Source: Gemmatimonadota bacterium | GTDB taxonomy: Bacteria > Latescibacterota > UBA2968 | Direction: 5' to 3' | Assembly (NCBI GenBank): GCA_026705765.1 | Contig: JAPPAB010000158.1 | Location: 3,050 to 67,049, forward strand | DNA length: 64,000 nt | Part shown: positions 1 to 64,000 of the stretch, piece by piece | How positions within the stretch are numbered: position 1 is the stretch's first letter | Layout of the letters: each line of letters begins with the position of its first letter | Program-made: the position numbers and the translations under genes | The notes under the pieces: generated by a model | Seen by the model: only the letters and a program-made list of their open reading frames with translations | Databases searched by the model: none | What the model was told of the DNA's origin: nothing

Positions 1-333
1 CCGTCGCTTGTGCAGTTTACCAGTGCGTATAAGCTGAAAAAGATTAAAAAGCAAAAAGGGCATCGGGTGGTGGAGATTGAGGAGGAGCGCGAGGTACATT
101 ACCGAATCTGGTTTCACATTGAGGTGTTGTCGCTGGTGATTGACGGCAAGGGATCGGGGAGTGCGGAATGGGAGATTGATATCGACCGCGGGCTTGTGCT
201 TTCCCACAATATGAAGATCGGTCTGGGATTGCCGCAGGTGCGTATGGCAGGTGATCCAAAGCCTATTGATGATATCAAAGCAGAGATTGAATTGGTTTTT
301 AGCCGGAAGCTGGATAAGCTGGAGAAAGAATAA
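1..333 (+). CDS. hypothetical protein, C-terminal fragment (frame open to window edge)
   Basis: Frame 1 has no stop from base 1 (track ORF 10..333). Stop TAA 331-333 overlaps ATG 333-335 of the next gene (TAATG). No motif recognised. Confidence 0.5.
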   Translation, partial: PSLVQFTSAYKLKKIKKQKGHRVVEIEEEREVHYRIWFHIEVLSLVIDGKGSGSAEWEIDIDRGLVLSHNMKIGLGLPQVRMAGDPKPIDDIKAEIELVFSRKLDKLEKE

Positions 334-2288
334 TGAGCCTGGCTTTTGATACATCTGTTGCAATTCAGTCAGCCGACCGGGGCGTGACCGCCCGCGCTGT
401 ATTGCTGGGCCTGGTGCTGGTCTGTGCAGAGGTCGCGGTGATTACATTTTCCGAGCCGGTGGCGCGGTCGTCTTCTATGAACGTGAGCCACTTTCCCGTG
501 GGATTTTTCATGTGGTTTGTGGTTGTGATCCTGGGTTTGAACCCGCTTTTGAAATGGATTTATCCGGGGTATATGCTCTCGCGTTCAGAGCTTTTGACTG
601 TTGCTGCGATGGGATTGATTGGGGCACATATTCCCGGTAGCGGTCTTTTGGGATTTTTCCTGGGGGTGCTGGCTGCGCCTTATTATTTTGCCTCGCCAGA
701 GAATCAATGGGAAGCTCTGTTGCATCCGACTATCCCTTCGTGGTTGGCGCCTTTGAATGAGCGCGGTGCCATGCAGGGTTTTTTTGAGGGGTTGCCCTCA
801 GGCTCAGTGCCGTGGTCTGCCTGGATTATGCCGTTGTTCTGGTGGATGTGTTTGATTGGGGTGCTGACTTTTGTGCTGCTGTGTATGGCGGTGATGCTGA
901 GAAAGCAATGGGTGGAAAACGAGCGTCTGGTCTATCCCCTGATTTCACCGGTGTCCGATCTGATTGAAGATGACGGCGTGGGGGGAATATTGTCAGGTCT
1001 GATGCGGAATAAGCTGTTCTGGTTCGGATTTGTTTTGGGTTTTGGACTTTTGGCATGGAATTTTGTGTGGTATTTTTGGGATGCCTGGCCCCGTATCAAC
1101 TTTTTTGGACGCAAAGATCTGGTATTTATCGATGGCTTCCCCGCGATGACCAACCGGGTCAATTTGTACATTATCGGGTTTGGCTATTTTGCCAATCTGG
1201 ATGTGTTGTTTAGCCTCTGGTTTTTTTATCTGGTATATTGGGCGCAGAATGGGATTTTCAATCGCATTGGTCTGGATTTGGGTCCGGGAACGGGTGCGGC
1301 GAGTGCATGGGAAAATCTGGGGGCATTGTTCGCGCTGGTCTGGTGGGCATTGTGGACGGCGCGGCATCATCTGCGGGATGTGGTGAGAAAAGCGATCAAT
1401 GCGAAGTACGGGGTGGATGATTCGGGTGAAATGGTGTCTTATCGGACAGCCGTAGTGGGGGTGATTCTGGGGTCGGGATTTTGTTTGCTATGGCTGTGTA
1501 TGGCCGGGATTGAGTGGTACATCGGCGTTCTGTTTTTGCTCGCGCTATACGGGGTGTGTTTGGGGCTGGCAAAGGTGGTGTGTGAGAGTGGTTTGCTCTA
1601 TCTGGCATGGGGAGTGAGTCCGCAGACATTGGTGACCAATTTTTTGGGGTCGGCATCTATGGCGGGGGGGACGATTACGACACTGGCATTTACAGAGGGA
1701 CTGTTTTTTCACGGCAAGGGTATGTTTATGTCGTCTCTGGCCAATAGTGCGAAGATGGGTGATCTGGCCGGTACCGATCAGAGGCGGCTGGGCAAGAGCA
1801 TGGGGTTGGCGCTGTTGGTGGGGATTCCTCTGTGTATTTATTTGAGCCTGGGATGGGGCTATGAACAGGGCGCGTATAATTTTGGAGGGTTTCCCTTTCG
1901 CTATGGTCGCGATAGCGTGTTTGCGCGGGCTGTGAGCATGATGCAAAGCCCTCAGGGGCCAGCGTCTTCTCGTCTGATGTTTTTTGGGGTTGGTGTGGTG
2001 GGCATGACGGTGTTGACGGTGTTGCGATACCGCTTGCCCTGGTGGCCGTTGCATCCGATTGGATTTGCCGTGGGTGGAAGCGGTCGCGCTACGAAAGCGA
2101 CGTGGTCTATTTTTATTGCCTGGGCGTGTAAGTTTTTGATTGTGAAAATTGGTGGTGTGACGCTTTATCGCAGGTATCGTCCGTTGTTTACGGGATTGCT
2201 TTCGGGGTATTCGCTGGGGGTTGGGGTGTCGTTTGCGGTGGATGTGTTGTGGTTTATGGGCCGAGGACACTGGATTCATTTGTATTGA
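333..2288 (+). CDS. large polytopic membrane protein, uncharacterised family (paralog 1)
   Basis: 651-aa ORF with many hydrophobic helices. Colinear paralog at 9907..11853, sharing blocks FFEGLP..VPW..W..PLFWW, R.QWV..ERLVYPL, RYR.P.WPLHPIG and a C-terminal G.GH..H. No characterised transporter motif recognised. Confidence 0.85.
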   Translation: MSLAFDTSVAIQSADRGVTARAVLLGLVLVCAEVAVITFSEPVARSSSMNVSHFPVGFFMWFVVVILGLNPLLKWIYPGYMLSRSELLTVAAMGLIGAHIPGSGLLGFFLGVLAAPYYFASPENQWEALLHPTIPSWLAPLNERGAMQGFFEGLPSGSVPWSAWIMPLFWWMCLIGVLTFVLLCMAVMLRKQWVENERLVYPLISPVSDLIEDDGVGGILSGLMRNKLFWFGFVLGFGLLAWNFVWYFWDAWPRINFFGRKDLVFIDGFPAMTNRVNLYIIGFGYFANLDVLFSLWFFYLVYWAQNGIFNRIGLDLGPGTGAASAWENLGALFALVWWALWTARHHLRDVVRKAINAKYGVDDSGEMVSYRTAVVGVILGSGFCLLWLCMAGIEWYIGVLFLLALYGVCLGLAKVVCESGLLYLAWGVSPQTLVTNFLGSASMAGGTITTLAFTEGLFFHGKGMFMSSLANSAKMGDLAGTDQRRLGKSMGLALLVGIPLCIYLSLGWGYEQGAYNFGGFPFRYGRDSVFARAVSMMQSPQGPASSRLMFFGVGVVGMTVLTVLRYRLPWWPLHPIGFAVGGSGRATKATWSIFIAWACKFLIVKIGGVTLYRRYRPLFTGLLSGYSLGVGVSFAVDVLWFMGRGHWIHLY

Positions 2289-2294
2289 GGAGGA

Positions 2295-3785
2295 GTGATT
2301 TTGAAAAGATTTGGTTATGGGCTAATGGTGTGGATGCTATTTGTCTCAAATGTTGAGCCGTCACAGATGGACTCGGTGCTGGTCGATATTATCAAGGGCA
2401 ATTATTACGGGGCAATGGTGCGGTGCGAGGATGTGATCGCAGTTGATTCAACAGCGGCGGATGCGTACCGATTTTTGGGATGGCTTCAGATTGTGACGAG
2501 GCAGGGCGATTTGCAAGAGGTAGGGGAGAATTTGCGGCGGGCCATTCATCTGAAAATTGAGGATGCAGGAGCGCATAACGATCTCGGCGTTGTGTATTTT
2601 TTTCAGCGTAACTACAGCCCGGCGATTGAAGCATTCAGGCAGGCGGTCGCGCTAAGACCCGATGAGACAATGTTTTACCGAAATCTGGGTTTTGTAGCTG
2701 AATTGGCGGGGGCGTATTCCGATGCGGAAGAGGCGTTTCAGGCTGTTTTGGAGCGAGACCCGACGGACGATCTGGCGGTTTACGGATATGGGCTTGCGCT
2801 GGTCAGGCAAGCGCGTTATGACGAGGCGCTGGAGGCATTTCAAAAGGCCGTCCACATGTTTTCGGATCGCAAAGAAGCGCATTTAGAAATTGGACAACTC
2901 ATGATGATGCACGGCAAGTATGCGTCTGCTATATCTGCGTACAAACGGGCGACAAAAATCGATTTTGAAGATCCCAAAGGTCATTATGGACTGGCACAGG
3001 CTTATCAGGTATCGGGCGATTCGCTATCGGCGCGGCATGCGTGGGAGTCGTTTAAGTTTTTTGACGAGCGCCATCGGCATGCGGTTCGAGACCAGTATGT
3101 GTTGCCCGCGCGATTTGATAAGGTAGCCGATTTGCTGGATTTCGGAGACAGGTTTGTGAGATTGGGGCATCACGATAAGGCTATAGGGGTTTATCAGCAA
3201 GCGGTCGCTCTGGTGGAAGATCCAGATTTGCCGTGGCGGTTTAGTCCGGAGGTTCCCGTGGTGTATCTGGCTCTGGGACAGTCCTATCAGGCGTTGGGGG
3301 ATGTAGAGCGAGCGCGGCGGTCTTATGATGCGGCTTTTGCGCTGGGTGAAGGGGGCCTGGTATCTGACGAGGCTTTGAGGCACAGGACAGATATGTTTTT
3401 GTGTGCCGATGGGTTGTCGCGCGATGTGGTGGAGGGATATGAGCGGATTGTGGCTATGGATCCGATTGCCTTTGCCGCGTTCTACATTTACGATCAGATT
3501 AGCCAGGCACAGGCGAAGACGGGAGATCTGAATAAGTGTATTTCGACCTATGAGACCAGAGCAGATCAGGTTGCGTATTCTGCGGGGTTGCTGGTGCGAT
3601 TGGGGGTGGCACATGCGGTGGCGGGAGATATGGACGCGGCAAAGGCGTTGTACGATCAGGTGATTGGGGGGGCGGAAGATCCGCGCGAGTTGTATCTCCA
3701 GTTGTCGGTTCTCTATGGTCGGGCGGGGCGGAAAGCGGAGGCAGAGGCAATGGCGGCAAAAGCATCCGCAGATGTACGCAGATAA
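2295..3785 (+). CDS. exported tetratricopeptide (TPR) repeat protein
   Basis: GTG start just downstream of GGAGGAG. N-terminal hydrophobic signal-like segment and repeated TPR-type helix pairs (A..Y..LG......G....A...F..A..L.P). The last codons (SADVRR) and the TAA stop lie inside decamer repeat A. Confidence 0.8.
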   Translation: MILKRFGYGLMVWMLFVSNVEPSQMDSVLVDIIKGNYYGAMVRCEDVIAVDSTAADAYRFLGWLQIVTRQGDLQEVGENLRRAIHLKIEDAGAHNDLGVVYFFQRNYSPAIEAFRQAVALRPDETMFYRNLGFVAELAGAYSDAEEAFQAVLERDPTDDLAVYGYGLALVRQARYDEALEAFQKAVHMFSDRKEAHLEIGQLMMMHGKYASAISAYKRATKIDFEDPKGHYGLAQAYQVSGDSLSARHAWESFKFFDERHRHAVRDQYVLPARFDKVADLLDFGDRFVRLGHHDKAIGVYQQAVALVEDPDLPWRFSPEVPVVYLALGQSYQALGDVERARRSYDAAFALGEGGLVSDEALRHRTDMFLCADGLSRDVVEGYERIVAMDPIAFAAFYIYDQISQAQAKTGDLNKCISTYETRADQVAYSAGLLVRLGVAHAVAGDMDAAKALYDQVIGGAEDPRELYLQLSVLYGRAGRKAEAEAMAAKASADVRR

Positions 3786-3794
3786 ACGCAGATG
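3764..3794 (+). repeat. decamer array A: ATCC + 3 x GCAGATnnnn
   Basis: GCAGAT occurs at 3768, 3778 and 3788 (exact 10-nt phasing) after an ATCC leader. It overlaps the 3' end and stop codon of the TPR gene. Confidence 0.85.
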
Positions 3795-3819
3795 AGTGTG
3801 ACTGTACTTTCACAATTGG

Positions 3820-5430
3820 ATGGGAGTATCAGTGATTAGAGTTATTGGCATTCTTTTTTTGTTTTTATGTTCGAGTTCTGTTGCCGCAGAGCAATTTGTG
3901 GAGGTTGCAGAAGCGTCTGGTATATCGTTTGTGCATCGGACCGGTGCGAGGGGGAATTGGCATTATTTGGAGACTATGGGGTCGGGCTGCGCTGTGTTTG
4001 ATGTGGATGGGGATGGGGATTTGGATCTGTATTTTGTCAATGGAGAACACGGGCAGGCGGGCGGCGAGAACGCGCTTTATCGAAACGATGGTGGATTTCG
4101 TTTTTCGGCTGTTCCAGGCGCGCTGGGTGTGGGGTATGGTATGGGGTGTACGGTTGGGGATTATGACAATGATGGCGATCTCGATCTTTATACGACGGGT
4201 TATGATGCCAATGTGCTGTATCAAAATGATGGGCGTGGTGGTTTTGCGGAAAAGAAGGCGGGGGTGGCGGGCGGTGGGTGGTCTGCTGGCGCCACCTTTT
4301 TTGATGCGGATGGGGATGGCGACCTGGATTTGTATGTGGTGCGCTATTTGACGTATGATGTGGAAACCGATCCGGATTGTGAGCGGGTGGGCGTTCGCAC
4401 GTATTGCGATCCGGGCTATTTTGAGGGGGCGCCGGATTTGCTTTATCGGAATGAGGGGAATGGAATATTTACGGATGTTTCCTTTGAGGCGGGTGTGGCG
4501 GATTCTTCGGGCAAAGGGCTTGGGGTGGTGAGTCTGGATTACGATGGGGATGGGGATACCGATCTCTATGTGGCGAATGATACGACGCCAAATTTTTTGT
4601 ATCGCAATGTGGGGGGACGGTTTGAGAATGTAGGGATAGAGGCGGGTGTGGCGTTTAATGCGCAGGGCCGGACACAGGCGGGGATGGGGGTCGATGTGGG
4701 AGATGTAGATGGAGACGGGCGATCAGATATTTTTGTGACGAATTTTTCCTACGAGACCAATGCGATTTATCAGCGTGCGGGGGGCGGATTTTTCATGGAG
4801 GGAAGTGTGTCAACCGGAATTGCCGGGGTGTCTTTGCTGCCTCTGGGATTTGGCACTCATTTTTTTGATTATGACAACGATGGCGATCTGGATCTGTTTG
4901 TGGCAAATGGGCATATTTTCCCAAATGTAAAGGCGTTTTCCAGGGCGGAGTCCTATTTACAAGCGGATCAAATATTTCGCAATGTGGATGGGCGATTTGA
5001 GGTGGTTAATGCGGGCGTTGAAACGCCGGGGGTGAGTCGTGGGTCGGCGATTGGCGATCTGGATGAGGATGGCGATCTGGATCTGGTGGTGTTGCATTCG
5101 GGGCAAAGGGCGCGGGTGTTTCGCAATGAATTTGAGAACTCGGGACACTGGATCGTTGTAAAGCTCGTGGGAGGTATGGAGGGAGCGGAAAGCGGGTTTT
5201 CAAATAGGGACGGGATTGGGGCGGTGGTGCATGTAAGCGCGGGGGGAAAGATCCAGGTGCGTGAGGTTCGGAGTCAGTCGAGCTATTTGTCGGCGAGCGA
5301 TTTGCGGCTTCATTTTGGGCTGGGCAATGCGCGTCGCGTGGATCGAATTGAGGTGCGCTGGGTGAGTGGCCGCGTGCAGGTGTTGGAAGATGTTGAGGTG
5401 GATCGCGTTGTGGTTGTGGAAGAGAATTGA
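3820..5430 (+). CDS. CRTAC1-family protein (FG-GAP/VCBS repeats + C-terminal UnbV/ASPIC domain), secreted
   Basis: Signal peptide (ILFLFLCSSSVAAEQ). Ca-loop repeats DVDGDGDLDLY, DYDNDGDLDLY, DADGDGDLDLY, DYDGDGDTDLY, DVDGDGRSDIF, DYDNDGDLDLF and DLDEDGDLDLV. C-terminal block NRDGIGAVV.V...G.IQVREVRSQSSYLSASDLRLHFGLG....VDRIEVRW.SG. Confidence 0.9.
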   Translation: MGVSVIRVIGILFLFLCSSSVAAEQFVEVAEASGISFVHRTGARGNWHYLETMGSGCAVFDVDGDGDLDLYFVNGEHGQAGGENALYRNDGGFRFSAVPGALGVGYGMGCTVGDYDNDGDLDLYTTGYDANVLYQNDGRGGFAEKKAGVAGGGWSAGATFFDADGDGDLDLYVVRYLTYDVETDPDCERVGVRTYCDPGYFEGAPDLLYRNEGNGIFTDVSFEAGVADSSGKGLGVVSLDYDGDGDTDLYVANDTTPNFLYRNVGGRFENVGIEAGVAFNAQGRTQAGMGVDVGDVDGDGRSDIFVTNFSYETNAIYQRAGGGFFMEGSVSTGIAGVSLLPLGFGTHFFDYDNDGDLDLFVANGHIFPNVKAFSRAESYLQADQIFRNVDGRFEVVNAGVETPGVSRGSAIGDLDEDGDLDLVVLHSGQRARVFRNEFENSGHWIVVKLVGGMEGAESGFSNRDGIGAVVHVSAGGKIQVREVRSQSSYLSASDLRLHFGLGNARRVDRIEVRWVSGRVQVLEDVEVDRVVVVEEN

Positions 5431-5451
5431 TGTATTTAGAAGGAGGCTACT

Positions 5452-6756
5452 ATGGGTGATGCACGGAGAGATGCGCGGTTGTTGTGGGAACTGGATGTGG
5501 AAGGTGTTGGCGGGCAGATGGTTGTGGCGGATGTGAATGGGGACGGAAAGCAGGAGTTTTTGTTGCGGCAGAGTCCGGGGCAGTTGAAGTCGGATCTCTA
5601 TATTGAGCGGGGATGGAATACGGATGAGGAACGGCGTTTGTTCTGTATTACGGCGATTGATCAGGAGGGCAATCAGCTGTGGCAAGTGGGCGAACCGCAT
5701 CGAAGGGCAGATCCTTACTGCTCGCATGGAGGCAATGATTTTCTTACTGCTGATGTGGATGGCGATGGGAAGGCGGAGGTGATTTCGATTGTGTGGGATG
5801 TGCTGACGGTTTTTGATGGGGAAACGGGCGAGGTACAGGCGCAGAAGAAGTTGCCGGCAGATAATTTTTCTCAGGTGAAGGCCGGGAATTTGAAGGGTGA
5901 TCCGACGCGGCAGCAACTGGTGGTGAAGGTCAATGATGGTGCTTATCCGCCTTATGAATACGGCAATCCGACTTATGTTCTGGATAGCGATTTGTCGGAG
6001 TTGTGGATGACGCCGCATTATCACGGGGCAGGGCATGCGCCGGTGTTGATCGATGTGGATGGCGATGGGTGTGACGAGATGTTGATCGGGTATAATCTGG
6101 TGGATAGCGATGGGACTTTGTTGTGGTCGATTCCAGTGGAAAATGCCACGGCGGAGCATGCGGACAATATCAATCCGACGGATCTCGATGGGGATGGGGA
6201 GATTGAGATTGCGTATTCGGGTAGTAGAGATTTTTTTGTGGCGAATACGCAGGGCGAGGTGATCTGGAGACGCCCGCACGAGCATTCGCAGAATACGACG
6301 GTGGGGCGTTTTCGCAGTGATATAGATGGACAGACGATGATTTTGAATGAAAAGTGGATTGGGATGACGTGTTATACGCCCGATGGACAGGCATTGTGGC
6401 AAAAATCCGGTGTGGGATACGCGCAACACGCTGTGCGCGGCTGGCGGGATGACGGGCTGGATCTGGTGATTTATGCCCCGGCTTTAAAGAGGCAACAAGA
6501 GGATGTGCCTTATGATAGCGAGCCGGAAGATACACATCTTTACTGGCCGTTTCTGATGGATGGGGATGGCAACCGGGTGATGGAATTTCCCTTTCGAGAG
6601 GATTTCAGACAGCCCAGACAGCGCATCCGGGGATTTCGTGCGTACGATTACGGGATTGGATATGGCGCGATGGTGTTGGATATGGATGGGGACGGAAGAG
6701 ATGAGGTGCTGATTTACGACCGGCAGAAGATTCTGGCATTTGGCGCGCCAGCATAG
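5452..6756 (+). CDS. FG-GAP-like calcium-loop beta-propeller protein without signal peptide
   Basis: AGGAGG upstream of the ATG. The N-terminus MGDARRDARLLWELD has no hydrophobic segment. Blade loops ADVNGDGKQEF, ADVDGDGKAEV, IDVDGDGCDEM, TDLDGDGEIEI and LDMDGDGRDEV alternate with G..LW strands. Confidence 0.8.
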   Translation: MGDARRDARLLWELDVEGVGGQMVVADVNGDGKQEFLLRQSPGQLKSDLYIERGWNTDEERRLFCITAIDQEGNQLWQVGEPHRRADPYCSHGGNDFLTADVDGDGKAEVISIVWDVLTVFDGETGEVQAQKKLPADNFSQVKAGNLKGDPTRQQLVVKVNDGAYPPYEYGNPTYVLDSDLSELWMTPHYHGAGHAPVLIDVDGDGCDEMLIGYNLVDSDGTLLWSIPVENATAEHADNINPTDLDGDGEIEIAYSGSRDFFVANTQGEVIWRRPHEHSQNTTVGRFRSDIDGQTMILNEKWIGMTCYTPDGQALWQKSGVGYAQHAVRGWRDDGLDLVIYAPALKRQQEDVPYDSEPEDTHLYWPFLMDGDGNRVMEFPFREDFRQPRQRIRGFRAYDYGIGYGAMVLDMDGDGRDEVLIYDRQKILAFGAPA

Positions 6757-6771
6757 CACAGGAGGTGTGCT

Positions 6772-7734
6772 GTGAGGAATCAGTGGATATTGTATCTTCT
6801 GTTTTTTTCTCTGCTTCATTGTGCAGGGAACACCGGTCTGCTGGATTCCGATTATTCAATTGTTAAAGGCCGCATTGCGTTTGTGGGACCGGGGGATTTC
6901 AGGACATTCAAAATTTTTGTGATGCGTCCCGATGGCAAGGGGTTGATGAGGCTTACGAGAGAGCAGGGAGGCTATACCAATCCCTCCTGGTCTCCGAATG
7001 CGCGACGCATTGTATTTGCTTCAAACCGGGATGCCGTGGGAAATTTCGATATTTATATTTTTAATCTGGAGGATGGAGACATACAGAAGGTGGTCGATTT
7101 GCCCGGTCCCGATCTCGGTCCAGTCTGGTCTCCCGATGGTGGAAAGATTGCTTTTCAGGCGCAGAAGGATAATAGGGATAGATGGGATATCTACACGGTC
7201 AACCTCGATGGGACGGGATTGCAAAATCTGACAAATTCTCCCAGTAGTGATGAAGCTCCGGACTGGTCACCCGATGGACGCAGGATTGCTTTTCAATCGC
7301 GTCAGGGGAATAATATCGACATTTTTCTCATGGATGCAGATGGTTCTAATCGGGTCAGGCTTACGGATTTCAATGGTGTTCAGAATATTCATCCGGCCTG
7401 GTCGCCTGATGGAACGCGTATTGCATTTGCGTCAAATCGGCACCAACCACAGGTGCGGAATCAGTTCCCTGAGTGCGAGATTTATACTATGGGTTCCGAT
7501 GGGGCTATGGTGCGACGGTTGACCCTGGATGCGAGTTCTACAGTGGCTTTTTTTTCTCCTACCTGGTCGCCCGACGGTCAGAGGATTGCTTTTGAAGTGC
7601 GGCGAACCCACGAGAGACAGGGGGGCCTGGAACACAGGTTGATGATGATAAATGCCGATGGCACGGATTTGCATGAAGTTTCTGTGGATATGGAGGTCTC
7701 TGCGCCTCGCTGGTCGCCGAGGCAAACCGAGTAA
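6772..7734 (+). CDS. PD40 / TolB-like beta-propeller lipoprotein
   Basis: GTG start after AGGAGG. Lipoprotein-like signal (LLFFSLLHC). Five WSP(D/N)G..I(A/V)F repeats, each followed by .DI(Y/F).....DG, typical of WD40-like PD40 repeats. Confidence 0.85.
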   Translation: MRNQWILYLLFFSLLHCAGNTGLLDSDYSIVKGRIAFVGPGDFRTFKIFVMRPDGKGLMRLTREQGGYTNPSWSPNARRIVFASNRDAVGNFDIYIFNLEDGDIQKVVDLPGPDLGPVWSPDGGKIAFQAQKDNRDRWDIYTVNLDGTGLQNLTNSPSSDEAPDWSPDGRRIAFQSRQGNNIDIFLMDADGSNRVRLTDFNGVQNIHPAWSPDGTRIAFASNRHQPQVRNQFPECEIYTMGSDGAMVRRLTLDASSTVAFFSPTWSPDGQRIAFEVRRTHERQGGLEHRLMMINADGTDLHEVSVDMEVSAPRWSPRQTE

Positions 7735-7773
7735 CGGAGATGATGTTGTGGAGGTCATTTAAGGAGGTGTCTT

Positions 7774-9906
7774 ATGATGAATCGATGGGTCCTATATCTT
7801 CTATTTTGTTGTCTGTGTCCTATTCCCCTTCAGGGACAAGATACAGCAGAAGAGGCGGTTGAGAGGTTGAGATCTCTGCGAATGGCACGGAATCATAAAG
7901 ATGGATATGTCGAGGGGAAAAAGCTGGTCGAACGGTTTCCGGATAATTTGCATCTGCGCGCCTGGTTTATCCATCACATGGCGGCGGAGAACAAAGAGGA
8001 AGCAGTTGCCGCCGCTGAAGAGATGGTCGCGTCTCCTGAAAATAGTGCGTGGGGTTGGGTCGCGCTTGCGAGCGCACTTAATCGACTTGGTAAAGAGCGC
8101 AGGGATGAGGCGCTTTTAGCCAGTGAAAGAGCCTTAGAGATGTTGCCCGACCATGCGGATGTCATCAATATAAGAGCAGATGTGCTGTATGGAAGTAATA
8201 AAGAGGATGCGATTACCTTTGTAGATGAGTATAAAACGCGGGTCGAGAATCCCGCCAGGCTTCTGGTCGTTAAGGGGAATGCCCTGTACTATACTTCTGA
8301 GAGAGGAAAAAACACTCAAAGATTCGAGGCTTGTCTGAAGGTATTTGCAGAAGCGCGCAAAGCCGATCCCGGTAATGCAAATGCCTATTATCGACCGGCT
8401 TATTATCTGTCTGTGATGCGTCGTTACGATGAAGCCTATCCACTATACCAGAAAGCGGCGCAACTGGCACCCACAGATGCAAGGGTGCATCAGCGGTTCT
8501 GGCGGGTGGTTGAGCGACTTAAAAATAAGTCTGAAGCAGAGAAAATTGCAGAGATTGAGGCTGATGCCGATGCGTTTGTGCAAGCGCGTGGGGGAGATGC
8601 GGCTTCTTTGCTGGCATTGTACAATGCCTATCGAAGTCTGGAACTCGAGGAAAAGAAAAAAGGGGTTGGAGATCGCATCCTCAGTACCTATGGCGAAAGT
8701 GCAGAGGCGGAATGGGTGCTGGTGTATCGCTATCGCGCGATGGAGGAGGATGCTGAAGAAGATTTCCAGGATCTCGAGCAAGAGGAGGCGTATCGAAACT
8801 TGTTGCGGGCGTTTATCGCGCGGTCCCAACACCATAATGATCGACTGCTGGGAGATGCATATCTGAATCTTTTCTTTTCCATTCGGGAGGATTCTACGGT
8901 ATCAGCGAAAGAACTTCTGGATGTGGTACAGGGTATGGTTAAATATGAAAATATCAACCCGCATCTCACATTTCCAAGAGGTGCGATGACGCTGGCGGAA
9001 CGCACGTCGTATTATCGAGAGGCTGAGCAGATTGCCCGGGATGGTGTTGCGGTAGCACAGGAATTTCTGAAAGACCAGAAGAAGTACTACGACTCAGAAG
9101 AAGATTATCAACAAGATATAAACTGGATGACCGGGTTGATGACCGATGCCCTCGGTTGGGTGTTTTTTCAGGAAGGGCGTTTGGAAGATGCCGAGCGAGA
9201 ATTGATGCGCGCTTATGAACTGAATTCCAAAGATGAGGACACGCTTTACCATTTGGGTCAGGTTTATGAGGCGATGGACAACCCAGATCAGGCCGAAGTA
9301 TTTTACAAAATGGGTATAGCCATCCCATCGTCGGGTAAAAATCCCAATGACCAGGCTCTAAAGTCACTTTATTTGAAGCGACACGGGAGTTTGGATGGGT
9401 ACGAAAATTATTTAAAACCTTTAATAGCATCAGATCGAGAAACGCGAAAGCAGGAGGTCCTGTCTTCTCGGATTGAGGCTCCAGAGCCAGCGCTTGCGTT
9501 CAATTTGAAGACTCTAAAGGGTAAGCAAGTATTGCTAACTTCTTTGAAGGGCAAGATCGTGGCGATCAATTTCTGGGGGATATGGTGTGGATGGTGTGTG
9601 AAAGAGATGCCGGAGTTTCAGAATTTGTACGAGCATTACAAGGACGATCCCGATGTGGCGATTTTGACGATTAATAATGATCGCAATCCCGAGTCAGTAC
9701 CGCCGTGGATGGAGAAGAAGGGTTATACTTTCCCGGTTTTGCTCGATGACGGATATGTGAATAAAGCGGGGATTCAGGGCTTTCCCACAACCTGGTTTCT
9801 CAATCGGGAGGGGCAGATTGCGTTTCTAAAGCGGGGATGGACAAAAGAATTGGAGGAGGAATTTGGCTGGCGGATCGAGGCGTTGAGGGGTATTGAGGTA
9901 AAATAA
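7774..9906 (+). CDS. TPR-repeat protein fused to a C-terminal TlpA-like thioredoxin-fold redoxin
   Basis: AAGGAGG RBS, signal peptide and a long TPR-like helical region. The C-terminal ~150 aa has the CxxC motif FWGIWCGWCVKEMPEF and FPTTWFLNREGQIAF, typical of TlpA/ResA-type periplasmic thiol-disulfide oxidoreductases. Stop TAA abuts the next ATG (9907). Confidence 0.85.
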   Translation: MMNRWVLYLLFCCLCPIPLQGQDTAEEAVERLRSLRMARNHKDGYVEGKKLVERFPDNLHLRAWFIHHMAAENKEEAVAAAEEMVASPENSAWGWVALASALNRLGKERRDEALLASERALEMLPDHADVINIRADVLYGSNKEDAITFVDEYKTRVENPARLLVVKGNALYYTSERGKNTQRFEACLKVFAEARKADPGNANAYYRPAYYLSVMRRYDEAYPLYQKAAQLAPTDARVHQRFWRVVERLKNKSEAEKIAEIEADADAFVQARGGDAASLLALYNAYRSLELEEKKKGVGDRILSTYGESAEAEWVLVYRYRAMEEDAEEDFQDLEQEEAYRNLLRAFIARSQHHNDRLLGDAYLNLFFSIREDSTVSAKELLDVVQGMVKYENINPHLTFPRGAMTLAERTSYYREAEQIARDGVAVAQEFLKDQKKYYDSEEDYQQDINWMTGLMTDALGWVFFQEGRLEDAERELMRAYELNSKDEDTLYHLGQVYEAMDNPDQAEVFYKMGIAIPSSGKNPNDQALKSLYLKRHGSLDGYENYLKPLIASDRETRKQEVLSSRIEAPEPALAFNLKTLKGKQVLLTSLKGKIVAINFWGIWCGWCVKEMPEFQNLYEHYKDDPDVAILTINNDRNPESVPPWMEKKGYTFPVLLDDGYVNKAGIQGFPTTWFLNREGQIAFLKRGWTKELEEEFGWRIEALRGIEVK

Positions 9907-11853
9907 ATGGGGCAGGTGCGAGACGATCGGTTTAAGGTTCGTGCGGTGGTACTGGGATCGTTTTTTGTGGTGCTGGTGAGCGTTTGGGCCACCTATTCTG
10001 AGTTTATTGTGCGGGCCTCCCGGTTGAACATGAGTAATTTTGCGCTGGCCCTATTTGTCCCCTTTGTACTGTGTGCCCTGATTGTGAATCCGGTGCTCAA
10101 AGCGCAAAAGCCGGAGTGGGCATTCGGGCGTTCGGATTTGCTGGTGGCGTTGGCGATGGGGTTGGCCAGTGCGGTGATTCCGGCGGCAGACGGACTGCCG
10201 GGATATTTGTTGGGGATTCTTGCGGCGCCATTTTATTTTGCGACACCGGAGAATGGGTGGGCACCTTATCTGCACAATCATATCAGACCGTGGATGGCTC
10301 CCTCGGAAGACCGGCAGGCGATGACATGGTTTTTTGAGGGATTACCGCCCGGACAGGCCGTGCCGTGGGGAGAGTGGGTTTTGCCACTGTTCTGGTGGTT
10401 GAGTTTTATCGGTGCAGCGGCGTGCGTGTCGATTTGTCTGGCGGTTTTGTTGCGACGACAGTGGGTGGATCACGAGCGATTGGTCTATCCGCTGGCGAAT
10501 GTGGCGGTGGATCTGGTCTCGGCGCCAAAACACGGGATACGGATGATTGGGGGAAGGTTATTCTGGGCGGGGGCTGTGACGGGATTTGGGATGATTGCCT
10601 GGAATATCCTGTCGTATTTTTCTCCTGGAGCACCTAAATTTCCCACGGGCAGTTACCGGTCTGGAACGTCACTACCACTGGGCCGCAGTTTCCCTGGAAT
10701 CAGGATCAAACTCAATCTGTTTACGATCGGGTTTGTGTATTTTGCCAACTTGGAAGTGTTGTTTAGCGTCTGGTTTTTTTATGTGTTGAATGTATTCCAG
10801 GTGGGTATCTTAAGACGGCTGGGATTTGGTTTGAATATCTCCGACAGTTGGGGCTCGTCATACGAGGTGGCTGGCTGGGAGGGGTTCGGGGCGTTGACCG
10901 TATTTGTGGGCTGGGGATTGTGGATGGCCCGGAGGCACTTTTACGCCGCATTCCGCAGTGCTTTTAGAGGGGATCGGAACGCCGGAGATTCGGACGAGAT
11001 GATGGGTTACAGGGCGGCGGTATGGGGGATGTTTATAGGACTGGGTTATCTGGTGTTGTGGTTACACGCGGCGGGGATGGCCTATGGCGCAGCCATTCTG
11101 TGTGTTTTGGCAACGCTGGTGACGTATGTGGGAGTAGCCAAGATCGTGGCGGAGACAGGGTTGATTTACGTGCGCACCCCGCTGAGCGGTCAGGCTTTTA
11201 CGATGGCTACTCTGGGTACGCGTACCCTGTCGGGGGCAACGATGACGGCGTTGGCATTTTCCTATGCGCTGATTTCCTACCGAGGACTGTTTATGCCCGG
11301 GTTGGTACACGGGACACGGCTGGCAGATTTTGTGCGTGGCAATCGACGCCTTCTGCTCTGGGCTGTGGTATTTGGCCTGGCGCTGAGTGCAATGGTATCG
11401 ATTGCATTAACGCTTCACCTGGCTTATGTCCACGGAGCCTATCATTTTGATGTGTGGCCCTATCGAAGTGGAAACAAAGCAGCGTTTAATGCGGCAGTTG
11501 CCAAGATGAAGTCGCCACAGGGTACGGACAGTATTCGACTGATGCTGTTCGGTATCGGTGCCGCGCTGATGGGACTGCTGAGTTTTTTGCGTTACCGGTT
11601 TCCGAGGTGGCCGCTTCACCCGATCGGGCTGACCATTCCCGGCACTAATTTTACACGAGAACTGGCGTTTTCGGCCTTTCTGGTTTGGGCGATCAAGGGG
11701 TTGTTGCTGAAGGGCGGTGGAATGGTGTTGTACCGCCAATGGCAGCCTTTTTTTATAGGTCTGTTGGTTGGATATGCCCTGGCAGTAACGCTGTCTTTTG
11801 TGGTAGATCTGGTCTGGTTTCCGGGACAGGGGCATGTGGTGCATGTATTTTGA
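9907..11853 (+). CDS. large polytopic membrane protein, uncharacterised family (paralog 2)
   Basis: 648-aa ORF starting on the base after the upstream stop. Colinear with 333..2288 (LAAPFYFATPENGW, FFEGLPPGQAVPW, RRQWVDHERLVYPL, RYRFPRWPLHPIG). Confidence 0.85.
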   Translation: MGQVRDDRFKVRAVVLGSFFVVLVSVWATYSEFIVRASRLNMSNFALALFVPFVLCALIVNPVLKAQKPEWAFGRSDLLVALAMGLASAVIPAADGLPGYLLGILAAPFYFATPENGWAPYLHNHIRPWMAPSEDRQAMTWFFEGLPPGQAVPWGEWVLPLFWWLSFIGAAACVSICLAVLLRRQWVDHERLVYPLANVAVDLVSAPKHGIRMIGGRLFWAGAVTGFGMIAWNILSYFSPGAPKFPTGSYRSGTSLPLGRSFPGIRIKLNLFTIGFVYFANLEVLFSVWFFYVLNVFQVGILRRLGFGLNISDSWGSSYEVAGWEGFGALTVFVGWGLWMARRHFYAAFRSAFRGDRNAGDSDEMMGYRAAVWGMFIGLGYLVLWLHAAGMAYGAAILCVLATLVTYVGVAKIVAETGLIYVRTPLSGQAFTMATLGTRTLSGATMTALAFSYALISYRGLFMPGLVHGTRLADFVRGNRRLLLWAVVFGLALSAMVSIALTLHLAYVHGAYHFDVWPYRSGNKAAFNAAVAKMKSPQGTDSIRLMLFGIGAALMGLLSFLRYRFPRWPLHPIGLTIPGTNFTRELAFSAFLVWAIKGLLLKGGGMVLYRQWQPFFIGLLVGYALAVTLSFVVDLVWFPGQGHVVHVF

Positions 11854-11927
11854 GTTCGGGTTTATTGATGGCGGGATAAGAAATATCGCGTCGATGTAAT
11901 TTCCAATTTTTTAACCGGGAGGAAGAC

Positions 11928-13916
11928 ATGGCAAGCAATGAACAATTGCTGGCAGAGATTGACCTGGTGGGATGTCCGCTGGGGACGGTGCTGGATAAGA
12001 CAGAACCGGATCAGAGTATCGAGGAGCAATATTTCAAGGGTTGGGGGAATGCGCTGGTCGCACCCCCCAAGTGGAATATGCTGAGTAATTACCGGGTGGT
12101 GAAAGATGGGGACACAGAGGTGTTGGAGCACACTGCCAAGTCGGATCGGTGCCTGATAGCGGGTGAGCCGTTGTGGGGGGATTACACGATGGAAGCGCAG
12201 GTGCGGCAGTTGAATGCATATACCCAGCCGGGCAATGACGATCCCCACGCGATTGTCGCCCGGTCGGGGGTTATGGTGCGGTATCAGGACCTGAGGCGGT
12301 ATTATTATTTTTGTATGGAGGGGTTTGATCGGTTTGTGCTCTATCGGAGAGAAGACGAGGCCTGGACGATGCTGGCGGATCTGCCCAATGGATTTGATAG
12401 GGGACAGTATTACACGCTAAAAGTGGTGTGTGAGGGCGAGCGGTTTGCGTGTTATGTGAATGGCGAGCAGGCGTTTGTAGCTTATGACGATCGGTTTCCC
12501 ACGGGGAAGGTTGGCGTGCGTACAAATACGCGGAGTCGCATGCGCGCGGTGCGCGCCACAACGAGTGCATCTGCCGATGCTGCGTATGTGAGCCGCTTGG
12601 ACGCCTATGAAAGAGAAGTGGCAGGGGAGGCGGAGAAGTATCCGAAGCCCGTGCTGTGGAAGCGGATTGATATCGGCGAGTTCTGGCCGTGTGAGGCCCG
12701 ATACGGCGATTTTAGAGGGGCAGGGCAAAAGGAAATTGTGTTGCAGAAGGAGACGGATGAAGGCTTGCGCGTTGTGTGCTTGAATTTTGACGGGGACGTG
12801 CAATACGATCAGACTTTTCCCGCTGCAAAAGGGCTGCAAAGATCCGTGGTACACGATCTGGATGGAGATGGGGTGGAAGATTTTATCGGTATTGAGGATG
12901 ACAGGTTAAAGCTGGTGAGCGGAAAGTCGGGTGAGGTGACGGCGGAAACAGAATTGCCGAGGACGGGACCGTATCGGGGATACAGGAATGCGAGCATGGG
13001 AGATGTTTTGCATTCGCTCAGGGTAATCTGGCCGTGTAAAATTAGAAAGACGGAGAAGGCGCAGGATTTGATTTTGCGGGATGGGGATGGCGCGGGCACC
13101 GGGTATTCGATCTGGGCATTTGACGAAAATCTGAACTTGCGCTGGCGACAGGACGCGCACAATGCGTGGTATGGGATGTATATCTGGTTTTACGATGTGG
13201 ATGGCGATGGGCGGGATGAAATTTTGCCCGGTTATGATCTGTACGATGGGGATGGAAATCATCTCTGGACAATGGAGGGGTCGGAGTACATCGAGGATTC
13301 TGGCGGTGCAGGGCATATTGACCACGCTTCTTTTGGGGAATTGGATGGGGATGAGAGCAATGGGCCAGAGGTCGGGATTGCGGGGAGCGATCCGGGATTT
13401 TTCCTGGTGGATGCGCGGGATGGCTCTTTGTTGAGTCACCTCCGCTATGGGCATGTGCAGGGGATTTACGCGGGGAATTTTAGACCCGATCTGCCGGGGT
13501 TAGAGATGTGGATGGGTGATCGGTGGGGGACTTATGGGATTATGAATTTGGTGAGTGGGCAGGGAGATCCGCTGTCCCGGATGGAGCCGGATAACATGAG
13601 CCAGGGGGGACCGGCTGTGAATTGGGCAGGCGACGGGCAAGAGTTGTTGTTTATCAGTACCAGCGCGGAATCATTCGGGTTTTACGATGCAGAGTGTCGC
13701 AAGGTGATCAAACCCGTGTGCGAGGGCGTGCCATTCGATTGGGCAGGTGGGGTTGTGGAAGATGTGGTGGGAGATTCGAGGGATGAGATTACGTATGTAC
13801 ACGAGGGCACCATTTATATTCTGACGCAGGATACACCTTATAAGGGCGATAAGATCTACGCGCCTGAGCGGCGGATGGATATTTCGATACCGGGATGGAA
13901 GGAGCACGATGCTTGA
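11928..13916 (+). CDS. concanavalin/LamG (DUF1080-like) domain + FG-GAP-like beta-propeller protein, no signal peptide
   Basis: GGAGGA RBS. The N-terminal third looks like a jelly-roll (DYTMEAQVR, YYFCMEG..FVLYRRE, YYTLKVVCEGERFACYVNGEQAF, GKVGVRT). The C-terminal part repeats the propeller type of 5452..6756 (DLDGDGVEDF, YDVDGDGRDEILPGYDLYDGDGNHLW, GELDGDESNG, VGDSRDEI). No N-terminal hydrophobic segment. Confidence 0.8.
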   Translation: MASNEQLLAEIDLVGCPLGTVLDKTEPDQSIEEQYFKGWGNALVAPPKWNMLSNYRVVKDGDTEVLEHTAKSDRCLIAGEPLWGDYTMEAQVRQLNAYTQPGNDDPHAIVARSGVMVRYQDLRRYYYFCMEGFDRFVLYRREDEAWTMLADLPNGFDRGQYYTLKVVCEGERFACYVNGEQAFVAYDDRFPTGKVGVRTNTRSRMRAVRATTSASADAAYVSRLDAYEREVAGEAEKYPKPVLWKRIDIGEFWPCEARYGDFRGAGQKEIVLQKETDEGLRVVCLNFDGDVQYDQTFPAAKGLQRSVVHDLDGDGVEDFIGIEDDRLKLVSGKSGEVTAETELPRTGPYRGYRNASMGDVLHSLRVIWPCKIRKTEKAQDLILRDGDGAGTGYSIWAFDENLNLRWRQDAHNAWYGMYIWFYDVDGDGRDEILPGYDLYDGDGNHLWTMEGSEYIEDSGGAGHIDHASFGELDGDESNGPEVGIAGSDPGFFLVDARDGSLLSHLRYGHVQGIYAGNFRPDLPGLEMWMGDRWGTYGIMNLVSGQGDPLSRMEPDNMSQGGPAVNWAGDGQELLFISTSAESFGFYDAECRKVIKPVCEGVPFDWAGGVVEDVVGDSRDEITYVHEGTIYILTQDTPYKGDKIYAPERRMDISIPGWKEHDA

Positions 13917-16900
13917 TATTCGTCGCACGATCGGGTTGTTGATGGTGTTGAGTTTTGGATGCGGAGAAGAGGAGATGGCTACGCCATCCCCGGATTATGT
14001 CTCCGCATTCTATACGGGTGTGTTCGCGCTGGAGGTGGGTGCTTTTGATCGGGCGGATGCCAGTTTGAGCCGTGCTCTTACAATGGAACCCGATGAGCCG
14101 GCTGCGTGGGCAAATCGCGGGGTGTTGCGGTTGCGGCGGGGGGATTATGACGGGGCTGCAAAAGACCTGGAGACAGCGCGTTCACTGATGCCCGAGAGCG
14201 GCGCTATCGCGATGCTGCAGGGATTGGTTGAGCGGAGCAGAGGGCAATCCGACGCTGCTATCGCGTTTTTCGAGAAAGCGGCGCAACAGGGGCTTGTGAA
14301 GGCGCGGTACGCGCTGATGAAGGAGGTGGAGCGACGGGGGGGAGCAGGGAGTGAGGAAGAGGTCTGGACACAGTTGGAAGTCCTGATCAGGCAGGTGCCG
14401 GACAATCCCGCGCTGTGGATCGAGCGGGCGAGGCAGGCGGGCAAACGGGGGGATGAAAAGGCTCTGCGCGCATCGGTGGAGAAGTTGGGCGAGTGGTCGG
14501 AGGGGTGGCCGGATGCGGCGCGGGTGCAGTTGCGCAGTTTGCAGGGCGAGACGGAAGGGGGGAGTGAGGTAGCTTTGCAAGCGATGTTTTTGCACAATGT
14601 GTTGTTGCGCGATCCGATGTATCGGCGCGCGCTGGATGCACTGGTTGTGCCGGCTGAACGCCTGGGAGATCCCATAGTTAAATTTTTGAAGTTCAGTATG
14701 CCCCAGGCTATGCCGGCGCCTGCGGATTTGAACATGCGCTTTGAACCCGAACCTGTTGCGGGTTTGGAGGGAAGTGATTGGCAGGTGCTCAAGCCTTTCT
14801 GGTCGGAAGAAGAAGTAGAGGTGGTTGCGGCAAGTGCTTCTCAGGTACGGGGGACGGAGGGGATTGCGGTTGATTCCCCAGGGGTGTTGGGGATGCTGGC
14901 GGTTGATTGGGATAACGATTTTGCGTTAGATCTCGCGCTGGTGGGGGCAGAGGGTTTTCGGTTGTTCCGACGTACTGAGGATGGCGGGATTGAGGGTGTG
15001 ACTGATTCCATCGGGTTGGACGAAGAAGAGATAGTTGGCGTGTGGGGAGCGGATGTAGAGATGGATGGGGATGTCGATTTCGTTTTGGGGCGTTCTACAG
15101 GACCGCCTCTCGTGTTGCAAAACAATGGAGATGGTTCATTTGTGGCGCGAGAACTTTTCGGTAATGTAGATGGACTGAGGGGATTTGTGTGGGTAGATTG
15201 CGATGGAGATGGCGATCCCGATGCGGCGATGCTGGATCGAGAAGGGCAATTGATTGAGGCGGTTAACGAGCGGGCGGGTGTATTTACGCCGGGGGCGAAG
15301 AAGGCGGTGGATGGCGTTGCGTTAAGCGCGGGAGATCTGGATCGAGACGGGCGTTTAGAGCGCGTGGTTGTAGATGGGGATGGCACTGTGATGGCTGTGT
15401 CGCAAGGGGAGATAAGTACGCTGATTCAGGCTGATTCAACCGCTGGTCCTGCTCCGCTTCTCATAGCGGATCTGGATAATAATGGCGCGCTGGATCTGGT
15501 TTTTGACAAGCGTGCCTATCTGGCGTCGGAAGAGGCTTACCACGCTCTGGACCTGAAAGCGCGCGTGACTGGTGTGGCGGATTTGACGGGTGATGGTCGG
15601 CTCGATTTGCTGGGTGTTTCGGATACAGGTGAGGCGCTGCAACTGGTGAATGGGGGCGATTTGGCGTATCACTGGCAGGCGGTTCGCCCCGTGGGCGGTA
15701 GGGCTTCTGGCGATGGGCGGATCAATGCACTGGGTTTGGGTGCAGAAGTGGAGTTGCGTTCGGGTGCGTTCTATCAGAAGCAAGTGGTGACGGATCCGGT
15801 GGTGCATTTTGGGTTGGGGACTTATACGGGGACAGATCTCGTGAGGATTGTGTGGCCCAATGGGATGCCTCAGGTGGAGTTCGATCTGGAGGTGGATCAG
15901 GTGGTGGGTGCCGTACAGCGGTTGAAGGGGTCGTGCCCCTGGGTGTTTGCGCACAATGGGTTGGAGATGGGGTTTGTAACGGATTTTCTGTGGCGGTCGC
16001 CTCTGGGGATGCGGATCAATGCTCAGGTGGTTGCGGGTATTGCTCAGACGGAGGATTGGGTGAAGATCAGAGGCGATCAGCTAATTGCGCGAAATGAGGT
16101 GTACGATATTCGGATTACGGGTGAACTCTGGGAGACGCATTTTGTCGATTGGGTGTCTCTCGTCGCAGTTGATCATCCCGAGGGGACGTCGGTTTTTGTG
16201 GATGAGCGTTTTGCCCGGGGTGCGCCATCGCTCGAAATTTACGCGACTACGCAGCCCCGATCCTTTGCTATTGTGAAAGATGATCGGGGGCGCGATATGA
16301 CCGATAGAGTGCGGGTGCGGGACGGACAGTATGTGGATACTTTTGGGCGGGGTATTTATCAAGGGGTGACGCGAGAACACTATGTAGAGGTGGAGATGGG
16401 AGACGAGGTGCCCAGAGAAGGACCTTTGTGGCTGGTCGGTCAGGGATGGATTCATCCGACGGATAGTTCGATCAATGTGGCGCTGGGGCAGGGTAGCCAT
16501 CCGCCACCCCAGGGCCTTTCTCTGCATGTATTTGGTGGGACAGATTGGCGCGTCGTGTATCCTGATCTGGGTTTTCCTGCCGGAAAGCGCAAGACAGTGT
16601 TGATTGATTTGAGCGGCGTTTTTCCGCGGGATGTTTCCCGAAAATTTAGATTGCAGACTAATTTGGAGATTTATTGGGATCGTTTGGCGTGGGCTGTGCC
16701 GCTTGAAGACAGTGTGATGACGGTTCAATCTGTGCCTTTGGCGAGCGCACAGTTGCGTTATCGCGGGTTTTCGCAGGTGACGGAGGCAGATGCGAGTTCG
16801 CCCGAGGTGCCGGATTACCACGCGCTTGACGGAACTTCGCAAATGTGGCGAGATCTCGTGGGGTATTATACGCGATATGGAGATGTAGAGCCATTGCTGG

Positions 16901-17223
16901 CACAGGTCGATGACCGATATGCGATTGTGAATGCTGGAGATGAGATCCAGTTGCTGTTTGCGGCTTTGCCAGATCCTGGGGAGCAGGTGCGGGATTTTGT
17001 TTTGAAAGGCGATGGGTGGGTTAAGGATGGCGATTATAATACGGCTTTTTCAACGACGGTGTTGCCCTTGCCAGCGCATGGGGTTTTGTCTTATGATCGC
17101 GCGCCTGAAACACTTGAAGATGATCCGGTGTTTAAGCGCCATGCAGAGGACTGGCAGCGGTTTCACACGCGGTATGTGACGCCCGATTGGTTTGATCGGG
17201 CGCTGAGGAATGACAGGCCATGA
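13909..17223 (+). CDS. large multidomain lipoprotein: TPR-like region + FG-GAP/VCBS repeats + UnbV/ASPIC-like block + unknown C-terminal domain
   Basis: ATG overlaps the upstream stop (ATGCTTGA). Lipoprotein-like signal LLMVLSFGC. Ca loops VEMDGDVDFVL, VDCDGDGDPDA, GDLDRDGRLE, ADLDNNGALDLV and ADLTGDGRLDLL. UnbV-like block GDGRINALGLGAEVELRSG..YQKQVV....HFGLG.....LVRIVWPNG. The last ~450 aa carry no recognisable motif. Confidence 0.8.
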   Translation: MLDIRRTIGLLMVLSFGCGEEEMATPSPDYVSAFYTGVFALEVGAFDRADASLSRALTMEPDEPAAWANRGVLRLRRGDYDGAAKDLETARSLMPESGAIAMLQGLVERSRGQSDAAIAFFEKAAQQGLVKARYALMKEVERRGGAGSEEEVWTQLEVLIRQVPDNPALWIERARQAGKRGDEKALRASVEKLGEWSEGWPDAARVQLRSLQGETEGGSEVALQAMFLHNVLLRDPMYRRALDALVVPAERLGDPIVKFLKFSMPQAMPAPADLNMRFEPEPVAGLEGSDWQVLKPFWSEEEVEVVAASASQVRGTEGIAVDSPGVLGMLAVDWDNDFALDLALVGAEGFRLFRRTEDGGIEGVTDSIGLDEEEIVGVWGADVEMDGDVDFVLGRSTGPPLVLQNNGDGSFVARELFGNVDGLRGFVWVDCDGDGDPDAAMLDREGQLIEAVNERAGVFTPGAKKAVDGVALSAGDLDRDGRLERVVVDGDGTVMAVSQGEISTLIQADSTAGPAPLLIADLDNNGALDLVFDKRAYLASEEAYHALDLKARVTGVADLTGDGRLDLLGVSDTGEALQLVNGGDLAYHWQAVRPVGGRASGDGRINALGLGAEVELRSGAFYQKQVVTDPVVHFGLGTYTGTDLVRIVWPNGMPQVEFDLEVDQVVGAVQRLKGSCPWVFAHNGLEMGFVTDFLWRSPLGMRINAQVVAGIAQTEDWVKIRGDQLIARNEVYDIRITGELWETHFVDWVSLVAVDHPEGTSVFVDERFARGAPSLEIYATTQPRSFAIVKDDRGRDMTDRVRVRDGQYVDTFGRGIYQGVTREHYVEVEMGDEVPREGPLWLVGQGWIHPTDSSINVALGQGSHPPPQGLSLHVFGGTDWRVVYPDLGFPAGKRKTVLIDLSGVFPRDVSRKFRLQTNLEIYWDRLAWAVPLEDSVMTVQSVPLASAQLRYRGFSQVTEADASSPEVPDYHALDGTSQMWRDLVGYYTRYGDVEPLLAQVDDRYAIVNAGDEIQLLFAALPDPGEQVRDFVLKGDGWVKDGDYNTAFSTTVLPLPAHGVLSYDRAPETLEDDPVFKRHAEDWQRFHTRYVTPDWFDRALRNDRP

Positions 17224-19010
17224 AAGACAGCGGGATAGAGGAGAGACATCCCAATCGCGTTGTGCGGATTCTGGTGGTGCTGTTTTTTGGGCTATTGCTG
17301 GTGGTGTTGGGTATGATGAAGTGGGGAGGATGGCAGGTGGGGGAAATGAGTGGCACTGGCAGTGAACGATATGGATTCTATCTGAAGGAAGTCGGAAAAC
17401 AGGTGGGGATCGATTTTGTACACGAAGCGCCTGGGCTGGACGCAAAGCTGGATCATATTATGCCGATTATCGCGTCGATGGGCGCGGCGGTTTCGGTGGT
17501 GGATTACGACCGGGATGGTTGGCAGGATTTGTATGTGACCAGTAGTCGGAAGGGCAGTTTGAATCGGCTGTATCGCAATTTGGGAGGGATGGGTTTTGAA
17601 GATGTGGCTGCGGCAATGGGCGTGGCGGATGTGAATCACGAGGGTGTGAGTATGGGATCTGTGTGGGGGGATTACGACAACGATGGGTTCGAAGATTTGT
17701 TTTTGTATAAATGGGGCCGCCCCGAGTTGTTTCGCAATCGGGAAGGGAAGGTGTTTGAGCGCGTGACGGAAACAGCGGGTTTGCCCAGGTGGATCAATGC
17801 AGGGAGTGCGATTTGGGTAGATTACGACTGCGATGGGTATCTGGATATTTTTGTGGCGGGTTATTGGTCCGAGTCCCTGAATTTGTGGGATTTGGAGACC
17901 ACGCGGATGATGCCGGAGAGTTTTGAATACGCGAATAATGGGGGGCGGAAGTATTTGTTGAGAAACTCGGGTGATGGGACATTTGAAGATGTGACGATGA
18001 AGGTGGGAATCACGAGCAGGAGGTGGACACTGGCGGTAGGGGCGGCGGATTTGAACGGGTCGGGGTTTCCCGATCTGTTTTTGTCCAATGATTACGGAAT
18101 TTCCGAGTTGTATGTGAACGAGGGCGGAAAGCGGTTTGTCGAGATGGGTGAGCAAGTGGGGGTGGGGCGTCAGCCAAAGAGCGGGATGAATGCCGCGTTT
18201 GGCGATGTGCTGAATCGGGGAGATCTGGCAATTTACGAGACCAATATTTCTCAGGCTGGCGTTCTCATTCAGGGGAATAATTTGTGGGTGCCCGTGGGAG
18301 GCGAGACCTTGCGGTTTGAGAATTTGGCCGGGGCGATGGGCGTGGATCTGGGCGGGTGGAGTTTTGGCGCGCAGTTTGGGGATTTGAACAACGATGGGGC
18401 GCTGGATCTCGTTTTGACCAATGGGTATGTTTCGGCAGATGGCAATGGAAGTTATTGGTATGATTTTTCTCAGGTGGCGGGCGGGCATAGCGCGATTATC
18501 TCTGATGCGAAAAATTGGCCGCCGATGCGAGGCAGGAGTTTGGCAGGCCATCAGACCAAGTGCGTTTGGGTAAACGACGGGATGGGGCAATTTGTCGAGG
18601 TGGCACAGGCAGTGGGGGTTCGGGATCGATTCGATGGGCGGGCTGTGGCTCTGGTAGATCTGTGGAACCGGGGGGTGCTGGATGTGGTGGTGGCCAATCA
18701 GCGGGGCCCGCTTTTGTTGTACCGCAACACAGTGCGGACAGAGGCAAACTGGATTGGGTTCGAGCTGGTTGGGCAGCGGAGCAATCGCAGTGCGATTGGG
18801 GCGCGGGTGCAGGTGTTCTGGAATGAGGAGGTGCAGGTGCAGGAGGTATTGGGCGGTAGCGGTTATGCTGCGCAGAATCAACGTCCACTGCATTTTGGTT
18901 TAGGCGCGGGTGCAGTGGTTGATAGCGTTGCCATACGCTGGCCATCGGGACAGGTACAGATGTTTTACGCGCCCGATGTGCGGCGGGTGCATCGGATTGT
19001 AGAGAATTGA
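17220..19010 (+). CDS. CRTAC1-family protein (FG-GAP/VCBS + UnbV/ASPIC), N-terminally membrane-anchored
   Basis: ATGA overlap with the upstream stop. Anchor VVRILVVLFFGLLLVVLGMM. Loops VDYDRDGWQDLYV, GDYDNDGFEDLFL, VDYDCDGYLDIFV, ADLNGSGFPDLFL and GDLNNDGALDLVL. C-terminal block NRSAIGARVQVFW...VQVQEVLGGSGYAAQNQRPLHFGLG....VDSVAIRWPSG. Confidence 0.9.
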   Translation: MKDSGIEERHPNRVVRILVVLFFGLLLVVLGMMKWGGWQVGEMSGTGSERYGFYLKEVGKQVGIDFVHEAPGLDAKLDHIMPIIASMGAAVSVVDYDRDGWQDLYVTSSRKGSLNRLYRNLGGMGFEDVAAAMGVADVNHEGVSMGSVWGDYDNDGFEDLFLYKWGRPELFRNREGKVFERVTETAGLPRWINAGSAIWVDYDCDGYLDIFVAGYWSESLNLWDLETTRMMPESFEYANNGGRKYLLRNSGDGTFEDVTMKVGITSRRWTLAVGAADLNGSGFPDLFLSNDYGISELYVNEGGKRFVEMGEQVGVGRQPKSGMNAAFGDVLNRGDLAIYETNISQAGVLIQGNNLWVPVGGETLRFENLAGAMGVDLGGWSFGAQFGDLNNDGALDLVLTNGYVSADGNGSYWYDFSQVAGGHSAIISDAKNWPPMRGRSLAGHQTKCVWVNDGMGQFVEVAQAVGVRDRFDGRAVALVDLWNRGVLDVVVANQRGPLLLYRNTVRTEANWIGFELVGQRSNRSAIGARVQVFWNEEVQVQEVLGGSGYAAQNQRPLHFGLGAGAVVDSVAIRWPSGQVQMFYAPDVRRVHRIVEN

Positions 19011-19011
19011 A

Positions 19012-19833
19012 ATGGATCGAGCGAGTGGGTTCTGGAAGTCGGTCTGGACGGGGTTGCAAAGCCGCTATCTGTCGCCGGCATTGATTACTTGCATTCTGGT
19101 TGGGGGACAGGTTACTTTTGGCTTTTTGGAGAGTTTGGGGCAGACGCTGACAGCTATCCTGAGTAGCGTACTGACGGAATTTGCACTGGGGCGGTTGACG
19201 TGGGGTGTGTGGCCGGGGCTGGTCAGTGCGTATATTACCGGGATTAGTGTGGGTATTTTGATCCGCTCGCCTCTGTTTTGGCCTTATGTGTTGTGCAGCG
19301 TGTTGTCTATTGCATCTAAGTATGTGTTGCGATGGCGCGGCAGGCATTTGTGGAATCCATCCAATTTTGGGGTGAGTATTATGCTGTTTCTCGCCCCTGA
19401 AGTGGTGGCGGGGTTGAGTATCCAGTGGGGCAATACCCTGTGGACCATGGTAATCATCTGGATTCTGGGAAGTGCTGCGCTCTGGCGATTGCGGCGGTTT
19501 CATATCTGCGCGGTATATGTTATTTCGTTTTTGGCTTTTGCTTTTATTCGCTGCATGTTTACCGGGCAGGCGTATTTGACGAGCATTGCGCCGATTACAG
19601 GACCGATGTATCAGTTGTTCATTTTTTTTATGATTACAGATCCCAGAACGACTGTGATGACGCGAAAAGGGCAGTGCTTTGTCGCGTTTCTGGTGGCTTT
19701 TGTCGAGATGATTTTGCGCTTGAATGAAGCGATTTACGCACCGTTTTACGCGCTGTTTCTGGTAGGACCTGCGGCGAATGCGTTTGAGATATGGAGGGGA
19801 GAGGCGAAGGAAACGGCTGATGGATATAATTGA
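19012..19833 (+). CDS. integral membrane protein, NqrB/RnfD-like fold (UnbU-like)
   Basis: ATG lies 1 nt after the upstream stop, and there are about 8 hydrophobic helices. Motifs HLWNPSNFG and FFMITDPRTT resemble the NPA-like and FM.TDP motifs of NqrB/RnfD-type proteins. The enediyne-cluster protein UnbU is annotated in this family (from memory, unverified). Confidence 0.6.
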   Translation: MDRASGFWKSVWTGLQSRYLSPALITCILVGGQVTFGFLESLGQTLTAILSSVLTEFALGRLTWGVWPGLVSAYITGISVGILIRSPLFWPYVLCSVLSIASKYVLRWRGRHLWNPSNFGVSIMLFLAPEVVAGLSIQWGNTLWTMVIIWILGSAALWRLRRFHICAVYVISFLAFAFIRCMFTGQAYLTSIAPITGPMYQLFIFFMITDPRTTVMTRKGQCFVAFLVAFVEMILRLNEAIYAPFYALFLVGPAANAFEIWRGEAKETADGYN

Positions 19834-20551
19834 TTTTGTGGTGTTGGGAGTTGGCGGTTTTTTGATTGGCGTGATGCGCGCGGGATTTGGCGGTGGTATT
19901 GGTGTGGTGGCTGTGCCAGTTCTCGCGCTCGCAGTGCCCGCAAAGTCCGCACTGGGGCTTGTTTTGCCACTTTCTCTGACAACCGATGTGATCAGTGCGC
20001 GGTACTACTGGGGACATTGGGTTGGAGACCATGTCAAGGCGTTGATGCCCGGTATGGTACTGGGTATTTTGATTGGTGCGGGTATTCTGGATATTGTGCC
20101 AGAGGTCTGGTTTCGACGCCTGTTAGGCGCTCTGGCATGTATTTTTGCTGTGTTACAGACCCTGAGGGATCGGGTACTGGTGAATGTACGACCGCCGGGA
20201 CCGTGGATGCGTTTTGGCGTTGGTGTGACTTTGGGAGTGGTTTCCACATTGGTTTCTGCGGGGGGCGTGATTTTGATGTTGTATTTGTTGCCACAGGGCC
20301 TGGTCGGGCGCACATTTGTGGGTACTGCGTGGATTTTTGGCATTGTTTTAAATCTTTTGAAGTTGACGCCTTATGTTTTTTTGGGATTGATCAATTTCCA
20401 GAGTTTGGTGATGGATACGTGGATGTTGCCGGCTTTGTTCCTGGGGGCAGCGGTCGGTTTGTTTTTGAATAGACGGTTATCCCCAGTGTGGTTTAACCGC
20501 AGTGTGCTGGTTCTGGTGCTGGGAATTGGACTGAAATTGATGTTGTCATAA
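19820..20551 (+). CDS. TauE/SafE (TSUP, DUF81) family anion exporter-like membrane protein
   Basis: Gly-rich helices (GVGGFLIGVMRAGFGGGIGVVAVPVL) and 7-8 TM segments. Internal ATG 19820 is preferred because the track start 19778 would add an RRRKR-rich leader overlapping the upstream gene by 56 nt. Confidence 0.8.
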   Translation: MDIIDFVVLGVGGFLIGVMRAGFGGGIGVVAVPVLALAVPAKSALGLVLPLSLTTDVISARYYWGHWVGDHVKALMPGMVLGILIGAGILDIVPEVWFRRLLGALACIFAVLQTLRDRVLVNVRPPGPWMRFGVGVTLGVVSTLVSAGGVILMLYLLPQGLVGRTFVGTAWIFGIVLNLLKLTPYVFLGLINFQSLVMDTWMLPALFLGAAVGLFLNRRLSPVWFNRSVLVLVLGIGLKLMLS

Positions 20552-20556
20552 AAAAT

Positions 20557-20646
20557 AAGCGAATAGACGAATAGACGAATGGAATACACACTGATTTTGG
20601 GAGGATGGGCGGGGTTCGTAGATTCGTAGATTCGCTGATTCGTCCG
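20557..20646 (+). repeat. composite octamer-repeat element R1 (3 x CGAATnnn / conserved core / 4 x TTCGnnnn)
   Basis: CGAAT occurs at 20560, 20568 and 20576, and TTCG at 20615, 20623, 20631 and 20639 (8-nt phasing). The core ACTGATTTTGGGAGGATGGGCGGGGTTCGT is nearly identical to the core of R2 (61610-61638). Confidence 0.8.
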
Positions 20647-20655
20647 AGGTGTTGT

Positions 20656-21198
20656 ATGGGAAGTACTGAACGCGATCGTTTCTGGACGCTGTCAAATGCC
20701 GTTAGTTTGTTGCGCGTGGTGCTGACTCTGCCCGCTATATGGCTTATTGCATTGGGGCCGGATTATGTATGGGAAGCTTTCGGCGTGGTGGTGGTGATGA
20801 TTGTCAGCGATTGGATAGATGGGTGGCTCGCGCGCTGGCGGGATGAAATTTCACAGTGGGGGAAGATTCTCGATCCTCTGGCTGATAAGGTGGCTGTTGG
20901 CGCGATTACAATTGCCATGGTTGTGTTCAAAGATTTGCCCGTATGGCTGGTTGTGGTCGTTTTGTTGCGCGATGTGGTGATTTTTTTTGCGGGGATGTAT
21001 CTGGTCAAGCGACGCGATGTGTTGTTGTCTTCCAATTTTTGGGGCAAGGTTACAACGCTGGTGCTGAGTGGGTTGCTTTTGGCCTATTTATGGGATGCCG
21101 ATGCGCTCAAGCCCCTGCTGATTGGTCTGAGTGTTGTGTTTCTCGTTGTTTCACTGATTAGTTATGGACGGCAGTTTTATGATGTAATAAAAAGATAG
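20656..21198 (+). CDS. CDP-alcohol phosphatidyltransferase family protein
   Basis: DWIDGWLARWRDEISQWGKILDPLADK fits the D(x)2DG(x)2AR(x)8G(x)3D(x)3D signature exactly. Start moved to ATG 20656 because codons 1-17 of the track ORF (20605) translate repeat R1 (RRFVDSLIRP). Confidence 0.85.
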   Translation: MGSTERDRFWTLSNAVSLLRVVLTLPAIWLIALGPDYVWEAFGVVVVMIVSDWIDGWLARWRDEISQWGKILDPLADKVAVGAITIAMVVFKDLPVWLVVVVLLRDVVIFFAGMYLVKRRDVLLSSNFWGKVTTLVLSGLLLAYLWDADALKPLLIGLSVVFLVVSLISYGRQFYDVIKR

Positions 21199-21208
21199 CG
21201 GGGTCGAT

Positions 21209-21883
21209 GTGCGGATCAGTGTGATTATTCCCGTTCTAAATGAAGAAGCTGTTATCGGCGCGTGTCTGACTCAGTTTTGCGATGTTGAGGACGTGGAACT
21301 GATTGTGGTAGATGGTGGGAGTGCGGATGACACTCAGAGGGTGGTTGCGGCGCGTGGTGGAGCACAATGGGTCCAGGTAGCGAAAGCAGGACGAGCACTG
21401 CAGATGAATGCCGGTGCAGAACGGGCGACGGGCGATGTGTTTTTGTTTTTGCACGCCGATACATTTTTGCCCTCTGATGGGTTGATGTTGATACGCGATT
21501 CGCTACGTGTGCCCGGTGTAGTGGGCGGGCGATTTCGGCTCGGCTTGTCGGAGAAGACGATTGGTTTTCGATTGGTTGCGTTTTTGAGTACATTGCGCTC
21601 CCGGTATTTGGGGATTACTTATGGCGATCAGGGTATTTATATTCGGCGAGAGACTTTTAATGCTGTGGGGGGATTTCCATCCTTGCAGTTGTTTGAGGAT
21701 TCAGAGTTTTGCTCGCGTGTGGCGCGTGAGGGCAAATTTGTAATGCTCAATGCACGGGTATGCAGTTCCACGCGGCGGTGGCGCGAGTGGGGTTTTGTTC
21801 GCACTGTGGTAGAGATGTGGGTGTTGCGTATTCTCTATACGCTTTCTGTGTCGGATGTCACGTTGAGTCGATGGTATCGGTGA
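21209..21883 (+). CDS. family-2 glycosyltransferase (resembles the TIGR04283 clade)
   Basis: GTG start. ISVIIPVLNEE....CL......EDVELIVVDGGSADDT plus LFLHADT and a C-terminal RRW..WG block, as I recall for TIGR04283-type GT2 enzymes. The subfamily assignment is unverified. Confidence 0.75.
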   Translation: MRISVIIPVLNEEAVIGACLTQFCDVEDVELIVVDGGSADDTQRVVAARGGAQWVQVAKAGRALQMNAGAERATGDVFLFLHADTFLPSDGLMLIRDSLRVPGVVGGRFRLGLSEKTIGFRLVAFLSTLRSRYLGITYGDQGIYIRRETFNAVGGFPSLQLFEDSEFCSRVAREGKFVMLNARVCSSTRRWREWGFVRTVVEMWVLRILYTLSVSDVTLSRWYR

Positions 21884-21888
21884 ATGAA

Positions 21889-22785
21889 ATGGAATACAGG
21901 ATATTTGGCAAGACGGGATGGGAGGTCAGTGAGATAGGGCTTGGCGGTTCGTGGTTCTACGGGCGTCCGGAGATGGGGCTAAAGCCGGTGTCACATGGGG
22001 TGGCGGTGGTGGAACGGGCGCTGGAATTGGGTGTGAATTATTTCGATACCGCGCCACTTTACGGACGCGGGCGCAGCGAAGAGGTGCTGGGTGTCGCGCT
22101 GTCGGGTGTGCGAGAGCCGTATTATCTGGCGACAAAGGTGGGGTATTATCCCGAGCCTTTTGACTATACACGCGATGCGGTATGGCGCGGTCTCGATGCG
22201 AGTTTGAAGCGGTTAAAGCGCGATCATGTGCACCTTTTGCAGGTGCACGAAGCCGAAAAAGCCGGGTGGCCCGGGTTGTTTGATGCAGGTCGGACTATAG
22301 AGGCGTTGTTGGAGATACAGGCTCAGGGAATTTGCGATTATATTGGGCTGACGGGTTCCGATCTGGATTTGATGTCTCGGGTGCTCAAAGAGACCGATGT
22401 TTTTGTTTCGGTGATTACGTTTTGCAAGTACGATTTGCTGACGAGAGAAGCGACTGAGGAATTGGTTCCCACAGCAGCGGCAGAAGGCGTTGCCGTGATT
22501 TGCGCTTCGCCACTGCACGCGGGGTTGTTGGGTTCAAAGCGGGAGCAGTGGATGGCGCAGGGGCGATTTGCCGATTTGTACGACAATCTGATTCGGGTAG
22601 AGAAAATTGTTGAAGATTTAGATGAACCCCTGACGCGTACGGCTTTGCGCTATTTGTTGTCGGACAATCGGGTGTCGATGTTGCTGTGCGGGGTATCGGA
22701 TATCGATGAGTTGGAGGATAGTGTGCGTGTGTCGGATGGTGAGAGATTATCCGGAGAATTGATTGCAGAGATAGAGGGGGAATAG
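21889..22785 (+). CDS. aldo/keto reductase
   Basis: MEYRIFGKTGWEVSEIGLGG, NYFDTAPLYGRGRSEEVLG and HVHLLQVHE. ATG 21889 follows the upstream stop; the track start 21760 overlaps the GT gene in another frame. Confidence 0.85.
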   Translation: MEYRIFGKTGWEVSEIGLGGSWFYGRPEMGLKPVSHGVAVVERALELGVNYFDTAPLYGRGRSEEVLGVALSGVREPYYLATKVGYYPEPFDYTRDAVWRGLDASLKRLKRDHVHLLQVHEAEKAGWPGLFDAGRTIEALLEIQAQGICDYIGLTGSDLDLMSRVLKETDVFVSVITFCKYDLLTREATEELVPTAAAEGVAVICASPLHAGLLGSKREQWMAQGRFADLYDNLIRVEKIVEDLDEPLTRTALRYLLSDNRVSMLLCGVSDIDELEDSVRVSDGERLSGELIAEIEGE

Positions 22786-22788
22786 TAT

Positions 22789-23829
22789 ATGCAACCCATT
22801 CGCATAGGGATGATTGGTTTGGGTCATATTCCGCAGAATGCACATTTGCCAGTTCTTTCCCAATTGGTCGAAAAGGGCGAGGTAGTATTGCAGGCATTTT
22901 GCGATGTGGATCAGGGTGTTGTGTCTGAGCAGGCAAAGGTTTGGGGCGCGAAATCTGTTTACACAGATCACCGCGAGATGTTTGACAAAGAGGAATTGGA
23001 TGGGGTTTATGTGTGCTTGCCCCCGGCTTTGCATACGGATGCGGAGTTGATCGCTGCGGAGAAGGGGATCGCTCTTTTTGTGGAGAAACCGCAGAGTTTG
23101 GATATGGCTCAGGCTGTGGCATTTAATGAGGCGATTGATAGGGCGGGTATTGTTTCCCAGGTGGGGTTCATGAGTCGCTACTATCCTTCTGCTGAATATT
23201 TGAAGGCGATGCTCGAAGCGCGGGTGCCGCGGCATGCACAGGTGCAGTTGTTTTACAGCGGGCGGCATATCCGATACTGGACGAGTCGCATGGCCCTGTG
23301 TGGGGGATCGTACGTGGAAAATACGATTCACATGATCGATTTGTTGCGTTTTTTTCTGGGGGATATCGAGGCGGTATCGGCGTTTTATTTTTACCGCGCG
23401 GAAGGTGAGGGACCAGAGCCGATCAATATGCCGTATGTCTATAATGTGAATTATCGATTTAAGAGTGGTGTGGTTGCCAATGCAACGACATCGCGGGTGT
23501 TGACCAATGTGAATTATGCGCGGCGCGAGGTGACACTTGTTGCCGACGATGCGCTTTTCGAGTGGTCGGCGCAAAATGTCGTGTTGAATGGCGAAGAAGT
23601 CGCGGCGTGGGATGGCCGTCCCAATGCGTTTGCGTTTCAGGCAGAGGCATTTGTCAGTGCTATACGGAAGGGAGACCGCACCTTGATGCGGAGCTCTTAT
23701 GGCGATGCGCTGAACAGTCTGGCGGCTGTACTGGGAGCCAATGCATCTGCCGAACGCGGTGGGGAGCTTGTGTTGTTAGAGGACATGATTGCAGGACGGG
23801 TGATGTGGTCACCTGGGGAGGATGTCTGA
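22789..23829 (+). CDS. Gfo/Idh/MocA family oxidoreductase
   Basis: N-terminal Rossmann motif IRIGMIGLGHI, then ELDGVYVCLPPALH and the LFVEKP motif. Confidence 0.85.
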   Translation: MQPIRIGMIGLGHIPQNAHLPVLSQLVEKGEVVLQAFCDVDQGVVSEQAKVWGAKSVYTDHREMFDKEELDGVYVCLPPALHTDAELIAAEKGIALFVEKPQSLDMAQAVAFNEAIDRAGIVSQVGFMSRYYPSAEYLKAMLEARVPRHAQVQLFYSGRHIRYWTSRMALCGGSYVENTIHMIDLLRFFLGDIEAVSAFYFYRAEGEGPEPINMPYVYNVNYRFKSGVVANATTSRVLTNVNYARREVTLVADDALFEWSAQNVVLNGEEVAAWDGRPNAFAFQAEAFVSAIRKGDRTLMRSSYGDALNSLAAVLGANASAERGGELVLLEDMIAGRVMWSPGEDV

Positions 23830-23837
23830 CTGTGGAT

Positions 23838-25229
23838 ATGCATTTTGCAACCCTATCGGAATTGGGCGCGCGCTATCGGGCGGGGGATGTGTCGCCGGTT
23901 GAGGTGGTGGATGCATTGCTCAATCGCATCGACGAGTACGGCGATCAGGCAAAGGCGTTTATTACTGTTACGGCAGAACGCGCTCGCGCCGAGGCACAGG
24001 CGGCGGAGGTGATGTTGCGGTCGGGATCGGATTTGGGTCCTTTGCACGGCATTCCAATCGCGCTTAAAGATTTGTTTCACACGGCGGGTATTCGCACGAC
24101 TTCGGGCGCGAAAGTATGGGATACATTTGTTCCGGAGGATTCGGCAACCGTCGCAAAGCGTCTTTCGCGTGTCGGCGCTGTGTTGATGGGCAAGACCAAT
24201 ATGGTGGAACTCGCGTTTGGACCTTATGGTTTGAATCCCCATTACGGTACACCGCCCAATCCCTGGGGATCAGAATGCGTGCCGGGTGGGTCGAGCAGTG
24301 GGTCGGGGGTGGCCGTGGCGGTAGGGCTGGTGCCTGTTGCTATGGGTACGGATACGGGGGGATCTATTCGGATCCCGGCGTCGTTTTGCGGTGTTGTGGG
24401 GCTCAAGCCCACGCTGGAACGGGTGAGCCGCGCTGGCGCAATGCCGCTTTCGTGGACGCTGGATAGCATGGGACCTTTGACGCGGTCTGTGGAAGATGCC
24501 GCGCTGGTGTTTGAGGCGATTGCTGGACCTGATGCGGCTGATCCAGTGACATTAAATCAACCGCTGGTGGATGTGGTTCGCGGGTTAAAGCGAGATGTGA
24601 AGGGGTTGCGCGTAGGATTTGTGCGCGATCCGTTTTGCGATGGGGCAGATGGCGTGGTTATTGCTTCGGTAGAAGCCGCGGCAGAGATTTTGTGTGACTT
24701 GGGGGTCAATGTGGAGGAAATGCAATTTCCCGAAGCGCGGGAAGAGTTAGACGAAGAGCTCGAGGGCCGCGGCAGTGCGATGATTATGTGCGTGGAGGGG
24801 TATGCATGCCATGGAGATTTGATTACCCGGCGGGGTGAGATGATGGATCCGCGCATTCGCGCGCGGATTGCACATGGCGCGTCTTTTTCTGCGCCAGATT
24901 ATGCGGCGGTTTTACAAAAGCGCGAGGCGTTGCGAATCTCTGCCCGTGAGACCCTGCGAGATGTGGATGCGGTGATTTGTCCGACGATGTTGACGGTTGC
25001 ACCGCGTATCGCAGATGTGGATGCTGCGCCCGTCAGGTTGACAACGCGGCTGGTCAATTTTTTGGGTTTATGCGCGGTGTCGGTTCCGTGTGGGTGGTCT
25101 GATGAAGCTTTGCCTATTGGCTTGCAGATTATTGGCAAACCTTATGACGAGGCTCGAATTTTGCGCCTGGCTTATGCTTATGAGCAGGCGGTAGGTTCGC
25201 GGTTGGCTCCCGACTTTATTCAGGTATAA
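23838..25229 (+). CDS. amidase (amidase-signature family)
   Basis: GGSSSGSGVAVAVGLVPVAMGTDTGGSIRIPASFCGVVGLKPT is the AS-family signature. ATG 23838 is chosen because the track start 23562 overlaps the previous gene with Cys/Arg-rich junk. Confidence 0.9.
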   Translation: MHFATLSELGARYRAGDVSPVEVVDALLNRIDEYGDQAKAFITVTAERARAEAQAAEVMLRSGSDLGPLHGIPIALKDLFHTAGIRTTSGAKVWDTFVPEDSATVAKRLSRVGAVLMGKTNMVELAFGPYGLNPHYGTPPNPWGSECVPGGSSSGSGVAVAVGLVPVAMGTDTGGSIRIPASFCGVVGLKPTLERVSRAGAMPLSWTLDSMGPLTRSVEDAALVFEAIAGPDAADPVTLNQPLVDVVRGLKRDVKGLRVGFVRDPFCDGADGVVIASVEAAAEILCDLGVNVEEMQFPEAREELDEELEGRGSAMIMCVEGYACHGDLITRRGEMMDPRIRARIAHGASFSAPDYAAVLQKREALRISARETLRDVDAVICPTMLTVAPRIADVDAAPVRLTTRLVNFLGLCAVSVPCGWSDEALPIGLQIIGKPYDEARILRLAYAYEQAVGSRLAPDFIQV

Positions 25230-26181
25230 ATTCCGTAGTGAAGATCAGGTTGAGATCGACTTTTTGGTCGATCATGCCCAGGCTGTGGAGGATGTCCTGT
25301 GTTTGTTGCCACTTTGCTTCCGTTTGGGCACCCAGGCCCTGTTGTTGTGTGTCGGCGCTCTGCAATAGGGGAATCAGATATTTGAAATTGGCGCGATTGA
25401 AGGCTTCATCGCTTTCGGGGCGTGCGGCCATGTAGGCTGCTACCGCATCTTCGGGATGATCGACGGCGTGTTGCCATCCGCGCAGGCTCGCCCGCAAAAA
25501 GCGTTTGACCAGATCGGGATTTTCTTTGAGAAAAGACTCGTTGGCAATGATATTGGTGCTATATACATCGATGCCGTAATCCGATAGGGCAAGGCGATTG
25601 ACCGCGTGGCCCTGAAGTTCGACTGTGACGGGTTGGTCTTCGGTATATCCGAGCATGGCATCGACTTGACCTGCGAGGAGTGGTGCCGGGCTGGCTTCAC
25701 TCATGCCCATGAGCTGTATGTCTTCTTCAGAGATATTCTGGTGGCGCAAGAAAGCTTGAAATTCGCGGTGTTTCGTGCCGCCGACATTGACGCCAATGCT
25801 TTTGCCGATCAGGTCCTGTGGTGTTGTGATATTTTTTTCTACGAGCGAATAAACGACCACCGGGGTTTGCTGATTGATTACGGCGAGCGATACAATGGGG
25901 ATATTACGCGCTCTTGACATAACAGTTGCCGATCCGCTGGCTACGCCGAGTTTGTAGGTGCCGTTGCCCACGACGCGGGCCGCAGTGGGGGCACCACTGC
26001 CTTCGAGGATTTCGACCTCAAGTCCCTCTTGTTCGTAAAAGCCCTTTTGTTTGGCGACAAAAAAGCCCGCGTGTTCCATCTGCGCCTTCCAGTCGAGAAT
26101 GAATTGCACTTGTGTCTTGTCTGTACTCGTACAGGAGAGGGTGAAGAGGGCGAGGGCAAGAGCGATGACTATTTTTTTCAT
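25216..26181 (-). CDS. ABC transporter substrate-binding lipoprotein, NMT1/THI5-like (SsuA/TauA type)
   Basis: Lipoprotein signal (ALALFTLSC). The block FILDW......AGFFVA...G.Y...GL.V is typical of nitrate/sulfonate/bicarbonate-type binding proteins. Confidence 0.8.
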   Translation of the reverse strand: MKKIVIALALALFTLSCTSTDKTQVQFILDWKAQMEHAGFFVAKQKGFYEQEGLEVEILEGSGAPTAARVVGNGTYKLGVASGSATVMSRARNIPIVSLAVINQQTPVVVYSLVEKNITTPQDLIGKSIGVNVGGTKHREFQAFLRHQNISEEDIQLMGMSEASPAPLLAGQVDAMLGYTEDQPVTVELQGHAVNRLALSDYGIDVYSTNIIANESFLKENPDLVKRFLRASLRGWQHAVDHPEDAVAAYMAARPESDEAFNRANFKYLIPLLQSADTQQQGLGAQTEAKWQQTQDILHSLGMIDQKVDLNLIFTTEFIPE

Positions 26182-26194
26182 GGGAATACTCCTT

Positions 26195-26977
26195 TTATCG
26201 TCCTATGGTTTCAACGGCGCCACCCCAACGGCGCAGGGCTGTTTTCTCGAGGCCGTCAACGAGTAGAAACAGGCCCGTGCCCATACATCCAAGTGCGAGC
26301 AGGGCGGCAAACATCAAATCGGTGGCGAGTTCTGAATTGGCGAGTCGAATGAGATGGCCCAGGCCCGCACTGGAGCCGACAAATTCGCCGACTACAGCGC
26401 CAATTACACTGAGCGTGATGCACATTTTGAGTGCGGCAAAAAGGTAGGGAATGGCATTGGGCAAGCGCACTTTGAAAAAAATTTGTCGTTGGCTGGCCGA
26501 GAGCGACCGCATCAAGTCGAGGATGGATTTGTCAACTGATAAGAGACCGCGCGTGGTGTTGATCACAACGGGAAAAAAAGAAATTAGTCCCGCAATAATC
26601 ACTTTTGGCAAAAGGCCAAATCCAAACCAGATAACAAAGACAGGCGCCAGTGCCTCTTTGGGGAAGGTCTGGGTGGAGATGACCAGTGGATAGAGCATCC
26701 GTTCAATCAGGCGGGATCGGGCCATTGCTATGGCGCAAAGTAGCCCCGATGACGCGCCTGTGAAAAAGCCGCCGAGGGCTTCGGTGAGTGTGACGAGGCC
26801 ATGAGAGAACAGGAGGCGATGGGATGCGGCAAATTTGGACAGGATTTGAGAGGGCGGTGGGAGGATAAATGCAGCGAGGTCGAGGATCCGCACGACTATT
26901 TCCCACAAGCCGAGTAGCAGGATGATAAATAGCCCTGAAAGGGCGTATTCTCTGGCAAAAAAGCGGATTAGTTTCAC
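26195..26977 (-). CDS. ABC transporter permease (SsuC/TauC type)
   Basis: Six hydrophobic segments and the EAA-type loop (DKSILDLMRSLSASQRQIFFKVRLPNAIPY). GTG start overlaps the upstream stop (GTGA). Confidence 0.85.
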   Translation of the reverse strand: MKLIRFFAREYALSGLFIILLLGLWEIVVRILDLAAFILPPPSQILSKFAASHRLLFSHGLVTLTEALGGFFTGASSGLLCAIAMARSRLIERMLYPLVISTQTFPKEALAPVFVIWFGFGLLPKVIIAGLISFFPVVINTTRGLLSVDKSILDLMRSLSASQRQIFFKVRLPNAIPYLFAALKMCITLSVIGAVVGEFVGSSAGLGHLIRLANSELATDLMFAALLALGCMGTGLFLLVDGLEKTALRRWGGAVETIGR

Positions 26978-27348
26978 AGGTCAAATAAGATGATTTGCGC
27001 GTGGAGAGAACCGGCCTGGCTGTGGTAATCGGGATTTTCATTCATCGCGAGAAATAGCGGGCCTTCGTAGGGTGAATAAAAATCGAAATAATTGCCCACT
27101 GAAAGAATGGGGCTATCGCCAATGCGTCCAACGAGCGCTCCCACATTTGTGCCGGGTAAGAGATATTGATCATCGGCGGGACGCCCTTCAATGCCATCGG
27201 GACCACACCAGACAATGGTAAGCGGACGCATCTCGGGAGACCACAGGCCCTCTGCAGTGATAATTACGCGCTGATCTTTTTGTATCTGGAGGTACATTTC
27301 TTGCCACACAGCGTTTGGACGAACGGTTTTGGTAATTGTGAACGCCAC
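26974..27348 (-). CDS. small PA-IL (LecA)-like beta-sandwich protein
   Basis: 124 aa, GTG start after GAGGAG. The pattern VIITAEGLWSP....VWCGPDG ... VGALVGRIGDS ... GPLFLAMNENP ... GSLHAQI parallels my recollection of LecA (VITIVAAGWAS...WGPQGD...CGALVMKIGNSG...ITLIYND...GSFSVNI). Confidence 0.5.
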   Translation of the reverse strand: MAFTITKTVRPNAVWQEMYLQIQKDQRVIITAEGLWSPEMRPLTIVWCGPDGIEGRPADDQYLLPGTNVGALVGRIGDSPILSVGNYFDFYSPYEGPLFLAMNENPDYHSQAGSLHAQIILFDL

Positions 27349-27383
27349 AGTTTCTCCTCGGTTTGGGGTATAAAACGGCTCGC

Positions 27384-27412
27384 AAAGTACGCCTGTAGAA
27401 AATACTTGTCAA
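27384..27412 (-). promoter_or_regulatory. putative sigma70-type promoter of the lectin-like/permease/SBP operon
   Basis: On the - strand: TTGACA (27412-27407), a 17-nt spacer, then TACTTT (27389-27384), about 35 nt upstream of the GTG at 27348. Confidence 0.35.
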
Positions 27413-27433
27413 GCGGAAAGTTCGAGAAAGAAA

Positions 27434-27462
27434 TTGACTCGAAATGCTGTGATTTATATTAT
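27434..27462 (+). promoter_or_regulatory. putative sigma70-type promoter of the bactofilin gene
   Basis: TTGACT (27434-27439), a 17-nt spacer, then TATTAT (27457-27462), followed by GGAGGAG and ATG 27497. It lies back to back with the divergent promoter. Confidence 0.4.
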
Positions 27463-27496
27463 GTGGATGTTGAGAAATTTTTTGGAGGAGAGGCCT

Positions 27497-27868
27497 ATGG
27501 ATCGCAACACAAATTTTGATAAGACCATGAATACTATTATTGGGCGTGGCGCAGTTTCTGAAGGTCATTTTCGAATTGAGGCTGGCGTGCGTGTAGATGG
27601 GATCTTGAAAGGGGAACTCGAGTCATCCGGTACGCTGATTGTGGGGAAGTCGGGTGTTGTCGAGGCCAATGTGAAGGTGCGCGACGCATTGATTAGCGGG
27701 CGGATTGTGGGGAATCTGGTAGCTGAAGAGAAAGTGCATTTGCAGTCGCAAGCCACTTTTATTGGGAAAATTCAAACGGGTGTCTTGATCGTTGAAGATG
27801 GTGCTGTTTTTAAGGCTGACTGCGATGCGGGCAGTGAGATACAAGAGGTGCTGCGCGAGGAAGTGTAG
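27497..27868 (+). CDS. bactofilin (polymer-forming cytoskeletal protein, DUF583)
   Basis: Repetitive beta-helix pattern: IIGRGAVSEGHFRIEAGVRVDGILKGELESSGTLIVGKSGVVEANVKVRDALISGRIVGNLVAEEKVHLQSQATFIGKIQTGVLIVEDGAVFKADC. ATG 27497 is preceded by GGAGGAG. Confidence 0.85.
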   Translation: MDRNTNFDKTMNTIIGRGAVSEGHFRIEAGVRVDGILKGELESSGTLIVGKSGVVEANVKVRDALISGRIVGNLVAEEKVHLQSQATFIGKIQTGVLIVEDGAVFKADCDAGSEIQEVLREEV

Positions 27869-27888
27869 TGCGTTTTTCAGAAGATGCA

Positions 27889-27934
27889 AGCCCAGAGCGA
27901 CCGGTATGAATGCCGATTGCTCTGGGCTTTTTTT
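27889..27934. terminator. intrinsic terminator between convergent bactofilin and RND genes
   Basis: Stem AGCCCAGAGC (27889-27898) pairs with GCTCTGGGCT (27919-27928), followed by T7. The T-run overlaps the stop codon of the - strand RND gene. Confidence 0.7.
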
Positions 27935-30900
27935 ATTGCGCGCGTGCTACGGCTGTAACGCGCTTGGCAAATTGGGAAAGGTCATCCATGAGGGAATAGA
28001 CCGTGGGCAGGAGCACGAGGGTTAAAATTGTTGAGATGGACAGTCCGGAAATAACCACCAGGCCGATTGGTCCCCAGCGTCTTGAGGTGCCTTCGGCATT
28101 GCCAAAGAGCATCGGCAATACCAGCGGCATCAGGCCAATGATCGTGGTCGTGGCGGTCATCATAATCGGACGCAAACGGTCTTGCCCACCGCGGATAATG
28201 GCATCGCGGCGAGTAAAGCCCTGCTTTCGGTATCTGTTGATGTGATCGACCAGGACAATGCCGTTGTTGACCACGATGCCAAAGAGCACGAGAAGACCGT
28301 ATTTGGCATTGCTGTCCATGGCGATTTTGAAGGTGTAGAGACCGAGCGCGACACCGATGAATGCGAAGAAGATGCAGAACATAATGGTGAGGGGATGGAC
28401 ATAGGATTCAAAGAGCGAGGCCATGATGATGTAAATGAGGATGAGTGCTAAAATCAAGGTCTCGTAGTCCTGATTCTGTTCTGCATTCATAGACCTGAAG
28501 CGCCGGTCCATTTCATAGGTGTATCCCTTGGGCAGGGGCACGCCTTCCATGCGCATTTTCATAATCTGGCCCACGCGAAATACGGCCTGCTGGTCTGTAT
28601 TGGCAAAAACCGTTACGGTTGACATACGGTCTTCGCGTCGAATGGTGTTGGTGCCCGTTGTCAGATCGAAATCCGCCAGGCTGGAGAAGGTGACCATGCC
28701 GCCGTTGTCGCTTTCAAACTCCGTTGTTTTGAGCTGTTCAAGAGTGGCGCGGTCTTCTTCGCGCAGCAGTACTGTGATGTCGATTTCACCATCGGGAGTT
28801 TTGAAATTGGAGCCACCGCGCGAGCCGAGTGCAGAGGCGATGGTGGTTGCAATATCGCGCGGCGAGAGGCCATAGCGCTGGGCGCGCTCGCGATTGACTG
28901 TGACGCGAATTTCCTCGGTTCCACTTTCGAGGCTGGTTTGTATTTCGTGAACGCCGGGCATACCCTGCATACTGGTTTCAATGTCTTCGGCCAAAATAGC
29001 CAGTGTTTCCTGGTTGCGCCCTTTGAGTTGAATGCCAGCCCCCACGGCAGAACTACCACGGCCACCTCCGGATTTAAAACGCACACCCGGAATGTCTTTG
29101 GGCAGGAGTGCCATAACTTTGCGTTGAACTTCATCTGTGGTGAGTTTGCCTTCGTCTGCCGGCGTGAGATAAAGGGTCAGGCGGGTGCCACGCCGACCGC
29201 TATATCGGCTGCCAATGGCTTCGATGTCGAGTTCGTCTTTTAAGGGGATGAGCATGTCTTCGGCAATTTTGAAGATCTCACGCGCTTGATCCACATCGTA
29301 ACTGCGGGGCATTTCAATGGTGAGCCTTACAGCGCGGCTGGGCTGATAGCGGAAGGGTTGTTGTTCTACTTTTCCGTAGATGTAGTTGCCCATAAATAGC
29401 AAGACACATGCCACCGAGAGCGTTGCCCATCGATAGTGAAGGGTGGAAGAGACCAATTTGGCATAGAGGGCTTTGGGGCCGATTGATCGGTAGCGGAAAT
29501 AGAGAAAGACGGCCAGTGCAATGACGGCGGGAAAACCGATTTTGGCAAATGTCGGAAGTTCGCTGATGGTCTTATTGAAATTTGCCCACACACCTGCATA
29601 ATCAATTTTGCTGAAGTCCGTGTAGTAAATAAGTGTACCCAGGCCGAGCGCGGCTACGAGACCGACGATGCTCTTGAGTATGCGATCGAGGATTTTACCG
29701 TCTGCATTGAATGCGCGAGAGGCTGCTAACGGGATGAGGGAGAGCGCGATACTAAATGAGGCAATAACAGATATGATCACGGTAATGGCAAAGTCGCGCA
29801 TGAAGAGCGAGGTGCGCGAATCGGTGACAAAAATGACCGGAATAAATACGCAGATGGTGGTGAGCGATGCGGCGAGGACGGGAAGTCCGATTTCATCGCT
29901 ACCTTCGAGCGCGGCGTGCCTGGCATCTTGTCCCTCTTCGAACCGCTTGCGAAAGATATTTTCGAGGGCTACGACTGCGGGATCGACGAGCATGCCGATG
30001 GCGACCATCAGACCCATCATGGAAATGAGATTGAGGGTTATGTTCGATCCGGATTGACGCATGAAATACATGATCAGGAATACGGTGAGCACGCTGATGG
30101 GGATAGCAGAGCCGATGATGAGCGTGCTGCGGAAATTGCGAAGAAATATAAAGATGGCGATGACGGCTAACAGGCCTCCCAAAATAGCAGATTGGCTGAG
30201 GCTGGCGATGCTATTTGTCACGTCGATGGATCGGTCGCGCACTATGTGCATTCGGAGCCTGTCTTTGCCGACTTCCGAGTGAATAAGGGCGAGTTCATCG
30301 CGCACGAGTTTGCAGACATCGACCATGTTGGCCGTTGAAGCTTTCTGGACTTCAAGGTTTAGCGCAGGACGGCCGTCGAGGCGTTCAAAACTGCGGGATT
30401 CGGGATAATCGTATGTGACATCGGCAACATCGTCGAGGATGAGATTGGGACGAATGGGCAGTTCGCGAATTTGATCAACGGTTTCAAATTCGCCCATACT
30501 GCGAACGGCGAGGCGTTTGCTGCCTTCGGTAACATATCCCGCAGAGACATTGATATTGTTGTTATTCAGGGCGCGATTGATGGTGCGGAAGTCCATCTTA
30601 TAGGCTGTCATGGCTTTTTGATCGACTTCGATGAGGAGGTCTTTTTCTCGCAGGCCCTCGAGTGCGACATTGGCGACGCCTTCGAGACGCTGCACTCGGG
30701 GCAGGATCATTTGATTGAATACGTTGACGAGTTCCTGGTTGTTTTCGCCAAGCCATGTGAGGGAGTATTCGAGAATGGGAAAATCTTCGGTGTCGAAGCT
30801 GCGAACGTCGATGCGATCGACATCGGCGGGCAGGTCGGCGCGAACTTGATCGAGGCGATCGCGGATGTGAACACCGATGAGGTCCATGTCCGCATCCATC

Positions 30901-31187
30901 GCAAATTCCATGCCGACGCGCGCACTGGATCCGCTGGATGAGGAACTTATGCTTTCAACGCCCGACAGCGTGCCGAGGATTTCTTCGATAGGACGCGTGA
31001 TGAATCGCTCAATTTCTTCCGGGGAAGAGGAGGGATAATTGACAGAAACAAATATGCGCGGAAATGTCAGGCTGGGCAGGTATTCGAGCGGCAGCCTGAA
31101 TAGGGATATAAAACCCATCATCATAATACTGAGCACAATCATAATGGTGCTAATGGGTTTATTAATAGCAAATTCGCTGAGTTTCAT
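27933..31187 (-). CDS. RND-family efflux transporter permease (AcrB/AcrD/AcrF type)
   Basis: 1084 aa. N-terminus MKLSEFAINKPISTIMIVLSIMMMGFISLFRLPLEYLPSLTFPRIFVSVNYP is typical of the family, and the 12-TM/two-large-loop architecture is apparent. GGAGGA RBS. Confidence 0.9.
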   Translation of the reverse strand: MKLSEFAINKPISTIMIVLSIMMMGFISLFRLPLEYLPSLTFPRIFVSVNYPSSSPEEIERFITRPIEEILGTLSGVESISSSSSGSSARVGMEFAMDADMDLIGVHIRDRLDQVRADLPADVDRIDVRSFDTEDFPILEYSLTWLGENNQELVNVFNQMILPRVQRLEGVANVALEGLREKDLLIEVDQKAMTAYKMDFRTINRALNNNNINVSAGYVTEGSKRLAVRSMGEFETVDQIRELPIRPNLILDDVADVTYDYPESRSFERLDGRPALNLEVQKASTANMVDVCKLVRDELALIHSEVGKDRLRMHIVRDRSIDVTNSIASLSQSAILGGLLAVIAIFIFLRNFRSTLIIGSAIPISVLTVFLIMYFMRQSGSNITLNLISMMGLMVAIGMLVDPAVVALENIFRKRFEEGQDARHAALEGSDEIGLPVLAASLTTICVFIPVIFVTDSRTSLFMRDFAITVIISVIASFSIALSLIPLAASRAFNADGKILDRILKSIVGLVAALGLGTLIYYTDFSKIDYAGVWANFNKTISELPTFAKIGFPAVIALAVFLYFRYRSIGPKALYAKLVSSTLHYRWATLSVACVLLFMGNYIYGKVEQQPFRYQPSRAVRLTIEMPRSYDVDQAREIFKIAEDMLIPLKDELDIEAIGSRYSGRRGTRLTLYLTPADEGKLTTDEVQRKVMALLPKDIPGVRFKSGGGRGSSAVGAGIQLKGRNQETLAILAEDIETSMQGMPGVHEIQTSLESGTEEIRVTVNRERAQRYGLSPRDIATTIASALGSRGGSNFKTPDGEIDITVLLREEDRATLEQLKTTEFESDNGGMVTFSSLADFDLTTGTNTIRREDRMSTVTVFANTDQQAVFRVGQIMKMRMEGVPLPKGYTYEMDRRFRSMNAEQNQDYETLILALILIYIIMASLFESYVHPLTIMFCIFFAFIGVALGLYTFKIAMDSNAKYGLLVLFGIVVNNGIVLVDHINRYRKQGFTRRDAIIRGGQDRLRPIMMTATTTIIGLMPLVLPMLFGNAEGTSRRWGPIGLVVISGLSISTILTLVLLPTVYSLMDDLSQFAKRVTAVARAQ

Positions 31188-31204
31188 GGTTCCTCCTTCC
31201 TACT

Positions 31205-31233
31205 TATAAAATCTGCGCGAATAGGCGCGTCAA
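31205..31233 (-). promoter_or_regulatory. possible sigma70-type promoter for the RND gene
   Basis: On the - strand: TTGACG (31233-31228), a 17-nt spacer, then TTTATA (31210-31205). This would leave a very short leader containing GGAGG, so it is weak evidence only. Confidence 0.3.
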
Positions 31234-31286
31234 TTCATTTTGGTTTTGACGAAAATAGTCGTGCGATTGTTCCCCAGATAGAAGTT

Positions 31287-31796
31287 TCAAACAATGGTTT
31301 CCACAAATACAATGCTCTCGGGATCGAGGCGACGGTAATCGGCGATCTCGTAGCGGTTGCCATCGGCGTCTCGCAGGATCACGCGCACGTCGTCAATTAC
31401 GCGCACGTCGCGCTTGCTGCTGGGGATTTCAAATACGCGGTGTCCGCGATCTGTTTCCACATCCCATGTGGGTACGTGAAAATTGGAAACAATGCTATTT
31501 ATTTTTAGAATGCGCGGCATAAAATATGCCTGTTCGAGTGCTATTTCCAATGCATCTCTGCTGTCTGGGTCGAGATCGGCCATGTCGCGCACTATGCCTA
31601 TTTCGCCGCCGTCTGAATCGTGGAGCACGATGAATTTTGTAGATGCGTTGAGGGGAAAAGCGCGTTGCACACCAATCCGCTCGTGGATTTCACCGCGCAG
31701 GTCGAGTGTGAGATCGTCAAAATTGTCGAGATACAGACGAATGTCGCGGGGCGAGAGAAGGGAGAGGTCGCTGGTCAGATTGGGGAGTGAAGACAT
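31287..31796 (-). CDS. DUF1854-like protein (ABC-transporter-associated)
   Basis: The sequence (VQRAFPL......IVLHDSDGGEIGIVRD...LD..SR..LE..L....FMP.I..I......VPTWDVETDRGHRVFEI......DVRVI...RVILRDADGNRYEI.DYRRLDPES) matches my recollection of DUF1854. ATG 31796 is chosen; the track start 31856 overlaps the ABC gene. Confidence 0.6.
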   Translation of the reverse strand: MSSLPNLTSDLSLLSPRDIRLYLDNFDDLTLDLRGEIHERIGVQRAFPLNASTKFIVLHDSDGGEIGIVRDMADLDPDSRDALEIALEQAYFMPRILKINSIVSNFHVPTWDVETDRGHRVFEIPSSKRDVRVIDDVRVILRDADGNRYEIADYRRLDPESIVFVETIV

Positions 31797-31813
31797 TGAT
31801 ATACCTTTATTCG

Positions 31814-34111
31814 CTACCACGCGCGGAGTTTGGACAGTTCGGTTTGCATGCGGCAAAGACGCGCGTAAATACCATCGTAGGCGATGAGTTCGGCGTGTGA
31901 TCCCATCTCGGCGAGTTCGCCTTTGTCGATGATGAAGAGGCGGTCTGCGTGTTTTAGCGTGGAAAGGCGATGGGCGATGGCAAAGGTCGTGCGCCCTTGC
32001 ACGAGTCTGTAAAGGGCTTCTTGAATCTGTGATTCTGTCTCGGTATCCATGCTGGAGGTGGCTTCATCGAGAATTAGAATGCGCGGGTTTCGCAGGATCG
32101 CACGCGCAATGGAGATGCGCTGCCTTTCGCCGCCCGAGAGCCGAACGCCGCGTTCACCTACGGGTGTGTCGTAACTATCGGGTAGGCGAAGAATAAAATC
32201 GTGGGCATTGGCTGTTTTGGCGGCTGCGACAATTTCATCGAGTGACGCATCGGGGTTGCCGTATGCGATGTTCTCGGCTATGGGACCATTAAATAGAAAA
32301 GGGTCTTGCAGAACGACGCCGATCTGATCGCGCAGGGATTTGAGGGTGACATCGCGGATATCGCGTCCGTCGATTAAAATCGCGCCTTCTTCAATATCGT
32401 AAAATCTGCAAATCAGATTGATCAGGGTGCTTTTGCCCGCGCCAGAATGCCCGGCAAGGCCGATCATTTCGCCGGGTTCAACGGTAAAATTGAGATTTTT
32501 GAGAATGGGTTTGCCAATTTCGTAAGAAAATGTCACGTCGTCAAATTGGATGCGCCCATCAATGGCGGGCATGGCGTATGCAGAGCGCCTGTCGGTTACG
32601 TCGGGTTGTGTATCGAGCACTTCAAAGACGCGTTCGGCAGAAGACGCGGCTCGCTGGAAGCGGTGGTTGAGGCGACAGAGGCTTTCAACCGGGCCGTAAA
32701 AACGCCACATGTACTGCGTAAATGCCACAAAGTTGCCCAGGGTCAAAGCGCCGTCGAGAACCGAGGTGCCCCCCACGAGCCATATAATCAGCGTTCCGAT
32801 AGATGTAATAAAAGCCATGACGGGACTGAAGATGCTGCGAATGCCCGCAATTTTGATTTCGCCCTTGAGAAGGTCTTCACTGCGCGTCTGAAATTTACCC
32901 ACTTCGCGGTTTTCTTGTGCAAAGGCTTTGACCACGCGCACGCCGGGAATGGTGTCGGCAAGGAGTGCGCTGATGGCAGCCCAACGCCGAAACAGGCCGC
33001 GATAGGTTCGATGCAGGCGGTGACCAAATTTGAGGGTTGCAATAATCAGAAGGGGCGTGGGGATTAAAACGAGGGTGGCGAGTTTGATATTCATCGTAAA
33101 GAGAATGATGCATATAAAGGCGATGGTAACGATGTCGCGGATGATTTCTTGCAGGCCATCGCTGATAAAATCTTGCAGGCGCCCCACATCCTGGGTGATG
33201 CTGGCCATAATGGTGCCGGTTTCGCGTTCGTTGTAGAAGCTGAGAGAATGTCGATGGAGGTGCTGATAGACCTCATTTCTGAGGTTATAGGTGATTTTCT
33301 GTCCAAGAACGGATAGGATATACGAGCGTATGGCGCGAAGGCCCGATTGCGAGAGGTTGATCAGCAGGAGCAGGCCCACGAGGAAATAGAGGATTTGGTA
33401 TCCGGTTGGTATCCCAAATATGCTGTTTGTGATGCCGCGGAAGAAGGTCGTTTCATAATCTGCAGAAGGTGCGAGTACACCATCGATGAGGTCGCGCATC
33501 AAAAGCGGTGGGGTAAGGCTAATAAAGGTCGAGGTGAGGAGCAGGGCAAGGCTCAGCGTTCCGAGTTTCCAGAAGGGACGCGCATAGGCGAGCAAGCGAT
33601 ACAGCAGTCTGCGGGTGTCGAGACAGTTGGTGCAGACTCCCACTCTGCGCGAAATGATTGTGCCGCACACGTCACACCGCCTGCCCGAAATCGCGCGTCC
33701 AAGTTGGCCTTTGGCGATTTTGTCTTCGGTTTTGCGCGCGTCTTTTACAAGAGCCTCAAGTCGGTGTGTTATCCGATTAAATTTCTGGTTCTGACCTTTG
33801 GTAAATCGCGCGAGTGTAGCGCCTGTGGTTGCGGTGCGAACTTTGAGCAAGCTGTTGCCAAACAGGTCTTTGACTTCGAGATTGGTAATTTCTGAAAGTG
33901 GGATGCGCTCTGTGTGTGGCGTGGAATCGCCATTGGGGCTAATTGCAAACAGGTGTTTATCTGTGGCGAGGAGATAAGCGATGCCATACGTGCCGTCGAG
34001 ACGGATGTCGGTACTGGCCGATAATTGAACCGTTTCGTGCGATGGGATAAGGCCATCTAAAATGTGCTGCGGAGGGATTTCCAGCAGATTTATCTCGGAA
34101 GCGTTTGCCAC
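31814..34111 (-). CDS. ABC exporter (fused TMD-NBD) with ~170-aa N-terminal extension containing a zinc ribbon
   Basis: GTG start after AGGAG. Walker A GHSGAGKST, signature LSGGERQRISIARA and Walker B ILILDEATS, with six TM helices before the NBD. The N-terminal extension has CDVCG...CTNC. Confidence 0.9.
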   Translation of the reverse strand: MANASEINLLEIPPQHILDGLIPSHETVQLSASTDIRLDGTYGIAYLLATDKHLFAISPNGDSTPHTERIPLSEITNLEVKDLFGNSLLKVRTATTGATLARFTKGQNQKFNRITHRLEALVKDARKTEDKIAKGQLGRAISGRRCDVCGTIISRRVGVCTNCLDTRRLLYRLLAYARPFWKLGTLSLALLLTSTFISLTPPLLMRDLIDGVLAPSADYETTFFRGITNSIFGIPTGYQILYFLVGLLLLINLSQSGLRAIRSYILSVLGQKITYNLRNEVYQHLHRHSLSFYNERETGTIMASITQDVGRLQDFISDGLQEIIRDIVTIAFICIILFTMNIKLATLVLIPTPLLIIATLKFGHRLHRTYRGLFRRWAAISALLADTIPGVRVVKAFAQENREVGKFQTRSEDLLKGEIKIAGIRSIFSPVMAFITSIGTLIIWLVGGTSVLDGALTLGNFVAFTQYMWRFYGPVESLCRLNHRFQRAASSAERVFEVLDTQPDVTDRRSAYAMPAIDGRIQFDDVTFSYEIGKPILKNLNFTVEPGEMIGLAGHSGAGKSTLINLICRFYDIEEGAILIDGRDIRDVTLKSLRDQIGVVLQDPFLFNGPIAENIAYGNPDASLDEIVAAAKTANAHDFILRLPDSYDTPVGERGVRLSGGERQRISIARAILRNPRILILDEATSSMDTETESQIQEALYRLVQGRTTFAIAHRLSTLKHADRLFIIDKGELAEMGSHAELIAYDGIYARLCRMQTELSKLRAW

Positions 34112-34198
34112 AGATCAACTCCTGCTAAAAAGAAAGTGTTTACTTACTTATATAAGTTACTGGAATTTGGCAAATGCGTCAAGACAAGATAGGAGTGG

Positions 34199-34244
34199 TA
34201 TCCGCAGATGGACGCAGATGGACGCAGATAGATGCAGATGAAAT
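34199..34244 (+). repeat. decamer array B: TATCC + 4 x GCAGATnnnn
   Basis: GCAGAT occurs at 34204, 34214, 34224 and 34234 (exact 10-nt phasing). The array is intergenic, 88 nt upstream of the ABC exporter start and 23 nt downstream of the DUF1992-like gene's stop. Confidence 0.9.
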
Positions 34245-34266
34245 ATTACAATCGGATAGGAGGGGG

Positions 34267-35013
34267 TCAGGCGGATTTAAAAATGCGCTGCCAGAGGGTT
34301 GGCTTTTGAGATCGCTGCCATGCTTTGAGCCGCGATTGCCAGTCGTGCGAGCATTCGGGCAGGAGGGGGAAACGCTTTTGTATGTATTCTTTCTGCGCTT
34401 CAATATTGACTTTGGCTGTGGGCGCGTATGTTGGCAAAAGCGAGCGGTTGGCGAGTTGCCGCTTTTTGCTGGCTTCGATATTTTCATGCGCGAGGCGCAG
34501 GTTTTCGAGGTAGCGATATGTCAGGTCGCGCACCCATGCGTTGTATTGTTTGCACAATCGGTCGAAGGTGCTGATGGTCTCAAGGAGATCAGATGCGCTC
34601 GCAGGCGGTGTTTCCAAATTGGGATGATATTTTTCTGGTAGTGCATTCAGACCGAGTGCTTCGCATATCTCGTTGTCGTTGGAAAATGTGCGGATGAGTG
34701 TTTGCGCGAGGGGACGAATTGCTTTTTGCAATGGCGCGATTTTTTCGCTTGCGCGTTGCAGATACTCTTCGGCCTTTTTGAGGTGTTCTTCTGCGTCTTT
34801 GCGTTCCTGGAGATGTGCGGGAAGTACATTGTTGTCGCGCAGGATTTTGCCCGCCATGCGATGTTCTGCATCGGGGCGGAAATACGCTTTTAAATCGAGC
34901 GGCTTGCCTTTGCCGGGAATATCGGTATCGTCTGATACGGCATCGCGCAGCATTTCATCGGGCGTGCGCCTTTCGGGCTTTCCATCAGGCGTGCGTCTGA
35001 TTGTTTTGTTCAC
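34267..35013 (-). CDS. DUF1992 (DnaJC28-like) domain protein
   Basis: The N-terminal block IPGKGKPLDLKAYF.......A.KIL.DN.VLP resembles the DnaJ-homolog subfamily C member 28 conserved domain. The remainder is helical and charged. Confidence 0.6.
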   Translation of the reverse strand: MNKTIRRTPDGKPERRTPDEMLRDAVSDDTDIPGKGKPLDLKAYFRPDAEHRMAGKILRDNNVLPAHLQERKDAEEHLKKAEEYLQRASEKIAPLQKAIRPLAQTLIRTFSNDNEICEALGLNALPEKYHPNLETPPASASDLLETISTFDRLCKQYNAWVRDLTYRYLENLRLAHENIEASKKRQLANRSLLPTYAPTAKVNIEAQKEYIQKRFPLLPECSHDWQSRLKAWQRSQKPTLWQRIFKSA

Positions 35014-35128
35014 TATATTCCTCCGGGAATTTGGCGGGTAAGTCAGTTGTGGTAAATATACCCAGAACCGGGTCTCATATCAAGAAGCAGAATAGCAATT
35101 GTTTTTTATTTCAAATAGGAGATCGCAT

Positions 35129-36160
35129 ATGATCATTACACATGTTCGCGCAGTACAGCCCGATGCGGATCGCGCACCTGGTGGTTGGCGCGGATCTATT
35201 GGACAGATTCTGGTGCGGATTGATACGGATGATGGGTTGTCGGGATACGGTGTTGGTGGCGGCGGCCCGGCGGGTATTCACGTGGTTCAGACGGTGTTGC
35301 GCGAGGTCTTGATTGGCGCAAATGCCGGGGATGTCGAGGGATTGTGGGATGCGATGTATCGCCATACCGCGGCTTATGGTCGCAAAGGGATTGCGATGAT
35401 GGCGATTAGTGGCGTGGATTTGGCATTGTGGGATTTGCGGGGCAAGCGGGCGAATAAACCGCTCGTCGAAGTGCTGGGTGGAACGCGAATGGCAGTGCCA
35501 TCTTATCGCACGGGGTGGTCTCGGGATGATCTTGAAGGCGCACTCGCGCTGGGCTATAAGGCATTAAAATTTGGCATTGGTGGGATAGATCCCCACACTG
35601 AACTGAATGCCATAGCCGATTTTTTTGCGGATGTGCGAGCAACCGTGGGTGACGATATTCAGTTGATGTGCGATGCGTCAATGTCGTGGGATGTGGAGGG
35701 CACGTTGCGCGCTGCGGATCGGTTGGCTGAGTTCAATTTGGACTGGTTGGAAGAGCCGCTTTTGCCAGAGGATTTTGACGGCTATGAACGGTTGATGCGC
35801 GAGAGTCCTATTCCAATTGCGAGTGGCGAGCACGAATATACGGCGCGCGGATTTGAGGATCTGATGCAGAGGGGGTTACACGCTATTTATCAACCGGATG
35901 TGTGCTGGTGCGGGGGATTGACAGAGTTGGTGAAAATTTACGCGTTGGCGAAGGATTACGATGTCGCGGTGTGTCCACATCGCGGGGGAGAGGTGTGGGC
36001 ACTGCACGCGATTGTCGCGCTCGATCCCGATCCCCTGGCTGAAAGTGAACGTCCCTGGATGACGTGGGTGCGCGATCAGCCAAGAGTAATGGATGGCAAA
36101 ATTGCGCCAGGTGAGGGACCGGGTTTTGGGGTGTGGTTCGACGATGATCTGTGGGAATAA
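35129..36160 (+). CDS. enolase-superfamily enzyme (mandelate racemase / muconate lactonizing enzyme family, sugar-acid dehydratase-like)
   Basis: Capping-domain start MIITHVRAV, then ISGVDLALWDLRGK. Likely metal ligands are in MCDASMSW, DWLEEP and ASGEHEY. ATG 35129 follows the AGGAG-like sequence ATAGGAGA. Confidence 0.85.
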   Translation: MIITHVRAVQPDADRAPGGWRGSIGQILVRIDTDDGLSGYGVGGGGPAGIHVVQTVLREVLIGANAGDVEGLWDAMYRHTAAYGRKGIAMMAISGVDLALWDLRGKRANKPLVEVLGGTRMAVPSYRTGWSRDDLEGALALGYKALKFGIGGIDPHTELNAIADFFADVRATVGDDIQLMCDASMSWDVEGTLRAADRLAEFNLDWLEEPLLPEDFDGYERLMRESPIPIASGEHEYTARGFEDLMQRGLHAIYQPDVCWCGGLTELVKIYALAKDYDVAVCPHRGGEVWALHAIVALDPDPLAESERPWMTWVRDQPRVMDGKIAPGEGPGFGVWFDDDLWE

Positions 36161-36169
36161 CCCATTAAG

Positions 36170-36205
36170 CCCGGTGGAAAATCCACCGGGATCTTTTTAT
36201 TTTTC
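36170..36205 (+). terminator. intrinsic terminator after the enolase-superfamily gene
   Basis: CCCGGTGGA (36170-36178), loop AAA, TCCACCGGG (36182-36190), followed by ATCTTTTTATTTTT. The T-rich tail overlaps the stop of the convergent SSS gene. Confidence 0.7.
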
Positions 36206-38080
36206 AAAAAGTGCTTTGCGCTGTGAGGTCACGTTTTCAATGGGAATGGGTTTGGAGAGGCCGACTTTGAAGGCGAGCATCCACATGACGAAGATGCCAA
36301 AGAACAGCATGAGGAGTTGCCAGACCCAGAGCGAGGGCAAACCAAAAGGTGACCAGGTAGCCGGGGTATTGGGGTCGGAAAATAGGGTGTTGCCAACTGT
36401 GGCAAAAGGCCCAAACCCAACGAGGAACCACAAAACTGTGAGGATCCACGCCGGTGTCACCCATTTCTTCTGGTCTTCGGTGAGGCCAGAGACGGCCTGG
36501 ATGAAGGTGTGGTGTTTTTCGCGTTTTTCGCGTTCTTCGCTGTTTTCGGATCCAAATTTCGAGACGAGCAAGGCTATGATCAAGTTGGCGAATATGCCCC
36601 AGCCCGCGCTGTGAATGGTGAGGGGAAATGCGCCCCAGGGAAGTCCAAATACGGATACTGTGCGGTCGGTCAGGGTGACGGCGATAAGGCCAGCAACGAG
36701 GCCCCAGACCACGCCTTTGCGAGTGAGCCAGGGAAAGTAACACACGCCCATGAGAGCCGGGTACATCTGGAAGCCGTAGGCTACGGCCAGGCCACCGAGC
36801 ATGACGATGGCGCCGGTGAATTGTGCGGCGACGAATAGCGCGACCACTGTGACGACGATGACGAAGATGCGCCCACAGAGTTTTTGCACGCTGTCCGATG
36901 CGTCGGGGGCGACGTATTGTTTGTAGAGGTCGCGGGTGACCATGCCCGAGAAGGTGGACATGTAGGCTGCTCCTGTGGATTGCATTGCGGCGAGGGCACA
37001 AACCGCGAGCAAGCCGACGAGCCAGGGAGCCGAATCTGTGAGCAGGTTGATGAGTTGGGGAACGAGGTTTTTGTCATTGGCGGATTCAAAGATGCCGTTT
37101 GCAATGAGGATGTTGCCCCCAATGCCCTGAAAGATGGTGAAGGTGAAGAGGATGATGCCGATGATAATCGAGGATGCCACGACTTGCTGCCAGCGGAAGG
37201 GCTCGCTGGTTTTGTTGGAAAAACACCACATGGAAAAGGCGGGTGAGGATTGAATGCCCATGAGCGCGAACATGTAAGTGAGGCACATCATGCCGGTCCA
37301 AACGCTGCCCTGTGCTTCTGCCCCTGAAGATACGGCCTGGATCGTTCCCGGCATAGCCACGATGTTTGAGTGGCCGGCAGGGGTGAGTTTTTGACCCGAT
37401 GCGAGGTCTTGTTTGACATAATTTGCGAGGCCGTCGGTAAATCCGCCCCAACCTCCTGTAAAGCTGATGGCGATGCCACCGAGGATGATGATGCCGAGGG
37501 CGAGCAAGATGCACTGGGCGCAGTCAACATAGGCTACGGAGCGAAGACCACCGGATGCGACGTAGATCATAACAATGGCAGAGAGGGCAAACATGCCAAT
37601 TTCAATGCCGATCATGCCGTCTGTGAGTACGTGAAAGAGGTCGCCAGAGGCGCGGAGTTGTACGCCGAGATAAGGTACTGAAAAGAGGAAGGCTACGAGA
37701 ACCGTGAGCAGGCGCATGGCATTGCCACCGTAGTAGGTGGTGTACATTTCGCCGGGGGTAATGTGTTCAAAAGCTCGACCAACAACCCATTGGCGGCGCA
37801 AAAAGAGCACGCCGGTAAAGGGAATTGTGAGGGCGTAGAAGGAGGCGAATGCGTAGGGCAGGCCATCGATGAGGATTTTTCCGGGGTGTCCCACAAAGGT
37901 CCAGCCGGAAAAGCTGGTGGCGGTGGCCGCGAGAACAAATACCCATAAGCCAATGGTGCGCCCGGCCACGAAGTAGTCGGTTGATGTACGCGAAGAAATG
38001 GCGCCTCTGACACCCCAGAAGAGGCAATAAGCCCAGTAAAGTCCCACAAAAGCAAAAAGCCAGATTAGTTTAGCGTCCAC
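36197..38080 (-). CDS. sodium:solute symporter (SSS) family transporter with C-terminal extension
   Basis: 627 aa and 13 or more TM segments. The N-terminal region (YWAYCLFWGVRGA....STDYFVAGR) is typical of SSS family members. Confidence 0.85.
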   Translation of the reverse strand: MDAKLIWLFAFVGLYWAYCLFWGVRGAISSRTSTDYFVAGRTIGLWVFVLAATATSFSGWTFVGHPGKILIDGLPYAFASFYALTIPFTGVLFLRRQWVVGRAFEHITPGEMYTTYYGGNAMRLLTVLVAFLFSVPYLGVQLRASGDLFHVLTDGMIGIEIGMFALSAIVMIYVASGGLRSVAYVDCAQCILLALGIIILGGIAISFTGGWGGFTDGLANYVKQDLASGQKLTPAGHSNIVAMPGTIQAVSSGAEAQGSVWTGMMCLTYMFALMGIQSSPAFSMWCFSNKTSEPFRWQQVVASSIIIGIILFTFTIFQGIGGNILIANGIFESANDKNLVPQLINLLTDSAPWLVGLLAVCALAAMQSTGAAYMSTFSGMVTRDLYKQYVAPDASDSVQKLCGRIFVIVVTVVALFVAAQFTGAIVMLGGLAVAYGFQMYPALMGVCYFPWLTRKGVVWGLVAGLIAVTLTDRTVSVFGLPWGAFPLTIHSAGWGIFANLIIALLVSKFGSENSEEREKREKHHTFIQAVSGLTEDQKKWVTPAWILTVLWFLVGFGPFATVGNTLFSDPNTPATWSPFGLPSLWVWQLLMLFFGIFVMWMLAFKVGLSKPIPIENVTSQRKALFEK

Positions 38081-38166
38081 GAAAAGCCCTCCCTGTTATG
38101 CCTGTATAGCGATGCTGTTGGCGCTTACATCATAATATTTCAAAAACAGAATGGCAACCTTTGATT

Positions 38167-39444
38167 TCACCATGCAACCATCGCATCTTTGAACAGGTTC
38201 TCCAGGTCTTCGGCTGTTGCGGGACGCGGTGAGAGTTTGGTGACGCGGTGCTGGGGGAGGGTGCCTTCGACGAGTGCGGGGATGTCGCTTTCGGTGAATC
38301 CGATTGCTGACAGGCCATTGGGTACTTCGAGTTGTTTCATCAGGGCGACGATTTGATCGGCGAGGATGTGGCCCGCTTCGTCGGGAGATGCGCTGGAGAT
38401 GTCTGCGCCCATAATTTGTGCTGCCCGAAGGTGGCGGTCTGGACGCGCGGGGCCTGTGAAGCGAAAGACGGGAGGGGCGTTGAGGACGACGGACATGCCG
38501 TGTGGGATGATGGCGTGGTCCGTGATCATGCCTTTGGGTTTGAAGTCTCTCACCATACCTGAGACGGGATACGACATGCCGTGGCAGAGGTGAACGCCTG
38601 CATTGCCAAAGCCGATGCCGGCGAGCGATGCGGCGAGGATCATTTGCGCGCGGGCTTCGTCGTCATCGGGGTTGCGAACCGCGCGGGGCAGGTATTGCGT
38701 GGTCATTTCAATGGCTTTGAGTGCCCACATGTCGGAAATGGGATTGGCGCCCTGATAGGCGGGGCGTTCGATTGGGCGATGGGGCCTGGGGCGTTCGGTA
38801 TAGGGGATGGCAGTGAAGGATTCGAGGGCGTGGCAAAGGACATCGAGGCCGGTTGCCGCCGCGATAGAAGGCGGCATGGTGCGCGTGTTTTCGGGATCGA
38901 CAATGGCGAGGTCGGGTTTGAGATAGCGGTGTGCGATGCCGGTTTTGACGTGGCGGTCAGAGAGGTCCATAATGGCTACGCCCGTGGTTTCGCTTCCCGT
39001 GCCGGCTGTGGTGGGTATGGCAAAGAGGGGTTTGACGGGGCCGGGAACGGGTTTGCCCTGGCCGATGGGTGCGTTGATATAGGCGAAGAAGTCGTCGGGA
39101 TAGGTTGCAAATAAGTTGGCTGCTTTTGCCGTGTCGATAGATGACCCCCCCCCGATGGCGACATAGCCTTCGTAAGCGCCTTCTGTGGCGATGGCAATGG
39201 CGTCTTTGAAAGAGACATCTGTGGGTTCCACGCGCACGCGGTTGAACAAATCGTATTCTATGCCTTCGGATTCCAGGCTCTCTCTCGCGGTTTGAACGGG
39301 GGGGAGATCGACGAGGTTGGGATCGGTGATGACGAGGACGCGCTTGAGGCCCATGTCGGACAGGTCCATGCCGATCTCTCGCGTTGTTCCCACCCCGAAT
39401 CGCAGGTTTGAGGCGCCCATTTGAAATGCGGTGTCTTTGTTCAT
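38167..39444 (-). CDS. iron-containing alcohol dehydrogenase, hydroxyacid-oxoacid transhydrogenase (ADHFE1)-like
   Basis: Blocks NLRFGVGTTREIGMDL, PPVQ, RVEPTD, YVAIGGGSSIDTAKAANLFA, APIGQGKPVPGPVKPLFAIPTTAGTGSETTGVAIMDL are colinear with my recollection of ADHFE1/HOT. His-rich metal site present (HALES, HLCHGMSY). Confidence 0.85.
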   Translation of the reverse strand: MNKDTAFQMGASNLRFGVGTTREIGMDLSDMGLKRVLVITDPNLVDLPPVQTARESLESEGIEYDLFNRVRVEPTDVSFKDAIAIATEGAYEGYVAIGGGSSIDTAKAANLFATYPDDFFAYINAPIGQGKPVPGPVKPLFAIPTTAGTGSETTGVAIMDLSDRHVKTGIAHRYLKPDLAIVDPENTRTMPPSIAAATGLDVLCHALESFTAIPYTERPRPHRPIERPAYQGANPISDMWALKAIEMTTQYLPRAVRNPDDDEARAQMILAASLAGIGFGNAGVHLCHGMSYPVSGMVRDFKPKGMITDHAIIPHGMSVVLNAPPVFRFTGPARPDRHLRAAQIMGADISSASPDEAGHILADQIVALMKQLEVPNGLSAIGFTESDIPALVEGTLPQHRVTKLSPRPATAEDLENLFKDAMVAW

Positions 39445-39541
39445 GTGTTGATTCCGATAATTAGCAGTTTTGATATAGTTGATTTTTCAGGTACATCGCC
39501 CAGTGTTCGCTAAGCGATGCACCGTAATTCGATCTCTTGCC

Positions 39542-39985
39542 TCACATGTCCATGTCCATGTCTTCGTCCGCAGTTGCGGCAATATGGCCCTCGATTTTGC
39601 CGATCATTTCATCGGCGGTGTTTTCCTTAGTCAGGGTTTCCATCAGGGCCTTATCTGAGGGGTTGATGATCAGGACCAGCCCGGTCTTGTTATTGGTTTT
39701 GAGGTGTTGCTCTATGCCGAGGGCTGCAGCCAGCAGGCGAGCTTGGCCGGTACGGTCTTCGTCGGTCACGTCCAGGATGAGAAAGAGAACAGGCTCGGCA
39801 GACATGGTTTCTCGAACTTCGTCGAGAATGGGCACCAGTGCTTTGCAGGAGCTACACCAGTCGGCGTGTACTTTGACCACGTACAGGGCTGGCGTGCCTT
39901 CGCCTTCTACTTCGACGGTGCCTGCAAAGGCGGAAGATGTGGTGAATAAAAAGGCGAGGGCGATGAGGGTGCGTCGGGCTTGCAT
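39542..39985 (-). CDS. secreted thioredoxin-fold protein (CxxC) with acidic/Met C-terminal tail
   Basis: ATG 39985 is preceded by AAGGAG. Signal peptide MQARRTLIALAFLFTTSSAFA, CxxC motif in VHADWCSSCKAL, and C-terminus ATADEDMDMDM encoded by (CATGTC)3 at 39545-39562. Confidence 0.7.
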   Translation of the reverse strand: MQARRTLIALAFLFTTSSAFAGTVEVEGEGTPALYVVKVHADWCSSCKALVPILDEVRETMSAEPVLFLILDVTDEDRTGQARLLAAALGIEQHLKTNNKTGLVLIINPSDKALMETLTKENTADEMIGKIEGHIAATADEDMDMDM

Positions 39986-40106
39986 GGGTGTACTCCTTGG
40001 AATGGGTGAATGAGCCACGTCGTTGACTCGGGTCTGCAATAAGATATGTGTTTCTCTAACTCAGGTAAAAAAAATAAGTTGCAAAAAACAGACTGGATTA
40101 CTGCGT

Positions 40107-41045
40107 CTATCTTTCGCGATGTCTCAATCTATCGACCGCCACGGCGATGACGATAATAATGCCGGTGACGATTTCTTGCACCCAATTTGGCAAGCCCATT
40201 TGCGAACAGCCAGATCGGATGACGGTCATGATCAATGCGCCGACCACGCTGCCGAGTACTGAGCCTTCGCCGCCCGAGAGGCTGCCCCCGCCGATGACAA
40301 CGGCTGCGATGACGTCGAGTTCGAGGCCAACGGCGACCGTGGGATCGCCTACGGTGAGGCGCGAAAATTGGAGGAGTCCGGCTATGCCCGCGGACGTTCC
40401 TGCGAGGGCATAGACGAGTAATTTGGTGGCTTCGACGCGGATACCGCACAGGCGAGCCGTGTTTTCATTGGATCCAATGGCGACGATGTGTTTGCCGGGG
40501 CGGGTATAGGCGAGGAATCCGCCGGTGAGCAGGGCGAGGATGATGAGGAGCCATACGCCGGGCGGGAATATCCACCACGCACCTTGCGGTAGTGCTGCGA
40601 GCAGGTCAATAAGATAGGTGAGGGGGGCGTCGATTTTTTGTTCGCTGGCCAGTCCTTTGGCAATGCCGCGCACGAGCAGTAGCGTGCCGAGTGTGACGAT
40701 AAAGGGCACGACGCGAAAACGGGTGATGATCAGGCCGTTGACAAGGCCACACAGTGCACCTGTGAGTATGCCGACGAGCGCGGCAACAGGGGGTGATAGG
40801 TCCGCCTGGAGCGATGCGGCGATGGTGACAGTGGTCAGGGCTATGATGGAACCGACGGAAAGATCAATACCTCCGGCAATGATGACGAGGGTCATGCCGA
40901 GTGCTGCTGTGCCGACGATGGCGGTTTGGCGTGCGATGGTTTCGAGGTTGCGGCCACTGCTAAAGCTGTCGGGACCGAGAATGGCGAATAGGCCGTACAC
41001 TGCAAAGAGGCCGATCAGAGGGGCAAAGCGCGATAGATGATTCAC
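40107..41045 (-). CDS. sugar ABC transporter permease (RbsC/branched-sugar type)
   Basis: Typical block GGIDLSVGSIIALT, 8-10 TM segments. GTG 41045 is preferred because it overlaps the ATPase stop as GTGA; the track start 41096 would overlap the ATPase gene by 55 nt. Confidence 0.85.
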   Translation of the reverse strand: MNHLSRFAPLIGLFAVYGLFAILGPDSFSSGRNLETIARQTAIVGTAALGMTLVIIAGGIDLSVGSIIALTTVTIAASLQADLSPPVAALVGILTGALCGLVNGLIITRFRVVPFIVTLGTLLLVRGIAKGLASEQKIDAPLTYLIDLLAALPQGAWWIFPPGVWLLIILALLTGGFLAYTRPGKHIVAIGSNENTARLCGIRVEATKLLVYALAGTSAGIAGLLQFSRLTVGDPTVAVGLELDVIAAVVIGGGSLSGGEGSVLGSVVGALIMTVIRSGCSQMGLPNWVQEIVTGIIIVIAVAVDRLRHRER

Positions 41046-42535
41046 AGTGCGACCTCCTGTCCCGTTGCTTCGAGCATGAGGCTGTGTTCGCTGCACTGAT
41101 CAACAGGACGCGCTGGGCCGAGTTGACCACGGTACATGACGGCGATGCGATCGCATATCCCGAGGAGTTCGGGCAGATAACTGCTTACGAGGAGAATGGC
41201 TTTGCCCTGTGTTGCGAGTTGGTCAATCAGGTGGTAGATGTCGGCTTTGCTGGCTATGTCAATACCGCGCGTGGGTTCGTCTAAAAGGAGGCAATCTACG
41301 TCGTGGTGGAGCAGGCGGGCGAGCGCGACTTTTTGCTGGTTGCCACCGGAGAGGTCTGCAATGGACTGTGCAGGTCCCGATGTGCGAATGCCGAGGCGAG
41401 ATATCCACTGGCGGGCAATGGCGCGCAGTTTTTTAGGGAGGATGATCCCGCTGGGTAGGCGCGATAGGGTGAGGTTATCGGTCAGACTCATCGATTGGGC
41501 GAGACCCTCTTCTTTGCGGTCTTCGCTGAGCAATCCCATTCCCTGAGCGAGGCGCTGTGCAGGTGTTGCGCGGGCAGTGTTGTGCGCGAAGGTGATATTG
41601 CCTTTGCGGATGGGGGCAAGGCCAAAGAGGGCGCGCAAGAGTTCTGTGCGGCCAGCACCGATGAGTCCACCTATGCCGAGTACTTCTCCGCGGTGCAGGA
41701 CGAGAGATGCGCTGTGAGGGAGAGGGGCTCCAGCGAGATCTGTGAGGTTGAGGAGGGGTTCGCCCGGCGTGCGTTTGGAGCGCGGGAAAAAGTCGTCAAT
41801 TTGCCGGCCGACCATGAGGTGAACGATGTTGGGTATGGGCGTTTGGGCGACCGGGCCACTGCCGGCTTTTTTGCCGTCTCGGAGGACTGTGAATTGATCG
41901 GCGATTTCTTTGATTTCTTCGAGGAAGTGCGAGATATAGACGATTGCCAAATTCCGCGCTTTCAGGCGTTGCATCACGCGAAATAGACGGTTGGCATCTG
42001 CGCGCGTGAGGCTGCTGGTGGGTTCGTCGAGGACGAGGACGCGACATTGAACAGATAGTGCGCGCGCAATTTCTACGATTTGTCGTTCGGCAATGGTGAG
42101 GGTGCTCACGCGGGCGTGGGGATCGATATCGGCATGGTCGAGTTCTGTTAGCGCGTTTTGGACAAGGGCGTGCATGTCTGATTTTTGCAATAATCCGCGT
42201 CGCGTGATTTCCATTCCGAGGAGGACGTTTTCTACAACAGTTAGATGGGGTGCGAGGGAGAGTTCTTGATAGATCATGGCGACGCCCTGCTGGCGCGCCT
42301 GGAGGGGATTGGCTGGCGCGAAGGCCAATCCGTCAACGGTCATTTCTCCTGCATCGGGTTGCAAGGCTCCCGATAGCACTTTCATCAAGGTGCTTTTGCC
42401 TGCGCCATTTTCACCGATGAGGGCGTGGATTTCGCCGGCTGAAACGGCAAAATCGACATTGTCGAGCGCGATGGTTGCGCCAAAGGTTTTGCGAATGCCG
42501 TGCATGGCAAAGCGCGGATGTTTGGGAATGGACAT
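41042..42535 (-). CDS. sugar ABC transporter ATP-binding protein (duplicated NBD, RbsA-like)
   Basis: Two NBDs: Walker A GENGAGKST, signature and Walker B (LVLDEPTS), plus a second-half LSGGNQQKV.LA..L and LLLDEPTRGID. Confidence 0.9.
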   Translation of the reverse strand: MSIPKHPRFAMHGIRKTFGATIALDNVDFAVSAGEIHALIGENGAGKSTLMKVLSGALQPDAGEMTVDGLAFAPANPLQARQQGVAMIYQELSLAPHLTVVENVLLGMEITRRGLLQKSDMHALVQNALTELDHADIDPHARVSTLTIAERQIVEIARALSVQCRVLVLDEPTSSLTRADANRLFRVMQRLKARNLAIVYISHFLEEIKEIADQFTVLRDGKKAGSGPVAQTPIPNIVHLMVGRQIDDFFPRSKRTPGEPLLNLTDLAGAPLPHSASLVLHRGEVLGIGGLIGAGRTELLRALFGLAPIRKGNITFAHNTARATPAQRLAQGMGLLSEDRKEEGLAQSMSLTDNLTLSRLPSGIILPKKLRAIARQWISRLGIRTSGPAQSIADLSGGNQQKVALARLLHHDVDCLLLDEPTRGIDIASKADIYHLIDQLATQGKAILLVSSYLPELLGICDRIAVMYRGQLGPARPVDQCSEHSLMLEATGQEVAL

Positions 42536-42555
42536 AGAGGATGTGCCTGACCGCT

Positions 42556-44076
42556 TTATCGGACAAATCCCAACGTGCGGTGGATAATGTGCGGGTCAAT
42601 CACGACAGCGGGTTTTGAACTGGGTGTAATTTGTTTTCCGAAAGCAGAAGCAAATGCGAGGAAGTCCGAGAAGCCTACCATACTATCTGCATCAATGTCG
42701 AATCGCGGGTCAAAATCCGGGTCCGAACTGCTCTTGCCAAAGTGGGCAGCGAACAGGAGGAAGTCCGAGAAGCCGATCGTGAGATCGCCGTCAAAATCGA
42801 AAATTTCGAGTGCAACCGTGGGGGTGAATCGAACTTTTTCGAGGTACGCAAATAACAGGTCGAGATCCCGAGATGACTCAGAGATTAACACATCTGTTTC
42901 TCGCTGCTCAATCCTGAAGTCTGTGGTTCCGCGGTGTTTTATTGCGAGCACGTCTTCGTAGGCAGTCTTGAACTCTGTCGCATCCCGTTCCGTATCCCAT
43001 GTCGTGAACAGGACGAGCGCGGGTGCGCCATCGCGGTGTTTGAGGACGACATACTGGTCGCCATGCCAGCCTGCGGCCGCTGCGTGTGATGGGGTGTTGA
43101 CATCAAAGGTATTGAAGATGATTCTGAGTCCAAATTCGCCCAGTGTATCTCGATCCAGCAATTCCCAGTTTCCTGCGAAGGATTCATTTGCCAAATCAGG
43201 AAGTGCGATCTCCTCGGGAGATTCTCCTGCGAAGTATTTGGCCGGGTGGAGGATGTGTTCCATAGACATTGGCAGATTGGTGTACGCGCGATTCACTGTT
43301 GCCCAACCCCCGCGTTTTTTCAGGTCAAATACAAAGGCCAGTCCGCGAAAGTAGATTCCAAGTTGCTGTTCAAATATAAAATCGGGGGTTTCGTCAATCG
43401 CCTGGACGACCTGTGGATCGGACTCTACATCTTTGAGGTTGCGCTTGACTTCGCCAACCGTTGTGTTGGCAATCGTGTTTACGAATTGTTGTAGTTGGGC
43501 ATCTGACATCGCTTGTCCAGCGCGATCTAAAGACCAGAGGTATTCCACCAGCGTTGCATCGCCTTCTGCCAGAGCTTGACGGGCTAATAATTCATCGCTG
43601 TTTGTAGCGCTGAGCAAGCGGTCGAGTCCAAAGTGCTGGTCCTGTAGCACATGCGTAAGTTCATGGACTACGATTACTCGAAGCTCTTGTATGGGAATTG
43701 ATCCTATCGGGATGTTGATAGAACGGTTTGCGGGATAGTAATAGGCACCTATTTGGCTCTGTGAGGCTCTTATCAGAGCTTCGAAGTCGAAGGGAATACC
43801 TCCGTGGTACAACCCGATGGCGCGAATGAATAGATCGTAGTTTTGACGAATTGTTTGCGGTACAGTCTGATTGAACTCATCGTTTATGAATGCGGTGATT
43901 TCCGCGTTTGTCTGATAGCGTATTGTGAATGGCTGGATGAAGTTGAGCGATCGAATTGACGATACCTGTGGCTTAATCGTTTCGCTCATCGCAGTCAGGC
44001 CGGGTAAGAACTGCGATAGGGCGATTGAGGGGGTGGCGGTGATAATTATTGCAATTCGGAAAAGTTTTTTCACCAT
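42556..44076 (-). CDS. secreted putative zinc metalloprotease (HExxH) with C-terminal dockerin/EF-hand-like repeat pair
   Basis: ATG 44076 gives the signal peptide MVKKLFRIAIIITATPSIALSQ. Motif VVHELTHVLQDQHF with downstream EGDATLVE. The C-terminus has two Ca-loop repeats: DFDGDLTIGFSDFLLFAAHFG and DIDADSMVGFSDFLAFASAFG. Confidence 0.65.
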   Translation of the reverse strand: MVKKLFRIAIIITATPSIALSQFLPGLTAMSETIKPQVSSIRSLNFIQPFTIRYQTNAEITAFINDEFNQTVPQTIRQNYDLFIRAIGLYHGGIPFDFEALIRASQSQIGAYYYPANRSINIPIGSIPIQELRVIVVHELTHVLQDQHFGLDRLLSATNSDELLARQALAEGDATLVEYLWSLDRAGQAMSDAQLQQFVNTIANTTVGEVKRNLKDVESDPQVVQAIDETPDFIFEQQLGIYFRGLAFVFDLKKRGGWATVNRAYTNLPMSMEHILHPAKYFAGESPEEIALPDLANESFAGNWELLDRDTLGEFGLRIIFNTFDVNTPSHAAAAGWHGDQYVVLKHRDGAPALVLFTTWDTERDATEFKTAYEDVLAIKHRGTTDFRIEQRETDVLISESSRDLDLLFAYLEKVRFTPTVALEIFDFDGDLTIGFSDFLLFAAHFGKSSSDPDFDPRFDIDADSMVGFSDFLAFASAFGKQITPSSKPAVVIDPHIIHRTLGFVR

Positions 44077-44087
44077 TTTTTCACCAT

Positions 44088-45068
44088 TTATTTGAGCCAC
44101 TTATCCAGATCGGGGGTTAATACATCTTTGATGTCAGGATCGTTCATGTTGTCTTTGGTGACGAGGGCAACGCCGGTGTCAACGCGTTTTTCAACGGGTT
44201 GGTTTTGGAGGTGTGCTACTATGGTTTTGACGCCGAGGTAGCCCATTCTAAAGGGGTTTTGCAGTACAAGCCCGTGGATCTGGTCGTTTTCGAGGGCTTC
44301 TACGAGTTTTTCCGAACTGTCAAAGCCGATGAATATGACACTGCCAGCGAGGCCCGCGTCTTGCAGAGCGCGCAGCATGCCAAATGTGGTGGATTCGTTG
44401 GGGCAGAAGATGCCCTGGATGGTGAGTTTGCCATCTGCGTCTTTCAAGGGAGCGAGCAAGTTTTCGCTGGCCTGATACGCGCTTTCGGTGGTGGCGCCGC
44501 CGTGTTGGTTTGATGAGGTGATCTCGATGTTTGTATGCTCGCCAATTGCGTCGAGGAAGCCCTGTTCGCGTTTCATTGTGCTGGCAGAGCCTTCCTGGTA
44601 ACGCAGCATGATGACTTTGCCCTTTTCGCCCAGGCGTTGGGCCATGTCGGCACCTGCGAGGCGTCCTCCGCGATAATTGTCGGTGGCGACAAAGGAGGCG
44701 AAGTCATCGCTTTGAAGGCCGGAGTCGATGATGACGACCGGGATGCCGCTGCGCACGGCATTGGCGACGGGTACGCGAAGGGCGGTGTCGTCGAGGGGCG
44801 CGAGCACAATGCCCGAAACGCCGCGAGAGATGAAGTTTTCGACCAGTGCGATCTGGTCTTCGCGGTCGTCTTCTTTGAGCGGGCCTTTCCATATTATTTT
44901 TATGTCTAACTCGCGCTGTGCTTTGACTGCGCCTGCGTGAATCGATTTCCAGAACTCGTGGGTTGTGCCTTTGGGGATGACAGCAATGGTCGTTTTTGCC
45001 GGGTCGGTTTGTTCACTGCCACAAGCGATAAAGAGCATGAGGGTCAATGAGATTAAGACGCGATTCAT
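44088..45068 (-). CDS. sugar ABC transporter substrate-binding lipoprotein (RbsB-like, periplasmic binding protein type I)
   Basis: Lipoprotein signal LMLFIACGS. IAVIPKGTTHEFW.....GA and GVSGIVLAPLD are typical of ribose/galactose-type binding proteins. Confidence 0.85.
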   Translation of the reverse strand: MNRVLISLTLMLFIACGSEQTDPAKTTIAVIPKGTTHEFWKSIHAGAVKAQRELDIKIIWKGPLKEDDREDQIALVENFISRGVSGIVLAPLDDTALRVPVANAVRSGIPVVIIDSGLQSDDFASFVATDNYRGGRLAGADMAQRLGEKGKVIMLRYQEGSASTMKREQGFLDAIGEHTNIEITSSNQHGGATTESAYQASENLLAPLKDADGKLTIQGIFCPNESTTFGMLRALQDAGLAGSVIFIGFDSSEKLVEALENDQIHGLVLQNPFRMGYLGVKTIVAHLQNQPVEKRVDTGVALVTKDNMNDPDIKDVLTPDLDKWLK

Positions 45069-45916
45069 TCTTTTTTACCTCCTTCACGTATATCCTCATC
45101 AGAAGTAAGCCCCTCCCGGGCGATCCAGGATCTGTCCCATTTTTGGCCGCCGATGAGGCCGCCATCGACGACGAGGGCGTGACCGTTGACAAATGCGGCG
45201 TGATCACTGGCGAGATAGAGGGCTGCATGTGCGATGTCTTCGGGCTGACCCGCACGATGGATAGGCTGTCCGCCAGCGAGTTTTTCGGTCATGAGTTGAT
45301 ATGCTTTGTCCGATTCTTCGGGCGCGAGGTCCAGCGCCGGGGCAAATATGGGGGTGGCAATGCCGCCCGGGCATATACAGTTGACGCGGATGTTGTGAGG
45401 TCCCAATTCCATTGCCGTTGTGCGGGTGAGGTGTATGACAGCGGCTTTACACGCGCTGTACACATGCGGCGCATAGCCCGTGCGAAGGCCCGCGACAGAA
45501 CCCGTGCTGATGATGCTGCCCGATCCGTGTTTTTTCATGATGGGAGATGCGTGTTTGATGCCCATGAAGACGCCGCGCAGGAGAATGCTTACGGTTTTGT
45601 CAAAACCCCGCATGGATGTTTCTTCAACAGGTCCTGCTACACCGCCGTATCCGGCGTTGTTAAAGAGGCAATCCAGGTGTCCAAAGTGTGAGACCGCGAG
45701 GCCGATCATGGCTCTGATATCGGGTTCCCGTCTCACATTGGTATGCTGGAAGATGGCGTTGGGACCGAGTTCTTCAGCGACGGCCTGACCCTTATCTTCC
45801 TGGATGTCTGCGATGACGACTTGCGCGCCTTCTTCGACAAAGAGGCGAGCAGTTGCGCGCCCAATGCCGCTCGCGCCACCCGTGATGATCGCTACTTTTC
45901 CTTTGAGTAATCCCAT
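45065..45916 (-). CDS. SDR-family oxidoreductase
   Basis: GKVAIITGGASGIGRA cofactor motif, NNAG, and catalytic YSACKAA. Confidence 0.9.
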   Translation of the reverse strand: MGLLKGKVAIITGGASGIGRATARLFVEEGAQVVIADIQEDKGQAVAEELGPNAIFQHTNVRREPDIRAMIGLAVSHFGHLDCLFNNAGYGGVAGPVEETSMRGFDKTVSILLRGVFMGIKHASPIMKKHGSGSIISTGSVAGLRTGYAPHVYSACKAAVIHLTRTTAMELGPHNIRVNCICPGGIATPIFAPALDLAPEESDKAYQLMTEKLAGGQPIHRAGQPEDIAHAALYLASDHAAFVNGHALVVDGGLIGGQKWDRSWIAREGLTSDEDIREGGKKE

Positions 45917-45982
45917 TAATAACCCTCTTTAGACGACGTTGCGTGTCAAACATATCCTATTTGGGTGATTGGATATGGGAAG

Positions 45983-46020
45983 CATACTAATTTTACATGA
46001 ATTAGTATGAAATTAGTATG
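45983..46020. promoter_or_regulatory. operator-like inverted repeat plus third half-site upstream of the SDR/sugar-ABC operon
   Basis: CATACTAATT (45983-45992), 7-nt spacer, AATTAGTATG (46000-46009) form a perfect 10-bp inverted repeat. A tandem copy AATTAGTATG follows at 46011-46020. The site lies 67-104 nt upstream of the SDR start codon (45916, - strand). Confidence 0.5.
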
Positions 46021-46053
46021 AATATCCTGGATTGACCATGTTGTGATTGGTAA

Positions 46054-46929
46054 TTAGACAAGAGCCAGGTCCTCTTGCCATACTGGTGGTCTGACGAGGG
46101 GCAGGTTGTTTTGTTCGCACCAGGGCTTGAGCGGGGTTTCGCCGCCGCTGGTTTGATATTCTTCTGTTTTGACGAATGTTTCGCCAAGTAGATACTGGCC
46201 CAATGGATCGAGTTTGTCCAATAGCGATTGGGGTTGTACGCGGTAATCTATGGGCGCGAGCCATCTGTAGCCATATCCGAACATGATGACTTTGCGGGTT
46301 TCGTCAGATAGGTTGACACCACCAGCGTGATAGGTTCGGTTTTCAAAGATGAGACAGTCTCCAGGTTCGAGATGTGGTTCGAATGCGCCTTCTGGATCGC
46401 CATTGGGAGGAATGTCGAGGGGTTCTCGCAACAGGTTGCTTCCGGGCACGACGAGGGTGGCGCCCGCATTGGATTCGGTGAGGTCCGTGAGATAATAAGC
46501 GCATTTGAGCATGCCCCGGGGAGCCGCGTGCTGGAGGTCGTTGTTGAGGCGACCGTAATCGCGATGCCAGTTTGGCGCTCGGGCAAAATCGGGCGTGCCA
46601 GGCGGGTCGGGGTGTTTGTAAATCAAGTGTGAGGTGGTGAGGTGAAGATACGCGCCGAGAAATTGCACGACCATGGGGAAGATTGTAGGATGTGTGAGGA
46701 GTGGCAGAAAGGCGTCGCCTAAGGCGATGCAGTTGCGAAAGCCATCGTAATATCCATTCTCGCGCGTTTGTCGATTTGTTTTTATGTCGCTGTCGATGAG
46801 TCGGTCGCATATTTTGAGCAAGTGTGCGACTGTTTTTTGATCGAGTGCCCGGCGCACGATCAAACAGCCATTTTCATCAAATTCCCGGATGGTTTCTTTG
46901 GGGAGGATATTCCAATTTGGGGTGAGCAT
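46054..46929 (-). CDS. phytanoyl-CoA dioxygenase (PhyH) family Fe(II)/2-oxoglutarate oxygenase
   Basis: FDENGCLIVRRALD start, then NWHRDYG and the later FENRTYHAGG..L. These are consistent with the PhyH-type HxD...H facial triad. Confidence 0.7.
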   Translation of the reverse strand: MLTPNWNILPKETIREFDENGCLIVRRALDQKTVAHLLKICDRLIDSDIKTNRQTRENGYYDGFRNCIALGDAFLPLLTHPTIFPMVVQFLGAYLHLTTSHLIYKHPDPPGTPDFARAPNWHRDYGRLNNDLQHAAPRGMLKCAYYLTDLTESNAGATLVVPGSNLLREPLDIPPNGDPEGAFEPHLEPGDCLIFENRTYHAGGVNLSDETRKVIMFGYGYRWLAPIDYRVQPQSLLDKLDPLGQYLLGETFVKTEEYQTSGGETPLKPWCEQNNLPLVRPPVWQEDLALV

Positions 46930-46989
46930 TTTTGGGTCCTTTTCGATCAGGTTTCAGGTAAGCTGCGATCTGATTAGTTGCATAATTGC

Positions 46990-48201
46990 TTACACTTCTG
47001 TTTGATTTAGCCAATATTCCACGGGTGTTGAAAGAAACCGTTCGAGAGAAATCCCGCCCGGACCGACGATTAACATGCGACCTGGTTTGAAAGATTTGGA
47101 GAAAGATTCCAGGCCGGGGAGCGAAGTAGTTGTGCGTCCGCTTTTTACTTCTATTGCCACGAGTTTCTTTCCTTTTCGCAAGACAAAATCTACTTCGCGG
47201 TTGCGCTCCCGCCAATAAAACACTTCACACGTACCGCCAGCGGATGCGTTGACCAGGTGTGCGCCCACTGCGGACTCTGTCAAGCGTCCCCAAAATTCGC
47301 GGTCTGCAAAGGCTTCTGATTGCGTCATGTCAGACAGTGCGGTTATTAGCGCGGTGTTGAAGACTTGAAACTTGGGGCTTGATCCCCGTCGCCGCGCTGT
47401 GTCACCCGCGTATTTATGCAACCCGGTGAGTACGCCAGCACCTGCAAGCAGGTCGAGGTAGTGGGCAAGTGTGGTTGTGTTCCCGGCATCCTGAAGTTGG
47501 CCTATCATTTTTGTGTAGGAAAGTATTTGTCCTGAATAGGCACAACCCAGTTCAAATAGTCGCCGAAGCAGTGCCGGTTTGTCAACGCGGGAAAGCAAAA
47601 GCACGTCGCGCGCGACGGTTGTTTCAATGAGAGAATCTATGATGTAGCGCGACCAGCGGAGCGGTTGTTCTATCAATGGTGCAGCACCTGGATAGGCACC
47701 GTAAAAAAGATATTGGTTCAGATCCCATCCGAAGGCCTCCCGCATTTCGGAAAAGCTCCAATGCGGCATGTGCAGGATTTCAAAACGTCCCGCAAGGCTT
47801 TCTGTCAGTCCATGCCCGATTAAAAGCGGGGCAGAGCCAAGTAATACTGTTTTTACCAATGTTTTTTTGCGGGTGTCTTCATCCCAAAGATACTTGACCA
47901 TTTCAGCCCAATGCGGAACTTTCTGTACTTCATCCAATACGAGTAAGGCGCCTTTTTCTGAACTGGCGGCAAGCAATCGCGCCTCTTCCCATTGGGATTC
48001 AAGCCATCCATTGCCGCGAAGTGTCGGTTCATCTGCACTGGCAAAGTGATATGGCAGTTTGCTCTGGTCAGCGACTTGCAATGCAAGGGTTGTTTTGCCG
48101 ACCTGCCTCGCTCCCGATACGACCTGAATGAATCGCCGGGGTTCTTTCAACCGCCGCGCTAACTCCGCAGCTTGAGGTCTGATGAATATTTCGTTGCTCA
48201 T
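46990..48201 (-). CDS. AAA+ ATPase (AAA_14-like N-domain + DUF4143-like C-domain)
   Basis: RRFIQVVSGARQVGKTTL Walker A and LLVLDEVQ Walker B. The C-terminal half (GAHLVN......VFYWRE...EVDFVL......AIEVK) resembles the PD-(D/E)xK-like DUF4143 module. Confidence 0.8.
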   Translation of the reverse strand: MSNEIFIRPQAAELARRLKEPRRFIQVVSGARQVGKTTLALQVADQSKLPYHFASADEPTLRGNGWLESQWEEARLLAASSEKGALLVLDEVQKVPHWAEMVKYLWDEDTRKKTLVKTVLLGSAPLLIGHGLTESLAGRFEILHMPHWSFSEMREAFGWDLNQYLFYGAYPGAAPLIEQPLRWSRYIIDSLIETTVARDVLLLSRVDKPALLRRLFELGCAYSGQILSYTKMIGQLQDAGNTTTLAHYLDLLAGAGVLTGLHKYAGDTARRRGSSPKFQVFNTALITALSDMTQSEAFADREFWGRLTESAVGAHLVNASAGGTCEVFYWRERNREVDFVLRKGKKLVAIEVKSGRTTTSLPGLESFSKSFKPGRMLIVGPGGISLERFLSTPVEYWLNQTEV

Positions 48202-48204
48202 AGT

Positions 48205-48238
48205 ATTGAGTAATTTTACTCAATGTATTGAGTAAAAT
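48205..48238. promoter_or_regulatory. palindromic operator-like site abutting the ATPase start codon
   Basis: ATTGAGTAA-TT-TTACTCAAT (48205-48224, perfect 9-bp arms) plus a third half-site ATTGAGTAAAAT (48227-48238). It begins 4 nt upstream of the ATG at 48201, where an RBS would be expected. Confidence 0.5.
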
Positions 48239-48260
48239 GTAAAGTTGTGTGGTAAGGATT

Positions 48261-48294
48261 TATCCGCAGATGAACGCAGATGGGCACAGATAAA
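48261..48294 (+). repeat. decamer array C: TATCC + GCAGAT, GCAGAT, ACAGAT units
   Basis: Units at 48266, 48276 and 48286 (10-nt phasing). The array sits at the left edge of the AT-rich segment. Confidence 0.85.
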
Positions 48295-48394
48295 ACCCTT
48301 ATGAAATAGATGGTTAGGTATCTTTAGTAACGAATGCATGACAAATCATTTGGATATTGATCTATCCTGCTATAGCTTGCATCTCGACCCCGTT

Positions 48395-49291
48395 TCACGA
48401 CCTCCCAATCCTTATCTGTCGCTGGCTGGACTGGACCATTTTATTTTTGGAAGCAATTTTTAATGGTTCTGAGTATTTAAGAATGTATTTGAGTTTTCGC
48501 AAATTTCTGCTTTCCAACTCTTTTTTTGTAAACAGTACAAAAAATACTATAAATTCGTCACAGTCGATATATCCCGTGACTTCTTGACAAGGTAACTGAT
48601 CCGAAGTCACTACTCTAATATATGTATTTCTATTATCGGTTCTTTTAGGTGAACGCCGTTCGTTTATACATAAATTTGTATACAGGGCCTCCATGCCTTT
48701 ATTTTGCATTTCAACAAGTTCGTCGATACATGAAGCTTTTTCGTCTTTATGCCAAAAATATAGATACATCCATTCTAAATTTTCTTGAGCTTTTTTTAAA
48801 TCCAAGCCTCGTTGGTAAAGACAAGCGAGGAAGCCTGTTTGTCTATTATTATCGATTACCCAACCAAAGGGGGCAGGTAATAATATGGAATTCTTACCTG
48901 AATACGGGATTGCTATCAAGCCTTGATTATTTTGTAAATCTTCGAAGTTTAACACATCGAGCTCGATCTTCTCAGGCCCATAATGGGCTCGCTTGATTGC
49001 TGCTTCCGAATATCCTTTTTGAGTTATTAATAGCCCCTGATTAGCACCTATGTCTCCTATCATTGAGATGAACGACTCAACACATTTAATATCTACTTTT
49101 CGCGAGAAATACTTTGCATCCACCGCAATCTTGATTGGAAATCCTGCAACCTCATCTTCGATTAGCATATCTACTTGGCGTTCTTTTTTTGAATAGTGGC
49201 CTATAATTTTCGCATCGTAAGTAATTTTCGCTTCAGGGTACATCTGCGCGAAATATTGATATACTTCTTTTTCGTAGTCTTTCCAATTCAT
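48395..49291 (-). CDS. Mrr-cat-like PD-(D/E)xK restriction-endonuclease domain protein with unknown C-terminal domain
   Basis: The N-terminal ~125 aa (WKDYEKEVYQYF......KERQVDMLIED.....IAVDAKYFSRKVDIKCVESF......ANQGLLITQKGYS..A) fits the D...(D/E)xK Mrr catalytic pattern. The gene is conspicuously AT-rich relative to its neighbours. The C-terminal ~170 aa has no recognisable motif. Confidence 0.65.
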   Translation of the reverse strand: MNWKDYEKEVYQYFAQMYPEAKITYDAKIIGHYSKKERQVDMLIEDEVAGFPIKIAVDAKYFSRKVDIKCVESFISMIGDIGANQGLLITQKGYSEAAIKRAHYGPEKIELDVLNFEDLQNNQGLIAIPYSGKNSILLPAPFGWVIDNNRQTGFLACLYQRGLDLKKAQENLEWMYLYFWHKDEKASCIDELVEMQNKGMEALYTNLCINERRSPKRTDNRNTYIRVVTSDQLPCQEVTGYIDCDEFIVFFVLFTKKELESRNLRKLKYILKYSEPLKIASKNKMVQSSQRQIRIGRS

Positions 49292-49405
49292 TTTGTATGT
49301 CCTATAATCAAGATTACGAACAATTTTTGGAAATTGTAATTTTTACCATCGGTAGCAGTTGTTCGGAATTTCCGAATAACTGAATCTCGCTGTAATTCGC
49401 TGTAA

Positions 49406-49855
49406 TCAAAGATGTTTTTCAGATTTATTATCCGCAGATGGGCGCAGATTAAACACCAGCCTTTTGTATTCCAGTCTCGCAGCACCAAAATTGATGAGCA
49501 GAGCTTTGTTCAAGCCTGATGCCTTGAGGTAATGAATAACTTGAGCCTCTTCAACACCGGACAATTTTTGCAAAGCCTTTAATTCGACGATCACAGAATT
49601 AAAACAAAGAAAATCCACTTGATAATAGGATTTCAGCACCTGCCCCTTATAACATATTTCCAACTTCTTTTCCCGAACATAAGGCACCCCCCGCAACAAA
49701 AACTCCTGCTCTAATGCTTCCTGATAAATCGCCTCAAGAAAACCACACCCCAACTCATTATGCACCGCCATAGCAGCCCCTATAACCGCATAAGTCTTCT
49801 CATCTCTCCTACTATCAGCCCTTCTCTGTTTTCTGTTTAAATTCCTCGCCTTCAT
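49406..49855 (-). CDS. GxxExxY protein (PD-(D/E)xK nuclease superfamily, TIGR04256-like)
   Basis: [29 protein letters not shown] contains the GxxExxY motif, and [13 protein letters not shown] supplies the D/ExK core. The C-terminal tail NLRPSADN is encoded by decamer array D. Confidence 0.8.
49429..49453 (+). repeat. decamer array D: TATCC + 2 x GCAGATnnnn
   Basis: GCAGAT at 49434 and 49444, inside the 3' end of the GxxExxY gene. A separate perfect 10-nt tandem TCGCTGTAAT x2 lies at 49387-49406. Confidence 0.8.
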
Positions 49856-49880
49856 CTATAATCCTTTCGATCTTGCCTTT

Positions 49881-49911
49881 CATCTGCGTTAATCTGCGTA
49901 ATCTGCGGATC
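49881..49911 (-). repeat. decamer array E (inverted orientation): ATCC + 3 x GCAGATnn(n)
   Basis: The + strand reads CATCTGCGTTAATCTGCGTAATCTGCGGAT, with ATCTGC at 49882, 49892 and 49901 (spacing 10 and 9). It lies 26 nt upstream of the GxxExxY start. Confidence 0.85.
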
Positions 49912-49936
49912 ATTTGGGTTTTCTTCTGTGGATCCC

Positions 49937-51640
49937 TTATTCCTTCAACGTCAGCATCACGCGTCGCACATCCATCACCTGTGAATGAGGTACGTCAAGG
50001 GCGCGCAAGGTCAAGGTTCCTCTGCCTGCATCCAGATGGATCGTACCCAGTGTCAATGGCTCGAAATCCTTTACATAGGACTCGCCGCCGCGGGGATAGC
50101 GGTCATCTGCTGCGCCGATTAGCGGTGGGTCGTGTGCGTCGGTTACCTGTCCTTGTACTTTTGTTGCCTGGCCGTGCGCGGGGTGAAATACCAGCTCGAC
50201 GGTTGATCCCACATCTTCTTCAGGGCATGTATAATAAACCGCTGCTTCATAGTCGCCCGTTGTGCCGACTTCGATATCCCAGGTCATCCGATCGCCCACC
50301 TGGGTCCAGTGCGTGAAATAAGAGCAGTTGGGCGCGCCAGCACTGCGCTGGACTGTGCCGTGATGCACCCCGTCTCGTGCAGGCAGGCGGGTCGTTTTCC
50401 AGTAGCCCGTGGCAAAGGGACGGTCGTCGTTGACGGGCAAGACTTCAGCGTGATATTTTGCTACTGCATCTGACAATTCCGCGTGAACATCGGGATATTC
50501 TCCGGACACATCTGTTGTCTGTCCACCATCGGCGGCCATATCGTATAACTTGCCTTCTATGTCCAATCGGAAGCGCTGATTGCGTGCGCTCAATTGCGCC
50601 CGCTGGTGTGATAGAATGATGCGGTCAGCCCATTCGGGATCTTCGCCCAATAGCAGGGGTTTGAGGCTGCGGCCATCCAGCGGTTTTTCAACTTCCAGGT
50701 CGATATCCGCGAGGTCTGCAAATGTGGGCAATAGATCAATCGCTCCGGCGATTTCTTCAATGACTGTACCTGCTTGAATATGCCCCTTCCAGCGCATCAA
50801 GCCCGCCACGCGCACGCCGCCTTCATCTGTTGATCCTTTTGTGCCTTTCATCCCGCCATTCCAGCGCGCGCCATTGGGCCCATTGTCTCCAAAATAAAAC
50901 ACAATGGTATCTTCCGCGATTCCCAATTCGTCGAGTTTGTCCAGTAAGCGTCCCACATTCCAATCGATATTTTCACACAGGGCGAGTGCCGCCCGCGTGC
51001 GCACTATCTCTTCCTGGTCGGGATTGGTCGCCCGCATCTCAATCGGTTTATCGCGGAATGGCTCGTAAAACTCGTCGGGCACCTGAAATGGCGTGTGTGG
51101 GATATTGTAGGGGAGATAACAGAAGAACGGTTGACCGCGTTCGACATTTGCTGTCATAAAATCCATGGCGCGATCTGTACACTCATCGGGTAAGTACCCC
51201 TTTCCGCGCGTGAGTTCGCCATTGTGCTCGAGTTCGGCATCAAAATATTGTCCCCAGTGTCCGGAACAGAACCCAAAAAACTCATCAAATCCCCGCGCGT
51301 TTGGATGATAGGGGTGTTGCGTGCCATTGTGCCACTTGCCATAAGCACCCGTGGCATATCCAGCGGCTTTGAAGACATCGGCAATGGTGGTTTCATCGAG
51401 GTTTAGTCGCTCGGCACCCGTGCTCACGCCGTGGACTCCGCCGCGCAGATGATAGCGCCCCGTCAAAAACTCTGCTCGCGTGGGCGCACATACCGGGCAG
51501 ACGTAAAATCGGTCGAATAGCGCGCCATCTCGTGCGAGAGAATCCACATTGGGCGTGTTGAGATTTGTGTTGCCGTGTACACTCAAATCACCCCAACCCT
51601 GATCGTCGGTCAAGATCACGAGAATATTTGGTCTGGTCAT
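49937..51640 (-). CDS. Cys-type sulfatase with extra C-terminal domain, no signal peptide
   Basis: [14 protein letters not shown] and the sulfatase signature [15 protein letters not shown] (C-x-P-x-R). A C-terminal ~130 aa beta-rich extension follows. ATG overlaps the upstream stop (TAATG). Confidence 0.9.
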
Positions 51641-53013
51641 TATATCTCCTTTTTTATTTCATCATATTCCGGATTTACACACTTATCTCCCCACTGTTTC
51701 AGCACTGGCCGCAAGCCGATTGCGGGTTCGGGATATTGGCCTTTGTCATCGGTCTGGGAAATCCACTGTGTCAGAATATCGCGGTGGTGTTGCAAGGCTT
51801 CGGCATGGTCTGGATCATCTACGAGATTATTCACTTCTTCGGGATCGGCGTCACAATCGTAAAACTCTTCTGCGATGCGTTCCTCTGCCCAGAAAAATGC
51901 CTGTTCGGGCGTCAGTTCGCCGTTGGCGTGCATGGTCCGAATCAGTTCCATATAATCCGATCCATCGCGGTACTGCGCCTGCATAAAAGGGCGATCTGTC
52001 ATAAAGTTTCGCACGTAGCGATACCGCTGGGTGCGCACTGTGCGCATGCGATCTATTGTGAAATCACAGCGGTCTTTTGCGGCTATTACGTAGTCCCGCT
52101 CAACAAAGCCTGTGCTGACATGGGGTAAGTCAGTACGTTCGCCAAACAGATTTTGGCCTTCCATGTAATCGGGCACATCGAGGCCTGCGAGCGCGAGTGA
52201 GGTGGGACCGATGTCAATGCCACTGATGAGGTCGGAGCGCACGCTGCCAGGATTTACGATATCTGTATTGCCCTGCCAGGAAATGATCAATGGGATTTTG
52301 TGACCACCTTCGTAAATAAATTGCTTGTGCCGCGGCAACCGCATGCCGTGATCGCTGAAGAAAAAAATGATCGTGTTTTCGCGCAATCCATCTTCTTGCA
52401 GTCGCTCCAGAATCCATCCCACTTGTCTATCTGTGTGCGAGATACAATCGTAGTGCAGGGCGATTTCTCTGCGGATGATTTCGTGGTCGGGATAGAACGA
52501 TGGCACGGGTACCGAGGCGGGATTGATGCCCGGTCCTTTGAGCAGGCCGATGCTTTTGCCACCCCGAAGCTGAATTTGTCCGAAGAACGGTTGGTCGTGT
52601 GGACAGCCCGACCAATCGCTTCCGTTTTTTGCCCCTTTGAAATCCATGCTCCCGTGGTGGTTAAACAATACATCTGATTCAAAGACAAAATTGTAATGTG
52701 TTTTGCCCTCGTTAAATGTGTAATATCCGGCATCTCGAAAATACTCGGGTATTGTCTTTATCCCTTCGGGTAAAAGGGGGTATGAACTGTTGTGGTTGTG
52801 CGCGCCAATAGTCGTTTGATACATTCCCGTAATGGTCGCTGAGCGCGAAGGCGAGCACACGCCAGAGGTTTGATAAGCCCGATCAAATTTTACGCCCGAT
52901 GCAGCGAGCGCGTCTATATTCGGCGTTTGTATGGTCTGGTCGCCGTAACAGCTCATCCACGGGTTCACATCTTCGAGAAAAAGCCAGAGGACATTCGGAC
53001 GGTGGTTCGACAT
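51640..53013 (-). CDS. Cys-type sulfatase, no signal peptide
   Basis: [11 protein letters not shown], signature [13 protein letters not shown], and later FFFSDHG. Confidence 0.9.
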
Positions 53014-53016
53014 TTT

Positions 53017-54150
53017 TTACTCCTTTCGCTTACACTGGCCAGCGCGAATTGCTTGCGCGAAACGCGCCCAGGTTGAGTCGGAGACGATTGGAATGGGATC
53101 GACTTTTAGGGAATCTAAATAGGGCGATAGTGAGCGAATGCGATTTTTTGTCAAGGGGTGGGTTGAAGCATAGACGAGACCATCTGGCATATCTCCCGTT
53201 ATTTTGAGAAGGATTTCAAATGCTTCGACCATTCCTTTTGGATCGATTTTCGCATCCAGGATCATTTTCATGCCCCCGATATCAGCAGAGGACTCGTGGT
53301 CTCTTGAAAAACGCAGGGCACCCACCAGAGCGGCTCCGTCAAGCACGTAGTCCAAACCTTCACCACCGCCGGAAATAGCTGCAATAAGTGTGCGAGTAGA
53401 AATTTCTCGCAAGACAGCCCGGGTGCCGTGTCTTTGCACGACATGTTGCATCTCGTGTGCGATTACACCGGCGATTTGCTCGGCGGATTTTACGCGCTTT
53501 AGAAAGCCGGTTGTAATTGCCATATAGCCGCCGGGAAGCGCGTAGGCATTTACGTGGGCGTTCTTGACGACGTAAATGCGAAATGTATAGGGCAGATTTG
53601 TCGGGGCAGTCAAACGGGCGCCGATTTCATCAAAGACCTCGGTATAAATTTCATCCTGGCAGCGGTCTTCTTTGGGTGCGATATACGCGACAACGGATCG
53701 GCCAAGTGATTCTTCCCAGGCAACGGGCGCAATGTGTGCGATGCCGTCGATGAATACGGGCAGAATATGGCCGTAGAGCAGCCAGATGATAAACACAATA
53801 GAAACGAGAGAAAAACCGACAAGAGGAACCCGGTAACGGCGAAGCCTGGGATTGTGAAAGCCCGAAGCAGGAGCGCGTTCTCGAATGACCTCCAGAATTT
53901 GCACGTCGTCTATTACCAGTGCTTGTCCAAAGGTGTCGCTCTTTTCAAACCGGACCAATTCTCCACTGTGAAAGCCCTCGGTTTGACGAAAATTTCCGTA
54001 AGCCCAAATTTCAGATGGGCGGTCTGAAAATATTACCTCAAGGCCATTTGCTAAGACTTCTACCTGTACGGTATGGGGCTGCGCTGTTTGCCCATCGTAA
54101 AAGTGCGCGTGCCACATGTGTATATCCCGTGCCATAGCTCTAAAACTCAA
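53017..54150 (-). CDS. M48-family zinc metallopeptidase with N-terminal YxDG (DUF7092-like) domain and TM segment
   Basis: HEMQHVVQRH (HExxH). N-terminal AHFYDGQTAQPHTVQVEV..NGLEV block, followed by a hydrophobic helix. The gene overlaps the upstream gene by 11 nt. Confidence 0.85.
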   Translation of the reverse strand: MSFRAMARDIHMWHAHFYDGQTAQPHTVQVEVLANGLEVIFSDRPSEIWAYGNFRQTEGFHSGELVRFEKSDTFGQALVIDDVQILEVIRERAPASGFHNPRLRRYRVPLVGFSLVSIVFIIWLLYGHILPVFIDGIAHIAPVAWEESLGRSVVAYIAPKEDRCQDEIYTEVFDEIGARLTAPTNLPYTFRIYVVKNAHVNAYALPGGYMAITTGFLKRVKSAEQIAGVIAHEMQHVVQRHGTRAVLREISTRTLIAAISGGGEGLDYVLDGAALVGALRFSRDHESSADIGGMKMILDAKIDPKGMVEAFEILLKITGDMPDGLVYASTHPLTKNRIRSLSPYLDSLKVDPIPIVSDSTWARFAQAIRAGQCKRKE

Positions 54151-56557
54151 ATTCGAAATCCAGGTAATCGCTCAAGCCTTCGCCCGTTGCTCCGGCGTCT
54201 GAAAAATCCTGGGCAATACTGGAAAAATCCGGTGGGTCGGACAAAACGAGATAGTCGCACAAAAATCTGTTGTTGCGAACCGCAACCCAGGGCCATGCCA
54301 ACCCCAGAGAAATGACGAGTAAAATGAAGTTTCCCACCTTCAACGAGAGAAGGCGGCTACCAACAACAGTCGAGTGAAATGAAGTGCCTTCGAACGTTGT
54401 GCAAGACCAGTAGTAGCGCGTCTTGTGTGCCCAGTACCAATACCAGCACAGGCCTAGTGTAAAAGGCGTGAGGAACAAATTTAGCACAAAATACCAGAAT
54501 AGGGCGCGCCCTGTGCCGAAAAATTTAAAACGCCCTGTGCCAAAACGCACGCTCCTGGTCAGGAATAGGCGAATCTTCGTTTCAAAATAGGGGTAATATA
54601 ACCCCAGAGTGAATATTGTTTTTAACAGTCCGATATAATAGATTTTGAAAAATGTTTTGCTATTGCCCCTGAAGGAGAAACGAATGCCGCGATAGGAAGT
54701 TCGGCTGAGCCTGAAACGCAGGGAACCCACAATGGCCAGTGGCAAAAATACAAAGAGCAGAAGCCCGTAAAACGCGAGCAGAGTGATCCACTCGTGTGTC
54801 ATATCTTCCCAGAAAAACGAGGGTATTTCCGAAATCAATACGATTGCGAGAATTAAAATAAGGGCTTTAATCCAGCCAATGCAGAGTTCGCCGCCGGTGG
54901 TGTGATTTGAGAACCGGCTGTTGTGCAATTCCGTTTGGCTGTGCATATAACGCCGAATTTTTGCCTTGCCCCAAAAATAATATACGCCGAGCGTGAGGAG
55001 GGTGAGCAACACATTGATCACAAAAATGCCAAACAAGCTACTCCCATTTCCGTGAAACCTGAGACGGAGGGGATTGTGATCTTCACCCAGTTCAGGCACG
55101 TTGAGCGGCTGCCCGGCTGCTGCGAGAATAACGATATAGAGCAAGCCAACGAGTATAATAACTGTGAAAAGGATAGAAACAAGGTAGAAAATGGCACGGA
55201 ACGTTGCCGAATCGATAAACCAAAAGGGACGAATATCCACACCACTTACAATCTCGCCAGGAGCTACGACTATGTCGCGTTCTCCACCCCATGCATCCGG
55301 CACCTGGACCCTGTATTCGCCCGGTAAGACCCTCATTTCGTAAAAACCCTGAGCATTGGTCACAGTACTCGCTTTTACATGCTCTTTGGATGTTGTGAGA
55401 GACACTGCAATGGGATCTGTAGCGGTTCCATCTCGATTTTCAACATGTCCCGAAATACGCGCCCATCGCGTTGTATCGGGTTCAAATACCACAAGTGCTT
55501 GATTGGAAATTTGCAACGGCGTATCTGAATCAAATACCGTTGATGTCGGTTTTCGGATCTGCAATAACAGCTTTCCGTCAAGTAGTTCGGAAATTCCCAG
55601 AACGTGATTACCCGGTAATCCATCCTTTTCTGTCAACACAAGCCACGATTGCCTGTCAAAGCGAACCAGACCGCTTTGTTCTGGGTCTGTTATATCATCA
55701 TGGTGTACACCAAACCAGAAGGTGCCATCTCGCGCACAAAGTGCTGCTCGCACTTTCCCAATAGGCATGCCGGAAGCCGGGTTGATTACGCGCCATTTAT
55801 CACCGTCATAAACGGAAATATCATCGCGATTGCCATGCGTACACCAGATGTCGCCATTTTTTCCCACTACAATTCGATACACTTTCTGATAGCTTAAACC
55901 GTCTCCCCGGCCATAGTTGTGCCATTGTCCATCTCGATATTGACTCACGCCTCTGTAAGTCGCAGTCCAGAGGTGGCCTTTTTGATCTACGGTCAAGTCG
56001 TAAATACGGTCGTTCCTGAGTCCTGCTTCGGTTGTGTGATGAAACCAGCGGTCATTGGAATACTCAAAGATGCCGTAGCCCTCGCTTGATCGGCGTTCAT
56101 ATAGGGGATGAGCACGCATCCAAAATCGACCTTTGCCATCTATAACCGCTGGGGGACTCACAATCAAATTCCACTTTAACTTTGTCTTTGTTGTCTCTCG
56201 TATCACACCGTCGTAGCGAGCTGCAATGAGTGAATCGCTGTGATGTCCAAAAAACCACATGGTCCCTGTAGAATCTTGCACCATCGCATCCACAGGCCAC
56301 CCCACATGGACCTTTGACAACTGACTCTGCCTCAGCACAAAGACATCGTCCTGATGTCCCCACCACATGTTGCCTTCTCTGTCTATGTAAGGCCGTTCAC
56401 CGGCGGTCAAAAAAGCGGTGCCGGTTAGAAGGCTCCAGCGACCAGCAGCCGTCGTGTCCTGAGGCACTAACGAGACTTCCTGGGCATTGCCGGATGAGAT
56501 GAATCCCCAAAGGAGAAAAAAATAAACTGTCAACCGAGACAATGATTTCAGATGCAT
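54140..56557 (-). CDS. fusion protein: signal peptide + two-component-regulator-propeller (Reg_prop) repeats + CarboxypepD_reg-like domain + C-terminal DUF898 (YjgN-like) membrane domain
   Basis: Repeats of the type GHLWTATYRGVSQYRDGQWHNY, GDIWCTHG...ISVYDGDKW and GTFWFGV....GLVRFDRQSW. Ig-like segment ISGHVENRDGT....GFYEMRVLPGEYRVQV. Three DUF898 repeats: F.G.GSSLFGIFVINVLLTLLTLGVYYFWGKAKIRRY, FRGNSKTFFKIYYIGLLKTIFTLGLYYPYFETK and FFGTGRALFWYFVLNLFLTPFTLGLCWYWYWA. Confidence 0.75.
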   Translation of the reverse strand: MHLKSLSRLTVYFFLLWGFISSGNAQEVSLVPQDTTAAGRWSLLTGTAFLTAGERPYIDREGNMWWGHQDDVFVLRQSQLSKVHVGWPVDAMVQDSTGTMWFFGHHSDSLIAARYDGVIRETTKTKLKWNLIVSPPAVIDGKGRFWMRAHPLYERRSSEGYGIFEYSNDRWFHHTTEAGLRNDRIYDLTVDQKGHLWTATYRGVSQYRDGQWHNYGRGDGLSYQKVYRIVVGKNGDIWCTHGNRDDISVYDGDKWRVINPASGMPIGKVRAALCARDGTFWFGVHHDDITDPEQSGLVRFDRQSWLVLTEKDGLPGNHVLGISELLDGKLLLQIRKPTSTVFDSDTPLQISNQALVVFEPDTTRWARISGHVENRDGTATDPIAVSLTTSKEHVKASTVTNAQGFYEMRVLPGEYRVQVPDAWGGERDIVVAPGEIVSGVDIRPFWFIDSATFRAIFYLVSILFTVIILVGLLYIVILAAAGQPLNVPELGEDHNPLRLRFHGNGSSLFGIFVINVLLTLLTLGVYYFWGKAKIRRYMHSQTELHNSRFSNHTTGGELCIGWIKALILILAIVLISEIPSFFWEDMTHEWITLLAFYGLLLFVFLPLAIVGSLRFRLSRTSYRGIRFSFRGNSKTFFKIYYIGLLKTIFTLGLYYPYFETKIRLFLTRSVRFGTGRFKFFGTGRALFWYFVLNLFLTPFTLGLCWYWYWAHKTRYYWSCTTFEGTSFHSTVVGSRLLSLKVGNFILLVISLGLAWPWVAVRNNRFLCDYLVLSDPPDFSSIAQDFSDAGATGEGLSDYLDFEFEF

Positions 56558-56608
56558 GAAATTTCCGTGTCACAAATTGGAGATTGAGCGATTATTACAA
56601 AGGCCAGT

Positions 56609-57568
56609 TTAATCCGTCCATTGATCTTTGAGCCATTCGGGGGGACCGTATAGCAGTGGTTTTTCGTTCCATGTAAATAGCGGTTCCAGATCTCGCAAAA
56701 TATCGTCGAGTGCCGCGTGATCGTACGCATCTTGAGTTGGAAAGCGGGTTGTCAAGCGGCTGTGCGAGCTTTTGATGACCTGGCGGCGACGCAGTATTTC
56801 GGGATAATTTGTGCCTTTTATTGTCTCGAGCGCGAACAATGGTGCCATGATGCCATATACCCGTTTTGCTTCTTTCAAATCTCCAGCCTCCAGAGCATTC
56901 CACAGGCGCACCACGACATCTGTTATGTGACAGCCCGGCATTTGTCCGGCTACGCCGCGCGGATGTTCGAGTAATAAATAGCGGCCACTGGCGCCGCCAA
57001 ATACGCCTTTCAATTTTGGTCCCGCCTTTTCGATCAATCCCGTAGTCATGTGCGTCGGGGGGAAGGTCTCTTCTTTGACGTATTCTATGTGTTCTACTTC
57101 ATTGATTAAGCGCACCACTGTGTCGATTGATAACTCGCTGCCCCGCGTGTGATTTTGTATAAAAATTGGCATATCCACTTCTCGGTCTATTCCCCGATAA
57201 TAGCGGACCATCGCATCTTCGTCTTCGATTGGCTCGATATAAGGGGCCATTGCGATGACACCATCGGCTTCCAATGCCTGCGCGTGACGCGCGAACATTG
57301 CCGCGTGATTACCACTTGCTCCCTGAACGCCGAGAATTACTGGAACGCGCCCGGCGATGTGTTCTACGACCATCTGCATACCGTGCAGGCGTTCCTGGTC
57401 GGTCAATACGGGAAAACTACTGGCATTTACGGGCCAGACAATTCCGTGCGCGCCGCAGGTGATACAAAAATCCAGCACGCGCTTGAGGTCGCCCCAATCG
57501 ACATCTCCATTTTGCTTAAACGGCGTTGAGGGAATGGTTAATACCCCGCGAAATGTATCGGAACTCAT
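56609..57568 (-). CDS. dihydrodipicolinate synthase / N-acetylneuraminate lyase family (DapA-like) class I aldolase
   Basis: GVLTIPSTPF...G.VDW..L......CI.CGAHGIV......S.F..LTDQER and VPVILGVQG are typical of the DHDPS family. AGGAG RBS. Confidence 0.8.
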   Translation of the reverse strand: MSSDTFRGVLTIPSTPFKQNGDVDWGDLKRVLDFCITCGAHGIVWPVNASSFPVLTDQERLHGMQMVVEHIAGRVPVILGVQGASGNHAAMFARHAQALEADGVIAMAPYIEPIEDEDAMVRYYRGIDREVDMPIFIQNHTRGSELSIDTVVRLINEVEHIEYVKEETFPPTHMTTGLIEKAGPKLKGVFGGASGRYLLLEHPRGVAGQMPGCHITDVVVRLWNALEAGDLKEAKRVYGIMAPLFALETIKGTNYPEILRRRQVIKSSHSRLTTRFPTQDAYDHAALDDILRDLEPLFTWNEKPLLYGPPEWLKDQWTD

Positions 57569-57681
57569 GGTGTCTCCTTTTTTAGAACGTTATCATAAAA
57601 TATATCTACCTGGAGAAAATAATCTATGAAGTCTCATCACCAAAGAAAAATATTATCAACTTTCAGCAAGGGATTACACTG

Positions 57682-57758
57682 TTTTGACGTAAAATTTGGT
57701 TGCTTATTCCAAATTTTGGCGTAAATTATGGAATATAAGTCCAGATTTTACGCCAAAA
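57682..57758. promoter_or_regulatory. three copies of TTTTGRCGTAAA (two direct, one inverted) upstream of the DapA-like operon
   Basis: TTTTGACGTAAA at 57682-57693, TTTTGGCGTAAA at 57714-57725, and the inverted TTTACGCCAAAA at 57747-57758. The last two form a perfect 12-bp inverted repeat with a 21-nt spacer. The site is 114-190 nt upstream of the start at 57568. Confidence 0.4.
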
Positions 57759-57789
57759 GGGGATATAACGTACAAAATGAACACAATCC

Positions 57790-57828
57790 AAAAGCCCCCC
57801 GATGCTGTAATCATCGAGGGGCTTTTTT
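57790..57828. terminator. bidirectional intrinsic terminator after the BNR4-like gene
   Basis: GCCCCCCGATG (57794-57804), 7-nt loop, CATCGAGGGGC (57812-57822) with one mismatch. It is flanked by AAAA on one side and T6 on the other. The T-run overlaps the stop of the - strand gene. Confidence 0.75.
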
Positions 57829-59137
57829 AATTGTTGCGAAGGATATAGAGTCTCAATTCATTTGGCGGTGGGATTTTTTCTCTGGGTCTGTCGCGGTTGC
57901 GATCCAGTGTTTCCCAGCGCAAGACGTATTGCTCGTCGGGGCGTGTTCCCTTGCCGCGAGCACCGCGCAGGTTGACAGTCATGCCCGGATAATCAGATGT
58001 TATTCGTTCTAATTCTTCGGGTATCTCGCTATCGGGTGGTGGGTATGTCCCGATCACTTGCAGGGTTTGGGGGTGCAATTTCCAGATTCCCTGGCCTTCT
58101 TTGATATGCCAGTAACTCATACTCAGGCCCCCATCGGCCTCTGACTCGACGCCACCCAATCGAATTTCTGCACCGATAGAGCCGCCGCCCCCAAACTCCC
58201 ACCGATAGGTCCAATCACTCACTTTGTAAAATACCCACTCGCCATTTTCCAAACGCGCACAATAGGCTTGTGTGTATCCATTTTCGTCGTGTTTGTGATA
58301 GCTGATCACGGCGCGTTTCTGATCGTCAAAACCCAGTGATTGCGTCATATTGATCAATCCACCTCCTGGGGGCACGGGATCGACAGTGGCTCCGCTTTCT
58401 ATTGTAATTGGCAAAGTTAGTGCTTTGCCACCACCTGTTTCCCAGGATAGGAGGTCTGGACTGCGTGCATAAGAAATATTGTGATTGGTCGCACAATCGG
58501 GTGTATCGCGCCAGATCCAGACCATGTGATAAATCCCGTCTGGTCCTTTTTCGGGCATGCGTGCATACGCATTCATGCGGTCGAGCCCATCGAGCAATGG
58601 CGTATTGTGCATCCGGTGCCATGTTTTTGTCTGGACATCATACACATTGTAAAAATCGACGCCATTGCCGCTACTACCGTCTCGATATCGAAAAATCAAT
58701 TCATTATTTGGGCCGCGCATAAACACGGGGTAGGTACAGCGATCCTCATTTTTGCCGACCATAAAGTCTATGCGTTCAAAACTCGTGACATCAAGTGGGC
58801 GCGTTGTGCGAAAATAAATCAAGGGATCCACATGCATATTGCCGCACAAATGAATATGGCCATCGTCGTCGATGGCCATGGTCAGTGAATTGTGACTGTC
58901 CCATCCGATCTCTGAAGACAGTCGGCCCCGATTCTCCAGCCATATACCTTCGGGGTGTGCAAATATCCATGTTTCTTCATCTATTTTTCGCATTCCAACG
59001 GTCATTTTGCGCTCGGCATTGTAAAACGCGATAAATTGCACATCGCCGTGGGTCAATAGATCAAACCCGACGGGGTGACCAGACCAGACCGTTGCGACAA
59101 ATAGCGAACTGTAAACGGAAAGATTACTGGAACTCAT
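57827..59137 (-). CDS. BNR4-type (BNR repeat-containing family) beta-propeller protein, no signal peptide
   Basis: The block YPVFMRGPNNELIFRYRDGSSGNGVDFYNVYD..TKTWHR, and the overall pattern, resemble my recollection of Pfam BNR_4. Not verified. Confidence 0.6.
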   Translation of the reverse strand: MSSSNLSVYSSLFVATVWSGHPVGFDLLTHGDVQFIAFYNAERKMTVGMRKIDEETWIFAHPEGIWLENRGRLSSEIGWDSHNSLTMAIDDDGHIHLCGNMHVDPLIYFRTTRPLDVTSFERIDFMVGKNEDRCTYPVFMRGPNNELIFRYRDGSSGNGVDFYNVYDVQTKTWHRMHNTPLLDGLDRMNAYARMPEKGPDGIYHMVWIWRDTPDCATNHNISYARSPDLLSWETGGGKALTLPITIESGATVDPVPPGGGLINMTQSLGFDDQKRAVISYHKHDENGYTQAYCARLENGEWVFYKVSDWTYRWEFGGGGSIGAEIRLGGVESEADGGLSMSYWHIKEGQGIWKLHPQTLQVIGTYPPPDSEIPEELERITSDYPGMTVNLRGARGKGTRPDEQYVLRWETLDRNRDRPREKIPPPNELRLYILRNN

Positions 59138-59155
59138 AGTTTATCCTGTAATTCG

Positions 59156-60082
59156 TTAAAACAAAGAGCGCGTTTTTTGATCAAAGATGTAGTGTTTGGG
59201 ATTTTCGGGATCGCCATTTTTGTAAACTGAGTAGTGGAGATGTGGGGCTGTTGCGCGTCCTGTCCTGCCGATCTCTCCGATCTTTTCACCGCGTTTGATG
59301 TGCATTCCGAGCTTGACATGTGGCTTTCTGTTCAGGTGTCCATACAGAGTTTTCAGGCCATAGCCATGGTCGATAATTACATACCATCCCAAACGGCTGT
59401 TGTGGTCAATTTTATCTATTTTCCCATCGGCTGTAGCGATAATAGGCGTGCCCCTGCGACCGGGATAATCGATACCAAAGTGAAATTGTCTGCGCCCGGT
59501 GAAGGGGTCTCGACGGTAGCCAAATCCCGATGAGATTCTCGGATTTTCCATCCGTACGGGAGTAATTGAAGGGATGTGCTGACGCATCTGGATGTCTTTG
59601 CTGAGCACTGACAAAATCGTATCAAAGCTGGTTTTTAAAAAGTGCGCTTCTCGCAAGAGTTGATCCATATTGGTGCGGTTATCAGCCAGAAGGTCTGAGA
59701 CATCGTCTGAAACGGCAGTTTCCCATTCTGGCAGTATGGGATCTCCACCACCTACACCTAATTGACGGACTTCGTCACTTGGTTCGGACAGGTCAACCCA
59801 GGCGCGCATGATGCGATCTTTTTCCTGTAGCTGGTCCATGTTGTGGCGCATGTTTTCCAATTCTTCTTTTATTAAGACAAATTCGCGTTGGAGTACAGTA
59901 TTTTCCTCCTTGAGTTCGGCAAGTCTTTCCCTTTTGCCAATTGTGGCAACATAGCCTAGTGAGAGCAATAGGAGCAAGCACAATGTACTTATAATACCGA
60001 TAAATTTGGGTCGTGAGAGATGGTATTCTTTGATATAACCTTCATTGTGGGAGATAAACATTAAAGTCAGATATTTTTTCAT
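59156..60082 (-). CDS. M23-family metallopeptidase (peptidoglycan endopeptidase) with N-terminal TM and coiled coil
   Basis: HFGIDYPGRRGTPIIATADGKI, YGHLN, and GEKIGEIGRTGRATAPHLHYSVY (HxxxD / HxH LytM motifs). Confidence 0.9.
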   Translation of the reverse strand: MKKYLTLMFISHNEGYIKEYHLSRPKFIGIISTLCLLLLLSLGYVATIGKRERLAELKEENTVLQREFVLIKEELENMRHNMDQLQEKDRIMRAWVDLSEPSDEVRQLGVGGGDPILPEWETAVSDDVSDLLADNRTNMDQLLREAHFLKTSFDTILSVLSKDIQMRQHIPSITPVRMENPRISSGFGYRRDPFTGRRQFHFGIDYPGRRGTPIIATADGKIDKIDHNSRLGWYVIIDHGYGLKTLYGHLNRKPHVKLGMHIKRGEKIGEIGRTGRATAPHLHYSVYKNGDPENPKHYIFDQKTRSLF

Positions 60083-60205
60083 GCAAAAAATCCGGGTAAA
60101 GGTGAGCGTGACTTGTCTATGGCTGAGGGAGAATATAGAACTTTCGAACAGTCCATGTAAATCTACATTTAGAAGTGAGCAATATATAACTTTTCGGCCA
60201 TTTTA

Positions 60206-61558
60206 TCAAGTGCTTGTTCCCCAGTTTTTCAGGAAGGCGAAGGCTTCGTCGCGCACGGCCTGGCGCAGATTGGGAATATCGTCGCAGAAAATACGCACTA
60301 CTTTGGCCTGTGCTTCAAAATTGTCGATCAGATAATTTTTGAGCAAAGAGACTTCCGGGTCGTCAAAGCTCAGGGGTTCTGATTTTTCTACGGGAATGTG
60401 GGCATCGAAAAAGACTTTGAGATCTACTTCGGGACTTTTGTCAAATTGAAGAATGTCGAGGAGTATTTCATTGCCGAAAAGGTTGAGATTGTACTTTGAG
60501 GAAAGATGGGCACAAAGGGCCATTTCGAGTTCTCTCCGCTGGTTGGGCGCATCATAGAGGCGGCGAAATACATTTATGAGGTTGTGCGCGTATTCATGCG
60601 GAAAGAATATGCGGGCTACTTTGAAGAGTTTGCGTCTTTTGAGACGGCCAATCAGGCTGGTTCGGTAGGAGAACCCGAGTTCGGTGTATTCTTTTTCGAG
60701 GCGGTGAAGCAGGTCAGATTCGGTGGCGCGGTCAAAATCATTTTCCGTCAGCGAACAGTTGGGATGCGCCAGGAGGTCCTGTATTCCGCGCTTGAACATG
60801 GCATTGGCTGAGCGAACCGCGTGGTGCCAATAAACATTGCGATACATCAGATAACTGGTAAAGATGAGCGCTTCTGTCGCAGATACGCCTTTGTAAGTGA
60901 TGGCTGGTCGCTGTGTCGCGTGATGGTATGTAATTGAGGACAGGAGGCGGTCTCTGTTCACGCTCTCGCCAAATGGGACACCGCAGTAGCGCGCATCGCG
61001 CAGGAGATAGTCGATTTTGTCGGGGTCGAGCGTGCCGCTGAGAATGTGGGCAAGGCGCATATCGCGGTCGGGAATGGTGCGCTGCTGGTAATCGATGACA
61101 TTTGCAACGCGCTGGGGATCAATACCCACTTTGAGTAGCGCGGCGTGAACTTCTGTACCAGGATCTTCAATGATGTAGCGTCCTCGCGTTTCATGGTCAA
61201 TAAAAAACATCTGCATTTCTTCGAGCAGATGCGAAAAGGGATAATGACCAATGTCGTGCAACAAACTCGCCGCGAGAAGAACGCGCACATCATCGATATC
61301 AATATCAGGAGGGGGCTGGGTTTTGAGCAATTGCTTGAGAAAATGGCCCGCAATGTGAAACACACCCAAAGTGTGCTCAAAACGCGAGTGACGCGCTCCG
61401 GGATATACGAGCAAGACGTGCCCGAGTTGCGATATGTCGCGCAGGCGTTGAAATTCTTCGGCATCAACAAGGGGTAAAAAATCGGGCGGTATATGGATAT
61501 ACCCCCAAATGGGATCCCGGATTGCTTTGCCTTCTTCGAGAAAGCGTAAATCGATCAT
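60206..61558 (-). CDS. HD-domain phosphohydrolase (dNTP triphosphohydrolase-like)
   Basis: HSRFEHTLGVFH ... LLHDIGHYPFSH ... DKIDYLLRDA, typical of HD/SAMHD1-like enzymes. Confidence 0.85.
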   Translation of the reverse strand: MIDLRFLEEGKAIRDPIWGYIHIPPDFLPLVDAEEFQRLRDISQLGHVLLVYPGARHSRFEHTLGVFHIAGHFLKQLLKTQPPPDIDIDDVRVLLAASLLHDIGHYPFSHLLEEMQMFFIDHETRGRYIIEDPGTEVHAALLKVGIDPQRVANVIDYQQRTIPDRDMRLAHILSGTLDPDKIDYLLRDARYCGVPFGESVNRDRLLSSITYHHATQRPAITYKGVSATEALIFTSYLMYRNVYWHHAVRSANAMFKRGIQDLLAHPNCSLTENDFDRATESDLLHRLEKEYTELGFSYRTSLIGRLKRRKLFKVARIFFPHEYAHNLINVFRRLYDAPNQRRELEMALCAHLSSKYNLNLFGNEILLDILQFDKSPEVDLKVFFDAHIPVEKSEPLSFDDPEVSLLKNYLIDNFEAQAKVVRIFCDDIPNLRQAVRDEAFAFLKNWGTST

Positions 61559-61576
61559 GAGAGGAGTAAGGTAAAA

Positions 61577-61670
61577 GACGAATCAGCGAATCAACGAATC
61601 GAAGCTCGTACTGATTTTGGGGGTAGGGCGGGATTCGTCTATTCGTCTATTCGTCTATTCGTCTATTCGC
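61577..61670 (+). repeat. composite octamer-repeat element R2 (3 x CGAATnnn / conserved core / 5 x ATTCGTCT)
   Basis: CGAAT at 61579, 61587 and 61595. ATTCG at 61633, 61641, 61649, 61657 and 61665 (8-nt phasing). Core ACTGATTTTGGGGGTAGGGCGGGATTCGT. The right arm supplies the last four codons (RIDE) and the TAG stop of the TetR gene. Confidence 0.85.
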
Positions 61671-62272
61671 AGTCCGCGCACAAAAATTGTCACGAGATTT
61701 TCGATCATGGCGTCATCGCGTTCTGGTGTATCGGTTTCATTTCTCGCAACAAAACGGCTGATGCAGTATTGCAGCAGTGAAAAGAAGAAGGAGCGAAGCG
61801 ATTCAGCCGGATCAACCGCGCAAAACTGGCCCTGATCGACACCGGTTTGAATGGCCTGGCGAATGGATCGCATGTGGGGGTTGCTGTAAATTGCGAAAAA
61901 TTTTTCTCGAAATTTGTGATCTTCAAGTGCGCTGTACATCATCAGGCGTATGAACGTCGAATCTCTGCGATTGCGATTGACAAATGTCTGGGCAAAGTCG
62001 CGCAAGAGGTGTTCGATATTGCGCGGGTCCGGCGGCGGGGTTGTGTCTTGATCCCACTGTTCTGAACGTTTTTCAACCGTGTATGTGATAATGGCATTGT
62101 AGAGGTCTTCTTTGGTCGCAAAATGCCTGAAGATAATGGCTTCCGAAACATCTGCCGCACGGGCAATGGCGCGCGTGGTGGTACCGGTAAATCCTTTGGT
62201 GGCGAAGAGCGTCATTGCCACTTCGATAATTTGGACGCGCCGTTCGGCCTGTGTGAGTCGTTTTCTGGGCAT
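61655..62272 (-). CDS. TetR/AcrR family transcriptional regulator
   Basis: N-terminal HTH: RVQIIEVAMTLFATKGFTGTTTRAIARAADVSEAIIFRHFATKEDLY. Confidence 0.9.
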   Translation of the reverse strand: MPRKRLTQAERRVQIIEVAMTLFATKGFTGTTTRAIARAADVSEAIIFRHFATKEDLYNAIITYTVEKRSEQWDQDTTPPPDPRNIEHLLRDFAQTFVNRNRRDSTFIRLMMYSALEDHKFREKFFAIYSNPHMRSIRQAIQTGVDQGQFCAVDPAESLRSFFFSLLQYCISRFVARNETDTPERDDAMIENLVTIFVRGLRIDE

Positions 62273-62478
62273 GAGGGACCGGTACTTTTGGGGTGAATGC
62301 CTGGATATTGAAAGAATATCATCAGGGGAAGAATGGTTGTCAAGTTGAAAAAAAACGGGAATTTGGCGCGAAATGAGGTGTAAAATCTGCTACTTATCGC
62401 ATGGGTCTGAAGCCTTGCGAAGGATCGGCTAAGACGGATCTCGGCAGGTGGGTTTGGGAGGAAAGACATTACTTTTGC

Positions 62479-62507
62479 TTGACACTTTTTGCTCAATATG
62501 ATAATTT
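62479..62507 (+). promoter_or_regulatory. putative sigma70-type promoter of the tRNA pair
   Basis: TTGACA (62479-62484), a 17-nt spacer, then TAATTT (62502-62507), or ATAATT with a 16-nt spacer. A 7-bp leader hairpin CCCTTGA/TCAAGGG (62542-62563) precedes the tRNA. Confidence 0.4.
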
Positions 62508-62574
62508 TGCTTTCACACAGGATGTGTCTGGTGTCCGTTAACCCTTGATAGAATCCTCAAGGGCAGGTTCTTTT

Positions 62575-62648
62575 GCTCCCGTAGCTCAGCTGGATAGAGC
62601 AACTGCCTTCTAAGCAGTAGGTCGCAGGTTCGAGCCCTGCCGGGAGTG
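62575..62648 (+). tRNA. tRNA-Arg (anticodon UCU)
   Basis: Hand-folded cloverleaf. Acceptor GCTCCCG/CGGGAGT (G1:U72 wobble), D arm GCTC-AGCTGGATA-GAGC, anticodon stem ACTGC/GCAGT with loop CTTCTAA, T arm GCAGG-TTCGAGC-CCTGC. CCA is not encoded. Confidence 0.85.
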
Positions 62649-62663
62649 TTTTGCGTTTTGTGT

Positions 62664-62741
62664 GGTGGGTGTAGCTCAGTCGGTCAGAGCGCCTGGTTGT
62701 GGCCCAGGAGGTCGGGGGTTCAAATCCCCTCACTCACCCCA
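62664..62741 (+). tRNA. tRNA-His (anticodon GUG) with encoded G-1 and CCA
   Basis: G-1 at 62664. Acceptor GTGGGTG/CACTCAC, D arm GCTC-AGTCGGTCA-GAGC, anticodon stem CCTGG/CCAGG with loop TTGTGGC, T arm GGGGG-TTCAAAT-CCCCT. Discriminator C, CCA at 62739-62741, followed by a T-run. Confidence 0.9.
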
Positions 62742-62845
62742 TATTTTTTTTATGCATGTGCTGAAGAGGTTTTATTCAGTATCTCGGGCTTTTAGCTTCT
62801 ATATACAAGGGGTTAAAAGCCCTGTTTTTATTTTAGGTCGAATAG

Positions 62846-64000
62846 ATGCTCAATTTTTTTCGGCAAAATAAAGCCAAATTTAGTCGCGTTGTTATTCTGG
62901 GGCTGGATGGCATGCCATATAGTCTTTTGCAACGTTTGATTGCCGAGGGGATTATGCCCAATTTTCAGCAGTTGATCGCTCATGGGTCTCTGATGTCTAT
63001 GACGTCGGTGCTGCCTACGGTATCGTCAACTGCCTGGGCATCGATTGCGACGGGTTCCAACCCGGGCAAGCACGGAATTTTTGGATTTATCGACCGCGTC
63101 CCCCAAACGTATGAGATGTTTATTCCATCTTCGAGAACGTTGCGGAGCAAGACATGGGTCGATCTGTTTAGCAATATGGGTCAACGAGTTTTTTCTATGG
63201 GTGTGCCCACTACTTTTCCCCCTCGCCAGGTCAACGGTATCTTGATTTCGGGCTTTCTGTCACCCGATTTGAAAAGGGCGACCTATCCGCCTGCGATAGC
63301 TTCTGAACTGGAATCCATGGGGTATTTGATCGATATTGACGCCTGGCAAGCGCGGAAAAATCGCCAGAAATTTCTCGACGAGCTATTTTGGGCACTCAAC
63401 CGACGTGCAGACGCTATGTTCAAGTATTATGCCCAGGAATCATGGGATTTGTTTGTGGCACATTTTATGGATACCGATCGGTTGCACCACTTTCTATGGG
63501 GGGATGTAGAGAGAGGAGATGCGTCGCATACCGCGTGGTTTAATCAGTTTTACGCGCGTGTAGATGAGATCATTGGAGAACTGGTTTCGCGGTTATACAG
63601 CAATACGTTGCTCATGATTGTATCGGATCACGGTTTTTGCACCCTGCAGCGCGAGGTGCATTTGAATTTTTGGCTGCAACAGATGGGGTTGCTGTCTTTT
63701 GCATCGCCTGAACCAAAGCAGTTGAGAGACCTGGATCCCCTTACGCGGTGTTATTCATTGTTGCCCGGGCGATTTTACGTGAATCTAAAAGGCAGAGAAC
63801 GCGAGGGTTGCGTGCAGGCAGGTGCTGAATACGAGCAGGTCCGGCGAGATGTGGCAGATGCGCTGATGGAAATTCGCGATCCCGATGGTGGAGCACCTGT
63901 CATTGATCGCGTGTTGATGCGCGAAGAGGCTTTTGCTGGTGAAGACCTCGATGCGGCACCCGATCTTATGGCAGTGCCTGCACAGGGATATGATTTGAAG
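62846..64000 (+). CDS. alkaline-phosphatase-superfamily protein (type I phosphodiesterase / nucleotide pyrophosphatase family), 5' part, runs off the window
   Basis: Not in the ORF track because there is no stop before base 64000. ATG 62846 is preceded by an in-frame TAG. My translation: MLNFFRQNKAKFSRVVILGLDGMPYSLLQRLIAEGIMPNFQQLIAHGSLMSMTSVLPTVSSTAWASIATGSNPGKHGIFGF ... LLMIVSDHGF. This is typical of PF01663-like enzymes. Confidence 0.8.
   Translation, partial: MLNFFRQNKAKFSRVVILGLDGMPYSLLQRLIAEGIMPNFQQLIAHGSLMSMTSVLPTVSSTAWASIATGSNPGKHGIFGFIDRVPQTYEMFIPSSRTLRSKTWVDLFSNMGQRVFSMGVPTTFPPRQVNGILISGFLSPDLKRATYPPAIASELESMGYLIDIDAWQARKNRQKFLDELFWALNRRADAMFKYYAQESWDLFVAHFMDTDRLHHFLWGDVERGDASHTAWFNQFYARVDEIIGELVSRLYSNTLLMIVSDHGFCTLQREVHLNFWLQQMGLLSFASPEPKQLRDLDPLTRCYSLLPGRFYVNLKGREREGCVQAGAEYEQVRRDVADALMEIRDPDGGAPVIDRVLMREEAFAGEDLDAAPDLMAVPAQGYDLK

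Follow-up and report, generated by a model that had tools for sequence, protein, structure and literature searches.

A probably composite, lineage-specific envelope locus of Latescibacterota with an E4/E5-type gene cassette

In enediyne core biosynthesis E3, E4 and E5 are required together with PKSE and the thioesterase (PMC10760148, PMC9992847). Two of these pathway genes, E4 and E5, both of obscure role, are the only known relatives of a three-gene cassette (13909-19833) found in the window, which is the whole stretch of 64,000 nucleotides analysed. CRTAC_B of the cassette resembles E4 (SgcE4), UnbU resembles E5 (SgcE5), and the gene order is also that of the enediyne cassette. However, the enediyne cassette carries a PKS, whereas the E4/E5-type genes of the window have no accompanying PKS or E3 gene. 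Neither the window nor any of 84 UnbU loci contains a DUF1702 (E3) homologue, and the only PKS match among them is in one UnbU locus (L174).

The cassette belongs to a tightly packed array, for which a preliminary description proposed a single envelope system consisting of one module in two copies. We suggest, with a probability of about 0.6, that the array is instead a lineage-specific composite of three layers: permease cassettes, the conserved cassette and accessories.

Layout and limits of the array

The array and its downstream continuation comprise the following features.

10..333, + strand: C-terminal 107 codons of a conserved 313-aa protein, function unknown; overlaps the next gene via TAATG
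333..2288, + strand: Mem1, DUF6785+DUF6784 inner-membrane protein of predicted OPT/Yellow-Stripe fold (Pfam E 1e-111 and 9e-21)
2295..3785, + strand: TPR1, exported TPR protein of 496 aa with signal-like N-terminus; several TPR families, including TPR_CcmH_CycH (62.9 bits)
3820..5430, + strand: CRTAC_A, exported CRTAC1-type FG-GAP beta-propeller with UnbV_ASPIC, not of the E4 subtype (Pfam)
5452..6756, + strand: Prop1, 434-aa FG-GAP propeller related to PL11 lyases, no signal peptide (RGL11_C 48.9 bits, partial)
6772..7734, + strand: PD40 (TolB-C-terminal-like) beta-propeller, signal or lipoprotein-like N-terminus (PD40 E 2e-45)
7774..9906, + strand: exported TPR protein with ResA/TlpA-like thioredoxin-fold domain (AhpC-TSA/Redoxin)
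9907..11853, + strand: Mem2, second DUF6785+DUF6784 permease of predicted OPT fold (Pfam E 4e-111)
11928..13916, + strand: LamGProp, signal-less DUF1080/LamG-like domain plus PL11-like FG-GAP propeller (Pfam)
13909..17223, + strand: cassette gene 1, 1104-aa lipoprotein-like TPR + FG-GAP + UnbV protein (Pfam)
17220..19010, + strand: cassette gene 2, CRTAC_B, membrane-anchored FG-GAP + UnbV protein of ~600 aa, homologue of enediyne E4 (UnbV, SgcE4)
19012..19833, + strand: cassette gene 3, UnbU, ~280-aa membrane protein of predicted RnfD/NqrB fold, SgcE5 homologue (NQR2_RnfD_RnfE)
19778..20551, + strand: TauE/SafE-family anion-exporter-like membrane protein (TauE E 5.5e-31)
20605..25229, + strand: continuation of the run with CDP-alcohol phosphatidyltransferase, GT2, aldo/keto reductase, GFO/IDH/MocA oxidoreductase and amidase

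All 13 + strand ORFs lie where the preliminary description placed them. Its junction strings are all present (TAATG at 331-335, TAAATG at 9904-9909, ATGCTTGA at 13909-13916, ATGA at 17220-17223), as is the UnbU/TauE overlap; the TauE gene may start at 19778 or 19820. Intergenic gaps range from -56 to +74 nt, and a GGAGG-type ribosome-binding site precedes most starts. Nearly all earlier domain calls match Pfam: DUF6785+DUF6784 twice, TPR, FG-GAP_3+UnbV_ASPIC three times, RGL11_C/FG-GAP propellers twice, PD40, TPR+AhpC/redoxin, TauE and the RnfD-like protein. For the LamG call the propeller part stands, and the remainder is a sub-threshold 3keto-disac_hyd/DUF1080 match (25.8 bits vs the 26.8 cut-off).

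The limits 1-20551, set earlier, are arbitrary, and the array extends past both boundaries. At the 5' edge ORF 10-333 is the C-terminal third of the 313-aa protein, cut by the edge of the window. Its full-length version (L004, 9060-10001) has no Pfam or NCBIfam match, and the gene stands upstream of Mem1 in nearly all closest orthologous loci. On the 3' side the tight co-directional run goes on to 25229; the genes 20605..25229 are its true 3' extent and only putative members of the system. Tight co-directional runs are normal in the Latescibacterota lineage of the window. Since 70% of adjacent gene pairs in related loci share a direction, the median gap there is 39 nt, and GC skew across the region is +0.25 to +0.43, co-directionality is weak evidence for one system here.

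The UnbV/UnbU cassette

The conserved unit of the array is the three-gene cassette, which the preliminary description had missed. In 70 of the 84 loci the gene immediately before UnbU is a CRTAC_B counterpart of ~598 aa, and in 54 a counterpart of cassette gene 1 (1100-1400 aa) lies two genes upstream; a second UnbV ORF occurs further upstream in 57 loci and measures at least 900 aa in 54 of these. The order is kept in about 70-80% of the loci, in Acidobacteriota, Planctomycetota, Verrucomicrobiota and other phyla, linkage percentages being approximate as genes in the fetched loci were called by a crude longest-ORF greedy procedure. Three distant UnbU homologues show the identical three-gene arrangement. 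Most cassette junctions in the 84 loci are 4-nt overlaps, and stop codons that overlap the next start point to translational coupling of the cassette genes.

UnbU is very highly conserved (60-69% identity across phyla, mean column identity 72%) and is predicted to have the RnfD/NqrB fold: it passes the NQR2_RnfD_RnfE cut-off (31.7 vs 27.7 bits), and its AF2 model, of moderate confidence (pLDDT 71.6), matches RnfD and NqrB in Foldseek with TM 0.53-0.63. It is 29% identical to SgcE5 (E 8e-17). CRTAC_B and the SGLP1 CRTAC1-family protein share 29% identity across 540 aa (E 2e-44). A C-terminal region of ~440 aa in cassette gene 1 has no family match.

The homology to SgcE4 and SgcE5, with shared gene order, is real, and homologues carry the JGI label 'enediyne biosynthesis protein E5'. 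Even so, the E4/E5-type genes are very unlikely to mark a cryptic pathway for enediyne- or polyyne-like natural products, given that E3 is missing across the window and the 84 loci and that the PKS match is confined to L174. The cassette is also widespread in phyla not known for enediynes, and identity to the Streptomyces proteins is just 27-31%, vs 60-69% among the non-PKS UnbU proteins across phyla, which suggests that the latter form a separate, strongly constrained orthologous group. It is also possible, though rather unlikely, that the cassette encodes a membrane-associated periplasmic redox complex, perhaps metal-dependent, with UnbU as membrane partner, FG-GAP/UnbV propellers on a hydrophobic or polymeric substrate, and the cytochrome and thioredoxin of the locus feeding it. 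Such a complex would resemble E3/E4/E5, which the enediyne core requires and to which oxidative tailoring during core formation is attributed. The predicted fold of UnbU points this way, as do the gene neighbourhoods: 41 of the 84 loci encode a NapH/CcoG-like polyferredoxin membrane protein (CTFCLDCVHAC motif) upstream, 34 encode an upstream ~148-aa protein classed as YtkA-like, and several have Trp-halogenase-like flavoproteins after the cassette. In the lineage of the window, one run also holds a multihaem cytochrome-TPR protein and the TPR-CxxC redoxin. However, the flavinylation motif [ST]G[AS][ST] is missing from UnbU, no further Rnf or Nqr subunits are nearby, and the UnbV proteins carry no recognised cofactor-binding site. 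The NapH-like match is far under the family cut-off (34 vs 213 bits), both upstream partners are absent from the window, and the redoxin is dispensable in relatives.

The permeases and the question of duplication

Mem1 and Mem2 are probably secondary transporters of the oligopeptide-transporter (OPT)/Yellow-Stripe fold, their OPT membership being by fold only. The AF2 model of Mem1 (pLDDT 88.9, pTM 0.89) matches barley YS1 (7wst/7wsr) over its full length in Foldseek, with E 1e-9 and TM 0.60-0.67; the superposition is moderate (TM 0.6, rmsd ~7 A), and these are the only significant PDB folds, the next having E>0.09. A Pfam scan at E<=0.01 gave DUF6785 and DUF6784 only, the family profile matched no PDB sequence, and a literature search found no mention of either domain. 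The family is hugely expanded in Latescibacterota, with many copies per genome and at least 592 confirmed copies in species-representative genomes.

Conserved linkage of family members to FG-GAP, UnbV or TPR genes was largely not seen elsewhere. Among immediate neighbours of homologues FG-GAP genes occur in 4/50 downstream positions, and TPR genes in 1/50 downstream and 1/58 upstream; an UnbV or FG-GAP-rich gene lies within 10 kb in only 4 of 75 family loci, and a propeller homologue is near the family gene in 3 further loci among the 75. The neighbours are mostly assorted catabolic or transport genes (gamma-glutamyl transpeptidase, phosphotriesterase, GFO/IDH/MocA, aminotransferase, sulfatase, PhyH, MFS_2, FadL/PorV), as expected for a substrate permease recruited to many operons. 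The LamGProp gene directly follows Mem2 in orthologues whose flank extends far enough, and the link recurs in 59-64% identical relatives: one gene apart in L018 (59% identical), and in L020 as a similar gene directly after a Mem1-like gene.

The claim of a duplicated parts list stands for the membrane, CRTAC1-type and propeller proteins, which occur twice (pairwise identity 42%, 32% and 26%, the last being LamGProp vs Prop1). It fails for the TPR proteins, which show no specific similarity beyond the repeat, and for the single-copy PD40, redoxin, UnbU and TauE. Descent of the two modules from one ancestor was not borne out. Unlinked family members in other genomes, reaching 45-46% identity, are at least as similar to Mem1 and Mem2 as the two are to one another, and Mem1 and Mem2 fall in separate neighbour-joining clades; hence, judged from sequence, Mem2 is an old paralogue and not a recent copy, and the two are not mutual closest relatives. 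CRTAC_A (human CRTAC1, 9etn, E 1.5e-20) and CRTAC_B are classed as different subtypes, matching SgcE4 with E 1.2e-8 vs 1.9e-36.

A single integrated trans-envelope uptake, processing or surface-assembly machine of 13 genes that arose when a module of four or five genes was duplicated is thus distinctly unlikely. Tight packing with stops overlapping starts, three part types present twice, the Mem and LamG-propeller link, and synteny in about 15 related Latescibacterota species speak for it; as the whole array is syntenic in the window's own clade, lineage-specific functional integration of all parts is possible. Against it stand the divergence of the paired parts, the ordinariness of such runs in this lineage, the DUF6785 family's lack of linkage elsewhere and the cassette's occurrence without DUF6785 in every other phylum sampled. 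Gene content is also variable: the Mem2, LamGProp, Prop1, PD40 and TPR-redoxin genes are each missing from some 88-99% identical relatives.

A polysaccharide-utilisation locus of non-Bacteroidota type, with PL11-like/DUF1080 propellers as lyases or hydrolases and oligosaccharide import by the DUF6785 proteins, is likewise unlikely. It is suggested by similarity to RGL11_C and lambda-carrageenase propellers, by sulfatases, GH116 and GH43 near distant propeller homologues, by a LacI regulator upstream in a relative, and by GFO/IDH/MocA and aldo/keto reductase genes downstream. However, the PL11 matches span Ca-binding repeats only (Prop1 vs YesX, YesW and PL11: E 1e-8 to 3e-7, short stretches), so that a lyase role is putative. 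Known PL11 enzymes are secreted, whereas these propellers lack signal peptides, with neither room for an upstream start nor an N-terminal hydrophobic segment; the start of Prop1 is pinned by an upstream stop and a ribosome-binding site. OPT-family transporters are known to carry peptides, glutathione and metal chelates but are not known to carry sugars, and DUF6785 genes often lie beside gamma-glutamyl transpeptidase and peptidase-like genes.

Proposed model

Our best reading is a lineage-specific, probably substrate-induced locus for envelope uptake/processing, into which an undescribed E4/E5-type cassette independent of PKS has been recruited. That the array is envelope-associated, combining exported repeat proteins and membrane proteins with propellers that are apparently cytoplasmic, is upheld. 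Most components have no published function, as claimed earlier, but several belong to described families: the OPT/Yellow-Stripe fold (Mem1, Mem2), enediyne E4 and E5 (CRTAC_B, UnbU) and ResA/TlpA (the redoxin).

Layer 1: Two old DUF6785/DUF6784 paralogues would act as OPT/Yellow-Stripe-fold secondary permeases, each with FG-GAP propeller proteins (exported CRTAC1-type and TPR proteins, signal-less PL11-like propellers). Exported Ca-binding propeller and TPR proteins may bind or process an extracytoplasmic substrate, and the permeases may import the small product. Prop1 and LamGProp, presumably cytoplasmic as they lack a signal, would act on it with downstream oxidoreductases or the amidase.

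Layer 2: The TPR-FG-GAP-UnbV lipoprotein, the E4-type FG-GAP-UnbV protein and UnbU probably form one complex at the outer face of the inner membrane.

Layer 3: The PD40 propeller, the TPR-thioredoxin protein and TauE would be dispensable accessories. The PD40 protein scores 180 bits against the TolB model (cut-off 343), and its gene was not detected in L005 and L013. The redoxin carries the claimed periplasmic CxxC motif (CGWC, residues 605-608), reaches 87.8 bits against the ResA model, below the cut-off, and is absent from L004, L006, L008 and L011; both genes are thus dispensable in some relatives. TauE follows UnbU in only 3 of the 84 loci, all close relatives, and is tied to the cassette only in the lineage of the window.

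Induction by substrate via a LacI-type regulator is probable, since such a gene heads the locus in the 99%-identical relative L004 (it was observed there, not within the window), where PhyH and the multihaem cytochrome-TPR gene also lie upstream of the array. In another relative, L016, a TonB-dependent-receptor-like gene and a FadL/PorV-like gene are found upstream.

Gene row and its limits

All thirteen + strand ORFs of the preliminary description are present, and so are the junctions that it quoted, namely TAATG at 331-335, TAAATG at 9904-9909, ATGCTTGA at 13909-13916, ATGA at 17220-17223 and the overlap of the UnbU and TauE genes. Intergenic distances in the row range from -56 to +74 nt. 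GGAGG-like ribosome-binding sites precede most of the ORF starts. The earlier domain calls are borne out by Pfam for nearly all of the proteins.

Genes of the row and of its continuation, with domains from Pfam
10-333, +: orf0, last third of a 313-aa protein, cut at the window edge
333-2288 and 9907-11853, +: membrane proteins Mem1 and Mem2, DUF6785+DUF6784, E about 1e-111
2295-3785, +: TPR protein (TPR1)
3820-5430 and 17220-19010, +: CRTAC_A and CRTAC_B, FG-GAP_3+UnbV_ASPIC
5452-6756 and 11928-13916, +: Prop1 and the C-terminal part of LamGProp, FG-GAP propellers with partial RGL11_C (PL11 lyase) matches
6772-7734, +: PD40 protein
7774-9906, +: TPR + AhpC/redoxin protein (TPR-redoxin), CGWC at residues 605-608
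13909-17223, +: TPR+FG-GAP+UnbV protein, first gene of the cassette
19012-19833, +: UnbU, NQR2_RnfD_RnfE, threshold weakly passed
19778-20551, +: TauE
past 20551 to 25229, +: CDP-alcohol phosphatidyltransferase, GT2, aldo/keto reductase, GFO/IDH/MocA oxidoreductase, amidase

Export signals or membrane anchors are predicted for the TPR, CRTAC, PD40 and redoxin proteins. None is predicted on Prop1 or LamGProp, where both a hydrophobic N-terminus and the space for an upstream start are absent. In NCBIfam neither Mem protein has a family, and the same holds for orf0, TauE, the propellers and the CRTAC-type proteins, the last with one sub-threshold hit. No Rfam element, riboswitches included, is found in the array; promoter- and terminator-like sites are not enriched there versus shuffles, and almost none lies inside the intergenic gaps.

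The boundaries of the array, proposed earlier to be a single system at 1-20551, are not natural. Upstream of Mem1 in a 99%-identical relative (locus L004, 4691-10001, Mem1 strand) are the genes of a LacI-family regulator, a PhyH dioxygenase, a 739-aa multihaem cytochrome c-HEAT-TPR protein and the 313-aa protein. At the other end the tight co-directional run goes on past 20551 to 25229. In this continuation the mechanical ORF list has overlaps of 124 nt (21209-21883 and 21760-22785) and 268 nt (22789-23829 and 23562-25229). The Pfam matches start at residue 59 of the aldo/keto reductase and at residue 114 of the amidase, so that the real starts are probably further downstream.

The GC skew is very strong at 1-24 kb of the window (+0.25 to +0.43), a stretch with + strand genes. 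It is still +0.11 to +0.26 at 26-47 kb, a stretch of mainly - strand genes, and about zero beyond 48 kb. The coding strand alone therefore does not account for the skew. Among 75 further loci, most of them from the same phylum, 70% of adjacent gene pairs are co-directional and the median gap is 39 nt. Taken with the skew, this makes the packing and co-direction of the row weak evidence for a single system. We note that in strongly strand-biased genomes the limits of a system are not set by tight co-directional packing alone.

The UnbV/UnbV/UnbU cassette

The conserved unit of the row is a cassette of its three genes at 13909-17223, 17220-19010 and 19012-19833, which the preliminary description did not single out. 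Between phyla, homologues of the window UnbU (273 aa) are 60-69% identical, the mean identity per alignment column being 72%; JGI labels them 'enediyne biosynthesis protein E5' or RnfD/NqrB. Three distant homologues show the gene arrangement of the window: a 1167-1214-aa TPR+FG-GAP+UnbV protein, an FG-GAP+UnbV protein of ~600 aa and a ~290-aa UnbU, with 4-nt overlaps. DUF6785 and PKS genes are not nearby in these three loci.

In total 84 UnbU loci were examined, 80 via a genome scan and 4 via contig look-ups. They belong mostly to Acidobacteriota, and also to Planctomycetota, Verrucomicrobiota, Armatimonadota, Latescibacterota, Methylomirabilota and one alphaproteobacterium. An UnbV-domain ORF of ~598 aa is directly upstream of UnbU in 70 of the 84 loci, a second one is found further upstream in 57 (at least 900 aa long in 54), and another UnbV ORF is directly downstream in 39. 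Where these ORFs are missed, faulty ORF calling seems to be the cause in most cases. A TauE gene after UnbU is confined to three loci, all from close relatives of the window. The search of a representative library with UnbU, with 230 representatives at E<=1e-30, is little informative because the family collapses at 50% identity. Cultured strains with the cassette include Singulisphaera sp. PoT (Planctomycetota), where it lies around 7.39-7.41 Mb of NZ_CP186274.1, and Silvibacterium bohemicum S15, which makes it amenable to genetics and opens a new route to the function of E4/E5 and of the CRTAC1 fold.

A tblastn search of plasmids with the window UnbU finds Streptomyces genes annotated 'enediyne biosynthesis protein UnbU' (27-31% identity), with one match on plasmid SGLP1 of S. 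globisporus C-1027. The gene order there is DUF1702, DUF1702, CRTAC1-family protein, RnfD-like protein and type I PKS, which we read as the SgcE3/E4/E5/E part of the enediyne cassette, described as E10/E/E5/E4/E3 (PMC4480864). As in the window, a CRTAC1-family FG-GAP+UnbV protein (E4) is directly followed by the RnfD-like one (E5), the gap being 2 nt in SGLP1 and 1 nt in the window. The identity of CRTAC_B to SgcE4 is 29% in 540 aligned residues (E 2e-44), and that of the window UnbU to SgcE5 is likewise 29% (E 8e-17). The motifs HxWNPSNFG and M(I/V)TDP are common to the window and SGLP1 homologues.

The window cassette has, unlike that of enediynes, an extra UnbV paralogue upstream, 1100 aa long and fused to TPR. 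The cassette belongs to Acidobacteriota, PVC phyla and Latescibacterota, whereas the enediyne cassette is found in actinomycetes, and its UnbU (60-69% identity across phyla) is far more conserved than the enediyne counterpart. Neither DUF1702 protein of SGLP1 (E3, UnbL) has a match in the window, nor do the 84 UnbU loci hold one. The search for PKS genes with SgcE (phmmer against six-frame ORFs) gives no match in the window and one among the 84 loci (L174), and no thioesterase domain is found among the window proteins scanned. Membership of an enediyne cluster is rejected, as the window has no E3 homologue and no adjacent PKSE. The window cassette is PKS-independent and of the E4/E5 type.

E3, E4 and E5 of enediyne pathways are described as conserved genes of unknown function (PMC9992847), which are required together with PKSE and thioesterase (PMC9992847, PMC10760148). 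Our literature search found nothing that links bacterial CRTAC1-type proteins to enediynes and nothing on UnbV, UnbU and enediyne together; for UnbV and ASPIC it returned passing mentions of the domain only. The E4/UnbV-E5/UnbU pair, previously known only as unexplained members of the warhead cassette, exists outside enediyne pathways. The PKS-less UnbV/UnbV/UnbU cassette is widespread, far more conserved and common in soil and sediment phyla, and genes of the E4/E5 type are routinely mis-labelled 'enediyne biosynthesis' or 'RnfD'.

A further set is located on the Serratia proteamaculans plasmid NZ_MT039191.1 (locus L181), with genes for a KS-domain protein, an FAD oxidoreductase, a GT, DUF1702, LuxR, a VCBS-repeat protein and an RnfD-like protein (UnbU). 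A TauE/SafE gene is a few genes downstream of it. The set resembles E3/E4/E5, is from outside the actinomycetes and again has TauE close by.

The UnbU model is of moderate confidence (pLDDT 71.6, pTM 0.71). In Foldseek it superposes on RnfD and NqrB (TM 0.53-0.63, E 1e-5 to 7e-3), with urea channels as weaker matches. UnbU scores 31.7 bits with Pfam NQR2_RnfD_RnfE (cut-off 27.7) and 25.7 with NCBIfam rnfD, far under the cut-off of 207; its profile finds nothing in a PDB sequence search. The covalent-FMN threonine motif of Rnf/NQR subunits is [ST]G[AS][ST], and a regex search finds none in UnbU. No gene for RnfA, B, C, E, G or NqrA, C-F is among the neighbouring genes; in contrast to Rnf and Na+-NQR, the partners of UnbU are periplasmic propellers. 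With the other subunits and the flavinylation motif absent, membership of an Rnf/Nqr complex is rejected. UnbU is an RnfD-fold protein and does not belong to an Rnf complex.

FG-GAP repeats followed by UnbV_ASPIC are found in three window proteins (3820-5430, 13909-17223 and 17220-19010). The same order, an FG-GAP Ca-binding propeller and then UnbV_ASPIC, is that of human CRTAC1 (cartilage acidic protein 1, PDB 9etn; phmmer E 1.5e-20). CRTAC1 is eukaryotic and carries a further C-terminal EGF-like domain, whereas the window proteins have no Pfam match beyond FG-GAP and UnbV_ASPIC. They are bacterial lipoprotein or membrane-anchored forms, one of them TPR-fused, and are genetically coupled to a membrane protein.

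Membrane proteins, propellers and the proposed duplication

The AlphaFold2 model of Mem1, built on 28 homologues, has pLDDT 88.9 and pTM 0.89. Its sole significant Foldseek matches in the PDB are 7wst and 7wsr, barley Yellow Stripe 1 (HvYS1) of the OPT family, over the full length (~685 columns; E 1e-9, TM 0.60-0.67); other folds have E>0.09. The identity in the structural alignment is 13-14%. Pfam hmmscan of the Mem proteins at E<=0.01 gives DUF6785 and DUF6784 only, with no match to an OPT family profile, and the profile of the 28 homologues has no PDB sequence match at E<=1. The Mem proteins (~650 aa, many transmembrane helices) thus share the fold of the OPT/Yellow Stripe-like transporters (TC 2.A.67), whereas sequence similarity between the two is not detectable. 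Lacking sequence-level matches to OPT and to PDB chains, DUF6785/DUF6784 is called OPT-fold and not a proven OPT-family member. Our working annotation is a putative OPT-fold permease family, its function being predicted. OPT members are proton-coupled importers of peptides or metal chelates, and their known substrates include glutathione; the DUF6785 contexts with gamma-glutamyl transpeptidase and peptidase M28-like genes fit peptides and glutathione. We found no paper on DUF6785/DUF6784.

The family has at least 592 copies, tblastn-confirmed, with many paralogues per Latescibacterota genome, and is present also in Gemmatimonadota and Planctomycetota MAGs. As one of the most expanded membrane-protein families of Latescibacterota, it bears on the feeding of this uncultured phylum. 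Mem1 orthologues in species-representative genomes are 88-99% identical. Enzyme genes adjoining the non-orthologous copies encode gamma-glutamyl transpeptidase, phosphotriesterase-family, GFO/IDH/MocA, class-III aminotransferase, sulfatase and PhyH proteins; the other neighbours are MFS_2 transporters, FadL/PorV-like outer-membrane proteins and ~1,500-aa FtsX proteins. FG-GAP genes are directly downstream of DUF6785 in 4 of 50 loci, and TPR genes are beside it in 1/50 downstream and 1/58 upstream. Of 75 loci, 4 have an UnbV or FG-GAP-rich gene no more than 10 kb away, and 3 others have a propeller homologue. With the membrane protein as bait, conserved linkage to FG-GAP/UnbV/TPR genes is therefore not seen, an outcome that the preliminary description itself took to speak against its single system. 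The pattern of neighbourhoods is that of a substrate permease recruited into many catabolic operons.

Two local arrangements of the family are of note. On a marine Latescibacteria contig (L001/L002:7996-13991) three DUF6785 genes stand in tandem, with genes for gamma-glutamyl transpeptidase, sulfatase, aminotransferase and amidohydrolase around them; some paralogues may accordingly take gamma-glutamyl peptides or glutathione-type compounds as substrates. Downstream of DUF6785 in 10 of 50 loci (L050, L051, L053, L054, L060, L062, L067, L068, L076, L079) are ~1,500-aa FtsX-like permease-domain proteins, some with PA or peptidase-M28 domains and some between two DUF6785 genes, a pairing that recurs.

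The row was also proposed to hold a module in two diverged copies, which is supported in part only. Mem1 shares 42% identity with Mem2 and reaches 45-46% with unlinked family members in other genomes, and the two Mem proteins fall in different clades of a neighbour-joining tree of 114 DUF6785 family members. CRTAC_A and CRTAC_B share 32% identity; Streptomyces SgcE4 matches CRTAC_B at 1.9e-36 and CRTAC_A at just 1.2e-8, so that the two are different subtypes. The TPR proteins of the row have nothing in common beyond the repeat, and the propellers of Prop1 and LamGProp are 26% identical. What stands of the proposal is the pairing of DUF6785 with a signal-less (LamG-)propeller, which is seen in the outgroups closest to either clade: the two genes are neighbours in L020, and in L018 a single gene separates them. 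The separate clades, the CRTAC subtypes and the unrelated TPR proteins speak against a copied module. The signal-less propeller family, used as bait, has no conserved DUF6785 neighbour outside the clade of the window.

Gene content differs even among relatives that are 88-99% identical. TPR-redoxin is absent from L004, L006, L008 and L011, and the PD40 gene is not detected in L005 and L013. In L016 the order Mem1-TPR1-CRTAC_A leads directly to the TPR-FG-GAP-UnbV and CRTAC_B genes, without Prop1, PD40, redoxin, Mem2 and LamGProp.

The window propellers and the PL11 lyases YesW/YesX are both FG-GAP-type multi-bladed propellers. However, the PL11 matches in the PDB cover 55-120 residues only, RGL11_C is matched over ~130 of 490 model positions in Prop1 and ~215 of 490 in LamGProp, and the window proteins have no signal peptide. 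The N-terminal domain of LamGProp is a borderline DUF1080 match. TPR-redoxin is of the ResA/TlpA/CcmG type, with AhpC-TSA/Redoxin domains, WCGWC at residues 604-608 and a signal-like N-terminus; its NCBIfam scores are under the equivalog cut-offs, hence no specific orthology is claimed. The PD40 protein reaches 180 bits with TolB TIGR02800 (cut-off 343) at model positions 154-418 only, and membership of TolB is rejected, the score being below the equivalog cut-off and the N-terminal TolB domain unmatched.

A faint match of the PD40 protein is to hydrazine-synthase-alpha (31 bits, cut-off 800). CRTAC1-family FG-GAP genes are flanked by hydrazine-synthase subunit homologues in some non-anammox taxa (PMC12758564, 2025). 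This parallel may be a coincidence.

Proposed working of the locus

We suggest, with a probability of about 0.6, that the locus is composite and specific to its lineage, serves uptake and processing, and holds a cassette of the E4/E5 type that it has captured. The functional part of this reading carries most of the uncertainty; the folds, homologies and gene order, and the conservation of these, are established. The DUF6785 proteins would import a small solute, and the signal-less propellers and the downstream oxidoreductases or amidase would work in the cytoplasm. Stop and start codons overlap within the cassette, which points to translational coupling of its genes. Their three products may assemble into one complex at the periplasmic side of the inner membrane, where UnbU would be the membrane partner of the two Ca-binding propellers. 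The locus could be substrate-inducible, given the LacI-type regulator found in L004. No SusC/SusD pair (Bacteroidota-type PUL) is among the window genes. A TonB-dependent-receptor-like gene is upstream in the relative L016 only, where a FadL/PorV-like gene is upstream too, and these genes fit an uptake role.

An alternative is that the cassette serves membrane-linked periplasmic redox or metal chemistry. Its partners in other genomes hint at this: upstream in 41 of the 84 loci are genes for a ~487-aa NapH/CcoG-like polyferredoxin membrane protein, with the iron-sulfur motif CTFCLDCVHAC and weak NapH/MauN similarity (34 bits, cut-off 213), and for a ~207-aa protein. A ~148-aa protein is also upstream in 34 of the 84, and among 70 flanking proteins scanned YtkA-like Pfam matches occur in 5 upstream ORFs of this size class. 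A Trp-halogenase-like flavoprotein is often downstream. Loci with such redox-type partners include L097, L098, L107, L108, L113 and L160 (Acidobacteriota, Verrucomicrobiota, Methylomirabilota). In the lineage of the window a multihaem cytochrome and the TPR-CxxC redoxin share the run with the cassette, and redox chemistry also fits the diiodotetrayne work of Gui and colleagues (2024), where oxidative tailoring is reportedly attributed to E3/E4/E5. However, none of the polyferredoxin, ~207-aa, ~148-aa and Trp-halogenase-like partners is found in the window, and TPR-redoxin is dispensable in relatives. We regard redox or metal chemistry of the cassette as rather unlikely.

Likewise rather unlikely, and tentative, is the broader idea that the cassette might be an undescribed, ancient and strongly conserved envelope complex, maybe redox- or metal-dependent, from which enediyne E4/E5 and perhaps eukaryotic CRTAC1 would be offshoots. 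If true, solving the function of the cassette would explain two long-standing 'unknown' enediyne genes.

Outside the composite locus, the window has a low-GC island (GC 0.40 at 48-50 kb) with a gene for an Mrr-like restriction endonuclease (48395-49291), which an AAA_14/DUF4143 ATPase gene (46990-48201) adjoins. The stretch 46990-49291 has the look of defence-type or horizontally acquired DNA set between catabolic operons. An apparent sugar ABC-transporter operon, with periplasmic binding protein, ATPase and permease genes, also encloses a 514-aa ORF (42556-44100, -) that has no match in Pfam. The genes of tRNA-Arg(TCT) and tRNA-His(GTG) are at 62574-62741 on the + strand, with 15 nt between them.

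Follow-up and report, generated by a model that had tools for sequence, protein, structure and literature searches.

A three-gene nuclease islet as the probable remnant of a Type I R-M island

Introduction

Candidate defence genes can be found by "guilt-by-embedding", and PADLOC based its PDCs on genes that lie inside BREX, DISARM and Type I R-M systems (10.1101/2024.01.29.577857). One of them, PDC-S01, combines an ATPase with a PD-(D/E)xK domain and is a very common single-gene candidate, with validation pending for the whole family (PMC12988326). Embedded defence genes of Type I R-M operons, such as PrrC and TgvAB of V. cholerae VPI-2, have been described in the same context (PMC11411939; 10.1101/2024.01.29.577857). 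A different association of genes with short repeats is that of REPIN-RAYT systems, in which REP repeats flank, and are dispersed from, a single nuclease/transposase gene (PMC3116915; PMC3337134).

Here we describe an islet of three small genes that touches on both kinds of system. We read it as the R-M-less remnant of a horizontally acquired Type I R-M defence island at a strain-variable hotspot of a probably sponge-associated Latescibacterota genome, holding three independent single-gene units, and we give this reading a probability of roughly 0.7. The corresponding genes of sister genomes are placed as described for other embedded genes, between hsdM/hsdS and hsdR, whereas in the locus studied here the host R-M system is gone and the passengers alone remain.

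Gene Content and Composition of the Islet

The window, by which we mean the whole 64-kb stretch of DNA analysed, carries three minus-strand ORFs separated by short gaps (Table 1), with a sulfatase pair on one side and a PhyH/SDR/sugar-binding operon on the other. Pfam assigns them, ORF by ORF, to AAA_14 plus DUF4143, to Mrr_cat and to PDDEXK_3, which bears out the preliminary description of three nuclease- or NTPase-type genes between metabolic operons. The AT-rich stretch reported there at about 48300-49400 held up under windowed GC and tetranucleotide statistics. GC content is 0.33-0.40 over 48300-49500 against 0.50-0.59 in the flanks, and the 48300-49400 stretch (GC 0.366) is the lowest 1-kb stretch of the window (z = -4.2) with the largest tetranucleotide deviation (distance 0.047 against 0.026 ± 0.004). 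The deviating GC is confined to the Mrr gene (0.369) and the GxxExxY gene (0.422), and the ATPase gene (0.512) is at host level, close to the window mean of 0.521. A foreign origin of the islet DNA, already proposed in the preliminary description, is supported by this composition and by Mrr homologues of 44-60% identity in Vibrio, Alteromonas, Ekhidna and Bacteroidales. The islet lacks the hallmarks of an integron cassette, IS or transposon (integrase or transposase, target-site duplication); as had been noted, 44-53 kb holds no integrase or transposase ORF, and no tRNA was found near the islet.

Table 1. Positions of the genes, palindromes, junctions and heptad arrays discussed in the text (window coordinates).
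Feature	Position	Strand	Basis or remark
ATPase-nuclease, AAA_14 + DUF4143, intact, 403 aa	46990..48201	-	Pfam, PADLOC
Short-form nuclease, 298 aa: Mrr_cat PD-(D/E)xK + predicted PsbP/Mog1-like sandwich	48395..49291	-	Pfam, AF2, Foldseek
GxxExxY gene, 149 aa	49406..49855	-
Complete GxxExxY unit	49430..49910	-	Pfam, TIGR04256, terminal inverted arrays
3' inverted end of the unit, two CGCAGAT heptads	49430..49449	+	encodes protein tail NLRPSAD
5' inverted end of the unit, three CGCAGAT heptads	49882..49910	-
Solo CGCAGAT array, three heptads (48262-48291), plus conserved ~30-nt flank AAAACCCTTATGAAATAGATGGTT	48262..48325	+
Solo CGCAGAT array outside the islet	3767..3793	+	overlaps 3' end and stop codon of a TPR-protein gene
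Solo four-heptad array outside the islet	34203..34239	+	intergenic, between two minus-strand genes
Overlapping palindromes, TACTCAAT-nn-ATTGAGTA type	48194..48238		just upstream of and across the ATPase start codon
ATPase stop codon/PhyH upstream-region junction	46958..46989		L007 has array-hsdR-YgjP (about 4 kb) here
Non-coding segment between GxxExxY unit and Mrr gene, with TTCGGAAtTTCCGAA palindrome	49333..49421		blastn

A Type I R-M Island in Sister Genomes

A complete Type I R-M system occupies this sulfatase|PhyH hotspot in sister genomes, which probably belong to Latescibacterota living in symbiosis with sponges, and flanking genes of the relatives share 88-93% DNA identity with those of the window. 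The order is sulfatase-sulfatase-[hsdS'-hsdM-RhuM-small ORFs-hsdS-Mrr(283)-ATPase-hsdR-YgjP]-PhyH in L007 and sulfatase-[hsdS'-hsdM-GxxExxY-small ORFs-hsdS-Mrr(284)-ATPase fragment-hsdR-YgjP]-Fic-SDR-Peripla_BP in L006. A third relative, L008, has hsdM-GxxExxY-...-hsdS-Mrr-TPR(465)-ATPase-hsdR-YgjP at a different chromosomal site. The window itself has none of the hsdM, hsdS and hsdR genes that make up a Type I R-M system, as tblastn with L008 proteins as queries gave zero matches for hsdM, hsdS, hsdR and YgjP across its 64 kb, and this R-M-less arrangement is present in 5 samples. The three-gene combination had not been recognised in the preliminary description; the comparison of syntenic contigs explains it as the set of passenger genes that a Type I R-M operon leaves when its R-M genes are lost. 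The defence-related setting suspected there was confirmed by the island at the same site and by the status of the ATPase as a PADLOC candidate.

The ancestral site would have had the order hsdS'-hsdM-(GxxExxY)-(small ORFs)-hsdS-Mrr-(ATPase)-hsdR-YgjP, from which the window lineage would have lost every R-M gene while keeping the three genes embedded among them. The three other loci all carry R-M genes, and in one shared order, which makes a single loss in the window lineage the parsimonious direction of change, judged over four loci and undated. The opposite direction, in which the three-gene state is older and Type I R-M modules were later inserted at array-marked junctions in the sister genomes, is improbable in our judgement. 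It would account for the 5' stub of GxxExxY in L006 and L007, where the sulfatase is directly followed by an array and the first ~25 nt of a window-type GxxExxY ORF (ATGAAGGCGAGG...), as if R-M genes had been inserted into a pre-existing GxxExxY gene. It would also suit the arrays that adjoin hsdR, hsdM and YgjP in relatives and the clean ATPase/PhyH junction of the window, at which no array scar is present and L007 homology restarts at AATCAG, directly 3' of the YgjP stop codon in L007 and L006. However, the order hsdM..GxxExxY..hsdS-Mrr-ATPase-hsdR-YgjP would have to arise repeatedly, including in L008 at its other site and in the Nitrospirales genome L012, and the tree from Mrr dS, ((L006,L007),window),L008, makes the R-M-bearing L008 the outgroup. 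Loss of the R-M genes from an existing island is the direction that we favour.

The ATPase and the Mrr_cat Nuclease

The ATPase matches AAA_14 (E = 6e-24) and DUF4143 (E = 3e-28) in Pfam, and the PADLOC check identified it as a full-length PDC-S01 single-gene defence candidate, residues 6-397 aligning with model positions 2-393 of the 395 in profile PDLC04791 (E = 6e-175). Its Walker A (GARQVGKTT), Walker B (LVLDEVQ) and C-terminal EVDFVL...AIEVKSG motifs are readable, and the end-to-end HMM match, the AAA_14 and DUF4143 domains and the single-gene layout leave no structural difference from PDC-S01. The relatives also show the embedding on which the PDCs were defined: in L007 and L008 hsdS/Mrr and hsdR enclose the ATPase, and in L012 hsdM/hsdS lie near it. 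The gene is intact and, with dN/dS of 0.09-0.14 against L007 and L008, under strong purifying selection; it would be a candidate defence gene that acts on its own. The palindrome previously noted at its start codon is present and is stronger than those upstream of the Mrr gene, with 12-nt arms that are 100% complementary (48213-48224/48227-48238) and with a counterpart kept in L006; the ATPase-start palindromes appear operator-like. The full-length Mrr-TPR gene of L008 overlaps the ATPase gene by 14 nt, and this overlap and the Mrr/ATPase adjacency make co-transcription and some functional coupling possible in this lineage.

The PD-(D/E)xK assignment of the second gene was upheld, with Mrr_cat (PF04471) matching residues 1-111 at 34.7 bits (cut-off 21), and a check for lost catalytic residues found all of them retained. 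D41 and K60 show no variation across alignments A1 and A3 (90 sequences), in which E45, D58 and E72 reach at least 90% conservation. The ~170-aa C-terminal domain, earlier called unknown, is predicted to fold as a PsbP/Mog1-like sandwich. In the AF2 model (pLDDT 88.8) the PD-(D/E)xK domain spans residues 1-~115 and the alpha/beta sandwich ~120-280, and the last ~17 residues are new and disordered (pLDDT below 50 over 282-298). Foldseek finds PsbP matches (E 6e-5 to 1e-3) and also retrieves the Mrr-type domains of LlaBIII and MspJI. The protein thus shares the N-terminal Mrr_cat fold and the D...D-x-K catalytic residues with Mrr and Type IV restriction endonucleases (PF04471), but in place of their DNA-recognition part it has the predicted sandwich, plus TPR repeats in long forms of the family, and no winged-helix or SRA-type reader domain. 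On the models, the PsbP/Mog1-like and TPR part looks more like a protein- or ligand-sensing module.

The C-domain of the long form is TPR (E = 3e-22). The window protein ends at alignment column ~310, short of the TPR part, and the DNA around its gene holds no TPR remnant, so this copy appears to have lost the TPR domain of its nearest relatives, yet it ends at a natural domain border. The short form is a common natural variant, seen at no fewer than 22 loci with at least 1 kb downstream and no TPR ORF. With dN/dS of 0.32-0.41, the product is predicted to be a still-active solitary nuclease of Type IV-restriction or sensor-effector style. The word "remnant" overstates the decay of the islet genes, as none of the three ORFs is broken and purifying selection acts on each of them. 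Upstream of the Mrr gene, the palindromes CAATTT-ttgg-AAATTG (49321-49336) and TTCGGAA-t-TTCCGAA (49362-49376) are present as previously listed, but with 6-7-nt arms in AT-rich DNA they are at chance level. The non-coding segment in this region recurs at other positions in sister islands (blastn, window 49387-49335 against L006 4391-4443 at 92%, and 49421-49333 against L007 4643-4731 at 73%).

The preliminary description had proposed a new multi-gene anti-phage system on an array-bordered cassette, in which the ATPase works with the Mrr-type nuclease and perhaps also with the GxxExxY protein; we now consider this very improbable. The three genes do share a strand with short gaps between them, Mrr and ATPase are neighbours in the window, L007 and L008 (overlapping in the last), and arrays of the same orientation lie on both sides of the Mrr gene. 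However, the Mrr homologues of Vibrio, Ekhidna and Bacteroidales are solitary, with no ATPase or R-M neighbour. Outside the lineage, an AAA_14/DUF4143 or GxxExxY neighbour was found at 0/80 Mrr metagenome loci (34/80 with at least 2 kb downstream) by tblastn, which very distant AAA_14 proteins could escape, and an hsdM neighbour at 3/80. Among close relatives the genes also come apart: the Mrr gene stands beside a broken ATPase in L006, L012 has the ATPase without Mrr, and L023 has neither. Moreover, PDC-S01 has the catalogue status of a single-gene candidate (PMC12988326), one array of the supposed border is part of the GxxExxY unit, and no array lies between Mrr and ATPase in L007 and L008. 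The genes occur independently of each other and would be single-gene units, not subunits of one machine. Mrr_cat with a PsbP-like sandwich, with or without TPR, would constitute a solitary nuclease family; this family and the GxxExxY family are both absent from PADLOC v2.

The GxxExxY Unit and Its Heptad Arrays

The third gene encodes a protein that matches PDDEXK_3 (PF13366; 2e-38) and TIGR04256 (1e-40; 138.6 bits against a cut-off of 35), with G38xxE41xxY44, D81 and E91-x-K93 intact, all of them invariant columns of alignment A2. It lies between a CGCAGAT array upstream and an ATCTGCG array downstream, with the termini ATCCGCAGAT...ATCTGCGGAT also found in 29 canonical units. The array coordinates were recovered as first reported, and so were the orientations, with same-orientation copies flanking the Mrr gene and inverted copies flanking the GxxExxY gene. 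Heptads are spaced by ~10 bp, and the two-heptad pattern has 10 matches in the window against 1.14 expected, a count of at least 10 being reached in 0/100 shuffles. Three of the five arrays of the window lie inside the 3-kb islet. The single repeat-bounded cassette proposed earlier did not survive, as the two arrays flanking Mrr differ in origin, one being the 3' inverted end of the GxxExxY unit and the other a solo array with a 30-nt conserved flank. This array-plus-flank occurs twice in L006 (8995-9021 and 9805-9830), is absent between Mrr and ATPase of L007 and L008, and stands at the point where the Mrr gene lacks its TPR-coding part. The arrays in and around the islet are probably ends or derivatives of the GxxExxY unit, not borders of a three-gene cassette.

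The same unit, ATCCGCAGAT…ATCTGCGGAT around a ~125-aa nuclease, has both arrays at 56/80 genome loci from about 20 phyla (5' array 64/80, 3' array 62/80, against a background of 0.136 arrays per kb), and hsdM is near it at 13/80. Array-encoded tails are found in 85/120 GxxExxY homologues. A unit measures ~420 bp with terminal inverted repeats of ~26-30 bp, and gene-less derivatives are 70-290 bp long; near-identical mini units with the same inverted arrays occur three times in L087 (80-90% identity) and twice in L020 (97%), and L045 has three full units in tandem. We found no description of this unit in the searchable literature. It resembles REPIN-RAYT systems in its small nuclease gene between inverted short repeats and in the scattered gene-less inverted doublets and solo copies. 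The protein, however, is a PD-(D/E)xK enzyme with a Cas4/RecB-like fold (its model is closest to Cas4 SSO0001, Bax1 and RecE), whereas RAYT is an HUH (Y1) tyrosine transposase. REP repeats form hairpins and are confined to particular lineages; here the heptads are arrayed in tandem, and the same heptad is shared by about 20 phyla. TIR transposons with MITE derivatives share the terminal inverted repeats, the autonomous-looking unit and the gene-less derivatives, but the GxxExxY unit has no recognised transposase, shows no target-site duplication at 29 unit borders and is rare in viral contigs.

We tentatively suggest, as a possibility short of even odds, that the GxxExxY gene and its terminal CGCAGAT arrays are an undescribed repeat-plus-nuclease element, selfish or domesticated, following a REPIN-RAYT-like logic on a PD-(D/E)xK enzyme, spread over ~20 phyla with mini copies and solo arrays. 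Such an element would settle preferentially at gene ends inside R-M operons, even providing the stop codon of hsdM, and its arrays would be sites of defence-island module shuffling, deletion and truncation, of which the R-M gene loss and the Mrr TPR loss would be the examples in the window. The preliminary description had likewise proposed the arrays as recombination or insertion substrates; array positions do coincide with sites where related genomes differ by whole gene modules, and the arrays may mark points of module gain or loss, with a causal part in the rearrangements that is conjectural. It is also possible, though less likely than not, that the arrays play no part in rearrangement or mobility and are cis-regulatory or RNA-level signals of GxxExxY (an autoregulation operator or a long-range 5'/3' stem) in breakpoint-tolerant intergenic DNA. 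Complementarity between the termini ATCCGCAGAT and ATCTGCGGAT is perfect, with changes that sometimes affect both ends together (L079, L089, L067), the ~10-bp spacing fits a DNA-binding protein, and the absence of target-site duplications and of a nearby transposase, integrase or tRNA points the same way. A regulatory role sits poorly, however, with the several gene-less mini units per locus (L087, L020), the tandem units of L045, the solo arrays far from any GxxExxY gene (window 3767 and 34203), and the filled and empty hsdM 3' ends that differ exactly at the array border. The two unit ends agree at only 47% in the spacers between their heptads, so that conservation does not extend to a continuous stem.

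Conclusions

Read as the remnant of a Type I R-M island, the islet illustrates how a defence island may decay, with the large R-M genes going and the small embedded nuclease genes staying intact and under selection. It also cautions that adjacent ATPase and nuclease genes need not form one system, and it lends "guilt-by-embedding" support to an uncatalogued solitary nuclease family (Mrr_cat plus PsbP-like, with or without TPR). The islet as such is ordinary, and the cross-phylum repeat-nuclease unit is its interesting by-product. A GxxExxY nuclease that recognised its own arrays would represent a new kind of repeat-nuclease partnership and would also offer a concrete mechanism of module turnover in R-M loci, one that could be tested on a 125-aa protein and a 30-bp DNA.

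Three Independent Genes in an AT-Rich Islet

The three genes of the islet (ATPase, Mrr and GxxExxY) were located by ORF reading and by Pfam and NCBIfam matches where the preliminary description had placed them, and the AT-rich stretch it pointed to is equally real. GC falls to 0.33-0.40 over 48300-49500, the segment 48300-49400 (GC 0.366, z = -4.2) is the minimum of the whole 64-kb window, and tetranucleotide deviation peaks in this segment at ~5 SD off the window mean. Among the islet genes only Mrr (0.369) and GxxExxY (0.422) deviate in GC, with the ATPase gene (0.512) close to the window mean of 0.521. A palindrome with 12-nt arms lies immediately 5' of the ATPase start codon and is kept in one relative; the two palindromes reported 5' of the Mrr gene also exist, but are short and weaker. 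No Rfam family was found in 46-51 kb at E <= 1, promoter-like sites occur at chance in a promoter scan (6 found vs. 5.4 expected), and a tRNA scan gave no tRNA-linked integration site, with tRNAs of the window only at 62.5 kb.

These observations were initially interpreted as one repeat-bounded cassette in which an ATPase works with nucleases in defence or selfishly, an interpretation that is only partly supported; on the evidence, the three islet genes are not one system. The Mrr homologues of Vibrio, Ekhidna and Bacteroidales are solitary amid housekeeping genes, and no AAA_14/DUF4143 or GxxExxY neighbour was seen at any of 80 metagenome loci of the Mrr family (downstream sequence extends for 2 kb or more at 34 of them); hsdM was nearby in three of the 80. 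Close relatives carry separate subsets, with L006 bearing Mrr without an intact ATPase, L012 the ATPase without Mrr, and L023 neither. The sole point favoring coupling is a 14-nt overlap of the Mrr-TPR gene and the ATPase gene in L008.

Features of the islet and of related loci
Locus	Feature	Position	Strand	Description
Window	ATPase gene	46990-48201	-	AAA_14 + DUF4143 (Pfam)
Window	Mrr gene	48395-49291	-	Mrr_cat, residues 1-111 (Pfam)
Window	GxxExxY gene	49406-49855	-	PDDEXK_3 (Pfam); GxxExxY protein (NCBIfam)
Window	GxxExxY unit	49430-49910		inverted arrays, as in 56 of the 80 loci L012-L091
Canonical	GxxExxY unit			three heptads per end; termini ATCCGCAGAT...ATCTGCGGAT; 362-378 bp between arrays
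Window	solo array	3767-3793		overlaps 3' end and stop codon of TPR-protein gene (...ASADVRR-stop)
Window	solo array	34203-34239		between two - strand genes
L007	R-M island			between sulfatases and PhyH; hsdS'-hsdM-RhuM-small ORFs-hsdS-Mrr-ATPase-hsdR-YgjP
L006	R-M island			same site; as L007 but GxxExxY gene after hsdM, ATPase broken
L008	R-M island			different chromosomal site; hsdM-GxxExxY-...-hsdS-Mrr(465 aa)-ATPase-hsdR-YgjP
L006	Fic-domain gene	13818-15134	-	in place of PhyH
L007	Fic-domain gene	15633-16852	-	
L006	small-ORF run	4843-6480		includes Gp49/HigB-like candidate
L007	small-ORF run	4883-6222		
L008	small-ORF run	2756-4022		includes dnstrm_HI1420 candidate
L007	ATPase ORF	8918-10735		~200-aa N-terminal extension (MQNIDFSQ...GFEELVCQLARL...) replacing Mrr TPR region
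L006	hsdM end	3652-3660		last codons and stop from array
L008	hsdM end	2300-2308		last codons and stop from array
L007	hsdM end	4440-4465		differs; overlaps RhuM start codon; no GxxExxY unit in locus
L006	hairpin + array (three)	981-1027, 3809-3875, 4320-4366		GAAAAAAACGCGAGTAATTTGAGCGTTTTT then CGCAGAT heptads
L087	mini units	5694-6959		
L020	mini units	2976-6615		
L054	mini unit	912-1296		
L041	mini unit	3452-3713		
L045	tandem GxxExxY units	5972-7279		three identical full units

A Type I R-M Island at the Same Site in Relatives

The exact Mrr protein recurs on contigs of several sponge-metagenome samples, each time in the same three-gene arrangement, and the genes flanking its nearest relatives on complete or long contigs share 88-93% DNA identity with the window. 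In the related loci L006, L007, and L008 the Mrr and ATPase genes sit inside a Type I R-M island, and hsdM, hsdS, hsdR, and YgjP are found nowhere in the window. Synonymous distances of Mrr give the tree ((L006,L007),window),L008, and since the order of the R-M genes is the same at all three of these other loci, the parsimonious reading is that the R-M genes were lost in the window lineage. The junctions fit such a loss: in L006 and L007 an array and the first ~25 nt of a window-type GxxExxY ORF directly follow the sulfatase gene, and homology between the window and L007 restarts exactly past the YgjP stop codon. Simple array-array recombination is rejected as a full account of the three missing segments, as the ATPase/PhyH junction is without an array and an extra segment is shared at the GxxExxY/Mrr junction.

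Among named genomes, the closest to the GxxExxY and hsdM genes belong to MAGs of Candidatus Latescibacterota, and a related Type I R-M island is borne by a Nitrospirales MAG (L012). In the comparison of L012 with the Latescibacterota loci L008, L013, and L023, HsdM is 77% and the ATPase 72% identical and a GxxExxY gene comes immediately after hsdM, which together suggest that the island moved between phyla along with its passengers. The hotspot also varies beyond the R-M block, as a Fic-domain gene stands beside the island in L006 and L007 and is absent from the window. Runs of small ORFs between hsdM and hsdS, partly duplicated within a locus, include toxin-antitoxin-like candidates (table).

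The Mrr_cat Nuclease and the ATPase

On alignment, the window Mrr protein keeps its catalytic residues, with D41, E45, D58, K60, and E72, which are invariant or near-invariant in the family, all present. Its second domain, originally described as unknown, is an alpha/beta sandwich in the predicted model (pLDDT 88.8) and has moderate support as PsbP-like, with PsbP the best Foldseek match and MTC28, LpqN, DcrB, and EagT6/SciW weaker (best values E 6e-5 to 1e-3, target TM-scores 0.43-0.60). The nearest relatives (64-84% identity) are ~460 aa long and carry a C-terminal TPR domain (profile vs. PDB, E = 3e-22), whereas the copies of the window, L006, and L007 terminate at the domain border. The DNA downstream of the window gene was searched for a TPR remnant and has none, and the new 17-residue tail of its product is predicted to be disordered.

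Two natural architectures occur in the family (L092-L171 and L006-L011), with TPR fused in 37 loci and undetected in 49, although some of the latter ORFs are cut by contig ends. The short form is nonetheless common, at least 22 loci having at least 1 kb of downstream sequence and no TPR ORF, and no split-off TPR gene was seen at short-form loci. Given this frequency and a dN/dS of 0.32-0.41 among short copies, the window gene is not simply a pseudogene. Assignment of the short or full-length protein to PDC-S02 (1e-4 to 3e-6) or mREase_IV (4e-4) was rejected; apart from these weak nuclease-core matches, PADLOC v2 does not cover the family.

The ATPase gives a full-length match to PADLOC PDC-S01 (E = 6e-175), its Walker A, Walker B, and C-terminal D...E-x-K motifs are readable, its dN/dS is 0.09-0.14, and a PDB sequence search gave no matches. 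The PDCs are a category drawn from genes that lie inside BREX, DISARM, and Type I R-M systems (10.1101/2024.01.29.577857). PDC-S01, described as a protein that combines an ATPase with PD-(D/E)xK, is very common, with validation still pending (PMC12988326). DUF4143 and PDDEXK_3 were listed as of unknown function in a 2012 survey (PMC3424549). The L007 ATPase ORF has an N-terminal extension (table).

The GxxExxY Nuclease and Its Heptad Arrays

All invariant family residues are present in the window GxxExxY protein, the model of which has a generic Cas4/RecB-like nuclease core with Foldseek matches only at E >= 1e-3; a PDB sequence search gave no matches, and on viral contigs the family appeared in only two weak loci. 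The gene is associated with arrays, CGCAGAT heptads at a 9-10-bp period with ATC in front. The window has five arrays, three of them within the 3-kb islet and oriented as initially described, and the two-heptad pattern gives 10 matches vs. 1.1 expected, a number that no shuffle reaches. Among GxxExxY loci from ~20 phyla an array lies upstream in 64/80, downstream in 62/80, and on both sides in 56/80, at a background density of 0.136 arrays per kb. The arrays are even translated, ATCTGCG as the C-terminus ...NLRxSAxSAD in 85 of the 120 best homologues and CGCAGAT as the N-terminus PQ(I/M)TQMxAD in many of them.

The spacers of the two ends of one unit are 47% identical vs. 34% with the ends of other units (0/2000 shuffles match); a continuous 5'/3' stem across the arrays was rejected at this merely 47% likeness, and the heptads are the kept feature, since conservation does not extend to the spacers. 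The unit borders show no target-site duplication. Near-identical gene-less mini units with the same inverted arrays occur three times in L087 and twice in L020 (97% identity). These and others measure 70-290 bp, and together with the tandem units of L045 they resemble MITEs or REPINs in pattern. No description of the arrays was found in full-text literature on GxxExxY, PDDEXK_3 or heptad.

Arrays also coincide with module borders. They occupy nearly every intergenic gap of the sister islands (eight in L006), hsdM lies within 6 kb at 13/80 GxxExxY loci, and its stop codon is often inside an array (...ATC CGC AGA TGA). Where a GxxExxY unit comes after hsdM, the last codons and stop of hsdM are array-supplied, as in L006, L008, L013, L014, L023, and L012. 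The arrays flanking the Mrr gene are present as proposed, but rather than one pair they have two separate origins, one being the 3' terminus of that GxxExxY unit and the other a solo array with a conserved 30-nt flank, which occurs twice in L006 and in the window is located where TPR-coding DNA is missing. Two further solo arrays lie far from GxxExxY genes in the window, and one of three hairpin + array copies in L006 is inserted in the 3' end of its GxxExxY gene (table).

Passengers Without Their Host System

The R-M genes were probably lost from the window lineage. Each remaining gene may act on its own, the ATPase-nuclease as a stand-alone defence candidate and the short-form Mrr protein as a solitary nuclease in which the PsbP-like domain may sense a protein or ligand. 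The GxxExxY protein may recognize its own heptad arrays, and array-rich DNA could favor rearrangement. Like PrrC, TgvAB (PMC11411939), and the PADLOC PDCs, the islet genes are passengers of Type I R-M operons; unlike them, they appear to have outlived the host R-M system. The nearest analogue of the GxxExxY/array unit is REPIN-RAYT (PMC3116915, PMC3337134), or else a TIR element accompanied by MITEs, although the unit is without the defining protein feature of either. Overall, the islet is of modest interest, and it is the GxxExxY repeat-nuclease unit that is worth pursuing.

Follow-up and report, generated by a model that had tools for sequence, protein, structure and literature searches.

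Phased heptamer arrays at the borders of a GxxExxY nuclease gene recur as dispersed, mostly gene-less repeats in distant prokaryotes

The window, i.e., the whole stretch of 64,000 nucleotides that was analysed, contains 15 heptamer units in five short arrays, designated A to E. Arrays C, D and E form the borders of an Mrr-like gene and of a gene for a GxxExxY protein, both located within a block of low GC content:

3764-3793, forward strand: array A, 3 units; extends to 3824 with the right-end motif CAATTGGATGGG
34200-34239, forward strand: array B, 4 units, the last being TGCAGAT; extends to 34260 with the right-end motif CAATCGGATAGG
48246-49937, no strand: low-GC block, 1.69 kb, GC 0.33-0.45, presence/absence polymorphism
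48262-48294, forward strand: array C, 3 units (48262-48291), the last being CACAGAT
48395-49291, reverse strand: Mrr_cat-like gene, 298 aa, restriction-endonuclease fold, Pfam 2.1e-08
49406-49855, reverse strand: GxxExxY / PDDEXK_3 gene, 149 aa, Pfam 1.9e-38, TIGR04256 1.1e-40
49430-49449, forward strand: array D, 2 units, right (3') inverted cassette end
49878-49910, reverse strand: array E, 3 units (49882-49910), left (5') cassette end

The repeat unit consists of the heptamer CGCAGAT and 2-3 variable bases, and an array is usually made up of three such heptamers after a terminal ATC; on the gene strand, array E reads ATC + CGCAGAT TA CGCAGAT TAA CGCAGAT + GAAA. An earlier note on this DNA had described five arrays with 15 units and a common start, and all of them were recovered: ATCCGCAGAT opens every array and occurs exactly five times in the window (0.18 expected), and GCAGATNNNNGCAGAT with at most one mismatch gave nine matches (0.39 expected), a number reached by none of 100 shuffles and thus far above chance. 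The proposed 10-nt phasing was retained as a periodicity but not as a fixed distance, as the step is 9-10 nt, with one 9-nt step in array E, and the conserved core comprises only the 7 nt of the heptamer. A likeness of TTATCCGCA to a DnaA box concerns the terminal unit alone and was considered a coincidence. As had been claimed, each of the five arrays is located at a gene boundary. A TPR gene (2295-3785) has its final codons, including the stop codon, within array A, and an FG-GAP/ASPIC gene begins 27 nt past this array; array B has an ABC-transporter gene on one side and a gene for 248 aa on the other. Each of these two arrays lacks a cassette gene and has co-directional neighbours, and their right-end motifs are common to both copies. 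In some related contigs array A is swapped for 49 other nucleotides.

The identification of the GxxExxY protein as a PD-(D/E)xK enzyme was confirmed by profile, alignment and structural model. It scored 131.8 bits against Pfam PF13366 (cut-off 22) and 138.6 bits against NCBIfam TIGR04256 (cut-off 35), and an alignment of 71 homologues showed no variation in either the eponymous motif, G38-F-L-E41-A-I-Y44, or the catalytic residues E41, D81 and E91-L-K93. The AF2 model (pLDDT 85.7 overall, above 95 in the core) displays a restriction-endonuclease-like fold for which Foldseek returned Cas4 and lambda-exonuclease-like structures, with Cas4 SSO0001 as the best structural neighbour in the PDB (E 9e-5, TM 0.49) and lambda exonuclease, AdnAB and MGME1 as further ones. 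A sequence search of the PDB gave no match and PADLOC made no call for this protein. GxxExxY proteins form a large family of 14,569 clusters at 50% identity.

Array E is located 26 nt upstream of the GxxExxY start codon, and the C-terminal end of the open reading frame is a translation of array D, which covers the last codons (AAT CTG CGC CCA TCT GCG GAT = N L R P S A D). A spurious open reading frame at 49873 likewise starts with MPFICVNLRNLRI, the translated array E. Peptides of the NLR.SAD and ICVNLRNLRI type, named in the earlier note, are indeed array translations at the end of the GxxExxY frame and at homologue termini: of the 120 closest homologues, the majority start with ..PQ[IM]TQ[IM].AD and end with ..FNLR.SA.SAD, among them proteins of Gemmatimonadota, Pirellulales, Chlorobium, Desulfobacter, Betaproteobacteria and Verrucomicrobia. 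Residues 5-15 and 138-149 of the model have a pLDDT below 50, and the array-encoded tails are thus predicted to be disordered. A coding reason for the conservation of the arrays was ruled out, since arrays also occur without open reading frames, the core is kept in all three frames and the tails lack predicted order. As, in addition, variants of the core are common to a whole element and not matched pair by pair, the conservation rather reflects a constraint at the DNA level.

E, the GxxExxY gene and D constitute an intact cassette with two inverted ends, and the low-GC block in which it lies is foreign DNA. Array C is the outer border of this block and a second right end on the gene strand that encloses the Mrr-like gene between D and C; therefore, E to C behaves as a single 1.65-kb insertion, in which the Mrr_cat-like gene is probably cargo. 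The block is missing from most related sponge-symbiont populations. In the empty allele (contigs X4, X6 and X9), position 48245/7 is joined to 49938 via 28-30 nt that cannot be aligned to the filled allele, and its edges do not coincide with the arrays but lie 16 and 27 nt beyond them; in X5 and X6 the sequencing depth within the block drops to about 3-5% of that of the flanks. Other contigs match exactly 49875/8-49910/5, i.e., array E, with unrelated flanks, and many match 48262-48294, array C, only. The DNA between the arrays changes from strain to strain, with the Mrr-like gene being exchanged for about 290 nt in L152/L153 while D and C are unmoved, but the arrays themselves are static at this locus across several strains: all three are unchanged in strains that have lost the Mrr and ATPase genes. 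One strain carries an additional unit in array D. The notion of a mobile unit is thus supported by the absence of the block from related populations but not by a target-site duplication; none was found, the length distribution of abutting direct repeats being that of random partners. Also, no identical cassette was found at two sites of one genome.

The inverted flanking of the gene by arrays, seen here with E and D, is conserved in many phyla. A forward array is found upstream of the gene in 52 of 80 independent metagenomic GxxExxY loci and an inverted one downstream in 61, with 45 loci carrying both, against a chance level of 0.02 arrays per 64 kb of shuffled sequence. In the reverse direction, GxxExxY adjoins only one of 189 arrays selected by pattern from 120 genomes of many phyla, the others being gene-less hairpins of two facing arrays or solo copies. 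The proposed association therefore holds from gene to array but not from array to gene, as arrays outnumber genes about 100-fold and most have no GxxExxY nearby. Clustering of 433 array-adjacent open reading frames yielded GxxExxY as the only recurrent family; no other cargo was found, the further clusters representing host genes or antisense artefacts, and replication, partition or integron-integrase genes were not recurrent. The junction of gene and array is precise: in 28 of 66 other loci, the core of the inverted arm has its first nucleotide at the second base of the N136 codon. Cassettes are located exactly between sbcD and sbcC, between hsdM and hsdS or after DNA methylase genes, with a co-directional upstream neighbour in 54 of 66 loci (82%), and tandem cassettes occur.

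The same core accompanies the same protein clade across phyla, and the two arms of a cassette carry an identical core even in distant clades. Distant orthologues retain the architecture with other cores: the syntenic orthologues L250-L255 are flanked by three-unit inverted arrays of different sequence, and three array families were found on one contig. A scan of IMG/VR for the distant clade returned the same six loci and nothing further. Since proteins that are 71-84% identical have quite different array cores, either specificity evolves fast or the protein is blind to the core. Regarding the very ends, the inverted repeat most commonly reaches 3 nt past the outer core (71 of 157 pairs), and in 113 of 161 pairs the two arms have the same outer triplet; it is ATC in the window and AAC, GTC, AGC or GGA in other subfamilies.

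In source metagenomes the GxxExxY gene body is single-copy while the arrays are highly multi-copy. Array B reaches a depth of 26x (X1) to more than 100x that of its flanks, and at least five other contigs of equal depth carry the array in the source sample. Arrays were identified in at least 120 species genomes of many bacterial phyla and Archaea, dispersed between ordinary genes, and in 25 IMG/VR stretches, where phage-like contigs contain several hairpins. The cassette is horizontally spread and occurs in bacteria, archaea and phage contigs. The 113 gene-less hairpins, which are formed only by pairs of arms, have loops that resemble each other within one contig. GxxExxY remnants were found in three loops (L196, L243 and L073), and the last gene codons (KRLVFN) lie beside the inverted arm in only one of the 113, indicating that most hairpins are not fresh deletion derivatives; an origin by recent internal deletion of cassettes was rejected on this basis. 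Intrinsic terminators were ruled out as well: the flanks of the arrays are T-rich upstream and A-rich downstream, leaving no U-tract 3' of the stem on either strand, and there is no orientation bias.

The results are consistent with arrays A to E being copies of a multi-copy end module of about 33 nt that forms the ends of a GxxExxY nuclease cassette acting in a REPIN/RAYT-like manner, a model to which we assign an even chance. The module comprises the terminal triplet and, behind it, three CGCAGAT heptamers that are spaced by one helical turn each, and two inverted modules bound a promoter-less cassette of about 0.45-0.55 kb with the GxxExxY PD-(D/E)xK nuclease as its sole recurrent gene. The nuclease may recognise the phased heptamers at the ends and cut or recombine there, by which it would maintain the flanks of its own gene, and it may disperse doublets without a gene, as well as solo copies, in trans, as a RAYT does with REPs and REPINs. 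Array recognition and cleavage by this protein, as well as the mode of copy movement, are inferred. More generally, GxxExxY proteins might be the enzymes of a pan-prokaryotic, hitherto unrecognised class of repeat-propagating elements, a PD-(D/E)xK counterpart of REPIN-RAYT in which a minimal Cas4/RecB-like nuclease reads three phased heptamers per inverted end and multiplies gene-less hairpins in trans in bacteria, archaea and phages; this extension is tentative, and we rather doubt it.

Alternatively, arrays and hairpins could represent an independent REP- or MITE-like extragenic family that is multiplied by another enzyme or by host recombination, with GxxExxY merely settling in or beside them without acting on them. 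This would account for the roughly 100:1 excess of arrays over genes, the scarcity of gene remnants in hairpin loops, the presence of several array families on one contig, the different cores beside near-identical orthologues, and phage-like contigs that carry several hairpins and no GxxExxY gene in the stretches examined (about 18 kb of one 25-kb contig). It is less easily reconciled with the lack of a second gene family recurring beside the arrays, with a junction between gene 3' end and arm that is exact to the nucleotide in many lineages, or with cores that track the protein clade across phyla and agree between the arms of each cassette. We consider such an independent family unlikely; settling of the gene could occur, for instance, by homing into a hairpin or through accumulation of both in permissive intergenic spots.

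A role at the RNA level, in which the arms pair within a read-through transcript to a stem of about 27 bp that is cut by RNase III as in 23S rRNA intervening sequences (IVS), would free a monocistronic mRNA for the selfish open reading frame and limit harm to the host operon. The geometry resembles that of the Coxiella IVS (PMC4990558), the stems have predicted dG values of -50 to -69 kcal/mol, cassettes reside within operons behind mostly co-directional genes, and arrays were found in metatranscriptome contigs. However, no position-specific base-pair compensation between the arms was observed, spacer identity being 0.571 for matched and 0.577 for unmatched units, and pairing of units did not raise the odds ratio of core variants. 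Solo arrays occur frequently, array orientation is not biased with respect to the genes on either side, an Rfam scan of 47900-50200 at E<=1 gave no match, and a stem leaves the 9-10 nt periodicity unexplained; this RNA-level role therefore appears quite improbable. Very improbable indeed are operator- or iteron-type sites of a host or plasmid regulator, or attC-like integron sites, unrelated to GxxExxY activity. Here, the helical-face phasing recalls that of iterons and of centromere arrays of the RHH type, the termini of one subfamily are AAC...GTT as in the R''/R' sites of attC, and tandem cassettes exist; yet the arrays of the window end in ATC...GAT, the core is conserved across phyla, unlike that of attC, and integrase, partition and replication genes do not recur nearby. 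The iteron-like binding site suggested in the earlier note is unsupported in the plasmid-origin sense, since the copies are dispersed between ordinary chromosomal genes with no replication gene or origin in the vicinity.

A survey of PD-(D/E)xK proteins lists the function of GxxExxY/PDDEXK_3 as 'Unknown' (PMC3424549). Searches of the literature with the family name, the accession and the sequence of the repeat gave no mention of repeats flanking GxxExxY genes or of the repeat sequence; matches were to the bare 10-mer ATCCGCAGAT only, in 46 papers on other subjects, and neither the literature nor the PDB sequence search provided binding or cleavage data for any GxxExxY protein. The pairing of repeat and nuclease is thus undescribed. 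With it, a large family without assigned function gains a candidate substrate, its own flanking arrays, and a multi-copy repeat common to very distant prokaryotes is identified. The arrays also account for unusual terminal peptides that recur in proteins (PQITQMNAD.., ..NLRESAQSAD, ICVNLRNLRI), as well as for many spurious annotated open reading frames. Should the nuclease indeed act on these arrays, they would constitute a second, mechanistically distinct repeat family kept by a dedicated enzyme, and the protein might provide a compact sequence-programmed nuclease.

The proposed cassette shares features with several known elements. The Coxiella IVS (428-444 nt, closed by a terminal stem of 28 bp, with a single small open reading frame, cut by RNase III; PMC4990558) and its Leptospira counterpart, both with an S23p frame, are similarly selfish, of about 0.43-0.5 kb, bounded by terminal inverted repeats of about 28 bp around one small frame and located inside a transcription unit (PMC4990558). 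In contrast to these, the cassette is located between protein-coding genes and not in an rRNA helix, has no rRNA or Rfam match, encodes a fold other than the four-helix bundle of S23p and ends in periodic arrays. MITEs and their autonomous insertion sequences resemble the cassette in having terminal inverted repeats and numerous derivatives without the gene, and in being present in some strains and absent from others, whereas the cassette lacks a DDE transposase and a target-site duplication, and most gene-less copies have just the ends in common with the form that bears the gene. The free-standing homing endonuclease genes found in phages, and selfish genes of the type II restriction-like kind, are also small nuclease genes that are placed exactly between conserved operon genes and spread horizontally, but homing endonuclease genes have neither repeat-array borders nor a multi-copy gene-less counterpart. 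In the REP/REPIN-RAYT system, as here, a short extragenic repeat has numerous copies in a genome, frequently arranged in inverted, hairpin-forming doublets, and flanks a single associated nuclease or transposase gene; the gene can be syntenic while the flanking repeat differs between lineages, and there is no target-site duplication. The enzyme differs, being a PD-(D/E)xK (Cas4/RecB-like) nuclease of about 125 aa instead of an IS200/IS605-type HUH Y1 transposase. So does the arm, which is a direct array of three phased heptamers and not self-complementary, whereas a REP is an imperfect palindrome of 20-40 nt, and while REPs are species-specific, the core CGCAGAT is found in many phyla and in archaea.

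The five phased repeat arrays of the earlier note, A to E, are present in the window, all with the common start ATCCGCAGAT and with 15 units in total:

Array A, 3764-3793, overlapping the stop of a TPR gene, ahead of an FG-GAP/ASPIC gene
Array B, 34200-34239, between an ABC-transporter gene and a gene for 248 aa
Array C, 48262-48291, beyond an Mrr-like gene
Array D, 49430-49449, inside the last codons of the GxxExxY gene
Array E, 49882-49910, inverted, between a sulfatase gene and the GxxExxY gene

Each unit consists of a conserved seven-base core, CGCAGAT, followed by 2-3 variable bases, and units follow each other in steps of 9 or 10 nt (one 9-nt step in E). The phased repeat of the earlier note was recovered, with a core one base longer than GCAGAT and a period not strictly of 10 nt. 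GCAGAT pairs spaced by 10 nt occurred 9 times in the window (0.39 expected) and ATCCGCAGAT 5 times (0.18 expected). A common right-end motif, CAATYGGATRGG, follows the last unit of array A by 20 nt (3813-3824) and that of array B by 10 nt (34249-34260); these are its only two exact matches in the window, and ATCC to GGAT spans 58 nt in both elements. As the motif was not seen behind arrays in about 250 other loci, A and B may represent a genome-specific gene-less form. Immediately outside E lies a degenerate extra array head, GATCCACAGAAGAAAAC (49911-49936), and in L152, a related stretch from another strain, a similar second head, ATCCGCAGATGAAAGG, stands between array and gene. Other short repeats of 9-11 nt period identified by a de novo scan of the window (45997-46022, 7167-7189 and 36518-36540; ATGAA.., GGATA.. 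and TTCGC..) are unrelated to the CGCAGAT family and possibly due to chance.

Arrays C to E are interspersed with minus-strand genes, listed here in gene order:

49937-51640, minus strand, sulfatase gene, followed by array E
49406-49855, minus strand, GxxExxY/PDDEXK_3 gene, 149 aa (Pfam 1.9e-38, TIGR04256 1.1e-40), followed by array D
48395-49291, minus strand, Mrr_cat-like gene, 298 aa, followed by array C
46990-48201, minus strand, AAA_14/DUF4143 ATPase gene (PADLOC candidate defence family PDC-S01, 6e-175)
PhyH gene, minus strand, last in order

On the gene strand, E is forward and both D and C are inverted. E and D therefore constitute inverted ends around the only GxxExxY gene of the window, as had been proposed, and C represents a second right-type end past the Mrr-like gene. 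The GC content is 0.33-0.45 between C and E compared to 0.50-0.59 outside. The ATPase gene occurs in the window and in the related stretch L151 and is absent in L152, L153 and contigs of sponge metagenome run X7; this gene, the Mrr-like gene and GxxExxY make up a small, variable islet of defence type. Repeated palindromic motifs directly upstream of the ATPase start (48194-48237; TACTCAATA/TATTGAGTA) look like an operator and are kept in L152 despite the loss of the ATPase gene.

In contigs from the sponge metagenome runs X4, X6 and X9, which hold related symbiont populations, position 48245-48247 is joined to 49938 via 28-30 unrelated bases, resulting in an empty allele without C, the Mrr-like gene, D, GxxExxY and E. 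Depth within this block was a few percent of that of the flanks in X5 and X6, indicating that the empty allele is the majority there. The indel extends 16 and 27 nt beyond the arrays, which is as finely as its edges can be placed. In L152 and L153, all three arrays have been retained, but changes away from the arrays have removed both the Mrr-like gene and the ATPase. Of the turnover expected between strains, presence or absence of the block with the arrays was observed, while the arrays themselves stayed unchanged in L152 and L153. One population (run X16) carries an additional unit in array D (CGCAGATGGG), and in some related contigs of X4 and X9, 49 other bases stand in place of array A and the following ~80 nt (3760-3872).

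The closest 120 homologues of the GxxExxY protein (62-100% identity) originate, for the few with source names, from Gemmatimonadota, Pirellulales, Chlorobium, Prosthecochloris, Desulfobacter, Betaproteobacteria and Terrimicrobiaceae. Most have an N-terminal ..PQ[IM]TQ[IM].AD.. and a C-terminal ..FNLR.SA.SAD.., encoded by an array at each end of the gene, forward at the 5' end and inverted at the 3' end, which confirms that the recurrent NLR.SAD-type peptides are array translations. Among 80 independent metagenomic loci with genes 53-70% identical to the query, a forward array was located upstream in 52, an inverted array downstream in 61 and both in 45; the shuffled-sequence background was 0.02 arrays per 64 kb. 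The second base of the invariant N136 codon (AAT CTG CG) is the start of the first inverted core in 28 of 66 loci, indicating that gene and right end are joined at a constant position. In 54 of the 66, the upstream neighbour has the same direction as the gene. Several cassettes, i.e., GxxExxY genes between inverted arrays, are placed exactly between two genes of an operon, stop codons overlapping with start codons (sbcD-GxxExxY-sbcC in Chlorobium and hsdM-GxxExxY-hsdS-type). Such cassettes between sbcD and sbcC or between hsdM and the next type I R-M gene are recurrent (L159 4001-4444, L179, L181, L157/L160-L169). TCATG closes both L159 junctions (..CGTCATG/CTGAATAATCC.. and ..GGATCAAAAATCATG/AAG) and may, in this single case, be a duplication of the host start codon. 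Among 433 array-adjacent ORFs, GxxExxY was the sole recurrent family, the remaining clusters being host genes, e.g., DNA methylases, SbcC and CCA-adding enzyme.

A three-unit pattern scan returned at least 120 species genomes, plus 25 IMG/VR stretches. The matches listed include Verrucomicrobiota, Planctomycetota, Chloroflexota, Acidobacteriota, Nitrospirota, Cyanobacteria, Proteobacteria, Bacteroidota, Gemmatimonadota, Lentisphaerota and others, the archaeal Methanosarcinales, Methanoperedens and Thermoplasmatota, and also cultured isolates. Within the 120 genome loci listed, 153 of 189 arrays had exactly three units, 76 formed 38 convergent pairs 6-193 nt apart, and only one adjoined a GxxExxY gene; the genes beside the arrays were ordinary, and no array orientation bias relative to them was found. 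Hairpins of -50 to -69 kcal/mol are predicted for the convergent pairs, and their loops are similar within one contig. In the sponge metagenomes holding this genome, many contigs match just a 33-nt module (48262-48294, 49878-49910 or 34198-34230) in unrelated flanks. Compared with single-copy flanks, summed array depth was 26x in the source sample and exceeded 100x in others, while the GxxExxY gene body was single-copy at ≥80% nucleotide identity. The association is therefore strongly one-way: nearly all genes of the clade have arrays, and very few arrays have the gene, so that the proposed spatial link holds from gene to array but not from array to gene.

Several AAC-type hairpins, i.e., facing arrays without the gene, lie between genes of the phage-like IMG/VR contigs L014, L015, L017, L019 and L023, so called by eye from long ORFs resembling portal and other structural proteins; GxxExxY was not found in the fetched stretches. 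Tandem duplication was noted among L243 (3466-3925), L181 (after 2138) and L196, and involves whole hairpins (three copies with a 167-nt period), right-end arrays and GxxExxY cassettes. Several hairpin loops contain GxxExxY fragments (e.g., KRMVFN and DTQTYALI...KRLVFN).

In six IMG/VR loci (L250-L255; gene at 2501-2848 of each), GxxExxY orthologues occupy one syntenic site ahead of a lipoprotein gene; their identity is 47-53% with the query and 71-84% among themselves. The array architecture is the same (about three units, a step of 9-10 nt, inverted orientation at the gene's 3' end), but the cores differ (CAAATGA, CCRGATGAA, CGGAATWAA and CGCAGAA), each being common to both arms of a cassette; three different array families are present within 5 kb of L255. 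At the peptide level, the same pattern is seen in the tails of 150 cluster representatives, e.g., PITPITPIS paired with IGVIGVIGG. The gene-array relationship thus predates any single core sequence. RAYT genes and their REP sequences are known to follow this pattern as well.

The array-encoded protein tails are predicted to be disordered (pLDDT <50, compared to >95 for the core), and the same arrays occur without any ORF, which places the constraint on the nucleic acid rather than the protein. The inverted repeat most often runs three bases past the outer core, and this outer triplet (ATC, AAC, GTC, AGC or GGA) is identical between the two arms in 113 of 161 pairs. Core variants (CGCAGAT or CACAGAT) go with the element as a whole, and units that would pair are associated no more strongly than others (odds ratio ~4 for matched and ~8 for unmatched units). 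Likewise, spacer identity is 0.571 in matched and 0.577 in unmatched units, compared to 0.426 between different elements. As pairing units are no more alike, selection more probably acts on repeated recognition sites than on a base-paired stem, which can nevertheless form.

In the protein, E41 (within GxxExxY), D81, E91 and K93 are invariant in homologues. The model matches RecB/Cas4-like nucleases with modest TM-scores of ~0.5, the nearest folds being Cas4 SSO0001, lambda exonuclease, AdnAB nuclease domains, MGME1 and ACE1. The family comprises 14,569 clusters at 50% identity (E≤1e-3); a PDB sequence search found no solved structure of a member, and no paper on the repeats or a function for the family was found.

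According to the best-supported reading, the arrays form the inverted ends of a small selfish cassette with GxxExxY as its gene. The nuclease would bind and cut the arrays, and gene-less hairpins and solo copies would be non-autonomous relatives, far outnumbering the cassette. Two other explanations are still alive, an independent repeat family that was colonised by the GxxExxY gene and an RNA-level role of the arrays via RNase III. Several observations that speak against the selfish-cassette reading sustain them: gene remnants are rare in hairpin loops (1 of 113), target-site duplications did not exceed random expectation, identical cassette duplicates were not found, the arrays are static at the C to E locus, and cores differ widely between near-identical orthologues.

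For the selfish cassette, REPIN-RAYT is the nearest analogy in how the system would work. In geometry, the nearest is the 23S rRNA intervening sequence, which has a terminal stem of 28 bp and one small ORF (PMC4990558). The GxxExxY cassette belongs to neither: its enzyme is a PD-(D/E)xK nuclease, its arms are phased heptamer arrays, and it is located between protein-coding genes.
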